In this document: positions 1 through 33,617 of the stretch, one piece after another
Layout: every line of letters begins with the position of its first letter
Numbering within the stretch: position 1 is the first letter of the stretch
Origin: an uncultured virus (IMG/VR IMGVR_UViG_2061766007_000680)
Taxonomy: Duplodnaviria; Heunggongvirae; Uroviricota; Caudoviricetes
Virus record (IMG/VR): IMGVR_UViG_2061766007_000680
Reading direction: 5' to 3' (one strand)
Length of the DNA: 33,617 nt
Position numbers and translations under genes: made by a program
The notes under the pieces: generated by a model
What the model saw: the letters and a program-made list of their open reading frames with translations, nothing else
What the model was told of the DNA's origin: nothing
Databases searched by the model: none

Positions 1-2
1 CA

Positions 3-101
3 CACAGATATATGCCAGAGGAATACTTTGATGTCACCGTAAACTTCTACAACGAAGAGTTGAAAAAAAAAGTTTATGTTACAAATTTTGTCAACGAGTA
101 A
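3..101 (+). CDS. 3' end of a hypothetical protein (partial)
   Basis: Open frame from the window edge (HRYMPEEYFDVTVNFYNEELKKKVYVTNFVNE*); may join 76..393 across the A9 run at 63-71. Confidence 0.5.
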   Translation, partial: HRYMPEEYFDVTVNFYNEELKKKVYVTNFVNE

Positions 102-393
102 TCCGAATATACGATCAAGAAAACAAGATGTCATATATAGAAATGTAGCATTAGATGACCAAGAAGGAAAACACCTTTTCAACTATTTTAATGTTATCGT
201 TTCTAACATTGATTTAGGAGAACAAGATGCTTCTGCTTTACTATATATGGACTATTGGAGAATTCACGATGACTCTGGCTCTAAATATGAAAAACAACTA
301 TTTAACGATTTGACGCTTAACAGCGAAGAACTTGCATATATCCAAAAGGAACAAATGAAACGTATGGGATGGTATGCAGAGTGCGATGATTAA
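76..393 (+). CDS. hypothetical protein
   Basis: 105-aa ORF in a tightly packed + strand block. Confidence 0.75.
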   Translation: MLQILSTSNPNIRSRKQDVIYRNVALDDQEGKHLFNYFNVIVSNIDLGEQDASALLYMDYWRIHDDSGSKYEKQLFNDLTLNSEELAYIQKEQMKRMGWYAECDD

Positions 394-407
394 AATTAAC
401 AAATAAT

Positions 408-578
408 ATGGAGGGTATTATACATACACAAATTTCTGATCGAGATTTAAGCATAAAATTACAAAAAGACATATTTAATATGGTGACAACTGACAACTTT
501 AAATTGTATGATGAATATGTCAACAACCTTGTAATCCTTGATAAAGACGAAAAAATAGCCCGCGAATTCGTTAATTAA
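408..578 (+). CDS. small hypothetical protein (56 aa)
   Basis: Translated by hand: MEGIIHTQISDRDLSIKLQKDIFNMVTTDNFKLYDEYVNNLVILDKDEKIAREFVN*; fills the gap between neighbours. Confidence 0.7.
   Translation: MEGIIHTQISDRDLSIKLQKDIFNMVTTDNFKLYDEYVNNLVILDKDEKIAREFVN
551..575 (+). repeat. 25-bp direct repeat, copy 1
   Basis: AAAAATAGCCCGCGAATTCGTTAAT; 24/25 identical to 2326-2350. Confidence 0.85.
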
Positions 579-603
579 TTCTTTGGAAATAGATTGAATA
601 AAT

Positions 604-978
604 ATGACAAAAGATAAAAAAATATATAAAATAAACGTTTCTTCAATGTCAATCATTGCTACCTATAATAAGGTTAGCGATATTACACCAGATAGAGATA
701 TATACCGAGTTATTAACGGTAATAAACAAATATTCAAAGACGGATATATGTACCGTAAGGCTTGTGACATAACGATCAATAACGAAACTGGTATAATAAC
801 AGACCTATTATCGGCAAAAAGCAAAAGAGATAAAATCTATGATAAATATGAATATACTATTAACCTTTTAAATAATAGTAACTATACTATCCAGGAAATA
901 TGCGAACTATCCAAAAAACAAGGTATAAAGGTTTGTGAGGCAACCTGTAGAAAATTAAAAAAAGAATATGTATTTTAA
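604..978 (+). CDS. hypothetical protein, possible C-terminal helix-turn-helix
   Basis: 124 aa; C-terminus YTIQEICELSKKQGIKVCEATCRKLKK resembles an HTH. Confidence 0.75.
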   Translation: MTKDKKIYKINVSSMSIIATYNKVSDITPDRDIYRVINGNKQIFKDGYMYRKACDITINNETGIITDLLSAKSKRDKIYDKYEYTINLLNNSNYTIQEICELSKKQGIKVCEATCRKLKKEYVF

Positions 979-993
979 AAAAATAATTAAATT

Positions 994-1299
994 ATGAGAG
1001 TAACATCGTATAAATTAACGCATAAAAAACCAGAAAAAAGTTTTGATTACCTTGGAGGAGGAAATGATAATCAAAATGGCTATAGTTTCGGACTATGGGA
1101 TGAATATTTTTGTTGGAATCAAAATGGTTTTAAAAATGCCCTATATCATTATTTTGAGGCAAATAATAATAACGAAAAGAAAAAAACAAAAGAACGTGTA
1201 GAAAGTTGTTATCCAAAACAATATCCGTGTATTATGAAAATATGGAGTTATGATACCTTTGAAGGGTATAGATTATACGCAGACTTTTATTACATTTAA
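994..1299 (+). CDS. hypothetical protein
   Basis: 101-aa ORF with A-rich leader. Confidence 0.8.
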   Translation: MRVTSYKLTHKKPEKSFDYLGGGNDNQNGYSFGLWDEYFCWNQNGFKNALYHYFEANNNNEKKKTKERVESCYPKQYPCIMKIWSYDTFEGYRLYADFYYI

Positions 1300-1316
1300 A
1301 ATTATAAAAATAAGTT

Positions 1317-1463
1317 ATGTATAAATTAATAACTATATGCTGTAATAATTGTGGTAGAGCATTTGATTTTACACCACGCGATATTGAAGAGGGGCGAACA
1401 TCAACAGGAAACGTTGTACCATACGTTGAATGCCCCTATTGTGATAACCCTCAAAACCCTTAG
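1317..1463 (+). CDS. small zinc-ribbon protein (48 aa; 59 aa to 1496 if TAG is read through)
   Basis: MYKLITICCNNCGRAFDFTPRDIEEGRTSTGNVVPYVECPYCDNPQNP*; two CxxC motifs. Confidence 0.75.
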   Translation: MYKLITICCNNCGRAFDFTPRDIEEGRTSTGNVVPYVECPYCDNPQNP

Positions 1464-1501
1464 AAACAGAGAAGATTAAGGACTATAGACTATTAATAAT
1501 T

Positions 1502-2323
1502 ATGAAAATATACAGAGCAATATTTAAATACAATAACGGAGAGTCATTTGAATATCTACAGTGGTATGAAAAATATTCTCCCTGGTACAGTAGTAAAAAC
1601 TTGGCAGCAAAACACTTGCCACTATTAGAAAAACTGAAAGATTATATTTGTTTTCAAACATCTAGTTGTAATTTTGAATACCTAGACCCATATATCGAAG
1701 AAACTGAGGTATATGATTGTGTGCAAACATTGGTTTTTGATAACATAGACGAAGATAGATTTAATAAATTTGAATATGTGCCATACGAAGGAAAATATGA
1801 AATAACATCCAGTGAATTTGAAAGCGTCGGGTCAGAATGGTCTGTATATCTAACAATAGACAATAATGTGCACTATCTTGTTAATTTCACTTCTTATTAT
1901 GGAAAACCAGAATTTAAAATTAAAAAGGGCTATAATAGGACGCAAGGATATGATCATACCGAACTATATTATAAGTATGATAAACAAACTAAAGAAAAGT
2001 TAGATAACATAGTTAATAATATAGCAAATGAGTTGTTTAGGTATTATAAGGATTTTACAGAATCGGAGACAAACTATATGAGGCTGCTAGATAATTCTAA
2101 AACGGATGGTGAATACAACGCAATATGGACTGATATGTGGAAAGACCGACTCATCATATTTATACACATCGCCGAGAAATTTAACTTATCAATAACAAAG
2201 GAGTATAAAAATAGTTACAATACCAGATATATGGAATTATTCGAAAAACACAACGAATTTAAATTACTAAAATTGGTTAATGAATTTCTATCTATTACAA
2301 AAGAAAATGAAACAATCAGATAG
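1502..2323 (+). CDS. hypothetical protein
   Basis: 273-aa ORF ending in TAG. Confidence 0.85.
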   Translation: MKIYRAIFKYNNGESFEYLQWYEKYSPWYSSKNLAAKHLPLLEKLKDYICFQTSSCNFEYLDPYIEETEVYDCVQTLVFDNIDEDRFNKFEYVPYEGKYEITSSEFESVGSEWSVYLTIDNNVHYLVNFTSYYGKPEFKIKKGYNRTQGYDHTELYYKYDKQTKEKLDNIVNNIANELFRYYKDFTESETNYMRLLDNSKTDGEYNAIWTDMWKDRLIIFIHIAEKFNLSITKEYKNSYNTRYMELFEKHNEFKLLKLVNEFLSITKENETIR

Positions 2324-2325
2324 AG

Positions 2326-2350
2326 AAAAATAGCCCGCGAATTCGCTAAT
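2326..2350 (+). repeat. 25-bp direct repeat, copy 2
   Basis: AAAAATAGCCCGCGAATTCGCTAAT; see 551-575. Confidence 0.85.
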
Positions 2351-2582
2351 AAATAGGGGTGTTTTTCACAAAAAAGTTACAGATATGACTGTCATTTTGT
2401 AAAAATTTTCTAAAAAAAAAAATAAAAATTTTTTCCAGGGCCCCCAAGTACTAACACCTACCCTCAATACCGTGGAACAATTTACCCCAAAAATGATCTC
2501 TGATTAAGATTATATTTATAAAACTAAAAATTTCCCTATAGGAAAAATTAAAAATAGGTGTTAAATTTTAAGATTTTGTGTC

Positions 2583-2810
2583 GTGGAACAAAAATCAAAA
2601 TACATAATAGAGAGTTGTGATGGCGTTCGGAAGATCGTTGATGGCCATTTAATGGATGCGGTACATCAGGTAGACCCAAGCATTACGAATGATATATTAT
2701 CAGATTTGGATGATTGGGAAAGTTCGTATGAAGGTATAATGGATCATGAGAGATATGATAGTTATGCGGTATTTGGGAATGATACAGAATTGTCTCCTAA
2801 TTTATTATGA
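2583..2810 (+). CDS. hypothetical acidic protein
   Basis: 75-aa ORF; GTG start uncertain. Confidence 0.6.
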   Translation: MEQKSKYIIESCDGVRKIVDGHLMDAVHQVDPSITNDILSDLDDWESSYEGIMDHERYDSYAVFGNDTELSPNLL

Positions 2811-2828
2811 TGTATATATTTATTATAT

Positions 2829-3035
2829 ATGAAAATTAAGTCAATAGATGATAAGGTGTTAAGTTATGAAATTGTGGTTAATGGTAATGATTATTATCAC
2901 AACATGTGTCACGATGGTGAGTTGCGTGAGTCAAGGCCTTATCTTTCAGTCTATGAAAGTAGTTATCACGGTTTGATATGTGACGATAAAGAATTGATGT
3001 CTATGTTACTGTTACAAGGAAAGTATGGTTTGTGA
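2829..3035 (+). CDS. hypothetical protein
   Basis: 68-aa ORF overlapping the next start by 11 nt. Confidence 0.65.
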   Translation: MKIKSIDDKVLSYEIVVNGNDYYHNMCHDGELRESRPYLSVYESSYHGLICDDKELMSMLLLQGKYGL

Positions 3036-3303
3036 TTCAGAATACATATACAATGATACAGGGGAGAAGGTGCAGTACAAGTCTAAGTGTTTATTAGATG
3101 ATGATCAATCTCCTATGGAATACAAGGCTGGTGATGGTCAATTGGCGACGAATTTTTATTATACGGATCCGTTAGTTACCTGTATTGATTTAATGTCCGA
3201 TGATTTATGTTTTTTTGATTTAATAGATGGTGATGAGGAGTTGAGTGATGAGCAGAATGAGATTAGTATATTTCATTCTATAGGTAGTGATAATTTTGTA
3301 TAG
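3025..3303 (+). CDS. hypothetical acidic protein (possibly N-terminal half of a 182-aa TAG read-through protein 3025..3573)
   Basis: 92 aa; TAG-GGT-ATG junction is in frame with 3307..3573. Confidence 0.7.
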   Translation: MVCDSEYIYNDTGEKVQYKSKCLLDDDQSPMEYKAGDGQLATNFYYTDPLVTCIDLMSDDLCFFDLIDGDEELSDEQNEISIFHSIGSDNFV

Positions 3304-3306
3304 GGT

Positions 3307-3573
3307 ATGAAAGGTGTTTATGGTGGGATAGTAACAGGTGGTTTTAATCAAGATAGATGCATTGGTGGTTATGAATCGTGGATAGAGAATGCCAGCAAGT
3401 GTTTTGATGGCCACATATATAAGAGCACACCGTATATAGATGAGTTAAGTAAGGCTGTATTAGAAAACAATGATATAAATGCTGCTTCTTTGATATACGA
3501 GGATTTCACTGACTCTGTGAACTGGAATGATTTTGACAAGGATGACTATTTTCATAACGACAGAAGGATATGA
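3307..3573 (+). CDS. hypothetical acidic protein (possibly C-terminal half of 3025..3573)
   Basis: 88 aa; same frame as the preceding ORF, no A-rich leader of its own. Confidence 0.65.
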   Translation: MKGVYGGIVTGGFNQDRCIGGYESWIENASKCFDGHIYKSTPYIDELSKAVLENNDINAASLIYEDFTDSVNWNDFDKDDYFHNDRRI

Positions 3574-3577
3574 TTAG

Positions 3578-3596
3578 AGGCTCATAGCCTTTTTTT
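3578..3596 (+). terminator. short intrinsic terminator ending the + strand block
   Basis: AGGCT-CAT-AGCCT followed by a T run. Confidence 0.6.
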
Positions 3597-3611
3597 GTAT
3601 ATACACATAGA

Positions 3612-3633
3612 TATGTACCCAGATGAGTCTATA
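3612..3633. repeat. 22-bp palindromic motif, copy 1
   Basis: TATGTACCCAGATGAGTCTATA, between convergent terminators. Confidence 0.8.
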
Positions 3634-3668
3634 TATTTTCAATATAGCCAGATATAATATTATGTCAT

Positions 3669-3700
3669 AAAAAAGCACTTGCTCGTGAGAGTAGGTGCTT
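3669..3700 (-). terminator. intrinsic terminator
   Basis: AAGCACTTGCTC-GTGA-GAGTAGGTGCTT stem with adjacent A run (U tail on - strand). Confidence 0.8.
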
Positions 3701-3737
3701 CCAATATAAATTCTAAATTCAAAGTAATGTATTATTA

Positions 3738-4091
3738 TTAGTAATACATAGAGTTAAATTGTTTCTCGACGTAGAAAGGATTCTTGAAGTTATATGTCAT
3801 TTCTATCATCTTTTCGTTTAGTTCCTCGAATGATTCGCCGTCTACTAGTTTAGTCATTGGGCTATCGCTAGATAAGTATATAGCCAATGCTTCCTCGCCA
3901 TCTACTGTAAGTGTATTAGATGAATTAACCCATTCATAAGGTTTGGATGATATACCGAGTTCGAATTCTGTATTGAACGTCATGATGGCATATATTCGTC
4001 TAACTGGACCTGGTTTTTTACTGTAGGAATCCTTCAGTTGATCAGTGAAGAGGTGCTCGAAGGTAAGTTTCTTTTTATTATCCATGGACAT
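3738..4091 (-). CDS. hypothetical protein
   Basis: Track ORF 3738..4124 restarted at MSMDNKKK, next to the upstream stop. Confidence 0.8.
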   Translation of the reverse strand: MSMDNKKKLTFEHLFTDQLKDSYSKKPGPVRRIYAIMTFNTEFELGISSKPYEWVNSSNTLTVDGEEALAIYLSSDSPMTKLVDGESFEELNEKMIEMTYNFKNPFYVEKQFNSMYY

Positions 4092-4287
4092 ATATTTTAA
4101 TGTAGGAAATGATATCGTATACACAGAAGAAAAAGTTGCCTACACAGAAGAAAAAGTTGCCCAATCCAAGGAATAGCATCCATAGATTATGGGTTCCATA
4201 GTCTACCCAATCCATAAAGTATTTTGTTAGGCAGAGCACTGCCGCAATTGCTGCGAGTAGAATAACGAGTATATAAATACCTTGCAT
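4078..4287 (-). CDS. small membrane protein
   Basis: 69 aa, two hydrophobic segments, internal GNFFFCV duplication. Confidence 0.75.
   Translation of the reverse strand: MQGIYILVILLAAIAAVLCLTKYFMDWVDYGTHNLWMLFLGLGNFFFCVGNFFFCVYDIISYIKIYVHG
4120..4161. repeat. perfect 2 x 21-bp tandem duplication
   Basis: TACACAGAAGAAAAAGTTGCC at 4120-4140 and 4141-4161. Confidence 0.95.
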
Positions 4288-4294
4288 AATCTGA

Positions 4295-4450
4295 TTAAAT
4301 AATTAAACAAACAATAAGATCAACAATCGCCATAAATAAATTAATGATGGCCAGGAAAAGTTGTATTTTATTACCAGTTTTCCCATAACCAATTAAGCCG
4401 AAGACTCCTACGAATAGTGCGAATAGTGCTGCACAAAATAATCCTATCAT
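4295..4450 (-). CDS. small two-helix membrane protein (51 aa)
   Basis: MIGLFCAALFALFVGVFGLIGYGKTGNKIQLFLAIINLFMAIVDLIVCLII*. Confidence 0.75.
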   Translation of the reverse strand: MIGLFCAALFALFVGVFGLIGYGKTGNKIQLFLAIINLFMAIVDLIVCLII

Positions 4451-4471
4451 AAATTAAAAATATTAGTTATT

Positions 4472-4590
4472 AAAAAACGGCCCAAGGTGGGGTTGATCCC
4501 CGTAATAAAAATGCTTCTCCCCCGCAACATTATTGTCTTTGGAGACTACTTGAGAATTACTCACCACCTGAGGCCTTAACGAACATGAAA
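4472..4590 (-). ncRNA. candidate structured RNA (multibranch, about 100-120 nt)
   Basis: Own class-I promoter at 4595; closing stem GGCCUCAGGUGG/CCACCUUGGGCC (11/12 pairs) enclosing several hairpins; followed by U6; no ORF. Confidence 0.55.
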
Positions 4591-4669
4591 CAGTACAAAG
4601 ATACTAATTTATTTTGATATATATAAATTTTCGATAAATAAAATTCGTTTTTTTAGTATAGTTGTGATT

Positions 4670-4691
4670 TATATACCCAGATGAGTCTATA
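4670..4691. repeat. 22-bp palindromic motif, copy 2
   Basis: TATATACCCAGATGAGTCTATA, 4 nt past the stop of 4696..5271. Confidence 0.85.
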
Positions 4692-4695
4692 TATT

Positions 4696-5271
4696 TTATT
4701 TAACTGGAATTATAATATTTACTCCTCCGCCAATATTAAAACCTGTTTTATTGGTTAATGCAAAGTCAATATTAAAGCCTATATGTTTACTTATTGGAAG
4801 TATAAAGGTTACCCATCCGCCATACATTACTTTACTATCTTTATTTGATGTAAACCAGGCGTTTTCACGCATATTGATCACATTTGGGTTGTCAATCATC
4901 CATTTACCACATAATACACCAGCGCCTAAATATCTACCTATTAATAGTCCAGCCCTTACATCCCATAATGGAAGGCTATAATTACTTATTGCTACGTTTG
5001 TTCCAGAGGATGTTTCAACGAACTTCTTAGGTATTAGATAGCCATCAAATCCCGCAGTAACACCAAAGATGCCATCAAAATGGTATAGAAGCGAGGCACC
5101 ATACGTAAATGCGTCGTAATTGAAACCATATCCGAAACGTGTTATAACACCCGCATATGTTGATCCCTTATCTTTTGATTCTTGAATCTTCCTGTCAAGG
5201 AAATATTCATCAGAATAAATATTACTTACTGAAGTAATAGTCAGCGCTAATATGATAAAAAGTTTTTTCAT
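4696..5271 (-). CDS. secreted/outer-membrane beta-barrel protein
   Basis: Signal peptide MKKLFIILALTITSVSNIYS; alternating Gly/aromatic amphipathic strands (GVITRFGYGF, GFNIDFAL, FNIGGGVNIII). Confidence 0.75.
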   Translation of the reverse strand: MKKLFIILALTITSVSNIYSDEYFLDRKIQESKDKGSTYAGVITRFGYGFNYDAFTYGASLLYHFDGIFGVTAGFDGYLIPKKFVETSSGTNVAISNYSLPLWDVRAGLLIGRYLGAGVLCGKWMIDNPNVINMRENAWFTSNKDSKVMYGGWVTFILPISKHIGFNIDFALTNKTGFNIGGGVNIIIPVK

Positions 5272-5295
5272 AATGTTAAATTTTTTATATGTTTA

Positions 5296-5889
5296 TTAAT
5301 AAAGTTTATTTACTGATTTAATACTGAAGTCTTCAGGTGAAGCGAAAATGGGCTCCTTGATTAACAGGGTGAGGAACTCTTCATACCCGTTGCAATAGTG
5401 GAATATCTTTTTGTCGAGTGCACTACCCTTTTTAATCCCTAAGTAATTACGTGTGGACAATGCAATTGTTACCACTTCAGTGTCCAATGGTTTCTGGACA
5501 AGGCACTCAGCGTAGTTGTATTTCTGGTCTACCTTAGGCATCTCAGGTTCAGGAACTACCTCCTCGCAATCTTCAAGCTCTAAGATATTCACATGAGTCA
5601 ATTTACGATAGATAGTCAGATATCTGTCCAACGTTTCTAAGAACTTCAGATACGTGCTAGACTCGATTACACTATCTCCACCCCATCCATCATTCCAGAC
5701 TCGTCCTATCCTCGTTATTTCAAGGAAGCCTTGTTCGGTGCTTTGGACATATAATTCGGCATTAAATGGTAGACTATCGTCATGTCTAAATGTTTCTACA
5801 ATTTTCTTAAGCGTAATCTTTAGATCCTTATTAATTTCGCATGTTATAGAGTCTTTCTCTTCAATGTTTTGCTTTTTAGTTCTTGCCAT
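5296..5889 (-). CDS. hypothetical protein
   Basis: 197 aa behind promoter 5913. Confidence 0.85.
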   Translation of the reverse strand: MARTKKQNIEEKDSITCEINKDLKITLKKIVETFRHDDSLPFNAELYVQSTEQGFLEITRIGRVWNDGWGGDSVIESSTYLKFLETLDRYLTIYRKLTHVNILELEDCEEVVPEPEMPKVDQKYNYAECLVQKPLDTEVVTIALSTRNYLGIKKGSALDKKIFHYCNGYEEFLTLLIKEPIFASPEDFSIKSVNKLY

Positions 5890-6032
5890 AGTATCTGAAT
5901 TTCAATTACGTTGCAAAAGTAGTAATTTTATTTTATATATAAAAATTTTAAAGAAAAAAAGTAATTATTTACTCCAAAATTTTTTTAATTCAATTATTTT
6001 CTTTTATTTGGCCATATAGGTGAGTAAATGGT

Positions 6033-6064
6033 AAAAAAAATGCGGGCAGACATTGCCACCCGCA
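6033..6064 (-). terminator. intrinsic terminator (GGCAG-family hairpin)
   Basis: TGCGGGCAGACATTGCCACCCGCA plus A8. Confidence 0.8.
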
Positions 6065-6089
6065 CCCAACTAAACAATTACCACTATGG

Positions 6090-6956
6090 TTACTCCGCCT
6101 TAGAGTAGGCGTTTTTCTTAATGTCGTCGAGGATTTCTGTGATAGTCATATCCTGGTTCAATTGTTCGAGAACCTTTCTAAGGCTAATCTCCGCCTCGAA
6201 CTTACCGTCAGGATTATTATACTGTTCAATATATTTAAACAGTGTACGCAGACCGAACTTGATGTTCTTACTGTCTTTGAAGATAATTGTACGGCTGTCT
6301 ATATCCAGGTTCTTCAGAGAAATCTTATTCGGGTCAGTTCCCTCATCAGACAGTTTCTTCTGAGCCTTAATAATCTCCTTGTATACAACATCCTCATTGT
6401 GATTGTTTGCCTGGAGCATTTTACGTACATCTACAGCGGTGATTACGCCGTCACGTATCAGAGCCTGGAGTTCTGGCTTCAACTCCAGTAACTGCAACCA
6501 GTAGGAAACCATGCCTGGATTTTTACCCAGTTTCCTGGCAATCTCAGATTTAGTTAGACCGCACTGGTCTTGTAACTTACGAGCTAACAGTCCCCACTCA
6601 TATTCATTGAAATTTTTACCCTCGTTACGAAGAGCTTGCTGTATCAATAGTTCCTCTTCTGTACAGCTCTTGGATAGGAACAACGCTGGAATACGCGCAA
6701 TCTCAGAACCCTCCTCAATGAGTTTCATCACAGCCCTGTAACGGCGTTCACCGTCAATCAGACGATACTTTTCCTCACCGTTTTCATCTTTGAATGCCTG
6801 TACAGATACTGGGTTCAGAACGCCCTGCTCTTTAATCTGACGAGCTAGTTCATCCAAGTCGCCGTAGTTACAACGAGAGTTAAAACCTTTTGTTACAACA
6901 ATGTTTCTTGGGTCTATCTTAAAGATATCCGTTTTTGTAGTCTTGTTATTTGCCAT
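6090..6956 (-). CDS. parB: ParB/RepB/Spo0J-family protein (ParB/Srx N-terminal domain plus HTH)
   Basis: LDELARQIKEQGVLNPVSV, YRLIDGERRYRA arginine patch, QALRN, HTH GLTKSEIARKLGKNPGMVSYWLQLL. Confidence 0.9.
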   Translation of the reverse strand: MANNKTTKTDIFKIDPRNIVVTKGFNSRCNYGDLDELARQIKEQGVLNPVSVQAFKDENGEEKYRLIDGERRYRAVMKLIEEGSEIARIPALFLSKSCTEEELLIQQALRNEGKNFNEYEWGLLARKLQDQCGLTKSEIARKLGKNPGMVSYWLQLLELKPELQALIRDGVITAVDVRKMLQANNHNEDVVYKEIIKAQKKLSDEGTDPNKISLKNLDIDSRTIIFKDSKNIKFGLRTLFKYIEQYNNPDGKFEAEISLRKVLEQLNQDMTITEILDDIKKNAYSKAE

Positions 6957-7821
6957 AGTGATTATTTTTATATTTTTTATTTAATTCTTCTTGACGTTGA
7001 TTATTTTTCATCTCATAATATTCTGGATAGTAGAAACCTTTGTGGTCATCTTTATCCTGGAACTGTCCAAAGTTTGAATGTTTGTTCAGGAACTTCACGA
7101 GTTTCATATCCTCAATTGAGTACCATACTGCTTTTGTACTGTCGTCTTCTACGTTCAGATACTCTACACCAGTTTCATAACGAGGCCATCTATTATCTCC
7201 ACAGTTAATTACTGGACGAGCTTTGACATACTTACGGAACCTGAAAGCGATGTATTTAATAATCATCTTATACAGTATTCCTACAATATGTGCCTCCCAG
7301 AAATTTTCTACTGGCTTCTGAATATCATAGTACCAGATTTCTCCAAACAGCCATTTCAGGAAGCCCTGACTGGTTTCTGACAGTCCATACTCTGCGATAC
7401 GACGATTATGTTTCAGGCGTAGAAGAGTGTCCATTTCCCTGAATACTGTGAAATCAACAGAGCAATAACTGTGCTGGTTCTTCTTGGTTACTACCAAAGG
7501 AAGTGTATCTGGTTCCTCGCCGTGTTTTACTGTGGATACATTGGAACGTGACGGCTTGAATTTATCAATCCAGTCAATCTTATCTCCGAAGAACTGTACG
7601 GTATATACTTTCTTTTCCGTGTCTTTAATAATCCACAGTCCGAACTTCCAGTACGGTATTTCTTTTATTTTGAAATGTACAACAGAGTTCTGTCCCAGGT
7701 CGAAAAGGAAATACCCATTACCAACTTGTACATCAGTAACAGTGAATCCATGTTCTTTCAGACACTGAAAGCACGCATCTTTAATTTTAGTCTTAGATAG
7801 TTTTCCTATTTTTAATGGCAT
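6946..7821 (-). CDS. hypothetical protein
   Basis: 291 aa, overlaps the parB start by 11 nt. Confidence 0.85.
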   Translation of the reverse strand: MPLKIGKLSKTKIKDACFQCLKEHGFTVTDVQVGNGYFLFDLGQNSVVHFKIKEIPYWKFGLWIIKDTEKKVYTVQFFGDKIDWIDKFKPSRSNVSTVKHGEEPDTLPLVVTKKNQHSYCSVDFTVFREMDTLLRLKHNRRIAEYGLSETSQGFLKWLFGEIWYYDIQKPVENFWEAHIVGILYKMIIKYIAFRFRKYVKARPVINCGDNRWPRYETGVEYLNVEDDSTKAVWYSIEDMKLVKFLNKHSNFGQFQDKDDHKGFYYPEYYEMKNNQRQEELNKKYKNNHYGK

Positions 7822-7840
7822 AATATTAATTGCTGTTAAT

Positions 7841-7862
7841 TATAGACCCAAATGAGTCTATA
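7841..7862. repeat. 22-bp palindromic motif, copy 3
   Basis: TATAGACCCAAATGAGTCTATA, the most symmetric copy. Confidence 0.9.
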
Positions 7863-7870
7863 TCTTTTTA

Positions 7871-8143
7871 CTATACCCTGATTTTAATAGTTAGTCCTTT
7901 TGCCTCACTATTTTTTGGCTCCACCTTTGGCTTTGGGTTGTTAGTGTCAAAGATTACATTACCGAGTTGGTCAATTACAAATATCTTGTATTGGAAACGA
8001 TTCCGTAACATTGTAATTATATTATTAACCTCATCCTCTTTAAATTGAAAGAGTTTAACACTAGTTGTCGAATAACCAAAATTATCACATGTGCTAACGT
8101 ATCTTGGGTTATCAACCGTTCCTAATCCTACACAATACATCAT
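7871..8143 (-). CDS. hypothetical protein
   Basis: 90 aa behind promoter 8172; ends TAG TAA. Confidence 0.8.
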   Translation of the reverse strand: MMYCVGLGTVDNPRYVSTCDNFGYSTTSVKLFQFKEDEVNNIITMLRNRFQYKIFVIDQLGNVIFDTNNPKPKVEPKNSEAKGLTIKIRV

Positions 8144-8223
8144 AAGTTTAATTCAATTTTTAAATCCGACTGCAAAGATACAAAAAATATTTTAAATGTA
8201 AAAATTTTAGAGAGATAAAATGT

Positions 8224-8260
8224 AAAAAAATTATGCGTGAGGGCTTTTACACCCCCACGC
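8224..8260 (-). terminator. intrinsic terminator
   Basis: GCGTGAGGG...CCCCCACGC stem with nearby A7. Confidence 0.65.
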
Positions 8261-8267
8261 CTTGCGA

Positions 8268-9035
8268 TTACCAACTCATTATGTTGTACACTACCTCTCC
8301 GTCTTTCCAATCTTCGAGGAGTTTCGTGAACTGCGCTTTGCAGTCTGCAATGTCCCCAAAGTAGTAGGCGTTGTAGTCTGTGCTACCGAAGAAGAAGCCT
8401 GCTTGTGTCGGCAGCAACTCTTCCGCCAAGTCTACCAATTCCTGCGGTATGGCAGCGTTCTCCTTATCTACACGCTCACGCTCTTTTTGCTGCTCCTCTT
8501 GCGTGAGGTCATAGAAATTGCTCTTGCAGTAGTACTTATCGTATGGACGACCGCTCTCGTCAAGTACACCTGCCTCCTTAGCAGCAGCCTCGATTTGCGT
8601 GCAGATATCTACCAATTCCTGCACCTTATCTTTGCTCACGATGCAGCACTCGTCTACGAGGTCATCAGCGAAGAAGCGATAGACGAAGTTAACCTTACGG
8701 AAGTATACATCGCTCTGCTTGTACATACTCTTTTTTAGGCGTTGGATTTCGTCCAATATGTCGCAGTTGAATGTCTCAGGTACGAGTTTTTCCCAATACC
8801 ATTTGTAATCAGGCATAAGGCTCTTCACGTACTCCCTGAGTTCGTTGATTACTGCTGCACGCTCCTCTGCGTTCTCGTCAGCAATTGCCTGCTTGATACG
8901 CTTAGCAAACTTGTTAGCCACTTTCGTGAATGCTTTCTTGAATTGCATTTCACGGTCTTTTTCCAACTCATCTACTGAGTTTGGATTTACACCTTTACTA
9001 GGTTTTACCTTGTCGAAGTAAATATCTAAGCCGAT
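8268..9035 (-). CDS. conserved phage hypothetical protein (MGLD.../GFFFGS family), probable ATC start
   Basis: Frame continues upstream of the track start to ATC-GGC-TTA-GAT-ATT-TAC-TTC (xGLDIYF); motifs FRKVN, LLPTQAGFFFGSTDY, terminal SW. Confidence 0.8.
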   Translation of the reverse strand: MGLDIYFDKVKPSKGVNPNSVDELEKDREMQFKKAFTKVANKFAKRIKQAIADENAEERAAVINELREYVKSLMPDYKWYWEKLVPETFNCDILDEIQRLKKSMYKQSDVYFRKVNFVYRFFADDLVDECCIVSKDKVQELVDICTQIEAAAKEAGVLDESGRPYDKYYCKSNFYDLTQEEQQKERERVDKENAAIPQELVDLAEELLPTQAGFFFGSTDYNAYYFGDIADCKAQFTKLLEDWKDGEVVYNIMSW

Positions 9036-9181
9036 AATTGTATCACGTTGTTTTCAACGTGCCTCCGTTTTTAATAGTTAATAAATATGTTATTTTGAAT
9101 TACAATGCAAAATTAATACAATTTTTTGATATATACAAATTTTTGGGCATTTTTTTTATTTTTTTCCTTATTATTATATAT

Positions 9182-9203
9182 TATAGACCCAAACGAGTAC
9201 CTA
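9182..9203. repeat. 22-bp palindromic motif, copy 4
   Basis: TATAGACCCAAACGAGTACCTA, 1 nt past the stop of 9205..9876. Confidence 0.8.
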
Positions 9204-9204
9204 A

Positions 9205-9876
9205 TTAGTGGTTAGGTTCGTTCTCCCATTTATCAATCAGGCTGTCCCAATCTGTCAGGTTAAATTCGTCATCTCGATAACAGGTGTTGCCTAAGAAGCC
9301 AAACAGGTTCTTCTCGAACACAGCGTCATCAATGTCTGTATCGTCGCCGTCCTGTTCGATACGGAACTTTGCTGCTTCAACGAATTTCTTTGCGAGGAAA
9401 TAGTCCAACTCCTCCTCAATATCCATTTCATTGAGATAGCTATCTACACCCTGCCAATCTACAATCTCCAATGCTGCATCTGTAATGTGGTCGATGAACT
9501 CATAATATAAGTCCAGCATTGCCTGGCTGTTCAAAATTACTTTTGTGCCGAAGCAGCCGAACTCATAGTTTTCAATATGACCTTTTACACAACTGCGTGC
9601 GCTGTCCCACGTTTCTACATATCCCCAATCAATCATTTTAGAGATAGTGTCTATAGTGATAATCAAATTTCCCTCCTTGTCTTTGATGAGTGTTTTGTCC
9701 TCACCAAGAAGGAAATTATTACCAAACGCACTCTCTGTAATATAACAGATACCTTTACGTTCCTTTATGGCTTTTTCGCTTTTATAGCAATAGCCATTGT
9801 TGGTAGAACCTGCCGAGAATACTGCTCCGCCCTCTATCGGGGTGCGAGAACCAACTTCGTAATACTTCTCGTCCAT
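9205..9876 (-). CDS. hypothetical acidic protein
   Basis: 223-aa ORF. Confidence 0.85.
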   Translation of the reverse strand: MDEKYYEVGSRTPIEGGAVFSAGSTNNGYCYKSEKAIKERKGICYITESAFGNNFLLGEDKTLIKDKEGNLIITIDTISKMIDWGYVETWDSARSCVKGHIENYEFGCFGTKVILNSQAMLDLYYEFIDHITDAALEIVDWQGVDSYLNEMDIEEELDYFLAKKFVEAAKFRIEQDGDDTDIDDAVFEKNLFGFLGNTCYRDDEFNLTDWDSLIDKWENEPNH

Positions 9877-9887
9877 AGTTTTTTTTA

Positions 9888-10058
9888 TTATTTTACCATT
9901 ATACCTAATTCAACGTGCTTGTCGTGGTCTTGCCACACGTTAACGCCTTTGTTGAAACCATATTTAATATGGTAATTGATTGCGTTACGCATTACACGTA
10001 AAAGCGTTTTGTCGTCCACTCTGCCCCAATTGGCAATGTCAATAGTGATTTGTGTCAT
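9888..10058 (-). CDS. small hypothetical protein (56 aa)
   Basis: Restarted at MTQITIDI; ATGA overlap with the upstream gene. Confidence 0.75.
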   Translation of the reverse strand: MTQITIDIANWGRVDDKTLLRVMRNAINYHIKYGFNKGVNVWQDHDKHVELGIMVK

Positions 10059-10207
10059 ACCAAGTCCTCCTCTACAAAGATTGCACATTTCTCAATCTGA
10101 GCCAACTCATTGGCTACAACTGCTGCTTGCGCTGCGCTAAGATTGCATTTTACAATTATAGGTGTTTCCCCTAATCGTTTAAGTGTTACGTGATACGTTC
10201 GTTTCAT
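10055..10207 (-). CDS. small hypothetical protein (50 aa)
   Basis: Restarted at MKRTYHV, downstream of promoter 10234. Confidence 0.75.
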   Translation of the reverse strand: MKRTYHVTLKRLGETPIIVKCNLSAAQAAVVANELAQIEKCAIFVEEDLV

Positions 10208-10364
10208 ATAGTTAGTTGTTTTTGAATTACGTTGCAAAGATAGTAAAAAAAAACCATACATACAAATTTTAGGGCAAAAAAATGTAAATTATTTTTAGTG
10301 AGTGATATATAGTCAAATAAAATAAAATTTATGGTTTATACAAATTTTGAGGAAATAAAAACAC

Positions 10365-10397
10365 AAAAAAACACGAGCAGCATTTCTGCCACCCGTG
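10365..10397 (-). terminator. intrinsic terminator (GGCAGAAATGC family)
   Basis: CACGAGCAGCATTTCTGCCACCCGTG plus A7. Confidence 0.8.
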
Positions 10398-10427
10398 CCA
10401 ACTAAACTATAAACTATGAACAAAACC

Positions 10428-10653
10428 CTACCAATTCAATGGAAACCAATAAAAGTTCTCCGTGTCGATACCGTCCTCGTTGAGATACCTAAATCAAGTC
10501 TCTACGGTATAAATCTCCGTTATGAACTAACACTCGTTAATCATCTTCATCTTCGCACTCTATTTCAGGATACCAATTATCCATATCTTCCTCGTTCAGT
10601 CTTGTAGTTCCATACTCAAAAACCTCACGTTCAAAATAAGAAAAATTTGCCAT
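10428..10653 (-). pseudogene. probable degraded gene (38-aa ORF 10537..10653 plus coding-like remnant)
   Basis: MANFSYFEREVF...CEDEDD*RVLVHNGDLYRRDLI, then a one-base shift to RYLNEDGIDTENFYWFPLNW*. Confidence 0.45.
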
Positions 10654-10654
10654 A

Positions 10655-10921
10655 TTACAAAACCTCTTTTTCTTCTATTTTCCAATCAATGTGATTGTAA
10701 AGATATTCACCCATTTCGTAAATAGACTTTGTGTTTTCCTCATCACATTCCGTCATAAGTCTGTCTGGGTCGCACCATTGTTCCCAATCGTTAAGTTCGG
10801 CAATAAACTCTGTTGCCATTGTTTTCTTTGCCTTTTCGAGGCTACCAAAAACTCTAACGTCTTCTGCGTTCTCTCCGCGTGTTGCACTTGTACGCAACAA
10901 TGTATAAACTTTTTTAGCCAT
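10655..10921 (-). CDS. hypothetical protein
   Basis: 88 aa behind promoter 10947. Confidence 0.85.
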   Translation of the reverse strand: MAKKVYTLLRTSATRGENAEDVRVFGSLEKAKKTMATEFIAELNDWEQWCDPDRLMTECDEENTKSIYEMGEYLYNHIDWKIEEKEVL

Positions 10922-10955
10922 AGTAGTATTTGTTTTTAATTGTACTGCAAAGATA

Positions 10956-11672
10956 CTATAAATTATCTATATATAAAAATTTTGGGGGAATAAAATGGCG
11001 GGTNNNNNNNNNNNNNNNNNNNNNNNNNNNNNNNNNNNNNNNNNNNNTTTCGTTTAATGTTTCATTAAGAAAATGGTCAAAGTTATCTTTGTATTTTTCC
11101 GATTTGTGTTTTGTTTCATTTATGATATTATTGAAACTACTGCAACTTTCATTGAAATAGTCATAAGGAATACTAAACTTATTATTTTTGTCAATAATAG
11201 TGTAAAAGTCAGTATCATCTTTCTTATTTTCGTAATAGTCTTTTCTTTCGATAAAAGCATAATCATTTTGATTAAATTCATAATAGTCAAAATGTACCAC
11301 ACCATTGTCTTTTATACCATAAATAAAACTTTCTTGTTGAAAAAGTTTAGCAATATGTTTTACCTCATCAAGCAAGATATTAAATATAATCTTACTATTT
11401 TCGGTATTTCCATATTTTCCTCTTACTGGTTGCCAAGCATAATTACCTTGTTTAAGATAATTAACAAGATTTTTGTTAGCAGTACGATTTTGGTTATTGC
11501 TACCCATTTCACCCATTGGGTTTTCACCTGTAATAATGCAAAATGTCTTTACATTATCTTCAACCCCCCTTATACTATTGATAGCACTTTGCTTTAATTG
11601 TCCTTTTTTGTTGCGAGAAATCTCGTCAAGTCTATTCATTAAATCTAATCCTTTCTCTAATTGTTCGTTCAT
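10956..11672 (-). CDS. DUF3293-like phage protein; true C-terminus hidden by N gap
   Basis: Motifs FCIITGENPMG, VRGKYGNTENS, IAKLFQQESFIYG. Confidence 0.7.
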   Translation of the reverse strand: MNEQLEKGLDLMNRLDEISRNKKGQLKQSAINSIRGVEDNVKTFCIITGENPMGEMGSNNQNRTANKNLVNYLKQGNYAWQPVRGKYGNTENSKIIFNILLDEVKHIAKLFQQESFIYGIKDNGVVHFDYYEFNQNDYAFIERKDYYENKKDDTDFYTIIDKNNKFSIPYDYFNESCSSFNNIINETKHKSEKYKDNFDHFLNETLNEXXXXXXXXXXXXXXXTRHFIPPKFLYIDNL

Positions 11673-11836
11673 AATCTTATTTAGTTTTTAATATATAAAT
11701 ACTTGAAAACTTTGTGCAAAGATAAAAGTTTTTCTACAAATATACAAATTTTAGGGAAAAAATCATTCATCATACTCGAAAATTTTTATATTCCGATTTT
11801 TTTCTTTTATTTGTGCATATAGAGATGAGGAGGACG

Positions 11837-11867
11837 AAAAAAAACAGGCGGCATCTCTGCCACCTGT
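11837..11867 (-). terminator. intrinsic terminator (GGCAGAGATGC family)
   Basis: ACAGGCGGCATCTCTGCCACCTGT plus A run. Confidence 0.85.
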
Positions 11868-11886
11868 CCCAACTAAAAACCAACTA

Positions 11887-12087
11887 TTATGAAACCAAGT
11901 CCAACTCTACAAGTCTGTTAAAGACCATATCGTAGAACTTTTCGATATATTCTTGGTCGTCAATGTCTTCATTGTTGAAGATATTTTCCAACTGCTCTTT
12001 ATCATCTTCGGTAAGGCACTCACCATACTTTGCGTCAACCTCAATCGGGTCAAGTTCGTAAAAATCTTGTTTACTAATCTTTTTCAT
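11887..12087 (-). CDS. small acidic hypothetical protein
   Basis: Restarted at MKKISKQDF (66 aa). Confidence 0.75.
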   Translation of the reverse strand: MKKISKQDFYELDPIEVDAKYGECLTEDDKEQLENIFNNEDIDDQEYIEKFYDMVFNRLVELDLVS

Positions 12088-12265
12088 TGTCGTAATAATT
12101 TGGTTCAACCTCTAAAATTTCTGCGGTTTTCCATACACACCGCGTAGGATAATTGTGGTTTCTCGCCCACCTCTCCGCTTGTCCTCTGGTGTCAAAGATT
12201 GCGTTTTTAATGGCTTCCATTTCTTTTGGATAGAAGACATTTACATATATTCCCCACTTTTTCAT
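12074..12265 (-). CDS. small hypothetical protein
   Basis: 63 aa. Confidence 0.75.
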   Translation of the reverse strand: MKKWGIYVNVFYPKEMEAIKNAIFDTRGQAERWARNHNYPTRCVWKTAEILEVEPNYYDNEKD

Positions 12266-12286
12266 AGCAACCTTATTTTTTAAATT

Positions 12287-12430
12287 TTAAAGTTTTATTT
12301 CGTCAATTAAACAACCGCACTCATCAAAGTATTGTATTGCTGATTTACTCTCATCAAATACAATTTGTTCTCCGTGAGTGAAAGTATCGAGCCACTCGTT
12401 TATTTTTTGTTTTGTGTTAGTTGATAACAT
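12287..12430 (-). CDS. small hypothetical protein (47 aa)
   Basis: MLSTNTKQKINEWLDTFTHGEQIVFDESKSAIQYFDECGCLIDEIKL*. Confidence 0.65.
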   Translation of the reverse strand: MLSTNTKQKINEWLDTFTHGEQIVFDESKSAIQYFDECGCLIDEIKL

Positions 12431-12440
12431 ATCCGTATAT

Positions 12441-12836
12441 TTATTTTAGATATTGTTCGATACACTCACATACACTTGTCAGCGTTGCGTTTTGCAAAGT
12501 GTAACCACCGAATACCCACTCCCAAGTATCAAGGTCGAGCAGTTGTTCATTGGTACTACCTTTAATAGTTTCACCGCTTGCATAAGCAGGTAATACAGCA
12601 ACTTGATTTTCTCCAAACAATGCTACCGCTAATACACGTTTCTCTGTGTTCGGCTCGTCATCTCCGTCCATACTAATCGTATAGATAGTATCACAAGACG
12701 GCTTTCCATTGAGTTGGCGTTCATTGTTGTCGGTACGAATAATACCGCCATTTGCTTTCAGTACCTCTACAACTGCTGCGTGCATTTTTTCGTTGAGGTC
12801 TGTTACCTGTTTTACTAAATCAGTCAGTTTGCTCAT
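12441..12836 (-). CDS. hypothetical protein
   Basis: 131 aa behind promoter 12862. Confidence 0.85.
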   Translation of the reverse strand: MSKLTDLVKQVTDLNEKMHAAVVEVLKANGGIIRTDNNERQLNGKPSCDTIYTISMDGDDEPNTEKRVLAVALFGENQVAVLPAYASGETIKGSTNEQLLDLDTWEWVFGGYTLQNATLTSVCECIEQYLK

Positions 12837-12909
12837 AGTGATAATGTTTTTGATTTCTGCTACAAAAGTACTACAATTATTTCATATATAAAAATTTTGG
12901 AGAATAAAA

Positions 12910-13083
12910 TTATTCGGTTGTTATATCAGTTGTTTGATACTGAATGTTACAATCGTGGAAATTAGAATAAGCAGCCATTTCCCCAATAATGCCCTCAAAA
13001 GCATTTTTTTGAGAAACATTCACAATGCAGGACGCTATCTTGCGATTGTTCTTGTAGAACGTATATTTTACTTTTTTTCTCAT
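12910..13083 (-). CDS. small hypothetical protein (57 aa)
   Basis: MRKKVKYTFYKNNRKIASCIV...TTE*; ATGA overlap with 13080..13430. Confidence 0.7.
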   Translation of the reverse strand: MRKKVKYTFYKNNRKIASCIVNVSQKNAFEGIIGEMAAYSNFHDCNIQYQTTDITTE

Positions 13084-13430
13084 AAACCTAACTCAAAACG
13101 ATAGTAGTTTTCATCGCTATTCGGCATATAGAACGGATAGTTACCGATTATAGTGCGGTGTTCGTAACAAACAACCTCGCCAATCTTTTTACTGATACGC
13201 GGTGCAATTTTATAGATAATACTACCCTCACTTTCAGTTTCGCCATTGCCGTTCTCACTCATATCGAGTGTAACAATGTCATCGTAACCGATAAATCCGT
13301 CTTCCGCCTTACCATTGATAAGAGCAATTCTACCAAAGCCCATAAGGTCGGGGCTGTTATAGTCGCAGTTGAAAATTCGCTCTCCAATTCGGAAGAATCG
13401 GTGCTTTATTTTTATATCTTTCTTTGCCAT
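13080..13430 (-). CDS. hypothetical protein
   Basis: 116 aa. Confidence 0.85.
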   Translation of the reverse strand: MAKKDIKIKHRFFRIGERIFNCDYNSPDLMGFGRIALINGKAEDGFIGYDDIVTLDMSENGNGETESEGSIIYKIAPRISKKIGEVVCYEHRTIIGNYPFYMPNSDENYYRFELGL

Positions 13431-13437
13431 AGTTGTA

Positions 13438-13608
13438 TTATTTTATGCCATTATCTTTCAATACTTTGTGCATATACGCGGTTTTAAGTTCCATACGAAC
13501 TTGCTCTCCGTTAATCACTTTCATCACGTGCCACACCTTTTTCTTGCTATCCCAAATGATAGAGTCAGTTTGCCCATTATTTGCTAATATAAATTCTTTC
13601 TTTGTCAT
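13438..13608 (-). CDS. small hypothetical protein (56 aa)
   Basis: MTKKEFILANNGQTDSIIWDSKKKVWHVMKV...NGIK*. Confidence 0.7.
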   Translation of the reverse strand: MTKKEFILANNGQTDSIIWDSKKKVWHVMKVINGEQVRMELKTAYMHKVLKDNGIK

Positions 13609-13626
13609 AGTTGTATCTTCTTTCTT

Positions 13627-13923
13627 TTAGAGTTCGTCAAACAAATCGTTATAGTCAACGATTACAAAATCTTCTCCGTTGTTTGGGTCGCATAGTTCAA
13701 TTAACTCGTCAAAACTTTGTGCATAGAATAAAATCTCATCGTCATTGGAAAAATTCTCGGTGTCAACACCTTTCTCGTTTTCGTCAAGAATACGAATAAC
13801 TTGGTTTTCGCTTTCACTCTCTCCGTCAAAGCGGACAACGACATCTGCATACTTTGGTTCTACTCCGTGCTGCGCTACATATTGTTCACGAGCATTGGTC
13901 AGTTGTTCTTGTACTTTGTTCAT
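13627..13923 (-). CDS. hypothetical acidic protein
   Basis: Restarted at MNKVQEQL behind promoter 13950. Confidence 0.85.
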   Translation of the reverse strand: MNKVQEQLTNAREQYVAQHGVEPKYADVVVRFDGESESENQVIRILDENEKGVDTENFSNDDEILFYAQSFDELIELCDPNNGEDFVIVDYNDLFDEL

Positions 13924-14010
13924 ATAGTTAGTTATTTTTGAATTACAATGCAAAAGTAGTAAAAATAATTTAATTGTACAAATTTTAAGGGATAAAAATG
14001 TGATTTATTT

Positions 14011-14742
14011 TTAGTGTGGGTAAACAGCCGTTTTGCTACCTCTCCGCATACACTTTCGGCACATTGCACAAGTAACACCTGTTTCGTGCCCATTTTTGTC
14101 TATAGCAGGACAATGTGCAAAGGGCGAATTTTTTTCCTCATCGTATTCGAAAATGTTGCATTTTGCAAAACACTCATCTTTCAAATACTCATCAAGGTTG
14201 TCTTTCCACATTGAAAGATTGATAATAAAGTTTTGGGGAACACTATCGCCATTTGCGGACAACTCATCAAACCATTGTTTCAAAAGGTCAAAAGCCTTTG
14301 TATAAATATAGAAAACAATTTCTTCATTATCTTTGCAGATTTGCGCATATAGTTTTAACTGCTCGATACTCTCCAACTCGCCAGACGTGTGAAATCGGAA
14401 ATAACGTACAATGTTTTTCTTGCAGTATTCGTTTATCTCCGCACGCAGTTTCTGCGGGTCATTACGCAGAATTACGGTGTTTTTTGCGTAAGCAGGTATT
14501 ACGCTATTGTGGTGTTGAACTGAAAAACGCACAGCATAGCACTTGTTTTTGCACAACTCACAAAGACTACCGCACGTACCTACTATATTAGTAAGCATAC
14601 GACCGCTTTTGAGTGTCAAAGGCTCATTGCCTGCTAAAGTGTTGAACCCTGGAATGTTACCGAGTTTTTGATTACCTTTGGAAATTGAAACGTGAAGATT
14701 ACCCTCATCGTAAATCGGATAAATTGGATTTTTCTTGTTCAT
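14011..14742 (-). CDS. phage Gene-product-88 (GP88)-like Cys-rich, radical-SAM-like protein
   Basis: SKGNQKLG, CGSLCELCKNKCYA, YFRFHTSGE, FYIYTK, CPA...TCAMCRKC, terminal H; restarted at MNKKNP. Confidence 0.8.
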   Translation of the reverse strand: MNKKNPIYPIYDEGNLHVSISKGNQKLGNIPGFNTLAGNEPLTLKSGRMLTNIVGTCGSLCELCKNKCYAVRFSVQHHNSVIPAYAKNTVILRNDPQKLRAEINEYCKKNIVRYFRFHTSGELESIEQLKLYAQICKDNEEIVFYIYTKAFDLLKQWFDELSANGDSVPQNFIINLSMWKDNLDEYLKDECFAKCNIFEYDEEKNSPFAHCPAIDKNGHETGVTCAMCRKCMRRGSKTAVYPH

Positions 14743-14888
14743 ATAATTAGTTGTTTTAGTTTTACTGCACAAAAGTACTACAATTATTTGGCTTATACAA
14801 ATTTTGGAGATAAAAAACAATTTATTTCCTTAAAATTTTTATATACCAGATTTTTTCTTTTATTTGTCTATATAGAACCGAATTGTAT

Positions 14889-14921
14889 AAAAAAATACGG
14901 GCAGCATTTCTGCCACCCGCA
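14889..14921 (-). terminator. intrinsic terminator (GGCAGAAATGC family)
   Basis: TACGGGCAGCATTTCTGCCACCCGCA plus A7. Confidence 0.85.
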
Positions 14922-14941
14922 CCAAAACACATTACTAACCA

Positions 14942-15109
14942 TTACTTGAAAACATCTTTGATTGTGTCAGTAAAACTTTTTACCGCATTACCTACTTTCT
15001 CAACATTTTCTTTTGTTGCTGCTTTCTTGGCTTTCTGCTCAATGAGAGCATAAGTGCCCGTACTCGCAAGTACAATTCCGACTACAAGTCCTATCAAAAA
15101 TTGTTTCAT
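14942..15109 (-). CDS. small membrane-anchored protein (55 aa)
   Basis: MKQFLIGLVVGIVLASTGTYALIEQKAKKAATKENVEKVGNAVKSFTDTIKDVFK*. Confidence 0.75.
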   Translation of the reverse strand: MKQFLIGLVVGIVLASTGTYALIEQKAKKAATKENVEKVGNAVKSFTDTIKDVFK

Positions 15110-15123
15110 ATTCTCTCTTTTTT

Positions 15124-15282
15124 TTAATCGCAGTATAATTGAACTACATTTGTCCCGTCACTATCTTCCATTTTTACCGCGCGGTTGCAATTACCCCAAT
15201 CAGTTGTAATCAACTCAATAGGTAAATTAAGTGCGTTATTTTTTTTGCCCCAATCGTACAAATCTTGAATTGTCATTACCAT
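15124..15282 (-). CDS. small hypothetical protein (52 aa)
   Basis: MVMTIQDLYDWGKKNNALNLPIEL...VVQLYCD*. Confidence 0.7.
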   Translation of the reverse strand: MVMTIQDLYDWGKKNNALNLPIELITTDWGNCNRAVKMEDSDGTNVVQLYCD

Positions 15283-15296
15283 TTCTCTCCTTTCTT

Positions 15297-15872
15297 TTAG
15301 AACGCGTCTTCACCTTTCTCCAAAACATCTGCGAGGTCAAGCCAACCAGTGCAATACGATTTTTCAGTTTTCTCGTCCCAACCATAGAACGCAACCAACC
15401 AATTTTCGCCGTCAAAAAGGTATGCGTATTCCTCGCAAATTGCTTTGTCTGCTTTGAGTATTCCGTTCTTGTCGGTCATTTTCTCGCGGCGTTTCTCCCA
15501 CTTTTCTTTTTTGGCATTCCACTTTGAAATGGTTGCATAGTCGCCTAAGAAATGCGGCGGTGTTTTTTCGTTACGCCAACCTTGATACGAGGTGATAGTA
15601 TCGTTAATGCTACTCATATCACCCATAGTGAGCAGGTTAAGAATAGTATCGTAATCTTTGTAGTGCTCATTGAGAGTTGCGCCTAAACCGCTTGTGTAGC
15701 CGTCCCAATGGTGATAGATTTTAAGATACTTTGCGTTTTGTGGCACCTCGACATCTTTAATCGGGAACTCGCGTTCACCCTCTGGTTGCGGCAGTTTCGC
15801 GGGGTCAAACTTAATTGTTGTGCCTTTGGTTTCCTCTTTTAATTTGAGGTAAATGTTACTACGTGTACTCAT
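15297..15872 (-). CDS. conserved phage hypothetical protein (STRS...HWDGY family)
   Basis: MSTRSNI, IYHHWDGY, GDMSSI, EYAYLF motifs; restarted behind promoter 15909. Confidence 0.85.
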   Translation of the reverse strand: MSTRSNIYLKLKEETKGTTIKFDPAKLPQPEGEREFPIKDVEVPQNAKYLKIYHHWDGYTSGLGATLNEHYKDYDTILNLLTMGDMSSINDTITSYQGWRNEKTPPHFLGDYATISKWNAKKEKWEKRREKMTDKNGILKADKAICEEYAYLFDGENWLVAFYGWDEKTEKSYCTGWLDLADVLEKGEDAF

Positions 15873-15961
15873 AATGTTATTATTTTTTAGTTGTTTTTGA
15901 ATTACAATGCAAAGGTAATACATTTATACCAAATATAAAAATTTTGGGGAATAAAATGTAG

Positions 15962-16210
15962 TTACTCGATAATGTCATTGATAAGTAGGTCGTATGTTAT
16001 GCCGTCATAAATCTCGTCAAAATCTAACGGCTCAAAATCTTCAATGTAATTTTCTTGTCCGTCAGGGCAGGCGTGAATACCCAACTTGTCGGCATACTGC
16101 GCATAATAAAGTAGCCAACCATTTTCATCCCAAACGGAGGACACTTGAACGTTACCATTGAAAACAACGCGACCTGCTTTTGCCTTTTCAATCAATTCTT
16201 CTTTACTCAT
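15962..16210 (-). CDS. hypothetical protein
   Basis: 82 aa behind promoter 16270. Confidence 0.8.
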   Translation of the reverse strand: MSKEELIEKAKAGRVVFNGNVQVSSVWDENGWLLYYAQYADKLGIHACPDGQENYIEDFEPLDFDEIYDGITYDLLINDIIE

Positions 16211-16318
16211 AATAAGATAATTTTTAATTGTTATACATTGTTGCCGACAATGGTTCTTTCAATTACACTGCAAAGATACTGCTTTTGTTTTGAATATACA
16301 AATTTTGGAGAAAAAATT

Positions 16319-16660
16319 TTAAATAAAAAAACCACCAAACATTTGTACATATCTACCACAACAGGAGTTCAAGAATTCGTTTAACTCTGCATTCTCTTTC
16401 ATTTCTTGGATAGCAGCGCGGCGGTCTTCTTCGGACATATCCATAAATTCCATAAGCCGTCTGTTCCAATCTTCGAGTTGTTTGATTTTCTCCTTTAACT
16501 CTATATTCTCTTTTCCGAGTCTGCAACGTTCTCTGTCTGCTTCTGCATATTTCTCCCAATACTGAGATTTTAACTTTTTCAAGTTTTCTATCTCGTCATT
16601 GTGTTGCTTTGCTAATTGCCGTCGCAATTCCTCGCGTATTTGATTAGGCGTCTTTTTCAT
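16319..16660 (-). CDS. coiled-coil hypothetical protein
   Basis: 113 aa, E/K/R-rich heptads; ATGA overlap. Confidence 0.85.
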   Translation of the reverse strand: MKKTPNQIREELRRQLAKQHNDEIENLKKLKSQYWEKYAEADRERCRLGKENIELKEKIKQLEDWNRRLMEFMDMSEEDRRAAIQEMKENAELNEFLNSCCGRYVQMFGGFFI

Positions 16661-17148
16661 ACCTCATAAATGCGTTTATCTTCGCCACACTCATCCCACT
16701 CTGTCCAATACCAATCTACGTTGTCCATAATTTCCTCATTGATTATCTCTGCGCACTCATCTTCTGACAAGTCCTCGATTTTGCGCCCCTCGCCCTCATC
16801 TTCAAGATACTCAATAAGGTCGTTTTTATAGATTTTGTAGCGTTTGAACTCGTCCATAGTGATACCCTCACTTTTGGCAGCACACTCATCGCTACAAGCG
16901 TAGCCAGCGTCATTGAGATACCAACCCTCGCTCATAATTGCGCCACAAGTGCTACATACACGGCAGGTGTCCATATTAAGCCAATTGATAAGGATTTCCT
17001 CGCGTTCCTCGCGACCACCCTCTACAAGTGCTTTTTCAATACTCGGAAAAATAATAGGGAAAGATTTTTCACCTACAATGTCTTTCACTTTGATTTGTAA
17101 CTCTTTGTAAGAGATTTCAGACATAATGTCTTTAAGTTGCTTTGCCAT
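16657..17148 (-). CDS. hypothetical protein with putative Zn-binding Cys motifs
   Basis: RVCSTCG...MSEGW...ACSDEC, YWTEW. Confidence 0.85.
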   Translation of the reverse strand: MAKQLKDIMSEISYKELQIKVKDIVGEKSFPIIFPSIEKALVEGGREEREEILINWLNMDTCRVCSTCGAIMSEGWYLNDAGYACSDECAAKSEGITMDEFKRYKIYKNDLIEYLEDEGEGRKIEDLSEDECAEIINEEIMDNVDWYWTEWDECGEDKRIYEV

Positions 17149-17248
17149 AGTTGTATTTGTTTTTTAGTTGATTTCTGCTGCAAAGGTACTACAATTTTCT
17201 CACATATAAAAATTTTGGAGAATAAAATGCAGCACCTTTACAATTTTT

Positions 17249-17530
17249 TTAAGTCCAAGCGTAGAAAAAACCACCACGTTCCATTGCAAAACCAATGTTT
17301 GTGTATTTGCGGTTAAATAGATTTTTCTCTGTCAATACTTGTACGGTAGCGTCAAAATCATTGTATATGTGGATTTTGTAGTTACCGTCTTTGTCTAACT
17401 TATCTGCATAAGTCAGAGTTTTCCAAGAACGAGCACCGCCCCAAAGTTGCACAAAAAACTCGCTTGCACCTTTGTCGAGGATTTTTCGCAGTTCCTCGAT
17501 TGTTCTTACTTGCTTAAATTCTTTTGCCAT
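17249..17530 (-). CDS. hypothetical protein
   Basis: 93 aa. Confidence 0.85.
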   Translation of the reverse strand: MAKEFKQVRTIEELRKILDKGASEFFVQLWGGARSWKTLTYADKLDKDGNYKIHIYNDFDATVQVLTEKNLFNRKYTNIGFAMERGGFFYAWT

Positions 17531-17535
17531 AGCCG

Positions 17536-17700
17536 TTATTGTTTTTCGTAATAAGAGCCGTCTTCGATACTATCTACCCAATTCTTTTCGATGAAATATG
17601 CGGCGTCATCGGTTGGCGTTGCTACCATTTCAAAGTCTTCAAACTCTTCGTACTTTTGGCACTCTGGGAAAGGTACGTAGTAATACTCATAGTATTTCAT
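17536..17700 (-). CDS. small hypothetical protein (54 aa)
   Basis: MKYYEYYYVPFPECQKYEEFEDFEMVATPTDDAAYFIEKNWVDSIEDGSYYEKQ*. Confidence 0.75.
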   Translation of the reverse strand: MKYYEYYYVPFPECQKYEEFEDFEMVATPTDDAAYFIEKNWVDSIEDGSYYEKQ

Positions 17701-17719
17701 ATTGCTATTTATTTATGAT

Positions 17720-17741
17720 TATGTACTCAATCGGGTCTATT
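17720..17741. repeat. 22-bp palindromic motif, copy 5
   Basis: TATGTACTCAATCGGGTCTATT, overlaps the stop of 17740..18072. Confidence 0.7.
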
Positions 17742-18072
17742 ATTCCTCATACTCACCGAGAAGATAGTCGAGAATATCTGCGTAAGGTACATCACACTCA
17801 TTACCCAAATCAATGTTCTCTCGGTCTTTACCGATATAGTATGCGTGCAGATTTACTTTTACTAACGTTCCGTCAAGCCAAATTTTGGAAATGTAAGCGT
17901 CAGTAAGGTCATCATCAAATGCGCTACTGGCGATACTCGGCGCGTTGCCATTATCCCAATCGAACTCAACAGGGTGTCCGATTTTTAACAGGGCTTCTCT
18001 TACCGCGTTTTTCAATTGACTGTCAATGTTGTAAGACAAGTCAATGAGTTTTTTCATTTCTTCTTTTGTCAT
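17740..18072 (-). CDS. hypothetical protein
   Basis: Restarted at MTKEEMKK behind promoter 18099. Confidence 0.85.
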   Translation of the reverse strand: MTKEEMKKLIDLSYNIDSQLKNAVREALLKIGHPVEFDWDNGNAPSIASSAFDDDLTDAYISKIWLDGTLVKVNLHAYYIGKDRENIDLGNECDVPYADILDYLLGEYEE

Positions 18073-18153
18073 AGTTGTATTTGTTTTTGAATTACGTTGC
18101 AAAATTACAACAATTTATTGGTTTATACAAATTTTGGGGAAATAAAATGTAAT

Positions 18154-18175
18154 TATATACTCGTTTGAGTCTATT
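18154..18175. repeat. 22-bp palindromic motif, copy 6
   Basis: TATATACTCGTTTGAGTCTATT, overlaps the stop of 18174..18434. Confidence 0.8.
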
Positions 18176-18434
18176 AACTTACTTTACCCTCGACCTCGTT
18201 TACAAAGTTTCCAAAGTCATCGAGATATGCGCCGTCATCGTCATACACCTCAATGCTGCCAATGCTATCCACACAAAATCCATAGTCATCACTCAATACA
18301 TTTGATATGTCCATGTCGTCAGCAATAATTTTTGCCTGCTGCGGTGTGTCGCATTCTACGATAAACTCTGTTGGTAACTCAGGGACATTATGTCCGTCAG
18401 TATCCCATTTAATGTCTTTGAAAATAACTTGCAT
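18174..18434 (-). CDS. conserved small acidic phage protein (IKWDTD...LSDDYGFC type)
   Basis: 86 aa. Confidence 0.85.
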   Translation of the reverse strand: MQVIFKDIKWDTDGHNVPELPTEFIVECDTPQQAKIIADDMDISNVLSDDYGFCVDSIGSIEVYDDDGAYLDDFGNFVNEVEGKVS

Positions 18435-18437
18435 AGT

Positions 18438-18767
18438 TTACTTATTGATTTCTTTTAAATGTTTATCAAATTCATATACAGCCTTAAAATATGTTTTAGT
18501 GTCAATGTGTTTAATGACCTTAAATTTTGTATTATGATATACTGATTTAATTTCATTAAATAACTCATTATATTCTTTTTTTGTAGCGGGCTTTGTGTTA
18601 CGTATTACGTGTTTATAGTCCGCTCCTGAGTGCTGTCCAATATGCACATACGAAGAACATTCGTAATTATACAAAATTTCGTAAGGAAATAAAGCAATGA
18701 CCTCTCCGTCTTTGAATTTACGGAAGATGACCTTTGTAACGCCAACTTGTTCTTTCTTCTTAGCCAT
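18438..18767 (-). CDS. conserved phage hypothetical protein (VIFRK...IALFP...GQHS type)
   Basis: Restarted at MAKKKEQ behind promoter 18793. Confidence 0.85.
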   Translation of the reverse strand: MAKKKEQVGVTKVIFRKFKDGEVIALFPYEILYNYECSSYVHIGQHSGADYKHVIRNTKPATKKEYNELFNEIKSVYHNTKFKVIKHIDTKTYFKAVYEFDKHLKEINK

Positions 18768-18914
18768 AGTTATACTGATTTTGATTTCTGATACAAAGGT
18801 ACTGCTTTTTTTGCAATTATACAAATTTTGGGGAAATAAAATGTAAAAAAAGTTTAGCGGGTAGTATATGGACAAATAAAAGAAAAAACTTCGGTTATAA
18901 AAATTTTAGAGCAT

Positions 18915-18946
18915 AAAAAATGCTGGCTGCATTTCTGCAACCAGCA
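18915..18946 (-). terminator. intrinsic terminator (GCAGAAATGC family)
   Basis: TGCTGGCTGCATTTCTGCAACCAGCA plus A6. Confidence 0.85.
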
Positions 18947-18967
18947 CCCACTAAACACTATGAAAAC

Positions 18968-19303
18968 TTAACCGCCGTAACTTGCCCTCATCTCTCCACT
19001 CAAAGTCATCTCGTTGATTTTGCATATCATTGCCGTTATACACTCATCAAGAGTTTTGCAATTGCCAATGTGCTCATTTAAGCCGCTTGTTTCGGTTTGC
19101 TCAATGATTTTAGGCAAGTATTTCTCTTTGTCTTTCTCTACTACATAACACAAGATATTTTTCTGCGCACCAGATACATCTTTTTCACCAAGCAAGTCTT
19201 TATAACCCACACACAAGTGTCCCCAAGCGTTCACCCAAACTTGCAGGAAAAAGGTTTTGCCCTTGTACTTAATTGTCTTTGGTAATAATTCTAATGAGTT
19301 CAT
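18968..19303 (-). CDS. hypothetical protein
   Basis: 111 aa behind promoter 19347. Confidence 0.85.
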   Translation of the reverse strand: MNSLELLPKTIKYKGKTFFLQVWVNAWGHLCVGYKDLLGEKDVSGAQKNILCYVVEKDKEKYLPKIIEQTETSGLNEHIGNCKTLDECITAMICKINEMTLSGEMRASYGG

Positions 19304-19426
19304 ATTTCGTTATTTTTATGTTTGTCTTGTTTTTAAGTTTAACGATGCAAAAGTACTATAATTATTTGATATATAAAAATTTTAGGGAAAGAAAAAAATA
19401 GTCTATAACTTTAATTATACATTAAC

Positions 19427-19684
19427 TTATCTCTTTGAAAAATACCGCTTCCCATTAGGTTTATAATACGCAACGGCTCTCGCCCAGCCTTTTATTCCGT
19501 CACTATAAAAATACTCAACCATAATCTGCCCAAGTTCGATATTCATAAGTTTCGATAAACAATTTGCAAACGAAACAACGTCAGACTTTTTAGCAAATTT
19601 ACCTTTTTTAGTCCGTATGCACCGCAAAGACTTATCCTTAATCGTTACTGATAACTCCTTACCACTATTATAATGTATTCTCAT
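19427..19684 (-). CDS. basic hypothetical protein
   Basis: 85 aa behind promoter 19717. Confidence 0.8.
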   Translation of the reverse strand: MRIHYNSGKELSVTIKDKSLRCIRTKKGKFAKKSDVVSFANCLSKLMNIELGQIMVEYFYSDGIKGWARAVAYYKPNGKRYFSKR

Positions 19685-19826
19685 AATCTTAATTTTTATG
19701 CTTAATGTTTCACATTACAAAAGTACTGCTTTTATTTGACTTATAAAAATTTTGGGGAGAAAAAAATAATCCCCTATCTATATGCCCTAAAATAAAAAAC
19801 TCCTTGAATTAAAAGAATTTTGCAGC

Positions 19827-19872
19827 AAAAAAAATAACACCAACCTACATTTTTTTTGTAAGTCGGTGTTAC
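19827..19872 (-). terminator. intrinsic terminator
   Basis: TAACACCAACCTACA...TGTAAGTCGGTGTTA plus A8. Confidence 0.75.
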
Positions 19873-19892
19873 CCAAATCAAATATACTATGA

Positions 19893-20279
19893 CTATGCTT
19901 CGTTCAGTCGCTCTATTTCAGTCCGCAGTTCATTTGCCTCTTGTTCGTTTAAGTCTTCCCAATAACGCATACCTAACTCTCTTGCACAACACTCGAAATG
20001 CTCAAACTCTCGCTCACTAATTCGGTCTGCTCGATTTATTTCTTCTTGTGTCATTTGTGCTCGACCTCTGCGGTACTTGTCAAGCAGTTTTAAGTCTTCC
20101 TTATCATACTCGCTACGCATTGAAAGGTTGATATTGTCAACCAATTTTTGCATTTGCTCATCGGACAACTCCTCCGAAATCATCGGTATCATTAAGTCCT
20201 CATACTCTCCACGTGTGATTGTAGAGTTACCATACTGCGACACAAATACTTGGTCGCCTACGTATAATTGCTTTGCCAT
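19893..20279 (-). CDS. hypothetical protein
   Basis: 128 aa, ends in TAG. Confidence 0.85.
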   Translation of the reverse strand: MAKQLYVGDQVFVSQYGNSTITRGEYEDLMIPMISEELSDEQMQKLVDNINLSMRSEYDKEDLKLLDKYRRGRAQMTQEEINRADRISEREFEHFECCARELGMRYWEDLNEQEANELRTEIERLNEA

Positions 20280-20291
20280 AATTAAAAATCT

Positions 20292-20432
20292 TTATCTTCG
20301 GTGATATACTATATACTCTCCGTTTTTTAACTTTGCAAGGGCTTCCTAATAAGTCGGTGCGTATACAATCATATAACCTTGCTCTGCTTCCGAATAGCCC
20401 ATTACATAACGATAGTCTTTTACTATTGCCAT
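20292..20432 (-). pseudogene. 46-codon gene interrupted by one in-frame TAG (nonsense mutant or recoded)
   Basis: MAIVKDYRYVMGYSEAEQGYMIVYAPTY*EALAKLKNGEYIVYHRR*; TAG at 20346-20348. Confidence 0.6.
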
Positions 20433-20436
20433 AATT

Positions 20437-20553
20437 TTATGCGTTTTTAGTGAAACCTAATTTATGCTTGCCTTTCGACTTGAACCATTTATCTATTGGT
20501 TCATTACCGCTTGTTTCCCAAACAACAATAGTTTTTTTTACTTTATCTGCCAT
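20437..20553 (-). CDS. small hypothetical protein (38 aa)
   Basis: MADKVKKTIVVWETSGNEPIDKWFKSKGKHKLGFTKNA*; ACTATG context, fills the gap. Confidence 0.55.
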   Translation of the reverse strand: MADKVKKTIVVWETSGNEPIDKWFKSKGKHKLGFTKNA

Positions 20554-20951
20554 AGTGTTTTATATGTTTTTTGTGATTTTTTGTATCGTGTGAAAATAAC
20601 ATTGTCCGTGCCATAGATTGCATCAGTACCAAATATATCTTGGTAGTTATCCAAAAAGCCGCAATGCTCTATATCGTACAAATCACTTTGTGCGTATCTC
20701 TCATAGTCCTCGCCATAAATCTCTTTGGGGTCATATACCAATTCGGTCAGTATGCCATAAGTGCCAACTACGCCAAATTGCACATATTGTTTAATGTAGG
20801 CGCGTTCGGTAGTCTTATTAGTGAAGAATACTACGTTCTCATCATAGTACGCGTGCTGCTTATCATAAGCAACTGCATAGTCTTTATAGTCTGGGTGGTC
20901 TTTGGAAAGTAAGACACCAACCTCTGCTTTGTAAAGTTTAATCGATTTCAT
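20538..20951 (-). CDS. hypothetical protein
   Basis: 137 aa, ATGA overlap. Confidence 0.85.
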   Translation of the reverse strand: MKSIKLYKAEVGVLLSKDHPDYKDYAVAYDKQHAYYDENVVFFTNKTTERAYIKQYVQFGVVGTYGILTELVYDPKEIYGEDYERYAQSDLYDIEHCGFLDNYQDIFGTDAIYGTDNVIFTRYKKSQKTYKTLWQIK

Positions 20952-21109
20952 AGATTAGTTAATTCATCTTTAATTATGTCATAAGCATCACTTAAAGAAC
21001 AATGATTTTCGAGCATTACATTTTGTAAAGCATCACATAATGCATATACATCACTATATTTATCTAAATGGCTTAATAGTGTAGCATAATAAACTATGTC
21101 TTGTTTCAT
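20948..21109 (-). CDS. small hypothetical protein (53 aa)
   Basis: MKQDIVYYATLLSHLDKYSDVYALCDAL...ELTNL*, first gene behind promoter 21138. Confidence 0.75.
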   Translation of the reverse strand: MKQDIVYYATLLSHLDKYSDVYALCDALQNVMLENHCSLSDAYDIIKDELTNL

Positions 21110-21275
21110 AATACTTTTTGTTTTATTGATTTCTACCGCAAAAGTACTACTTTTTCTTGGTATATAAAATTTTTGAAGAAAAAAAATCTATTACTCTCTA
21201 AAATTTTTTTAATTACTAAAAAATGTTTTATTTGTCTATAAGATCCCAGAAAGGCAAAAAAAGATCCACATAAAT

Positions 21276-21312
21276 AAAAAAAATACAACCTCGTTTCACA
21301 ACGAAGTTGTAC
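21276..21312 (-). terminator. intrinsic terminator
   Basis: TACAACCTCGTT-TCAC-AACGAAGTTGTA plus A8. Confidence 0.8.
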
Positions 21313-21342
21313 CAATAAAACCAAACCTAAACTATGAACCAA

Positions 21343-21534
21343 TCAAACTCCAACGCGCTCAACGTAACCCTCTGCTTTCAGTTCGGAGATACGCGCTTGC
21401 AGTTTTTTCTTATTCTTAAATATCTCACACCCATAGAACGGACTGCCGTCTTTATGTGTATCTACACCATTGTGGGTGTTCAGTAAGTACTTTGCCTTAC
21501 CTACATTGTGCATAACATAATAGTTCTTGCTCAT
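21343..21534 (-). CDS. conserved small phage protein (NVGKAKY...HKDGSPFY type)
   Basis: 63 aa. Confidence 0.85.
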   Translation of the reverse strand: MSKNYYVMHNVGKAKYLLNTHNGVDTHKDGSPFYGCEIFKNKKKLQARISELKAEGYVERVGV

Positions 21535-21536
21535 AC

Positions 21537-21800
21537 TTACTTATATATTTTGTGTGTGAAAATCACGTTCTTTTTATCTTTGCGTGCTTTTTCGTCACAA
21601 TCACCAACTCTTGCATAAATCTTTGTACAACCCCAAGGGTTATCTGCACTTTCTAAATCTTTTCGGTGAAAAAAACAGCCATCACATTTCGGTTCTGCTA
21701 CCTCCGTAACAACCAAATCAAAATGGTGTGGTAAATCTGCGTTTCCGCCCTCATAGCGAAACTCCTCGCCAACTTTTCTTGAAAAATATTTTCCTGCCAT
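21537..21800 (-). CDS. hypothetical protein with Cys motifs (CDGCFF...C...C..RKD)
   Basis: Restarted at MAGKYF behind promoter 21831. Confidence 0.85.
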   Translation of the reverse strand: MAGKYFSRKVGEEFRYEGGNADLPHHFDLVVTEVAEPKCDGCFFHRKDLESADNPWGCTKIYARVGDCDEKARKDKKNVIFTHKIYK

Positions 21801-21884
21801 AGTTGTATTTGTTTTTAGTTGATTTCTGTTGCAAAGGTACAATAATTATTTGAAATATACAAATTTTGGGGAGAAAAATGTAAT

Positions 21885-21906
21885 TATATACTCATTTGTG
21901 TCTATT
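21885..21906. repeat. 22-bp palindromic motif, copy 7
   Basis: TATATACTCATTTGTGTCTATT, overlaps the stop of 21905..22657. Confidence 0.75.
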
Positions 21907-22657
21907 ATTTTAAACACGCAGTAATATATTGCTTAAACTCTTCCATATCAAAATCCCCACTCCACTCTCCACGCAAAGGTTCGCGATATGATATTTGATT
22001 TATTCCAAATCTATTTTTACCGAACGTAATACTTTTCTCACAATGCCAATCTACTACACCAAATACATTTGCATAGTATTCAATACAAAGTGCGGTATAA
22101 GGTTTGCTTAAATTATCACAAGTACGTTTGCCTACTGCTAATCTTGCACGCATTTTGTGTCCATACTTATCTCTTTTGCCTTCAAGTATTTCATTTGCAA
22201 TCTTCTCGCATTGTTGCTGCAATTCTTCTACTGATATTTCTTGCTTACCCCTTTCGTATTTTGCACCAACCTCTTTCAGTTTCTTTGCGTGCCACTCTTT
22301 AACATATTCTACAACCGCAGCGCGTTGCTTGTCAGTCAAATCGTGTTGCTCATCTGCGTGAAACGTTTTGTTGCCACTACACCAATCGTGTCCGTCTTTT
22401 TCGTATAATTTTTTATCTTTATAATCACGTGTGCAGATTGTAAGAAAAAAATTAAATTGTCCTTTACTCCACTCGTTACCACTTACATACCAATATATGC
22501 TATGTACACCACAATACTCACCTACACTATAACCAAATGCAGGGTTGAGTTTCTTTAAGCCGTTCTCTTTATCTAAATAGGAAATATAACCGCAAGAAAC
22601 TAACTCTCTTGTAAGTTCAATTTGAGATAAATCTTTTTTTAATTGTTCGTAGTTCAT
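21905..22657 (-). CDS. hypothetical protein
   Basis: Restarted at MNYEQLKK (250 aa) behind promoter 22683. Confidence 0.85.
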   Translation of the reverse strand: MNYEQLKKDLSQIELTRELVSCGYISYLDKENGLKKLNPAFGYSVGEYCGVHSIYWYVSGNEWSKGQFNFFLTICTRDYKDKKLYEKDGHDWCSGNKTFHADEQHDLTDKQRAAVVEYVKEWHAKKLKEVGAKYERGKQEISVEELQQQCEKIANEILEGKRDKYGHKMRARLAVGKRTCDNLSKPYTALCIEYYANVFGVVDWHCEKSITFGKNRFGINQISYREPLRGEWSGDFDMEEFKQYITACLK

Positions 22658-22802
22658 AGTAGTTTTTGTTTTAATTTCTACTGCAAAGATACAATAAATT
22701 ATCTGCATATAAAAATTTTAGAGAAAAAAATGCAATCACTCTCCAAAATTTGTATATATGGGGAAAATTATTTTATTTGTTCATATAGGTAGAGAAAGGC
22801 AG

Positions 22803-22831
22803 AAAAAAATGACCGAACTTAATCGGTCACT
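22803..22831 (-). terminator. intrinsic terminator
   Basis: TGACCGA-ACTTAA-TCGGTCA plus A7. Confidence 0.8.
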
Positions 22832-22841
22832 TTCTCAAAAC

Positions 22842-23048
22842 TCAGTCAATGTAACTTGGTTCTTCAATGTCGCCATCGTAGATAGTTACAATAGTGTAAT
22901 CTCTCGGCATTTCGTTTTCGTGTGTCTTCGCATATTCGTGTGCTTTTTGCCACTCACGGAAAATCTGCCAACTAAATAAATTGGTAGGTATTTCGTTATC
23001 ACCACCTATAATTTGATAACCAATTATTTTCTTTGCTTTATTTGCCAT
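22842..23048 (-). CDS. small hypothetical protein
   Basis: 68 aa. Confidence 0.8.
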   Translation of the reverse strand: MANKAKKIIGYQIIGGDNEIPTNLFSWQIFREWQKAHEYAKTHENEMPRDYTIVTIYDGDIEEPSYID

Positions 23049-23051
23049 AGT

Positions 23052-23378
23052 TTATTTACATTGAGGTTCAACCCTAATTAAAATTTTTGGAACACCTGTT
23101 CGGTCGTCTTCTATCCATTTATACTCGTTAATGTTCCACCCAGAATCACAAATTCTTTTTTTAAATTCTTCTTCTGCACTTTGAGTAGTAAGGCATGGGT
23201 CAACATTAAGCCATATTGAAATTTGCCCATTAACCATGTTAATGTGTTCTCCGCTTTGAATAACTAATTTCTTTATTTCAACAAAACGGTTAAGACATTC
23301 TTGTAATTTGATATTGAACAATTTAACAAGTTCATCTGCCGTAAATAAAAATTCATTCGGCGTTATTACTTTTTCCAT
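23052..23378 (-). CDS. hypothetical protein
   Basis: 108 aa. Confidence 0.8.
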   Translation of the reverse strand: MEKVITPNEFLFTADELVKLFNIKLQECLNRFVEIKKLVIQSGEHINMVNGQISIWLNVDPCLTTQSAEEEFKKRICDSGWNINEYKWIEDDRTGVPKILIRVEPQCK

Positions 23379-23389
23379 ATAGTAATTTT

Positions 23390-23719
23390 TTAATAGTCCA
23401 TTTCTTGTTGGATTTCTAAAATTTTCTCAACCCATACACCATATTCTTCTGCATAGTTTTTTACTTGCTCAAAACCCCAACTATGACCACGTTCCCACGC
23501 TTTATCAACAATAATCTTTGCCTGCTCAATGCTCATATTGTAATCTTGTGCAATGTTTTTTGTAAGGTCTTCAAGAAAGTTTTCAGTTTTTGTTTGAGCA
23601 TTACGGCGTTCTTCTTCGCGAATTTTGCGACGCTCATCTTCAAACATTGCCTTTCGCTTGTTAACATAGTCATTAAACCGCTTTTCACGCGTTTCTAAAT
23701 TTTTCATTTTTTCGTTCAT
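23390..23719 (-). CDS. hypothetical protein (coiled coil plus AWERGHS motif)
   Basis: Restarted at MNEKMKN behind promoter 23745. Confidence 0.85.
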   Translation of the reverse strand: MNEKMKNLETREKRFNDYVNKRKAMFEDERRKIREEERRNAQTKTENFLEDLTKNIAQDYNMSIEQAKIIVDKAWERGHSWGFEQVKNYAEEYGVWVEKILEIQQEMDY

Positions 23720-23790
23720 AATTGTATCAGTTTTAATTTCTACTGCAAAAGTACCACATTTATTTGAATTATACAAATTTTGGAGAAATT

Positions 23791-24072
23791 TTATTCAATA
23801 AATAACCATTTATTTGCTAACTCATCTATTTTGTCAATAGAAAGCAAAGCATAGTCCTCATCGAATAATGTATGCACTACTACGTCCTCGCCAAATTTGA
23901 ACTTTCCGTCATTCATATTGCGAACGTCAATGCTGATACCTTGCTCGGCGTTTTTATCGTGTTCTAAATGAACATAAAAACCATACGATTGTGTTTCATC
24001 TACTTGCTCAAAATCACATATCTCATCATATATGCGCTCTTTTAACCGATTTATGTCTTGTATTGTTGCCAT
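23791..24072 (-). CDS. hypothetical protein, paralog of 29243..29527
   Basis: 93 aa; IYDEI...IDELANKWLFIE. Confidence 0.85.
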   Translation of the reverse strand: MATIQDINRLKERIYDEICDFEQVDETQSYGFYVHLEHDKNAEQGISIDVRNMNDGKFKFGEDVVVHTLFDEDYALLSIDKIDELANKWLFIE

Positions 24073-24125
24073 AGTTTTATTGTTTTTGAATTACACTGAT
24101 TTGCGCAATACCTTGAGCAACTTTT

Positions 24126-24428
24126 TCATTCTTGCCCTAATGCGTAGGGGTCTTGCGGATGGAACATATCTTCGATATTACCCATTCCTATGCCGAAGTG
24201 TTCCAGCCTTTCGGGATGTCGTTCGTTGTATTCACGATGATACCCACTGCGGTGGCGGTCTCCCTTGTCGTTCCAATACTTCTCCTTGCAGTAGATGCTA
24301 TCGAACGCTTGTTGCCATTGCCGCTTGACAAAGGTCTCACCACATATAGGGCAAACACATGTGTCACCCACTTTTAGTAGTTTGTTGCGCTGATATGTCT
24401 CCTGCCGTTTGGTTGGTTTTCTTGCCAT
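24126..24428 (-). CDS. zinc-finger-like hypothetical protein
   Basis: CPICGETFVK...QAFDSIYCK. Confidence 0.85.
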   Translation of the reverse strand: MARKPTKRQETYQRNKLLKVGDTCVCPICGETFVKRQWQQAFDSIYCKEKYWNDKGDRHRSGYHREYNERHPERLEHFGIGMGNIEDMFHPQDPYALGQE

Positions 24429-24430
24429 AA

Positions 24431-24685
24431 TTACTCAATAAATAATGAATTGTTACTATCTATTTCAGTTGTTTGAATTGAAAGCATTTCACCATAATCA
24501 CGCAAAACTTTTGGTTTCCCTTTTAGAGTAAGCAGTTCATTAATAAATGGCTTTACTTTTTCTTTCTCAACTTTTGGGTAAAGTTCAAAAATACGTTTTT
24601 CAAGTTTTGATTGACTACTATACACACCAAGTATATTTTTTGTGTGTAAGTGGTGTTGTACCAAAATAAAGATTTTTTTGCTCAT
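24431..24685 (-). CDS. hypothetical protein
   Basis: Restarted at MSKKIFIL behind promoter 24704. Confidence 0.8.
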   Translation of the reverse strand: MSKKIFILVQHHLHTKNILGVYSSQSKLEKRIFELYPKVEKEKVKPFINELLTLKGKPKVLRDYGEMLSIQTTEIDSNNSLFIE

Positions 24686-24856
24686 AGTTTTTTTAATTCT
24701 ACCGCAAAGATACAATAAATTATTTAGATATATAAATTTTGGGGAATAATTCATTTAAAAAAAAGTAATCAACATACCATTATTCATTTGAAAAAGTGTA
24801 GGTGCATATATATAGACAAATAAAAGAAAAAAAATGAATTATACAAATTTTAAAGC

Positions 24857-24890
24857 AAAAAAAATGCAGATAGCATTTCTGCTACCTGCA
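24857..24890 (-). terminator. intrinsic terminator (GCAGAAATGC family)
   Basis: TGCAGATAGCATTTCTGCTACCTGCA plus A8. Confidence 0.85.
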
Positions 24891-24917
24891 CCCACTAAAC
24901 ACTATACACTATGAACA

Positions 24918-25496
24918 CTATACGCTCTGCGACCCTTGCAGTCTTTCGGTTGCGATAATATCTTCCTCTCTACCCTCTTTGAAATTGGGGATTAGTTCGG
25001 CATAACCGATTGGTATTTCACTCTCAACGGAAATCATATCTCTTGCCCAAGAGCCGATAAGTCGCATATTGCTACCCTCATAATCTCCGCCACCTCTGCC
25101 GTTACCCTCTGCGGTCAAAAGCGGTAGCGGGTCTATGCGAAGACCAAAAGTATCTTTTTCAATTTTGGAATAGTCCACATACAATTTTTTGCTGTGGTTT
25201 GCCAAATAGCGCATTTTGGTTAATGTCGGCTTGCCTACTTTTTTGCTTTTCGGGTTTACCTCGTCCGTCAAATCGTATAGGTTTCCGTCTTTACCTTTCT
25301 CATTGTCGGCATAATCACCAGCCCACACTATCTGCGTAGGGGTTGAGAGGATAAGTTTTTTAATGTAACTTACAAAGGGATTTCCAATATAGGAATGTTC
25401 CATAAGTTTCGCTCCATTGTCAAAGTCCCAAGAGCGATAAGACTGCCAATTTTTGGTGCCTTTTTGTCTTAATGTTGGTTTGTAATACTGACCCAT
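24918..25496 (-). CDS. conserved phage hypothetical protein (MGQYY...WAGDY...GRGGGDY family)
   Basis: MGQYY, KLMEHSY, WAGDY, PLPLLT, GNGRGGGDY, GSWARD motifs. Confidence 0.9.
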   Translation of the reverse strand: MGQYYKPTLRQKGTKNWQSYRSWDFDNGAKLMEHSYIGNPFVSYIKKLILSTPTQIVWAGDYADNEKGKDGNLYDLTDEVNPKSKKVGKPTLTKMRYLANHSKKLYVDYSKIEKDTFGLRIDPLPLLTAEGNGRGGGDYEGSNMRLIGSWARDMISVESEIPIGYAELIPNFKEGREEDIIATERLQGSQSV

Positions 25497-25581
25497 AATT
25501 TTATTTGCTTTTAGTTGTTAGTAATCTACTGCAAAGGTACAACAAAAAATTGATTTATACAAATTTTAAGGAATAAAAATG

Positions 25582-25797
25582 TTATTTATCCTTATTTTTT
25601 ATATCTTCTACCAGTTTTTTTATGTCATCCAGTTTATCATTTCTTTCATCATTTTGAAGAATAATAACAAGAGAAATACTCCAAGCGGCATTAAAAAACC
25701 ACATTAATGATTCCCAACTTCTGCCATTTGAAATGTCAATTACAGCAACCAGTGCAAAAACAAATGACAACGCAATGTTAATCCAATAATACTTCAT
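25582..25797 (-). CDS. small two-helix membrane protein
   Basis: 71 aa, two hydrophobic segments and a charged tail. Confidence 0.8.
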   Translation of the reverse strand: MKYYWINIALSFVFALVAVIDISNGRSWESLMWFFNAAWSISLVIILQNDERNDKLDDIKKLVEDIKNKDK

Positions 25798-25813
25798 ATA
25801 TTTTATATTAACT

Positions 25814-26218
25814 TTAATAATCGTTCATAATATGCATATAAGATGCAATGTTATTAACTGCCATATCCTTCACTTCAATAAAATGAATATGGTAATCGGC
25901 AATCTTCTTGTCCCTTATATTATAGTTGAACGTGTGTTCAATAGCCTCAACAGTACTTCCTGCTTTTCCAATCCAATATCCTGGTCGCATCGTGCAAACA
26001 TATACAATGTTGCCAACTACAAATATATCCGTAAAAGGTAATGCTGCAAGCCCCTCATTGTTCTTTACAAGGTAAGAAGCAATATCAGTCATGATATTTG
26101 TTGTGCTATACTCATTGCGTACAAATTCAGCAAGCCATCTTGCAAACAAAACACATTTTCTATTTTTACGAGGATTATTTAATAGTTTGTGTACGAATTT
26201 TTCGATAAGTCTTTTCAT
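25814..26218 (-). CDS. protein with an S3-like type-II KH RNA-binding motif
   Basis: VCTMRPGYWIGKAGSTVEAI matches the RPGxxIGKxG signature of ribosomal protein S3 KH domains. Confidence 0.7.
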   Translation of the reverse strand: MKRLIEKFVHKLLNNPRKNRKCVLFARWLAEFVRNEYSTTNIMTDIASYLVKNNEGLAALPFTDIFVVGNIVYVCTMRPGYWIGKAGSTVEAIEHTFNYNIRDKKIADYHIHFIEVKDMAVNNIASYMHIMNDY

Positions 26219-26305
26219 TGTTTTTAAATTTTAATTCTGGCACAAAGGTAATACAATTTTCTCACATATACAAATTTTAGAGAAAAAAAACACAATAATT
26301 TTAAC

Positions 26306-26476
26306 TTATATACCCATTTGAGTATATTTATGTTTTTTCTTTCTTGTATATTTCTTTTTATTGCGATAAACATTGCTATGGCATATCGGCTTACCAAATA
26401 AGGCAATCTCTATCTCCCTACTTTGTTTCCTTGCCGCTTTCAGTACTGCCAATATGTCATTTGCTTTACTACTCAT
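26306..26476 (-). CDS. small basic protein (56 aa) with an ArfA-like C-terminus
   Basis: MSNKANDILAVLKAARKQSREIEIALFGKPICHSNVYRNKKKYTRKKKHKYTQMGI*; start overlaps the upstream stop. Confidence 0.7.
   Translation of the reverse strand: MSSKANDILAVLKAARKQSREIEIALFGKPICHSNVYRNKKKYTRKKKHKYTQMGI
26307..26328. repeat. 22-bp palindromic motif, copy 8
   Basis: TATATACCCATTTGAGTATATT, forms the last codons and stop of 26306..26476. Confidence 0.8.
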
Positions 26477-26663
26477 CTTCGTATTCTATAATCTCGTATT
26501 TTCCCCACCTCAACTTTTTGCTTTGTGGCGTGTATTCTTTTTCGAGATTTAGTTGATGATTAAGTGATTTTAACCTTTCCTCAGCCTCTTTTTTATCGCG
26601 GTAAATCTCGCAGTAATTACAAACAAGAGGTGGGTTGCTATATACTATTTTATACTTTTTCAT
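26469..26663 (-). CDS. small hypothetical protein
   Basis: 64 aa, TAATG coupling to the upstream gene. Confidence 0.8.
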   Translation of the reverse strand: MKKYKIVYSNPPLVCNYCEIYRDKKEAEERLKSLNHQLNLEKEYTPQSKKLRWGKYEIIEYEDE

Positions 26664-26926
26664 TACTTAATCGGTTTAAGAGTAATACAATCCACATGTT
26701 TGTCATCGGCATACGTTACCACCTCATACGGCTTGCGCTTGAACATAACGTATTGACAATAAAAACGTGGGTAACTATCTAACGTATCGCCTTTCGTGGA
26801 AACTACCTTTTCCGCTTCTCCGTCAGTTACTAACAACTTGCCATAAGGCATTGTGTGGCGGTTTCCGAAATATGGAATAGTCCAAGACAATACTTTTTTA
26901 ATTCGAACTTTGTTGTTTTCGCTCAT
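26663..26926 (-). CDS. hypothetical protein
   Basis: 87 aa. Confidence 0.8.
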   Translation of the reverse strand: MSENNKVRIKKVLSWTIPYFGNRHTMPYGKLLVTDGEAEKVVSTKGDTLDSYPRFYCQYVMFKRKPYEVVTYADDKHVDCITLKPIK

Positions 26927-26940
26927 AGTTGTTTGTGTTT

Positions 26941-27162
26941 TTAATTATATTCTTTTGGTATGTAAATGTTCCATTTTGCAATGTATCTTTCGATAAAATC
27001 TTTTGGAAATTGACTTTCCCAACCACAACACGGACAAATAAATTGTTTCGTTCTGCGACCAAAGTATGTGCGGGGCATTTCCTTACAATTAGGATTACCG
27101 CAATAAGGCACATACCCTTGCTCATCCATAAGTTTTTGTCTCATCCAAGTTGTCTCTTCCAT
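26941..27162 (-). CDS. small zinc-ribbon protein
   Basis: PYCGNPNC...FICPCCGW. Confidence 0.85.
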   Translation of the reverse strand: MEETTWMRQKLMDEQGYVPYCGNPNCKEMPRTYFGRRTKQFICPCCGWESQFPKDFIERYIAKWNIYIPKEYN

Positions 27163-27308
27163 TGTGCTATTGTTTTAACTTCTACGGCAAAAGTACTACA
27201 TTTATTTGAAATATACAAATTTTAGAGAAAAAAAGTGTAATCCATCCCTAAAATTTTTATATATGGAAAATTAGTTTATATTTGGCTATATAGATGCGAA
27301 AAGGCAAC

Positions 27309-27346
27309 AAAAAACGGCAATATCTTTATTTATTGCCGCATTTTTG
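27309..27346. terminator. intrinsic terminator, possibly bidirectional
   Basis: A6-CGGCAATA...TATTGCCG-CA-T6. Confidence 0.75.
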
Positions 27347-27350
27347 ATTT

Positions 27351-27863
27351 TTACTCTCCTACCTCATCTACATCGGTATCTCCGTCTTCGGTCAAGTTAG
27401 ACAAGATTTGTTTCGTACACTCATCGCTCATTATCTCACTTTCTGCGAGTTCCAATGCCTCGTCTTCGTCCTCTGCCTCTACGCTCACCACTACTTGCGT
27501 GTGATAGTAAAAAGTCACATCGTACTTTTTCTTTTTCTTCTCCTTTGGTGCAAGAGGTTTCGGCTTTACAATCTTTCCGTGTTTCATACACACATCGGAA
27601 AAGCCGCAAGACATGTGCGGTAAGTCAAAAATACCACGATACTGCAAACATTGCTCTTTGTCATACACCGACAAGTCTGCTAACTTTGGGTAGGTGAGTT
27701 CCAATCTCATCGGCGAGTTTGGAAAGTTCTCCAGTTCCTCACAAGTCGGTGTTGCTACTGCGTGACCGTCTTCACAAGTGACTGTGTAACTGTGTTCCTC
27801 ATTATCACCGAATATCTTTTTGTCGGTGAGCAGCATTTCTTCTACAATTTTCTTTTTTGCCAT
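27351..27863 (-). CDS. hypothetical protein with a C-terminal DpnD/PcfM-like segment
   Basis: KKYDVTFYYHTQVVVSVEAEDEDEALELAE. Confidence 0.8.
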   Translation of the reverse strand: MAKKKIVEEMLLTDKKIFGDNEEHSYTVTCEDGHAVATPTCEELENFPNSPMRLELTYPKLADLSVYDKEQCLQYRGIFDLPHMSCGFSDVCMKHGKIVKPKPLAPKEKKKKKYDVTFYYHTQVVVSVEAEDEDEALELAESEIMSDECTKQILSNLTEDGDTDVDEVGE

Positions 27864-27889
27864 AGTGTTATAGTGTTTATGTATTTTGA

Positions 27890-28132
27890 TTAGTAATATA
27901 GTTTCTCATCAATCTGCTGCAAGATATTTTCCTTATCATCTAAAATGTTGCAGTCAATCTCACATACATATTGGTCAAAGTTATCACCAATATACACCTC
28001 ACAAAAATGCTCTTGTGTGGAATAGTTGAAACCTCCAACCAATTTTACCTCTCCAAAAGAGGTGTTGATAATGCGGTGTTTCGGTTTTCTACCACATATA
28101 TCTTTAATCATTTCTTCTCTTGTTTGTGCCAT
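27890..28132 (-). CDS. hypothetical protein
   Basis: Restarted at MAQTREE behind promoter 28153. Confidence 0.8.
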   Translation of the reverse strand: MAQTREEMIKDICGRKPKHRIINTSFGEVKLVGGFNYSTQEHFCEVYIGDNFDQYVCEIDCNILDDKENILQQIDEKLYY

Positions 28133-28273
28133 AGTTTTATTTGATTTGTACTGCAAAAGTACTACATTTTTCCCAATTATACAAATTTTGGAGAAAAAAA
28201 ATGCAATTACAACCTAAAATTTTTATATCTCACGGAATATGTTATATTTGGCTATATACTACACAAAAGGCAC

Positions 28274-28301
28274 AAAAAAAATAGCCGAACTTAATCGGCT
28301 A
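28274..28301 (-). terminator. intrinsic terminator
   Basis: TAGCCGA-ACTTAA-TCGGCTA plus A8; same inner stem-loop as 22810. Confidence 0.8.
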
Positions 28302-28305
28302 CCTT

Positions 28306-28536
28306 TTAGTAAATCATTTGCTTAACCAATCGGTTGGCAATCTTGTATGCTGCGTGCAGTTTCTCCGTTCCTGTCAATCCTCGTAATTCTTCTGCGTGAA
28401 TTACAAAGTTGTCAATCTCATACTGCAAATTCTCATCTTCGTATATTTGGCAGAAATACCCACCTTTGTTTATTCCGTTGTCATCGCAGAAAGATACATA
28501 TACTTTCTTGCGGTCATTTATTTTTACTGATAGCAT
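28306..28536 (-). CDS. hypothetical protein
   Basis: 76 aa, NKGGYFCQIY. Confidence 0.8.
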   Translation of the reverse strand: MLSVKINDRKKVYVSFCDDNGINKGGYFCQIYEDENLQYEIDNFVIHAEELRGLTGTEKLHAAYKIANRLVKQMIY

Positions 28537-28558
28537 ATTATTCCTTTCTTTAATAATT

Positions 28559-28580
28559 TATATACCCATTTGAGGCTATA
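28559..28580. repeat. 22-bp palindromic motif, copy 9
   Basis: TATATACCCATTTGAGGCTATA, 2 nt past the stop of 28583..29128. Confidence 0.8.
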
Positions 28581-28582
28581 TA

Positions 28583-29128
28583 TTACCAAACCATTGCTGC
28601 TCGTTTGGAATAGTGACTATCGTTCCAAATCTTTTCCAAAATCTGATACTCTTTCAAATCTGCGTATCGTGTGCGGTATTGAAAGTTCCAATTGTCATAG
28701 AGTTGGAAACCTTTCTCGGTCACAATCTTAATGTAGAACAAATTAGTTCCGTCATGGTGACTGCTCTTTACCTCAACCAAACCACGCGGCAGTTGCTTAA
28801 CTCGGATGTGGTCGCAGTCTTTAATGCAAGCGGTCAGTGCTTCCACGATATTGTCGAACATTTTTGCACACTCAAAGTTGCCCTGCCAAGTTCCTGCGGT
28901 GCCGCTTACTATAACTCGGTTGTCACCGAATATCTCCTCATCTTCAAGATAGTTCTTGCAGTTGTCGAAATCTTCCGACTCCATATCTGCAATAGACTGC
29001 CATACATCATCATCGGTGATTTTGCAATCTGGGTTGCACTCTTGCAATGCTGCCTTTTCTTCCTCAAAATCGTATCCGTCATAATTGTCGAATAAGATAA
29101 TGTCTTGCTTTTTAGTTTTCTTTGCCAT
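28583..29128 (-). CDS. conserved phage hypothetical protein (GTWQG...HHDGTN type)
   Basis: Restarted at MAKKTKK behind promoter 29154. Confidence 0.85.
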   Translation of the reverse strand: MAKKTKKQDIILFDNYDGYDFEEEKAALQECNPDCKITDDDVWQSIADMESEDFDNCKNYLEDEEIFGDNRVIVSGTAGTWQGNFECAKMFDNIVEALTACIKDCDHIRVKQLPRGLVEVKSSHHDGTNLFYIKIVTEKGFQLYDNWNFQYRTRYADLKEYQILEKIWNDSHYSKRAAMVW

Positions 29129-29242
29129 AGTTCTATTTGATTTTGTTTCTGCTGCAAAGGTAATATAAAAAAATGATATATACAAATTTTGAGGAGAAAA
29201 TGTTAATTTTATTTGTTTTGCAATATAGAGTTAGCAAAACAT

Positions 29243-29527
29243 TTATTCGAGGAAAATCCACTTGTTAGCAAGTTCACTTATTTGGTCGTTATTCGCTACT
29301 TCTTCATATGGTAGTTCAACTGACACAAAATCTTCTACATCATAGATATTGTCATTGTTTGGCTCAATATCATCGTCTATGATTTCAACTTTGTGAACCA
29401 TTTCGTACTCATCCAACCAAATATGCAGGCGAGGATTGGTATATGCTTTCTTGTTAGCGATGTATTCTTCTACTGCATCATATATTGCGGTTTCTAACGC
29501 ACGTAATGCTTGAAGGTAATTACTCAT
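29243..29527 (-). CDS. hypothetical protein, paralog of 23791..24072
   Basis: 94 aa; IYDAV...ISELANKWIFLE. Confidence 0.85.
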   Translation of the reverse strand: MSNYLQALRALETAIYDAVEEYIANKKAYTNPRLHIWLDEYEMVHKVEIIDDDIEPNNDNIYDVEDFVSVELPYEEVANNDQISELANKWIFLE

Positions 29528-29660
29528 ATCCGTATTGTTTTTAATGTTTCTGCTGCAAAAGTACTAAAAAGATTTCAATTATACAAATTTTGGAGAAAAA
29601 AATGAAAAAATTTTTATTATATATAATATATAGAATATAACGCAATAGACCCTATTTATT

Positions 29661-29732
29661 TCAATTCTAAGACACTTTATCATCAAATACGATAACTTTA
29701 TCATCTAAACAAAAATATGCGCTTAAAACGAA
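29661..29732. repeat. symmetric non-coding element
   Basis: Central GATAA-CT-TTATC, direct repeat ACTTTATCATC (29674, 29695), symmetric TAAG/CTTA outer arms. Confidence 0.5.
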
Positions 29733-29884
29733 GATTTTGAAAAAAATGTTGTTTTTCGTCACTTTTTTAACTTTATTGACAATTTACAATGGTAAAAAAG
29801 ATCCAGAAACACACAGAAAAAGATCTTATAGACAAATAAAAGAAAAATCTCCAATTATACAAATTTTGGGGAACAAATATACAC

Positions 29885-29914
29885 AAAAAAACGCCAACTC
29901 ATAAAGAGTCGGTG
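29885..29914 (-). terminator. intrinsic terminator
   Basis: CGCCAACTC-ATAAA-GAGTCGGTG plus A7. Confidence 0.75.
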
Positions 29915-30290
29915 CTAAAAATATATATTATATGAAAGAATTATAACTTATAAATTACTTGCGCATAGTTTTGTCCTCCGTTTAATGGTTCCACAATACA
30001 CTATAAAAATTTCCGAATAATTAATTAACTAATATGTTAGTGGGTCTGCGCCCTAATACGATTTGTAGCCATAGCCTATTCATTTTTATTTGTGCCCTAT
30101 GGTAGCCGCGCCGAGTGTAATTCGCCAACCTCTGACGCGATTTAACAACTACCTAAATGTTGCGGGCGATAATGCCAAAATTTCTATTTTCCTAATTGGA
30201 CAATTTATAACTATTTATTTTTATATTATTTATACCCTAATTGGGCGGTGGTTTATTGTTCTCCATAATTCCGTCTAAATTTTAATTACA
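29885..30290 (-). other. promoter- and terminator-bounded unit of about 400 nt without a standard-code gene
   Basis: Promoter 30293; mini-ORFs MENNKPPPN*, MATNRIRAQTH*, MRK*; an 81-codon frame 30021..30266 broken only by three TAGs. Confidence 0.6.
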
Positions 30291-30347
30291 ATGCAAAAGT
30301 ACTACAAATTTTTGACTTATACAATTTTTGGGGAAGAAAAATGCAAT

Positions 30348-30740
30348 TTATTTATCGTGCACCTCTTTATGGACGCTTTCGGTATGTTTCTCTAACCGAG
30401 CAGTGAGTTCGTCAAGATAAGCGTTGGTCAATTTCACTAACTTGTCGGGCGTTTCAAGTATGTCTTCGTGATTTTCAACATACTGAATTGTCTTGTCAGC
30501 CGCATAAATAATAACCGCATCTTTGGTCGATGGTGTTGCGATACCGATAAGCGCACCAATGATTGCAAAAGGCAATGCACCTTTCAAAATTTTTGTTACT
30601 GCGGCTCTCTCTTTGTCGTCATAGAAAAAGACGCAATAAAGAATTGCGGTAATAAGAATCACGGTGATAGCAAGCCCAAACACTACCCAAGAAAAATTGT
30701 TAATCGCGTCTAAACGCGTGATAAGATAAAATCCGAACAT
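30348..30740 (-). CDS. membrane protein (two TM helices plus helical tail)
   Basis: 130 aa, YLITRLD...PSTKD. Confidence 0.85.
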   Translation of the reverse strand: MFGFYLITRLDAINNFSWVVFGLAITVILITAILYCVFFYDDKERAAVTKILKGALPFAIIGALIGIATPSTKDAVIIYAADKTIQYVENHEDILETPDKLVKLTNAYLDELTARLEKHTESVHKEVHDK

Positions 30741-30822
30741 AACTATTAAGTTTTTTAATTTTACAATGTAAAAGTACTACATTTATTTCAATTATACAAA
30801 TTTTTGGGAATAAAAATGTGAT

Positions 30823-31074
30823 TTATTTTCTTTTCAATGCTTTCTCTATTGTCTTTTCGTACACATTTGCCAAAATTGCTTGTTGTACCTCATATTCAAA
30901 ATCAGCAGTCTGCTTGAAAAAACCTGTGCGTTGAAAGTCCCATATACCAGAATTTTTTGCAATCAGATTGATTTGCTTAATGTGCTCTCGCAGTTCCTTA
31001 AGATTTTTACTTGATAGGTGATTTAACACCCACTCTGAACTGCGCTTTTTTGCTTGCCATAATTCTCTTGCCAT
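30823..31074 (-). CDS. hypothetical protein
   Basis: Restarted at MARELWQ behind promoter 31101. Confidence 0.8.
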   Translation of the reverse strand: MARELWQAKKRSSEWVLNHLSSKNLKELREHIKQINLIAKNSGIWDFQRTGFFKQTADFEYEVQQAILANVYEKTIEKALKRK

Positions 31075-31120
31075 AGTGTTATTTGTTTTTGATTTCTGTT
31101 GCAAAGGTACAACAAAGTTT
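31071..31120. repeat. perfect 50-bp repeat (promoter -7 box, leader and ATG), copy 1
   Basis: Identical to 33568-33617. Confidence 0.95.
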
Positions 31121-31145
31121 TTAATTATACAAATTTTGGGGAAAA

Positions 31146-31472
31146 TTAGTAATTAAAAACACATCTTTTTTTGTTGTAGCATTTCATTAACTCCTTGCTC
31201 ATGTGCTTACGATTTCGGTACGGAATAGTTGCAACGCGTTTGCCTTTCTCAACAACATACACCTTAACATTGGTATATTTGTAGTCGTTTAAGTCGAGGA
31301 TGCAAGCCAATTCCTCTGCACGGAGTTGTGCCTTTCTCTGCGACCGATATGTTTCAATCGGTTCGGGATAGGTAACACGCTGACCATATTTGTACTGAAT
31401 AGGATACCCTGCATACCATTTTACGGGTATATTCTCATAAGATACACTTTCGTAATAAACTTGATACTGCAT
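31146..31472 (-). CDS. hypothetical protein
   Basis: 108 aa. Confidence 0.8.
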   Translation of the reverse strand: MQYQVYYESVSYENIPVKWYAGYPIQYKYGQRVTYPEPIETYRSQRKAQLRAEELACILDLNDYKYTNVKVYVVEKGKRVATIPYRNRKHMSKELMKCYNKKRCVFNY

Positions 31473-31486
31473 AGTTTGTTTTCTTT

Positions 31487-31741
31487 TTAATCACCATAAT
31501 AAGGTTCATTGAATGAATAATCAAATTCATCAATATAGCCAATTCTTCTTTGCCTATTTATTTCCTCATCATATTCCAATTGTTTTACTAACATTTTTTG
31601 CACCTCGTTTGATAATATAAAAGTTGGTATGTTCCACATACACCACTCAATATATTGCGCATCTTTAAGTAACACTTTGCTTATCTTTTCCCCTTTGTGC
31701 TTACCAAAATCTAATATGTCATCTAATCTTAATTCTTTCAT
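31487..31741 (-). CDS. exodeoxyribonuclease-X C-terminal-like (FGKHKG) small protein
   Basis: LDFGKHKGEKISKVLLKDAQYIEWC. Confidence 0.75.
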   Translation of the reverse strand: MKELRLDDILDFGKHKGEKISKVLLKDAQYIEWCMWNIPTFILSNEVQKMLVKQLEYDEEINRQRRIGYIDEFDYSFNEPYYGD

Positions 31742-31879
31742 TTCTCATTGATTCTTGCGCAAAAATAAAACATTTATTTGAATAATAAAAATTTTCAAGC
31801 AAAAAAATAATTTAACCCCTCAAAATTTTTATATACCAAAACTTTTCTTTTATTTGTCCATATATATGCGCAAAGACAC

Positions 31880-31912
31880 AAAAAAACAAGCGACTTTCCC
31901 AAGTCACTTGTC
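31880..31912 (-). terminator. intrinsic terminator
   Basis: ACAAGCGACTT-TCCC-AAGTCACTTGT plus A run. Confidence 0.8.
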
Positions 31913-31974
31913 CCAATTGTCTAACGTCTAAACCTTAACTATGATTTACTTTCGCATAACTAAACCCTTTCTTT

Positions 31975-32319
31975 TTAATTGAACAACTTGTCTGCCATTT
32001 CGCCAATCTTATCAAACGAGCAAGTGTTATTGCTACCACCTCGCCAATCTTCTGCGTGTGCCATTGTACGAATAAGAATATCATCGTACCAATCCCAATA
32101 GCGCACGTCACTCATATGCACATACACGAACTTGCCGCCTTTCTCTAATACCGCTGACCACTCAAAGTGATTGCCCAAAAACTTGTGTATCTTAATACCA
32201 AATTTCCTACATTGTGCCGCCAACTCCTTTTTACATTGACGTTCAAACGTAATGTATTCCATTGTACGATAATAATTGCTTTCAAACTCTTGATTACGAT
32301 AACTTTTTACGCTTGCCAT
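31975..32319 (-). CDS. conserved phage hypothetical protein (SDVRY...LIRT...DWRGGSN type)
   Basis: Restarted at MASVKSY behind promoter 32346. Confidence 0.85.
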   Translation of the reverse strand: MASVKSYRNQEFESNYYRTMEYITFERQCKKELAAQCRKFGIKIHKFLGNHFEWSAVLEKGGKFVYVHMSDVRYWDWYDDILIRTMAHAEDWRGGSNNTCSFDKIGEMADKLFN

Positions 32320-32394
32320 AATGTTTAGTTTTTTAATTTGATACTGCAAAGATACTACTTTTAATCCAAATATAAAAATTTTGGAGAATAATAA

Positions 32395-32655
32395 TTAAAG
32401 TCCAAATTTTTCAATTACTATTCCTACAATCTCATTTACCTTTCGCACATCTGGGTGTATGTTTTTGTAAAAGTTTCTGCTGATGTAGTGGCGGAATTTA
32501 AGTCTTAATTCGTTATCTTCCGTTTCTACTGCAAGACATTGAATCAGTCTTCCTTTATGTGTAATACCAAAATCTGCAATAGACAAAACTCCGCCCATTT
32601 CATTTACAAACTCTTTTACTTTTTTTACACCACTAATATTTAATCTTGTTGCCAT
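32395..32655 (-). CDS. hypothetical protein
   Basis: 86 aa behind promoter 32681. Confidence 0.8.
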   Translation of the reverse strand: MATRLNISGVKKVKEFVNEMGGVLSIADFGITHKGRLIQCLAVETEDNELRLKFRHYISRNFYKNIHPDVRKVNEIVGIVIEKFGL

Positions 32656-32729
32656 AGTTCTATTCTTTATTGTTTCTAATGCAAAAATACTGCTTTTATT
32701 CGGTATATAAAAATTTTAAGGGAATAAAA

Positions 32730-33146
32730 TTATTTACCTATCTCACCAATAACAAAATTATCGTATTTCCTAACATCGGTACCAATTATTCTATTACCAC
32801 TTTTTAAATCGTTTTGCCGTGAATACAACATATCTAACGACTTGAATTTTTCTACGGCAGGATAAGTGTGTACATTTTCAACTCCGTTCTCGCTTACAAC
32901 AGCGTGTCTATCATACGATAGCGTATATTTGAAATACTTGTCTTTGTTTGCTTTTGTTATAATCTCCTTAAACCAACCACCACAATCGGTATCACGAATA
33001 ATAACTTTGCTGACACCATCGTGCATATTGAACATATCAGCACCCATTTGAACCGCACTTGCAGGATGCGTCATCGACATACAATCATAACCATAAAACG
33101 GAACATTGCTTTTGTCATCGGAATATACCTCAATTCTTAATTTCAT
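32730..33146 (-). CDS. hypothetical protein
   Basis: 138 aa behind promoter 33170. Confidence 0.85.
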   Translation of the reverse strand: MKLRIEVYSDDKSNVPFYGYDCMSMTHPASAVQMGADMFNMHDGVSKVIIRDTDCGGWFKEIITKANKDKYFKYTLSYDRHAVVSENGVENVHTYPAVEKFKSLDMLYSRQNDLKSGNRIIGTDVRKYDNFVIGEIGK

Positions 33147-33325
33147 AATTGCTATTTTTTAATTACAATGCAAATGTACTATAATTTTTTCATATATAAA
33201 AATTTTAGAGTAAAAAAATAAAATCACTCCCCAAAATTTTTATATCTCGCAAACTTTGCTATTTTAGGATATATATAGGACTACCTACGACAGCCCCCCC
33301 ATAACCCCCTNNNNNNNNNNTTTAT

Positions 33326-33571
33326 TTACACATAAGAGCGAACAATCTCCAAAAGTTCATACATCGGCTGACCGCCATCGGGTTCAGTTTCCTCTACAAG
33401 AACATGCACAAAGTTTTTTTCTACGAACCCGAATTGGACGACAGCAACTTTCTCTTTCAGTTTCTCCGATTTCTCTACTACGATGCCAACTGCTGTTTCG
33501 TTGTCATAATTACTAACTTTTACGATACTGCCGACTTTAACGTCTGCAAATTTAACATTTCCGTATTCCAT
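33326..33571 (-). CDS. small beta-rich (SH3/KOW-like) hypothetical protein
   Basis: Restarted at MEYGNVK; VKVGSIVKV...GIVVEK. Confidence 0.75.
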   Translation of the reverse strand: MEYGNVKFADVKVGSIVKVSNYDNETAVGIVVEKSEKLKEKVAVVQFGFVEKNFVHVLVEETEPDGGQPMYELLEIVRSYV

Positions 33572-33617
33572 AGTGTTATTTGTTTTTGATTTCTGTTGCA
33601 AAGGTACAACAAAGTTT
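33568..33617. repeat. perfect 50-bp repeat, copy 2 (runs to window end)
   Basis: Identical to 31071-31120. Confidence 0.95.

Follow-up and report, generated by a model that had tools for sequence, protein, structure and literature searches.

The window analysed here is a 33,617-nt stretch of DNA from an uncultured virus of the Caudoviricetes (IMG/VR IMGVR_UViG_2061766007_000680), in which a 22-bp motif is dispersed among genes of the minus strand. An earlier note on this DNA had described nine copies of a palindrome, TATAKACYCA-NN-TGRGTMTATA. Allowing up to three mismatches to this pattern, we recovered all nine, at 3612, 4670, 7841, 9182, 17720, 18154, 21885, 26307 and 28559, and none besides; 100 dinucleotide-preserving shuffles gave a mean of 0.03 sites and a maximum of 1. 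Two copies (4670 and 7841) match the pattern exactly, versus 0.00 expected. With a weight matrix made from the copies, the nine sites score 21.7-29.6 bits and the next best match in gene orientation scores 10.5. A possible degenerate tenth copy (7105-7126, plus strand; 16.6 bits versus at least 21.7 for the nine) lies within gene 6946-7821 in reversed orientation. Read in the sense of the genes, the motif is WATAGACTCA-NN-TGRGTAYATA. The proposed palindrome stands as far as dyad symmetry is concerned, but the arms are consistently unequal; hence, the motif is a directional pseudo-palindrome and not a true palindrome. As described earlier, the copies are followed by no T-tail. The suggested likeness to the class-II element goes no further than TCTATA and does not take in the invariant core. 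Copies occur at only about 9 of roughly 70 gene junctions, and the early-gene block has about 8-9 sites at a spacing of roughly 3 kb.

All nine copies lie on the minus strand. The first (3612-3633) sits where the co-directional gene block ends and, as had been claimed, between convergent terminators: a plus-strand terminator at 3576-3592 and, on the minus strand, a weak terminator-like hairpin followed by a T-run, the latter structure read by eye from the sequence and absent from the terminator scan list. This copy is syntenic with one at 30264 in the related genome G001. The second (4670-4691) is 4 nt past the stop of gene 4696-5271, has the -33 TTTA of a host-type promoter 42 nt downstream and is syntenic with G001 29323. 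The third (7841-7862) follows the stop of a conserved 90-aa gene by 8 nt, and the 6946-7821/parB unit has its ATG 19 nt further on; this copy has syntenic counterparts at G001 25730 and L021 1931. The fourth (9182-9203), whose outer arms appear swapped relative to the other copies, is 1 nt past the stop of gene 9205-9876, with a promoter 42 nt on, and is syntenic with G001 23097. In the fifth (17720-17741; syntenic with G001 13515), the first two bases are used by the TAA of gene 17740-18102, and the next ATG is 19 nt downstream. The sixth (18154-18175) and seventh (21885-21906) likewise share their first two bases with the TAA of genes 18174-18434 and 21905-22708, and promoter -33 boxes follow 22 nt and 21 nt on, respectively. 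The eighth (26307-26328) has a promoter -33 box 32 nt downstream; its upstream gene is doubtful, a 56-aa frame (26306-26476) that reads through the copy. The ninth (28559-28580) is 2 nt past the stop of gene 28583-29185 and 22 nt ahead of the next ATG, and gene and motif are found together at another place in G001 (17553). When upstream frames of at least 45 codons are counted, 7/9 copies have a minus-strand frame that ends 0-8 nt ahead of the motif or runs into it. Eight copies had been placed at stop codons; seven are so placed, and 26307 would join them only if the doubtful frame is real.

At least six contigs of related gut phages of jumbo type carry the same motif, with about eight copies each that share a single orientation and are limited to a 21-26 kb block of small genes that carries Bacteroidota-type promoters and an orphan Noc/ParB-type CTPase gene. 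There are nine copies in the window and eight each in G001, G002 and contig C21 of G003, with additional copies in L020, L021, L022, L023 and L017. Outside the block, the other ~90 kb of G001 has no copy above 12.1 bits, the other ~220 kb of G002 has one weak match only and the other ~1.96 Mb of G003 has no copy. Across six syntenic window/G001 pairs, motif identity is 92/132 versus 47-61/132 in the ungapped 22-nt flanks. C9, G14, G16 and T17 are invariant across 32 copies. Position 5 is G in 7/9 window copies and T in 7/8 G001 copies, G15 is present in six of the nine window copies versus none of the eight in G001, and CC at positions 19-20 is present in 7/8 G001 copies versus 0/9 in the window. 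Thus, copies change jointly within one genome, as expected of sites that track a trans-acting factor.

Relative to transcription, all 42 tabulated copies have the same orientation, in the sense of the genes. Their arms are unequal in a constant way: positions 5/18 are G/T 23 times versus once reversed, and the corresponding figures for positions 10/13 are 27 and 1. Sites lie just past stop codons, tRNAs or terminators, just before host-type promoters, or just after the -7 box. A stop codon overlaps the motif in 14/42 copies, and is at most 12 nt upstream or overlapping in 26/42; this snug fit suits a signal read during transcription or translation as well as it suits genome compaction. Nineteen copies follow a stop codon (or tRNA) and have the next start or tRNA 5-34 nt downstream, three are 1-9 nt past a tRNA 3' end, and 11 are 15-42 nt upstream of a -33 box. 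Four begin 4-15 nt after a promoter -7 box, i.e. at transcript 5' ends, and three of these four promoters drive the parB unit (G002 223488, L022 9784 and L023 9785). Five copies are behind terminators or at the end of the block, and a sixth (G002 206659) is before a terminator. We detected no helical phasing of the distances from motif to downstream promoter (Rayleigh p about 0.14-0.2, n = 10).

The earlier note had proposed a binding site for a dimeric protein, with the ParB-family protein encoded at 6090-6956 (minus strand) as the candidate. This orphan ParB/Noc-type protein has a ParB_N domain with a GERRYRA CTPase box, an HTH_ParB domain and a weak KorB match; the solved proteins closest to it are Noc (3e-19), ParB/Spo0J and KorB (4.5e-8). 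Among the window frames scanned (73 + 3 more), no other encodes a recognisable DNA-binding protein. A motif copy lies ahead of the parB unit in 7/7 loci with readable upstream sequence, in four genomes the sites gather around parB within 21-26 kb, and each cluster has parB 2.5-5 kb from its downstream end. The 90-aa gene beside it (7871-8143, minus strand) accompanies parB in seven loci. The motif clusters of related phages contain parB, and the motif-bearing ParBs group in one clade (support 100/100). However, motif presence is confounded with phage lineage, since it is a single change on the ParB tree. Moreover, the window and G001 share the same ParB recognition helix but have motifs that diverge at positions 5, 15, 19 and 20; in L022/L023 the helix is strongly different, yet the motif core is unchanged. 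Hence, motif change does not track the recognition helix, and on this point the candidacy of ParB falters, while CTPase box, HTH, clustering and the 7/7 parB units speak for it.

We favour, with a probability of roughly 0.4, the explanation that the motif copies are operators, "stoperator"-like or KorB-OB-like, for a phage DNA-binding dimer, with ParB as the leading candidate. Overall, and tentatively, the orphan Noc/ParB-type CTPase of the block appears to be the most likely binder. The motif would be a double-stranded site bound by a phage-encoded, roughly two-fold symmetric protein that probably controls transcription of the early-gene block. It might serve as an operator where it lies on or just after a promoter start region, and as an orientation-dependent roadblock or loading site where it falls in an intercistronic gap, ahead of a following promoter or past terminators. 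If ParB binds, the sites could load CTP-clamps that then spread across the entire block, and autoregulation of parB would also be possible. A symmetric dimer alone does not explain the strict, conserved asymmetry and orientation.

The operators proposed here have parallels in two described systems. The OB sites of RK2 KorB are found upstream of promoters, either close by at 4-10 bp or farther off at 45 bp to over 1 kb (PMC11790492). The phage sites resemble them in that many dispersed palindromic sites lie near or distantly upstream of promoters, go with a protein of ParB-CTPase fold and include one in the protein's own operon, and in that silencing rather than, or besides, partition is predicted (PMC11790492). 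The small conserved neighbour gene of phage parB could act in a KorA-like manner; yet we found no DNA-binding (HTH) fold in the 90-aa protein. Unlike OB sites, those described here belong to a phage and are 22-bp directional pseudo-palindromes, many of them between cistrons or behind terminators, and the phage ParB is nearer to Noc/Spo0J than it is to KorB. The repressor sites of L5-type (cluster A) mycobacteriophages are dispersed in promoters and short intergenic spaces, abut gene ends and have an orientation strictly tied to transcription direction (PMC9283540), as do the sites described here. These stoperators are 13 bp long, fully asymmetric, bound by a monomer with two domains and spread genome-wide in temperate phages (PMC9283540); in contrast, the 22-bp pseudo-palindrome is confined to one 21-26 kb block, and we found no L5-type repressor among the window frames scanned and no integrase or other temperate marker in G001 and G002.

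The strict orientation would also suit a co-transcriptional signal read on one strand, as nascent RNA or non-template DNA, although we consider this rather unlikely. Such a signal could be recognised by an endoribonuclease or RNA-binding protein of the phage, with processing or inactivation of early polycistronic transcripts and release of tRNAs as the outcome, or an elongation factor could pause or be recruited there; T4 RegB and RfaH/ops are analogies. The 42/42 copies in sense orientation, the 19 between closely spaced cistrons or tRNAs, the three behind tRNAs and the four at transcript 5' ends are consistent with it, as are a weak KH-domain match (E = 3.4e-4) encoded at 25814-26218 and the window-specific A15-to-G change, which keeps U-G pairing only on the sense strand. 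However, pairing between the arms gives no signal over and above column composition (73.8% of cells paired versus 71.7% in shuffles, with 34/500 shuffles reaching the observed value), so that the covariation between arms raised in the earlier note did not materialise. Three of the nine window hairpins are stable beyond shuffles; the other six are no better, and two of these do not form. G8 with A15 is a mismatch in 4-5 copies, and five copies behind terminators or at the block's end lie where little transcript should arrive. The motif keeps its sequence, with dyad symmetry and without a base-pairing signal, and such mirror-symmetric conservation without structure is unexpected of a one-strand signal. 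A true parS centromere array, through which ParB would segregate a phage genome that persists, plasmid-like, as an episome during a carrier or pseudolysogenic state, is improbable. ParB has a CTP box and belongs to the canonical chromosomal type, the sites cluster round parB in four genomes, and the dispersed centromere sites of phage N15 are a precedent; as with chromosomal parS/NBS, there are several palindromic sites around the gene and, here as a candidate, an HTH dimer of a CTP-dependent clamp. Nonetheless, a classical partition role is not borne out: a ParA-type ATPase (AAA_31, CbiA) was found in neither the window, G001 (121 kb) nor G002 (242 kb, 68% complete), with controls positive in 14/14 genomes, and the lack of temperate markers in G001 and G002 also argues against it. 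A centromere needs neither strict orientation nor promoter-linked placement, whereas the phage site is directional and tied to gene boundaries, and we take its sequence to be unrelated to that of parS/NBS.

G002 encodes 3-4 sigma-70-family proteins, one from a gene that ends inside the first motif copy, and no host-type promoter intervenes between the 19 copies mentioned above and the start codon or tRNA that follows at 5-34 nt. Together with the fixed orientation, this would agree with the motif being all or part of a promoter used by a phage-directed class of transcription, e.g. of phage sigma factors. We regard this as very improbable, since 22 bp would be too short for two sigma-70-type boxes at normal spacing, sigma-70-type scans were unremarkable at motif sites, the block-end copies (3612 and its G001 counterpart) point into antisense DNA, four copies are directly downstream of a complete host-type promoter, and we found no RNAP beta-subunit domain or T7-like RNA polymerase in G001/G002 (363 kb), the T7-like search having been run without a positive control. 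We give hardly any credence to the reading that the motif ends gene cassettes as an attC-like, REP-like or PeSL-like site of recombination or mobility, at which they are gained, lost or shuffled. Outside the parB neighbourhood, the window and G001 do differ strongly in gene order, and the idea that upstream gene and motif move together holds in three cases (28559, 17720 and 9182), where the downstream gene has changed, but fails in L020, where the copy remains with parB and not with the 90-aa gene. In T4-type phages, genes are shuffled via repeated promoter/stem-loop cassettes (PMC4122927). The block resembles those PeSL cassettes (PMC4122927, PMC2839356) in its hyperplastic early region of many small ORFan genes, a repeated regulatory sequence flanking each gene and gene order shuffled between relatives; unlike in PeSL, the analogue here is a 75-nt promoter repeat and not the 22-bp motif, which mostly forms no stable stem-loop. 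The likeness to integron attC that had been put forward is limited to a position at gene 3' ends and an imperfect inverted-repeat form. attC keeps structure and not sequence, needs the IntI recombinase and flanks promoterless cassettes, and none of the three applies to the phage motif: sequence is what is conserved, the genes of the block have their own promoters, and we found no tyrosine/serine recombinase in 363 kb of relatives (G001 + G002) or 102 window frames scanned, nor a Y1-transposase domain among window frames scanned. The window and G001 have six sites in conserved positions. Homologous exchange would have a far larger target in the 75-nt promoter repeat (about 33 copies), and contigs of related populations break there and not at the 22-bp motif. 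The only "joints" at the motif reflect a better alignment of one copy to another.

The 22-bp near-palindrome occurs nine times in the window, at 3612, 4670, 7841, 9182, 17720, 18154, 21885, 26307 and 28559. A search allowing up to three mismatches returned exactly these positions, as the earlier note had listed them, where 0.03 copies would be expected (100 dinucleotide-preserving shuffles, largest count 1), and two copies (4670 and 7841) match the pattern given there exactly, with none expected. Scored with a weight matrix, the nine sites reach 21.7–29.6 bits and everything else in gene orientation scores at most 10.5 bits; a weak opposite-strand site lies within a gene at 7105 (16.6 bits). 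The minus strand is the gene strand from 3738 on; written in that sense, the motif is WATAGACTCA-NN-TGRGTAYATA. Placement at gene ends, as first described, held for most copies: counting only upstream frames of at least 45 codons, seven of the nine lie 0–8 nt past a stop codon, and in three the motif supplies the last two bases of a TAA stop, but no clear gene lies upstream of copy 26307. Directly downstream of that copy lies a gene (25814–26218, minus strand) for a 134-aa protein with a weak match to KH_2, an RNA-binding domain (E = 3.4e-4, below Pfam's cut-off). Copy 3612 had been placed between convergent terminators; on one side there is indeed a plus-strand terminator (3576–3592), but the minus-strand side offers a weak terminator-like hairpin, read by eye from the sequence. 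Masked runs of N at 11004–11047 and 33311–33320 could conceal features.

We asked what is conserved in the motif. Among 32 aligned copies, columns C9, G14, G16 and T17 never vary, and A6, C7 and T13 hardly do. The covariation between arms that the earlier note proposed to look for in relatives did not appear: 73.8% of cells are paired compared with 71.7% after shuffling of partners, and 34 of 500 shuffles were equal or better. The outer pairs of the motif hairpin are broken in 8–19 of 31 rows. Folded as RNA, the nine window copies range from 0 to -10.2 kcal/mol; three beat their shuffles (z below -3.5) and two form no hairpin. Mirror-symmetric conservation of sequence without conservation of structure is the signature of a duplex DNA site, one that would be read by a protein with two-fold symmetry. 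The site also has a direction. Of 42 copies, 23 carry G at position 5 where the mirror position corresponds to T and one shows the reverse, the same contrast at position 10/13 stands at 27 versus 1, and every copy (42/42) lies in sense orientation relative to the genes. Copies within one genome change together: G15 is found in six of nine window copies versus none of eight in G001, a related IMG/VR contig, and CC at positions 19–20 in seven of the eight G001 copies versus none of the nine in the window.

The motif extends to a set of relatives. G001 (121 kb, estimated 32% complete) encodes a ParB 80% identical to that of the window, is syntenic with window positions 1–9462, and also codes for Hsp70, RtcB, PIF1 helicase, primase and Dam methylase; a second IMG/VR contig, G002, spans 242 kb and is 68% complete. 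ParB relatives were found on the metagenome contigs L020–L023 (L023 from a 348-kb contig) and L017, and a further relative is a 41.6-kb contig (L041) of a 2-Mb horse-faeces MAG, G003. Eight copies were detected on the gene strand of G001 (7106–30264), eight on the gene strand of G002 (206659–227877) and eight on one strand of contig C21 of the MAG (483–26292); L017 and L020–L023 carry copies as well. The remaining ~90 kb of G001 has no site above 12.1 bits, G002 outside its cluster has one weak three-mismatch match (175259), and the other ~1.96 Mb of G003 has zero copies. Should this MAG be the host, a site for a host-wide transcription factor would be unlikely, since C21 alone of its contigs has the motif. 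Co-occurrence with parB, which the earlier note had suggested examining, was seen in these genomes: parB lies inside each genome's 21–26 kb cluster, 2.5–5 kb from its downstream end. Six of the window copies are matched by position in G001, with motif identity of 92/132 compared with 47–61/132 in ungapped 22-nt flanks. In IMG/VR, the exact window pattern matched three unrelated single perfect palindromes (L002–L004) and the core pattern 38 loci, 36 of them single matches, mostly within one conserved gene of another phage group; the only true multi-copy carriers in the core-pattern scans were G001 and G002. We conclude that this is a genuine cis element, conserved and specific to the lineage. 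The set of relatives thus represents a lineage of large gut phages in which an early-looking block of small genes is served by host-type promoters.

The motif is absent from 15 phage loci with ParB homologues of a sister clade, which have no other genes in common with the window, and simple k-mer scans of this clade (L025–L040) gave no clear recurrent palindrome. One of these unrelated phages, L026, has a recurrent AGCTTAAGCT-type palindrome (e.g. 1823, 1910, 16565 and 18387), and two others, L037 and L038, a tandem iteron-like array upstream of parB (6420–6700); these could be the phages' own ParB sites.

The window itself (G+C 35%) has no close relatives among deposited phages (megablast, 50,697 phage records), and almost all of its genes are ORFans. 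Its DNA is present in bovine gut metagenome runs; of 16 runs listed, none is an RNA run that carries it. A repeat of 55–75 nt (27–33 copies between 4589 and 33241, e.g. 16257–16330) stands before almost all minus-strand genes; in gene sense it comprises TTTG, a spacer of ~20 nt, TAnnTTTG and an A-rich leader that ends ...ACAACTATG and has no Shine-Dalgarno sequence. This combination is of the type described for Bacteroidota promoters and leaders in the available text of PMC7366714 and, judged by its sequence, the repeat is a Bacteroidota-type promoter plus leader.

Relative to genes and these promoters, placement was read from the 42 sequence contexts, copies that are not independent, L022 being close to L023 and L021 to the window. 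Nineteen copies follow a stop codon (or tRNA) and have the next start or tRNA 5–34 nt off, with no intervening promoter; 11 precede the -33 box of a host-type promoter by 15–42 nt; four start 4–15 nt past a promoter's -7 box, about the transcription start; six sit beside terminators or at the end of the block; and two are unclear. Fourteen of the 42 share bases with the stop codon of the gene upstream. Of the four copies that follow a -7 box, three are at the parB unit's own promoter (G002 223488, L022 9784 and L023 9785). Indeed, a copy precedes the parB unit in all seven loci with readable upstream sequence, and the genes in between differ: a 291-aa frame in the window, G001 and L021, a 57-aa frame in L022 and L023, the conserved 90-aa gene in G002, and nothing in L020, where the copy follows tRNA-His. 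Helical phasing with respect to downstream promoters (distances 57.5–84.5 nt) was not significant.

We favour, at a probability of roughly 0.4, the reading that a phage DNA-binding dimer would control the early block, with the motif as its operator, roadblock or loading site. Tentatively, ParB is the leading candidate for that binder. The 288-aa product of 6090–6956 has ParB_N with a GERRYRA box, HTH_ParB and a weak KorB-domain match; no other recognisable DNA-binding protein turned up when 76 window frames were searched against Pfam. Of solved structures, Noc comes closest to it (3e-19), followed by ParB/Spo0J (Noc/ParB structures 3e-19 to 1e-14), with a KorB structure a more distant match (4.5e-8). 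Three points count against ParB as the binder. Its recognition helix does not differ between the window and G001, yet their motifs do; the helix is quite different in L022 and L023, where the motif core is unchanged; and presence of the motif maps to a single ParB clade (support 100/100), but this same clade is the phage lineage. As in ParABS systems with parS, a ParB with a CTPase N-domain and an HTH is encoded on the same element. A pseudo-palindrome is present as its putative site, whose variants do not track the recognition helix. No cognate ParA-type ATPase (AAA_31, CbiA) was found by Pfam search of G001, G002 and the 76 window frames, all from fragmentary records, with search controls matched in 14/14 genomes. 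A partition role would therefore be without a motor in the 363 kb covered.

A gene of ~90 aa (window 7871–8143, minus strand) always adjoins parB, in seven loci (the window, L021, L001, L024, L022, L023 and L020), and its position relative to motif and promoter varies between lineages. The protein model (pLDDT 75.6) has a predicted beta-beta-beta-alpha-beta-beta order and matches no solved fold at E <= 0.001. The RK2 protein KorB is a CTP clamp with a small partner protein, and its OB sites precede promoters either by 4–10 bp or by distances from 45 bp to more than 1 kb, according to the available part of PMC11790492. Here too, sites lie at or upstream of promoters, including that of the candidate protein's own operon, but the window ParB is nearer Noc/Spo0J than KorB. 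The conserved 90-aa neighbour could be the counterpart of KorA, KorB's small clamp-locking partner. L5-type mycobacteriophage repressors bind operators and stoperators in promoters and short intergenic spaces, in an orientation tied to transcription, as the accessible text of PMC9283540 describes. Dispersed intergenic and promoter sites oriented with transcription are likewise seen here; stoperators, however, are 13-bp asymmetric sites to which a temperate phage's immunity repressor, a two-domain monomer, binds, whereas ours is a 22-bp directional pseudo-palindrome, and no repressor-like domain was found in the window and no integrase in G001 or G002. The motif is also confined to one block. 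By analogy, the arrangement would work most like these two systems while being a member of neither. Further analogies are N15 centromeres, P1 C1 operators, REP elements, T4 RegB and RfaH/ops. In the accessible literature on stoperators and jumbo-phage ParB/parS we found no earlier description of such a motif; the stoperator reports among the matches listed concern mycobacteriophages, Mycobacterium prophages and one Citrobacter phage genome note.

A more specific version, which we consider unlikely, is that an orphan Noc/ParB-type CTP clamp acts as a temporal silencer or insulator of the whole early-gene block in a gut jumbo phage lineage. The clamp would load at 8–9 directional sites ~3 kb apart that double as stop codons and gene-boundary markers, and orientation-dependent clamp roadblocks would shut off early transcription or keep it unit by unit. 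Such a system would parallel KorB silencing in a phage, with no need for ParA or partition. If the copies are docking sites for ParB or a repressor, a protein of the ParB-CTPase fold would control whole-block transcription in a virulent-looking jumbo phage, the theme of KorB, VirB and Noc would extend to gut Bacteroidota phages, and an uncultured lineage would supply a testable cis/trans pair, the 22-mer and the 288-aa protein. Alongside mycobacteriophage stoperators, the fixed orientation would give another, independent system in which to study how RNA polymerase is blocked in one orientation and not the other. Together, motif and promoter repeat provide a metagenome signature for this phage lineage and its early region.

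Could the motif instead be a promoter? G002 codes for 3–4 sigma-70-family proteins (genes at 205791–206663, 17845, 7915 and 131787), and one of these genes has its stop codon within the first motif copy. Neither the window nor G001 yielded a sigma gene. We found neither an RNAP beta subunit nor, in a search run without a positive control, a T7-like RNA polymerase in G001 and G002. A promoter is unlikely because 22 bp are too short for two sigma boxes, some copies face antisense DNA, and four lie directly behind complete host-type promoters. The motif has neither the TTTG/TAnnTTTG pair nor a -35/-10 pair of sigma-70-family promoters, and early promoters of crAss-like phages were also rejected, as no comparable motif is described for phi14:2 in the accessible text of 10.1101/2020.03.07.982082 and the window has no crAss relationship. 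Alternatively, a signal read on a single strand, whether on RNA or on the non-template strand, would account for copies being strictly oriented and fitted to gene ends, but would leave unexplained both mirror-symmetric conservation without pairing and the copies behind terminators. The motif is not an intrinsic terminator: in addition to the weak folding, with six of nine copies no better than shuffles, no T-run follows the copies and terminator scans list none of the nine, in agreement with the earlier observation of no consistent U tail. Nor is it a REP/RAYT element, given the weak hairpins and no transposase domain among the window frames scanned.

The earlier note had also raised a recombination site, attC-like or at the end of a mobile cassette. 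Contigs of four DNA runs compared with the window showed no convincing joint at the motif, the apparent joints 4576/7838 and 7868/4696 being one motif copy aligning to another, and many contigs of related populations end at promoter repeats. Such a site is unlikely because a search of G001 and G002 for Phage_integrase and Resolvase found no tyrosine or serine recombinase, and the observed gene shuffling has a more obvious substrate in the far larger promoter repeat. Integron attC identity was rejected, as four invariant columns mark conservation of sequence and not of structure, and the genes carry promoter repeats. The PeSL cassettes of T4-type phages, in the available part of PMC4122927, parallel the promoter repeat and not the motif.

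Other features of the block deserve mention. Near-identical G+C-rich intrinsic terminators (GG..GGTGGCAGAAATGC..) lie on the minus strand at 6038–6067, 10370–10399, 11841–11870, 14894–14923, 18918–18949 and 24862–24893. Adjoining terminators, in both orientations, is the class-II element (..TTTTATTTGTCTATATA), found on the plus strand at 5979–6018, 11782–11821, 14835–14874, 22748–22787 and 31825–31864, and further at 10308, 18867, 24811 and 29827. The resemblance once suggested between its tail and the motif amounts to a shared TCTATA and nothing beyond; the element resembles a variant of the host-type promoter and may drive short frames on the opposite strand or antisense RNA. Among the relatives, tRNA clusters lie directly downstream of parB in L022 and L023, and L023 has at 12062–12138 a tRNA with anticodon CTA, reported by ARAGORN as tRNA-Pyl, that is possibly an amber suppressor in this 348-kb relative. 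Lastly, a 50-nt stretch of the window holding a gene start and part of the promoter repeat is duplicated with 100% identity at 31071–31120 and 33568–33617.

Follow-up and report, generated by a model that had tools for sequence, protein, structure and literature searches.

The 33,617-nt window, by which we mean the whole stretch of DNA analysed from this uncultured virus, contains a contiguous island (9001..33617, minus strand) from which a wide set of short palindromic words has been nearly purged. The island holds at least 30 cassettes of a promoter and small genes, all transcribed leftwards, and runs past the right end of the window. The sequence-only reading of this DNA had described a loss of GATC right of position 5826, and perhaps of GGCC and AGCT after about 7-9.5 kb; the purge is broader than that and takes in interrupted palindromes and several 6-mers as well. 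We put the chances at somewhat better than even that the island is DNA exposed first to host restriction, like the first-step-transfer region of phage T5.

An exact count gave 19 GATC sites in the window, 15 in 1-5826 (113, 438, 774, 1952, 2495, 2633, 2742, 3103, 3166, 4040, 4318, 4495, 4876, 5162 and 5823) and only four in 5827-33617 (21242, 21263, 29800 and 29822), which reproduces every position listed in the sequence-only reading and turned up no missed site. At the left-hand density 71.6 sites would be expected right of 5826, close to the ~70 first estimated, while a trinucleotide (Markov) model predicts 51.5 and synonymous-codon shuffling 53.0 +/- 5.8, with 0 of 500 shuffles as low as the observed 4. 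The same control over 9501-33617 (500 shuffles) gave expected versus observed counts of 42 versus 4 for GATC, 51 versus 0 for AGCT, 19 versus 0 for CTAG, 14 versus 0 for GGCC, 15 versus 0 for CCGG and 51 versus 10 for CATG, and none of the shuffles matched the observed count for any of these six words. Markov expectations agreed with the shuffles, with z-scores of -4.6 to -6.4. Neither composition nor codon usage accounts for the GATC depletion. A chimeric assembly is ruled out by the independently assembled 121-kb relative G001, which is colinear and keeps the junction order at the island edge. The G+C content of the island is somewhat higher than that of the left flank, and its strand bias differs too, as might be expected if chance, codon or dinucleotide bias or a chimera had produced the pattern; with the shuffles, the z-scores and the shared junction against it, such an origin, part of which the sequence-only reading had itself raised, is hardly credible.

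The purge is selective in the words it affects. Of the seven 4-mers most depleted in 9501-33617, out of 136 after merging the strands, six are the palindromes CATG, CTAG, GATC, AGCT, CCGG and GGCC, while GTAC, ACGT, GCGC, CGCG, TGCA, AATT and TTAA are not purged. The observed-to-expected comparison of palindromes that had been proposed as a check thus finds a real depletion, in one region only, of many short palindromes: the 4-mers GATC, CATG, CTAG and GGCC, the interrupted palindromes GANTC, CTNAG, ACNGT, GGNCC and TCNGA, and the 6-mers ATTAAT, AATATT and CATATG. Observed/expected counts in the window island, the G001 island and the bulk were 12/51, 13/41 and 669/680 for ACNGT, 11/47, 5/54 and 577/628 for GANTC, 10/37, 6/34 and 314/421 for CTNAG, and 0/11, 2/10 and 144/166 for GGNCC. 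CCGG and AGCT are the only words avoided everywhere (0 versus 175 and 28 versus 373 expected in 250,954 bp of bulk) and are near zero in the islands too, whereas at least nine others are avoided in the island alone. CCGG has no copy in any of the 33,617 window bases.

The left end of the window (1..5826), colinear with positions 33345-28727 of G001, consists of bulk-type phage DNA in which GATC, GGCC and CTAG are normal and AGCT and CCGG are still avoided (observed versus shuffles, GATC 15 versus 17.8, AGCT 1 versus 10.9, CCGG 0 versus 2.7). The parB operon forms a transitional zone (5827..9000, minus strand; G+C 0.37-0.42) that has no GATC and carries GGCC, CTAG, CATG, AGCT, ACNGT and TCNGA at normal or high density, including six of the seven AGCT sites of the window. 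The last GGCC lies at 7184, the last CTAG at 8998 and the last AGCT at 9438, bearing out the suspected loss of GGCC and AGCT after about 7-9.5 kb. Pooled, nine depleted words occur at 18-25 sites/kb up to 8 kb, at 11/kb in 8-9 kb, and at 0-7 sites/kb (about 3) in the rest of the window, from 9 kb on. The start at 5827 given in the sequence-only reading therefore stands for GATC only, whose absence runs on to 5.8 kb; the general drop comes at ~9.0 kb. Likewise, the inner edge does adjoin the parB operon, as had been proposed, but the general edge at ~9.0 kb lies upstream of the operon. No T5-like large noncoding stop-signal region is present at the inner edge, where the intergenic interval 8966-9205 is 240 bp with an ordinary cassette promoter, and a terminator scan of the minus strand found none at 9.0-9.2 kb.

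G001 has the same kind of island. It spans ~24.7 kb, and its inner edge falls at the homologous position, the same homologous gene marking the edge in both genomes. Contigs G003 and G004 join G001 through overlapping contig ends of 132 and 127 bp. On the merged G004-G001 map, site density is 7-20/kb outside, 0-7/kb from ~350 to 25,000 and 15-29/kb thereafter, a plateau with sharp edges. The ~251 kb of surrounding genome retains the island-purged words, CCGG and AGCT excepted, and no second site-poor island occurs in the 276 kb of linked contigs. At the outer edge, where a G-rich noncoding stretch lies, the assembly continues into ordinary DNA via the 132-bp contig overlap, which fits terminal repeats or permutation and marks no end. 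In a set of 79 metagenome loci, all picked by the promoter pattern, 10 had <=1 site/kb, against 6.4-22.5 for 68 others, and nine of these 10 are 65-91% identical to the island. The depletion is conserved in diverged relatives. DNA searches at close and remote range gave no match among GenBank phages, and the ParB query, as a single sequence or a two-sequence alignment, found one IMG/VR relative only.

On the best reading, the window is part of a T4-superfamily jumbo phage that infects rumen Bacteroidota and has a genome of roughly 370 kb, with the core genes read in contigs linked to the relative and the size taken from completeness estimates; the island would then make up ~6.7% of the genome. 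Portal, gp23-type major head protein, prohead protease and baseplate wedge genes are carried by G003 and G004, in agreement with the earlier assignment to a phage. No large terminase was found in the 276 kb, with no Terminase_6C match in G001, G003 or G004, and a 275-aa match to phrog_2 is a weak ATPase-like fragment only. The ParB-like gene (6090..6956, minus strand) matches Pfam HTH_ParB (8e-11) and ParB_N (1e-9), phrog_1033 (6e-37) and TIGR00180 (74 bits, cut-off 58.45), and is 80% identical to the G001 copy. Few cassette genes match a known family; one that does is a GP88 (PF17338) gene (14011..14820, minus strand; Pfam 2e-18). Anti-restriction genes, which the sequence-only reading had suggested looking for, are not represented by any known family among the cassette genes in Pfam or PHROGs, where almost nothing could be named. 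Several small cassette proteins are very acidic, with pI ~4.05, and could be DNA mimics; one of them fell into unnamed clusters only in a protein atlas. Cassette paralogy was rejected as a cause of the purge, the 52 predicted cassette proteins being essentially unrelated, with two weak paralogue pairs only.

A promoter regex returned 34 rows in the window, or 33 distinct promoters, with 30 of them at or beyond 9,000; the promoter copies also appear as repeat families D1-D5. The consensus of the 34 rows, exemplified at 17167..17240 (minus strand), reads TTTG, ~20 nt, TAnnTTTGCA on the minus strand. At the sequence level this matches the Bacteroides sigma-ABfr consensus, -33 TTTG and -7 TAnnTTTG as quoted in PMC7366714. 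An intrinsic-terminator hairpin forms a further cassette repeat family, D17 (10365..10414, minus strand), with other copies at 11836-11885, 14889-14938, 18914-18963 and 24858-24907; the minus-strand terminator scan recovered copies at 10399-10370 and 11870-11841. Composite repeats of promoter (D1-D5) and stem-loop (D17) thus sit between small variable genes, and comparison of the window with G001 shows a mosaic of gene content and order. This mosaicism, an architecture like that of the promoter-stem-loop (PeSL) cassettes in T4-type hyperplastic regions described in passages of PMC4122927, and a density of GCGC and CGCG two to three times that of the bulk would all suit cassettes that recombine among many phages at the promoter-terminator repeats and bring a foreign composition with them. 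We regard such a legacy as improbable. A site costs the virion equally anywhere, and therefore mobility alone yields no regional selection; moreover, all 52 unrelated genes are purged alike, the edges are sharp with the inner one homologous in both genomes, and cassette-type promoters beyond the island lie in site-rich DNA.

The last point was quantified over the 800 bp downstream of each promoter, where 53 island promoters had 3.16 sites/kb and 23 promoters of identical type elsewhere had 19.84. Since site density after the same promoter type differs inside and outside the island, the signal depends on position, and this positional dependence is the strongest indirect support for the proposal in the sequence-only reading that the array faces host restriction before phage-encoded protection acts. 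It also bears on a view in which the whole genome enters together and selection acts on the integrity of the early module only. In one version, an uncut island would express takeover and anti-defence proteins even though the rest is cleaved, weakening the cell for co-infecting kin; in another, co-injected proteins would shield the bulk DNA and the island would stay bare for transcription. The T4-type capsid, which suggests headful packaging, a G004 protein that combines a DarB-like antirestriction domain with matches to virion-protein families, and the density of host-type promoters in the island are in keeping with this view. We nevertheless judge it unlikely: genes that this promoter type drives beyond the island are unpurged, so early transcription from that promoter is insufficient, and a benefit to kin requires frequent co-infection.

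Methylation by the phage itself was considered as another source of regional avoidance. GATC and GANTC are the usual targets of Dam and CcrM enzymes. A Dam-like methyltransferase, which the sequence-only reading had also proposed seeking, was found in the relative: G001 encodes a Dam-family DNA adenine methyltransferase (39924-40790; TIGR00571 262.2 bits, cut-off 114.85; Pfam D12 class 5.7e-53) whose best solved homologues are M.DpnII 1, the closest, and E. coli Dam, and whose predicted specificity is GATC. Its other methyltransferases are a CcrM-like PF01555 enzyme, an EcoRI-type methylase and a further D12-class enzyme. No cytosine-5 methyltransferase, as would apply to GGCC, occurs in the five contigs. 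The cultured T4-type Flavobacterium phage immuto, in the one 50-kb stretch covered, has 7-deazaguanine DNA-modification genes and therefore a different strategy. A literature search for GATC enzymes of rumen Prevotella returned a general nuclease review only.

The sole GATC sites retained in the islands are pairs next to a promoter-like element. In the window one pair (21242..21266, 21 bp apart) lies directly 3' of this second promoter-like element (TTTTATTTGTCTATA) and another (29800..29825, 22 bp apart) has the same relative position to it in the opposite orientation; in G001 a third (7871/7892) lies beside the same element. If the phage methyltransferases modify words in the bulk, the bulk would tolerate those words for that reason, and modified sites could be harmful in the island, as targets of modification-dependent nucleases or through interference with regulation, and the four enzymes of the relative, the presence of GATC and GANTC among the island-specific words and the placement of the retained pairs are consistent with this. 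Such an account is doubtful, and we give it rather little weight, as at least nine island-specific words face four methyltransferases in 276 kb, the window has no methyltransferase, and methylated bulk DNA would be equally exposed to modification-dependent nucleases unless entry were staged, which leads back to first exposure.

Under first exposure to restriction, one contiguous block would have been stripped by selection of nearly all copies of eleven or more short palindromic words. In this block at least 30 host-type promoters each drive a single small gene or a pair of them, the genes being unrelated to one another, in many cases with a terminator hairpin behind them. This block would meet host restriction enzymes as naked DNA, delivered or exposed first, would be transcribed at once by host RNA polymerase, and its products would then neutralise host defences. 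The site-rich remainder would become vulnerable only later, and Dam-type and CcrM-type enzymes of the phage probably methylate part of it. That the genes are expressed early, that the block enters first and that its products are protective are inferences. Several points count against first exposure. The inner edge has neither a T5-like stop region nor a minus-strand terminator, the assembly crosses the outer edge into ordinary DNA, and no known anti-restriction family was recognised in the island. The capsid is T4-type, and T4 packages by headful, with random ends. PMC12455610 holds that leading-region avoidance should not apply to headful or random-end phages, and virion DNA already methylated by the phage would make a site-free leader less obviously needed. 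T4-superfamily ancestry predicts headful packaging and random-end injection, yet this phage would carry a sharply bounded 25-kb 'stealth' launch pad. Tentatively, and with less assurance than we attach to first exposure, this could mean either an undescribed oriented or staged DNA delivery in the superfamily or selection for nothing but an intact early module, irrespective of survival of the infecting genome. A delivery variant of this kind might use a fixed or pac-proximal leading end, for which the G-rich noncoding stretch is a candidate packaging or end site.

The arrangement suggests a two-tier defence, with two words avoided everywhere, at least nine more avoided only in the 25-kb promoter array, and methyltransferases for the remainder. 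If first exposure is correct, it would allow the leading end of uncultured phages, and their immediate-early genes, to be located from sequence alone, would list the restriction specificities relevant in the host population, and would make the ~50 small unknown genes prime candidates for new anti-defence functions. Whether delivery or module integrity is under selection, profiles of sites in island and bulk could reveal injection polarity and host restriction repertoire from metagenomic contigs.

The closest likeness is to the first-step-transfer (pre-early) region of T5 and BF23. According to PMC10644984, restriction of T5-like phages requires sites within the first-transferred region, and published accounts put the first-step transfer of T5 at ~8% of the genome, a minority segment like the ~6.7% here. 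As described there, the region also has small genes, mostly of unknown function, under host promoters, and sites matter inside it only, the rest being site-bearing. In the phage studied here the depletion is likewise limited to a single contiguous segment, and sites persist elsewhere in the genome. Thirty promoter copies in the island match the Bacteroides -33/-7 consensus, and the same promoter also occurs outside it. T5 differs in being a siphovirus with the region in a 10-kb terminal repeat and a large noncoding stop region; our phage has a T4-type capsid (from the relative's contigs), a 25-kb block and no cis-acting stop region of that kind at the inner boundary (8966-9205), and is known from sequence alone. 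The Bacillus phage SPO1 has a host-takeover module in its terminal redundancy, with many small early genes behind strong host promoters in one block, and belongs to an unrelated phage family. PeSL cassettes share the promoter and terminator repeats between small variable genes, the mosaic content and the T4-superfamily core genes, here read in G003/G004, but use sigma-70 promoters where the window has a Bacteroidota consensus and one 25-kb block; PMC4122927 uses the word 'restriction' a single time in its main text, and 12 passages from it hold no site avoidance. Restriction likewise matters in the leading region of Autographiviridae (Murciavirus, T7), where, according to PMC12455610, the pressure is focused on an early region that is variable and has many anti-defence genes. 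There the evidence is experimental, and it bears on one Type I motif in podoviruses of 40 kb, whereas here at least eleven Type II-like words are purged from a jumbo myovirus on sequence evidence. Conjugative plasmids, as cited in the same paper, also have a first-entering region that is target-depleted and rich in anti-defence genes, but their DNA enters single-stranded by conjugation and the present element is a tailed phage. Restriction pressure on the first-exposed part of a genome has thus been found experimentally in T5-like and T7-like phages, and the island described here would extend it to a different lineage, that of an uncultured giant rumen phage.

Counting along the window reproduced exactly the GATC tally of the sequence-only reading: 19 sites, 15 in 1-5826 and 4 in 5827-33617, at the same positions. 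The rightward fading of GGCC and AGCT that it had noticed is borne out as well, with the final GGCC at 7184 and the final AGCT at 9438; the final CTAG of the window is at 8998, CATG becomes scarce rightwards, and there is no CCGG anywhere in the window. Counts in 9501-33617, within the site-poor block that we call the island (~9.0 kb to the right end of the window), were compared with a trinucleotide Markov model and with 500 synonymous-codon shuffles among the predicted genes that kept protein sequences and codon usage. GATC was observed 4 times (Markov expectation 42; shuffle mean 42.1 ± 5.2) and CATG 10 times (60; 50.6), while AGCT (34; 51.0), CTAG (35; 19.2), GGCC (21; 13.8), and CCGG (29; 14.7) were each observed 0 times. 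These are six of the seven most depleted among the 136 strand-merged 4-mers of this region, and for each of them 0 of 500 shuffles was as low as observed. Codon or dinucleotide bias, named beforehand as the explanation that could overturn the claim, therefore does not account for the pattern, and an artefact or an effect of composition is extremely improbable. In the same test GTAC, GCGC, CGCG, and TGCA were at normal counts and ACGT and TCGA only slightly low; TGCA and GTAC are plentiful because both form part of the promoter consensus. In 1-5826 GATC is normal (15 vs 17.8 in shuffles) and AGCT is depleted here too (1 vs 10.9). The GATC depletion is confirmed as real, and is stronger and broader than first described. 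Shared ancestry of repeated genes was rejected as a cause since the 52 predicted cassette proteins yield only two weak paralogue pairs.

A ParB search identified G001, an IMG/VR contig of 121,233 bp whose ParB has 80% protein identity and which matches the window as a mosaic of 66-96% DNA identity with the overall order kept. Two linked contigs extend it to 276 kb, as the right end of G004 overlaps G001 on the left by 132 bp (99.2%) and the right end of G001 overlaps the right end of G003, reversed, by 127 bp (100%). CheckV completeness values of 32%, 25%, and 19% imply a whole genome of roughly 340-380 kb. G003 and G004 carry genes for a portal, a gp23-type major head protein, a prohead protease, a baseplate wedge, two sigma factors, and a DarB-like-domain protein, and the closest relatives of the head protein are T4-superfamily phages at ≤39% identity. 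The runs containing window sequence are labelled bovine gut metagenome. When G001 was scanned in 5-kb bins, its first 25 kb held 4 of the 148 GATC sites of the contig, 4 of 139 GGCC, 2 of 98 CTAG, and 9 of 305 CATG, and the remaining 96 kb had ordinary densities of these words. No second island was found in G003 and G004 (155 kb), where densities are ordinary throughout. CCGG is absent and AGCT rare across all three contigs.

The islands were pooled (46,117 bp: window 9501-33617 and G001 1-22000, that is L010 1-20000 and L011 1-2000) and set against the bulk, the site-keeping remainder of the phage genome (250,954 bp). The bulk is strongly depleted in two words only, AGCT (28 vs 373 expected) and CCGG (0 vs 175), with GATC about twofold low (357 vs 708), whereas all six 4-mers are depleted in the pooled islands. 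Interrupted palindromes and several 6-mers are also scarce in the islands and not in the bulk. Observed over expected counts in the window island, the G001 island, and the bulk are 12/51, 13/41, and 669/680 for ACNGT; 11/47, 5/54, and 577/628 for GANTC; 10/37, 6/34, and 314/421 for CTNAG; 0/11, 2/10, and 144/166 for GGNCC; and 32/59, 19/47, and 667/694 for TCNGA. Among 6-mers, the pooled islands hold 4 ATTAAT (35 expected), 6 AATATT (26), and 4 CATATG (23). The non-palindromic ACAG/CTGT is ~2.5-fold low in the pooled islands (77 vs 196) and not in the bulk (1367 vs 1443), a deficit that exceeds what ACNGT can explain, and GTCTC, CCTTC, and CCATC are low in the islands as well; asymmetric (Type IIS-like) sites may therefore be avoided there too. 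GCGC and CGCG are two- to threefold denser in islands than in bulk, both in the window (~1.3 per kb in 9501-33617 vs 0.4 in 1-5826) and in the G001 bins.

The sequence-only reading had proposed looking for a Dam-like methyltransferase, and G001 does encode a Dam-family enzyme along with a CcrM-like one. If their usual specificities hold, the two fit two island-specific words, which speaks for avoidance of the phage's own methylation; four enzymes are nevertheless too few for nine or more words, and we regard this explanation as quite unlikely. An EcoRI-type methylase adjoins a GmrSD_N/HNH protein in G001 (L012 16366-18602), and G004 (L066 6304-9401) encodes a GHKL ATPase, an EcoRI-endonuclease-like protein (a weak match of 21.9 bits, just below the cut-off of 22), and a D12-class methyltransferase. 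Judged by gene content, both look like restriction-modification modules of the relative's own. The bulk genes at 36-100 kb of G001 (L011-L014) include NAD-salvage enzymes (NAD synthase, nicotinate phosphoribosyltransferase, and an isochorismatase-family protein), an ADP-ribosyltransferase, two proteins resembling nucleoside 2-deoxyribosyltransferase, Hsp70 together with GrpE, and RtcB with a cyclic-phosphate receiver domain, likely a rich counter-defence and repair set.

The genes right of 3.7 kb in the window lie nearly all on the minus strand. Most of the small genes are preceded by a 74-nt repeat, and several are followed by terminator hairpins (family D17). The consensus of this promoter repeat on the minus strand, ...CCCCAAAATTTGTATA, ~15 nt, GTAcyTTTGCA, contains a TTTG box and, ~20 nt away, a TAnnTTTG box, as in the consensus that PMC7366714 quotes for the primary sigma factor of Bacteroides. 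A regular expression returned 34 rows representing 33 distinct promoters, 30 of them at or beyond 9,000. Pfam and PHROGs names are limited to ParB (6090-6956), a GP88-family protein, and an ExoX-like C-terminal motif. The architecture is closely like the promoter-early stem-loop cassettes in hyperplastic regions of T4-type phages (PMC4122927).

In the 800 bp downstream of the promoter, site density is 3.16 per kb for 53 island promoters and 19.84 per kb for 23 non-island promoters. Since site-rich DNA lies behind the same promoter type outside islands, promoter or cassette status alone is insufficient. This contrast counts against explaining the purge by cassette mobility or by early transcription alone, and it favours a physical explanation tied to a contiguous domain. 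A purge that is the legacy of mobile cassettes is very unlikely. That the integrity of the island is itself selected for, or that the island is selectively unshielded, we consider unlikely.

A metagenome scan by promoter pattern gave at least 125 stretches. Among the matches listed, the 79 loci examined comprised 10 with ≤1 purge-word site per kb, one with 2.3, and 68 with 6.4-22.5. Nine of the 10 site-poor loci among these matches share 65-91% identity with stretches of the window or the G001 island; by this identity they are relatives rather than independent lineages. At such divergence sites would have come back without continuing selection, yet these loci are site-poor.

The island has sharp edges. 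Along the joined map of G004 and G001, the density of nine island-specific words is 7-20 per kb as far as the junction, falls to 0-7 per kb (about 2.7) from ~350 to 25,000, and then jumps to 15-29 per kb; density within the island is flat, with no gradient. The first array promoter (530-640) stands just inside the outer edge, which follows a terminator and an unusually G-rich noncoding stretch. This stretch (G001 100-330, in L010), with a nine-G run and repeated GTAGG motifs exactly at the edge, could serve as a packaging or end site, an origin, or an array for protein binding; the other loci yielded no copy of it, and the G004 contig terminates at the poly-G run. The inner edge of the window island, at 8-9 kb, falls in the same homologous gene as that of G001 (window 8157-9150 = G001 25143-24162). 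The boundary had been placed near the parB operon, and the general edge does lie next to it; the absence of GATC alone runs on through the operon to 5.8 kb. The homologous stretch of G001, ~25 to 28.5 kb, has one GATC (26710). A noncoding stop region of the T5 kind was looked for at the inner edge and not found. The 7 AGCT sites of the window all fall within the parB operon or next to it (5576-9438, with 5576 just outside). This operon has the highest G+C in the window (0.37-0.42), looks compositionally unlike both island and bulk, and may have been acquired later. The window's final 50 bases (33568-33617) exactly repeat 31071-31120, so the contig end is probably an assembly break in repeats. 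Two short N runs occur (11004-11047 and 33311-33320). By comparison with the 24.7-kb island of G001, the right end should be close to the outer edge of the window's own island.

A second conserved element (families D9/D12/D16) occurs in both orientations, e.g. 22724-22787 (+) and 24811-24874 (-). It is promoter-like, contains TTTTATTTGTCTATA, shares an AAAATTT(G/T)TATA box with the cassette promoter, and terminates in TTTTATTTGTCTATATA. It is often back to back with a cassette promoter and oriented into the terminator hairpin upstream. One of the two phage sigma factors of G003 could use it as a promoter, or it could give rise to short antisense RNAs. The only GATC sites left in the window island form two pairs spaced 21-22 bp apart (21242-21266 and 29800-29825), and the G001 island has a third pair (7871-7895, in L010) plus a single GATC at 23305. 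Each of the three pairs is directly 3' of this element. Given the Dam-family enzyme of the relative, the arrangement, seen in only three copies, resembles a switch that responds to methylation. Five small island proteins (11887-12108, 13627-13953, 15962-16210, 18174-18434, and 29243-29527) are extremely acidic, with pI ~4.05-4.10 and 22-27% Asp+Glu. Extreme acidity is typical of DNA-mimic restriction inhibitors.

The best-supported reading follows T5-like or T7-like logic, in which only DNA exposed before phage countermeasures would count for restriction. The island would then plausibly represent leading-region restriction avoidance, with entry order the key point. Tequintaviruses are restricted only if sites fall in the first-step-transfer region (PMC10644984), and a Type I system works on Murciavirus phages only via motifs in the region injected first (PMC12455610). 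With a T4-type capsid, headful packaging is a possibility, and PMC12455610 explicitly says that leading-region avoidance should not apply to headful-packaging phages. Speculatively, a pac-initiated headful series from the outer edge would place island DNA at the last-packaged, first-injected end. The island is ~6.7% of the estimated genome, compared with a first-step share of about 8% in T5. In our search of the open-access literature, no jumbo or T4-type phage was described as having such an island. Leading-region restriction avoidance is a known phenomenon, and the variant here is new in four respects: its occurrence in an uncultured T4-superfamily jumbo phage of rumen Bacteroidota, the purging of at least 11 words from a sharply bounded 25-kb promoter-cassette array, the genome-wide avoidance of CCGG and AGCT as an added layer, and the presence of phage-encoded methyltransferases alongside the purge.

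Follow-up and report, generated by a model that had tools for sequence, protein, structure and literature searches.

In an uncultured rumen phage, nearly every strong terminator of the early-gene array has behind it a promoter-like element with no gene of its own, which may point either toward the next gene or back toward the terminator. We analyzed the array in a window comprising the whole 33,617-nt stretch. It contains 47 ORFs, 44 of which have no Pfam family above the curated cutoff.

Two classes of promoter-like element

Class I promoters consist of the box AAAATTTKTATA, N16, and TAnnTTTG. There are 35 in the window, all on the minus strand, and 32 of them are followed, 18 to 60 nt past the -7 box, by the start of an ORF that opens with ATG and encodes 30 aa or more. 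Class II elements carry the same box followed by N15, TWTWTTWG, NNN, and ATATAG. The string box-N15-TWTATTTG has 10 exact matches versus 0.00 expected from 100 dinucleotide-preserving shuffles, and permitting up to two box mismatches added four degenerate copies (5976+, 19821-, 21200+, and 33233+). The resulting 14 copies, nine on the plus strand and five on the minus strand, agree with the count in the first-pass annotation. They are listed below as type S (sense to the genes) or type A (antisense to the genes), each with its intrinsic terminator and the start of the next class I box, which are all on the minus strand.

5914..33206, - strand: class I promoter array (pattern scan; the 35 box starts span 4631 to 33206)
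5976..6019, + strand: class II type A, one box mismatch; terminator of the ParB-like gene 6033..6067 (dG -15.7); class I 5949, 27 nt box to box
8224..8260, - strand: the sole terminator without class II; class I 8208- directly behind its T-run
10305..10348, - strand: class II type S, 16 nt past the T-run of terminator 10364..10399; class I 10270, 78 nt downstream
11779..11822, + strand: class II type A (motif scan); terminator 11837..11870; class I 11752
14832..14875, + strand: class II type A, same orientation at the orthologous G001 junction (14651-); terminator 14889..14923; class I 14805
18864..18907, - strand: class II type S, orthologue G001 9593+ with the same terminator and orientation and a different -7-like box; terminator 18915..18949; class I 18829
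19778..19821, - strand: class II type S, degenerate box, TATTTTAG form; terminator 19827..19874; class I 19753
21200..21243, + strand: class II type A, tail ATAAGATC instead of ATATAG; terminator 21276..21313; class I 21174
22745..22788, + strand: class II type A (motif scan); terminator 22803..22831 (hairpin and T-run scan); class I 22719
24808..24851, - strand: class II type S, orthologue G001 11207+; terminator 24857..24893; class I 24740
27250..27293, + strand: class II type A, canonical TATATTTG; terminator 27309..27339, among the few that are also terminator-like on the + strand; class I 27223
28216..28259, + strand: class II type A, canonical TATATTTG; terminator 28274..28303 (hairpin and T-run scan); class I 28189
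29824..29867, - strand: class II type S, small GATC hairpin and T-run directly after it; terminator 29885..29917; class I 29591, 276 nt off
31822..31865, + strand: class II type A (motif scan); terminator 31880..31914; class I 31795
33233..33276, + strand: class II type A, TATTTTAG form; expected terminator side lost in the N gap at 33311-33320; class I 33206

The two classes were compared with leave-one-out position weight matrices that covered the 38 positions following the shared box and were scored as S_I minus S_II. Scores ranged from +16.8 to +63.7 for the 35 class I sites and from -56.1 to -32.2 for the 14 class II sites. The distribution was bimodal with no intermediates in the window, which excludes the continuum that the first-pass annotation had allowed for. 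We conclude that class II is an element class of its own and not the degenerate tail of class I.

The upstream T-run and CYCY are conserved in class II as in class I, while the class II spacer is one base shorter and its -7 box looser. TTTK and the octamer are separated by 19 nt in class II and by 20 nt in the 35 class I promoters, which places the K of the box at -32 and -33, respectively, if numbering takes the -7 box G as -5. The natural spacing between -33 and -7 elements is 19 to 21. Over the predicted start site, class II carries an invariant G-G-N-Y-ATATAG, from which one window copy (21200+) departs in the tail. Three of these positions lie outside the search pattern and are conserved all the same: the G behind the -7 box, the Y preceding ATATA, and the last G. 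Several copies contain a palindromic core, CTATATAG, within this tail. Beyond ATATAG the sequence is unconserved, and no conserved gene or RNA body was found behind the element, in keeping with the earlier statement that no gene directly follows it. Besides this core, there is a small palindrome of another kind, ACTC-N4-GRGT with TATA on its flanks.

Bacteroidota housekeeping promoters are described as having a -33 TTTG and a -7 TAnnTTTG element, and T-12, A-11, T-8, T-7, T-6, and G-5 are reported as nearly invariant in the Flavobacterium johnsoniae -7 element (PMC6847099, PMC2483708). Class II resembles these sigma-A promoters in its -33 box, in a -7-like octamer ending in G, and in AT-rich turns upstream; AAAATTTKTATA places TTTK at -35 to -32, and among the 14 window copies the K is a G in 4 and a T in 9. 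It differs in having a spacer one base under that of the phage's own 35 promoters, a noncanonical -7 box in 12 of 14 window copies, and the invariant G-G-N-Y-ATATAG over the start site with no gene behind it. Measured against TAnnTTTG, two window copies are perfect and 12 have one mismatch. The A at -11 is absent from 10 of the 14, and the T at -6 is absent from the form carried by the relative. This loss of nearly invariant positions suggests that binding by the housekeeping sigma factor may be weak. Among 97 nonredundant family copies, the box is the canonical TATATTTG in 36, TATTTTAG in 45, TTTATTTG in 11, and another form in 5; most noncanonical copies are one mismatch off. The -7 box without A that had been described earlier, TTTATTTG, is thus a peculiarity of the window phage, and its relatives carry TATATTTG or TATTTTAG. 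The form is uniform in 15 of the 18 contigs with at least two copies.

Association with terminators and inheritance

Terminators were collected from two scans, one of which was a search for a hairpin plus T-run. Thirteen strong intergenic terminators on the minus strand (dG -11.8 to -21.3) are each followed by exactly one class II copy before the next class I promoter, and class II is found at 13 of 14 junctions between a strong terminator and class I versus 0 of 21 promoters without a terminator. When the 35 class I promoters in the window were classified, 12 had a terminator and class II, 1 had only a terminator, 1 had only class II (the copy at the N gap, 33233+), and 21 had neither (Fisher P = 1.9e-7); copy 29867- was left out of this table because the next class I promoter is 276 nt away. 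The scans therefore uphold the first-pass count of 13 of 14 terminators, with the exception at 8224, and the position of the 14th copy beside a gap. These counts link class II, as an element in its own right, to terminators. Read-through is apparently tolerated across the 21 class I promoters without a terminator in front.

A related 121-kb phage contig, G001, follows the same rule, with class II at 17 of 18 terminator junctions versus 1 of 8 promoters without a terminator. All 19 matches of the class II downstream half in G001 lie within the first 31 kb, and the nine class I promoters beyond that region have no class II. The statement that each terminator has exactly one copy holds at the 13 window terminators and fails in G001 at junction 11180-/11207+, where an antisense copy abuts a sense copy in the place occupied by class I in the window, pointing to the shared box as a crossover point. 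Approximately 75 rumen metagenome fragments bear class II in the same two settings, sense and antisense. After removal of near-duplicates, there were 37 sense and 51 antisense copies; the conserved extent is identical in both and ends after ATATAG. The regions between sense class II copies and class I are heterogeneous.

Gene order is heavily shuffled between the window and G001, in blocks of 63 to 85% DNA identity that end in promoter regions, and the class II copy at the array end has decayed in the window and survives in G001. Comparison of orientation at orthologous junctions, which the first-pass annotation had suggested, gave the same orientation at all six junctions that align from the upstream gene through the terminator and class II to class I. 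The upstream gene, its terminator, and the orientation of class II are inherited as a unit, and no flipping was seen between the two genomes. This makes it very improbable that class II is a phase-variable promoter segment flipped by a recombinase: both orientations do occur behind the same terminator hairpin families, but inverted repeats were absent from the contexts of the 14 window copies, and sense and antisense copies have different, fixed neighbors.

In both orientations, the element sits close to the terminator (5 to 21 nt in 13 of 14 window copies and likewise in most family copies). Sense copies begin 5 to 8 nt past the T-run in 32 of 38 copies with a terminator found, and a hairpin plus T-run lies upstream of 34 of 36. 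Antisense copies stand back-to-back with class I and end 12 to 15 nt from the T-run, a gap that is partly the terminator's own distal T-rich stretch, so this apparently fixed distance may be mere tight packing; ATATAG and the A-run are 18 to 21 nt apart in 36 of 43 copies. Box-to-box distances to class I cluster at 66 to 69, 75 to 79, 87 to 90, and 109 to 113 nt for sense copies and at 16, 23 to 27, and 37 to 38 nt for antisense copies. The best periods are 10.8 and 10.7 bp, and none of 2,000 uniform random sets scored as high, a control that ignores shared ancestry. Because the family copies share ancestry, both the distance classes and the periodicity may reflect inherited spacer lengths rather than selected phasing. 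Terminators at antisense copies are one-directional in 39 of 43 cases; the antisense strand has a T-rich tail after the hairpin in 4 of 43. No terminator separates most sense copies from class I, and several sense copies are directly followed by a small hairpin and T-run (window 29867-, G001 7829+, L052, and L126).

Possible functions of class II

The traits of class II fit an orientation-independent boundary function at the level of DNA or polymerase. The boundary element proposed in the first-pass annotation gains from the findings that class II is distinct, tied to terminators, and of the same extent both ways; simple insulation is disfavored by the 21 promoters without a terminator. The trap, roadblock, sigma decoy, protein-loading site, and source of tiny RNAs that the annotation listed are candidate mechanisms. 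Our tentative preference, held with somewhat less than even confidence, is that class II is a docking or secondary-initiation site for the host (Bacteroidota) polymerase that belongs to the terminator and not to a gene. According to the account in PMC6978322, Escherichia coli polymerase remains on DNA after intrinsic termination and begins again at promoter-like sites close by, frequently in the antisense direction; in vivo, these sites are enriched in the vicinity of terminators, and they "might be selected for." At class II, polymerase would be captured or parked right behind its RNA-release point. The terminator T-run would double as the upstream T-tract of class II in the sense setting, and the start site would lie ∼17 to 20 nt from the T-run in the antisense setting. 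A bound or reinitiating polymerase would mark the end of the transcription unit and set up the next class I promoter, with which class II would hold a helical register of ∼10.7 bp. Any RNA made would be incidental, in which case either orientation would serve. The element would travel with the upstream gene and terminator inside promoter/terminator cassettes, which recombination within the shared box may shuffle among related phages. If so, host polymerase would be held or reused at the borders of gene cassettes. Counting against this reading, antisense copies that fire would make unstopped RNA, which looks wasteful. Furthermore, 21 class I promoters work without a class II partner, which indicates that promoters do not generally need insulation or a boost.

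A serious, if doubtful, alternative is that class II copies are ordinary productive promoters whose transcripts matter. RNA from antisense copies would be complementary to the upstream early mRNA at its terminator and 3' end, and the outcome would be OOP-like damping, more rapid decay, or enforced termination through head-on collisions. Sense copies would be tandem second promoters of the next gene. The full promoter architecture, with a canonical -7 box in 36 of 97 copies, and the antisense majority (9 of 14 in the window and 51 versus 37 in the family) are consistent with this. RNA from most sense copies would reach the gene, and antisense RNA would run past one-directional terminators into the upstream gene. 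However, one element of identical conserved extent would have to do two different jobs, the RNA body is unconserved, and the hairpin and T-run behind several sense copies would cut the RNA before class I. Lineage-wide changes at nearly invariant -7 positions also speak against selection for strength.

We consider it unlikely that class II is a functionless relic or hitchhiker of cassette recombination, a duplicated promoter front half spread with terminators and kept uniform by gene conversion. Such an origin could account for the shuffled gene order with block ends in promoter regions, the use of the shared box as a crossover point at G001 11180-/11207+, the decayed array-end copy, and the uniformity of lineage-specific -7-like forms within contigs. 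It does not sit well with the conservation of N15 and G-G-N-Y-ATATAG across at least three lineage forms and 97 nonredundant copies while spacers differ and the terminator hairpins are of at least eight unrelated kinds, with the one-per-terminator rule in two genomes that differ by 15 to 35% in DNA, or with the tight geometry in either orientation. It is quite unlikely that class II is a binding or loading site for a DNA-binding protein other than polymerase, although the array encodes a candidate, a ParB/KorB-like early protein (6090-6956; ParB_N, HTH_ParB, and KorB domains) conserved in G001 at 76% DNA identity. A protein of this kind, acting from many entry points, could silence the early array or switch it, and the orientation of class II would then not matter. 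The palindromic core in the tail and the confinement of class II to the early array agree with this, and the lineage-specific -7-like forms could mirror coevolution with a phage factor. Against it, the whole element is not a dyad, its best-conserved part is a box common to 35 real promoters at promoter spacing, and the ACTC-N4-GRGT palindrome would be a more ordinary operator.

Relation to known systems

The OOP RNA of lambda and the sar RNA of P22 are short antisense RNAs of temperate phages whose promoters, like antisense class II copies, lie just past a gene end and point back. They are single loci with a defined, terminated RNA. Class II, in contrast, occurs in many copies, 39 of 43 antisense copies have no terminator on that strand, and a third to two-fifths of all copies point the other way.

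The earlier view that class II has no described equivalent was too strong, as both its layout and its position have parallels. The PeSL (promoter-early stem-loop) cassettes of T4-type phages are described as repeats that each join a terminator stem-loop to a strong early promoter of the host type, AT rich in its upstream part; they flank small orphan genes, whose order is shuffled by recombination inside the repeats (PMC2839356, PMC4122927). In the window, 35 repeated promoters and 14 terminators surround small orphan genes, and the comparison with G001 points to gene gain, loss, and reordering through recombination within the repeats. The cassettes as described have one promoter, and the words "antisense" and "bidirectional" are absent from PMC2839356. 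The window phage instead inserts a second promoter-like class, in either orientation, between terminator and promoter. Its signals are of the Bacteroidota -33/-7 type, and its likeness to T4-type phages is one of cassette layout.

The secondary initiation sites of E. coli and Bacillus subtilis are promoter-like, lie near intrinsic terminators, often point backward, and differ from ordinary promoters, as class II does; Harden et al. (2020, PMC6978322) proposed that they serve polymerase that has terminated without leaving the DNA. Class II is likewise promoter-like and falls within about 200 nt of an intrinsic terminator. The association reported by Harden et al. is a statistical one, found for 66 of 339 terminators within 500 bp (PMC6978322), whereas class II recurs in a phage as a fixed cassette at 13 of 14 terminators, in both orientations and with a geometry set to the base. 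Neither the description of PeSL cassettes nor that of terminator-proximal sites includes a second element in either orientation.

The probable early array and its two promoter-like classes

Starting at about 3.7 kb, the rest of the window consists of a minus-strand array of roughly 45 small genes, all read in one direction. Three of the 47 ORFs scanned in the window matched Pfam above the curated cut-off.

Pfam matches above the curated cut-off in the window
6090-6956, ParB/KorB-like protein
14011-14742, GP88-like protein
31487-31741, ExoX-like C-terminal motif

Neither tRNA genes nor Rfam families were found in the window, and it had no DNA-level match to GenBank phages. At the protein level, GenBank phages matched only the ParB-like protein (40%, Bacteroides phage) and, weakly, the GP88-like gene. 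Window DNA is present in bovine gut metagenome runs. Bacteroidota promoters are described as having TTTG at -33, TAnnTTTG at -7, and a start site 4 to 5 nt past the -7 element (PMC6847099, PMC2483708), and the promoters of the window are of this type. The array region is probably the early, host-takeover-like part of a phage with a Bacteroidota host. A plus-strand gene block of lower G+C content (0.30-0.32) at 1-3600 (+) converges on the array; the genes scanned there had no Pfam match, and the block contains neither of the elements described below. Two runs of N interrupt the window. One (11004-11047) breaks up the ORF at 10956-11672, and the other (33311-33320) masks the terminator expected beside the class-II copy at 33233+.

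Class I, the early promoter (upstream box, N16, TAnnTTTG), occurs 35 times, on the minus strand only, and an ORF starts 18 to 60 nt downstream at 32 of these sites. Class II carries the same box and a spacer of N15. Its core, box-N15-TWTATTTG, was found 10 times in the window versus 0.00 expected, and allowing up to two box mismatches added four copies. The pattern scan thus reproduced the 14 copies (nine plus, five minus) reported in the first-pass annotation. When leave-one-out position weight matrices were applied to the 38 positions past the shared box, each class-I site scored at least +16.8 bits toward class I and each class-II site at least 32.2 bits toward class II. The two classes do not grade into one another.

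Exactly one class-II copy lies ahead of the next class I at 13 of the 14 strong intergenic gene-strand terminators, as had been claimed. The exception is the terminator at 8260-8224, where class I follows directly with no class II between; the 14th class-II copy adjoins an N gap. Class-I promoters that lack a terminator number 21, and class II is absent from all of them (Fisher p = 1.9e-7). Given this association and the separation of the matrix scores, class II is not a continuum of degenerate class-I copies without a link to terminators, and the original observation therefore stands. We conclude that class II is a real, conserved feature that is not explained by the published descriptions we found.

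Conservation and placement of class II

G001, a related 121-kb IMG/VR contig, shares this system, its genes lying on the plus strand. CheckV puts its completeness at 32%, a value that may point to a very large phage. Direct examination covered about 28 kb of the leading 31.7 kb. G001 has nine sense copies (along the genes) and 10 antisense copies (against them), mostly of the form box-N15-TATTTTAGG-RCATATAG. In the examined part, class II accompanies class I at 17 of the 18 promoters preceded by a terminator and at one of the eight others. The downstream half of class II has 19 matches in all of G001; since it never occurs without the box or beyond the early 31 kb, a late or other promoter class was rejected. 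Class I has 39 matches in G001, nine of which, at 47-115 kb, lack class II, and some of these nine flank tRNA genes. Beyond the early array, class I stands between tRNA-Cys, tRNA-Trp, and tRNA-Met genes (loci L002 and L007, at ~66.5 and ~110.5 kb of G001); the phage therefore carries tRNAs under an early-type promoter.

Metagenome contigs were scanned with a pattern spanning three octamer forms, which yielded 86 loci; eight loci were dropped as AT-rich chance matches (L047, L053, L058, L062, L063, L094, L112, and L120), and the others belong to the family. Together with the window and G001 the total was 110 elements, or 97 (37 sense, 51 antisense, and nine unclassified) once copies exceeding 85% similarity across 150 nt had been merged. 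The class-II pattern had seven isolated matches in 185,579 bacterial and archaeal species genomes, none in the family context. Class II therefore belongs to this group of phages, and an origin as a host promoter class, or in prophages of cultured genomes, was rejected.

In both orientations the conserved stretch is identical: CYCY, the box, T at spacer position 3, an octamer with the consensus T-W-T-W-T-T-W-G, and G-N-Y-ATATA-G. The box, octamer, and ATATA were demanded by the search pattern, but conservation extends to positions outside that pattern: the CYCY flank, the G just past the octamer, the Y, and the final G. With the last G of the -7 octamer set to -5, the box of class I occupies positions -40 to -29 and its K is at -33; class II is shorter by one base, and its predicted start is the T or the second A of ATATAG. 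Conservation ends after ATATAG. A small RNA or peptide product was rejected for this reason; the antisense ORFs after the plus copies are inconsistent, and the regions between sense copies and class I have no common fold. No overall symmetry was found on inspection by eye, and the whole element as a dyad or operator was likewise rejected.

The octamer varies between genomes. The canonical form TATATTTG accounts for 36 of the 97 non-redundant copies, TATTTTAG for 45, and TTTATTTG for 11, 10 of them from the window, and a single form is used in 15 of the 18 contigs with at least two copies. Each non-canonical form violates a position described as nearly invariant in F. johnsoniae promoters, while class I retains TAYNTTTG everywhere. 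Either the octamer is under relaxed constraint and homogenized within genomes, or it is read by a factor that varies between lineages.

Placement relative to the terminator is regular in both orientations. In the nine antisense copies of the window (type A, plus strand), the box lies 26 to 27 nt from the box of the class I behind it and 12 to 15 nt separate ATATAG from the terminator T-run of the upstream gene. The five sense copies (type S, minus strand) begin 5 to 17 nt past the T-run, so that it takes the place of the T-tract that precedes each class-I box; they lie 68 to 111 nt from class I (276 nt at 29867-). Across the family, a hairpin and T-run stand immediately upstream of 34 of the 36 sense copies examined, and the gap from T-run to box is 5 to 8 nt in 32 of the 38 copies, unclassified ones included, for which a terminator was found. 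Among 43 antisense copies, an A-run, which is the terminator's T-run seen on the opposite strand, begins 18 to 21 nt from the start of ATATAG in 36; four more were scored at a shorter A5 just ahead of the long run, and three lack the arrangement. Because many unrelated hairpins stand behind these A-runs, the spacing reflects more than one copied unit, although part of it is the distal T-rich stretch of the terminator itself. A hairpin with a T-rich tail on the class-II strand is present in only four of the 43, so an antisense RNA would not terminate there, and bidirectional terminators yielding tiny RNAs were rejected.

The distances from class II to class I fall into clusters, at 66-69, 75-79, 87-90, 95, and 109-116 nt for sense copies and at 16, 23-27, 37-38, and 57 nt for antisense copies. 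The best periods are 10.8 and 10.7 bp, and none of 2,000 uniform random sets scored as high. Since the copies share ancestry, this periodicity is suggestive of helical register rather than proof of it.

Rearrangement and other elements of the array

Genes shared by the window and G001 are 63 to 85% identical at the DNA level, their order is thoroughly different, and the ends of the shared blocks fall within promoter regions. The alignment indicates that class II travels with the upstream gene and its terminator. Six junctions could be aligned over their whole length, from the upstream gene across its terminator and class II as far as class I, and all six keep their orientation. Two downstream genes are preceded by both a terminator and class II in one phage but lack the two in the other.

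Junctions and gene pairs from the window-G001 alignment
Window terminators 6040, 14895, 18920, 19834, 21283, and 27314, junctions keeping orientation
Window 32382- and G001 3636+, gene pair differing in front terminator and class II
Window 11752- and G001 17793+, gene pair differing in front terminator and class II

Where the window has class I, G001 (11180-/11207+) has an antisense copy directly adjoining a sense copy, so the box itself is a crossover point. One hairpin family is found in both settings, so orientation has changed over longer times.

A lone class II stands past the last terminator of the array in G001 (30213+) and in three other lineages (metagenome loci L077, L083, and L115). 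At the array end of the window, ~3640-3660 (-), a tail resembling GGCTATAT is kept and the box is lost; this looks like a decayed fifteenth copy.

The array contains a third small repeat, a palindromic hairpin, ATA(G/T)ACTC-N4-GRGTATATAA, on the minus strand of the window.

Third-repeat hairpins in the window (minus strand)
near 3625
near 4690
near 9175
near 18170
near 21900
near 26310

The hairpin lies right after stop codons that lack a GC-rich terminator, 15 to 40 nt ahead of class I, and in relatives (L052, L054, L069, L074, L126, and G001 30213) directly after the ATATA of class II. Its role may be that of a weak terminator, an operator, or a processing site. The class I at 4631 drives no ORF but a ~125-nt stretch at 4468-4596 (-), closed by a long-range stem and a T-run. 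This candidate small RNA is conserved in G001 (~29399-29570) with one compensatory pair change; its fold z-score is only -1.5, and it has no Rfam match. Two unusually long noncoding stretches occupy 29600-30330 (-): the class I at 30329 is followed by only a nine-codon ORF, and past the class II at 29867 come a small GATC hairpin, its T-run, and ~230 nt that contain no ORF.

Possible function and relation to known systems

Class II has the shape of a promoter, is distinct and conserved, and is coupled to terminators with tight geometry whichever way it points; it has no conserved product. It probably binds the host holoenzyme, because its upstream recognition part is that of 35 working promoters and its -7 element is canonical in a third of the family. 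Since both orientations are under the same constraints and the downstream sequence is unconserved, the selected property would be binding or initiation beside a terminator rather than an RNA. In E. coli, polymerase is reported to stay on the DNA after intrinsic termination and restart at promoter-like sites close by, frequently antisense. Terminators of E. coli and B. subtilis show enrichment of such sites in their vicinity, and selection on them has been suggested as possible (PMC6978322). Secondary initiation as described there is the closest described phenomenon to class II. On this ground, we tentatively rank first a terminator-coupled polymerase docking or reinitiation site, which has a substantial but less than even chance of being correct. 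The boundary role proposed initially, as a roadblock or insulator, survives as one version of docking; against its insulator form stands the evident tolerance of read-through across class I at 21 junctions. All polymerase versions must contend with the window octamer, which lacks an A at -11. A bolder reading, which we regard as unlikely, makes class II an evolved polymerase-recapture site, a promoter variant selected for this. The adjacent terminator would release the RNA, class II would catch the host polymerase whichever way it faces, and the caught polymerase would be kept on the early array of the phage, helically in register with the promoter that follows. If true, this phage family would be the first natural case of the single-molecule "alternative transcription cycle" embodied in a repeated, conserved genetic module.

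The other readings are less probable. Class II copies may be productive promoters whose antisense or tandem RNAs matter, which is possible but doubtful. A recombination hitchhiker kept uniform through gene conversion is rather improbable, and a site for a phage protein, e.g., a ParB/KorB-like one, a little more so. The comparison of window and G001 junctions showed no sign of an active orientation switch, and an invertible switch is very improbable indeed.

With one element serving in both orientations, this phage family separates an antisense-RNA function from a polymerase-binding function, which backward-only cases cannot do. At ~150 bp, terminator, class II, and class I form a compact natural test bed for asking whether selection for polymerase recycling acts on promoters close to terminators, whether these promoters insulate adjacent units, and whether helical register between adjacent promoters matters in Bacteroidota. 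To our knowledge, few regulatory parts have been characterized in this phylum.

A second, gene-less, terminator-bound promoter class was not found in the published descriptions searched. That phage early regions are assembled from promoter/terminator cassettes is already known, and class II is best seen as a variation on this theme. The PeSL cassettes of T4-type phages are described with the same repeat-bounded reshuffling as that between the window and G001 (PMC2839356, PMC4122927). The words "antisense" and "bidirectional" are absent from the text on PeSL (PMC2839356), whereas class II stands here in either orientation.
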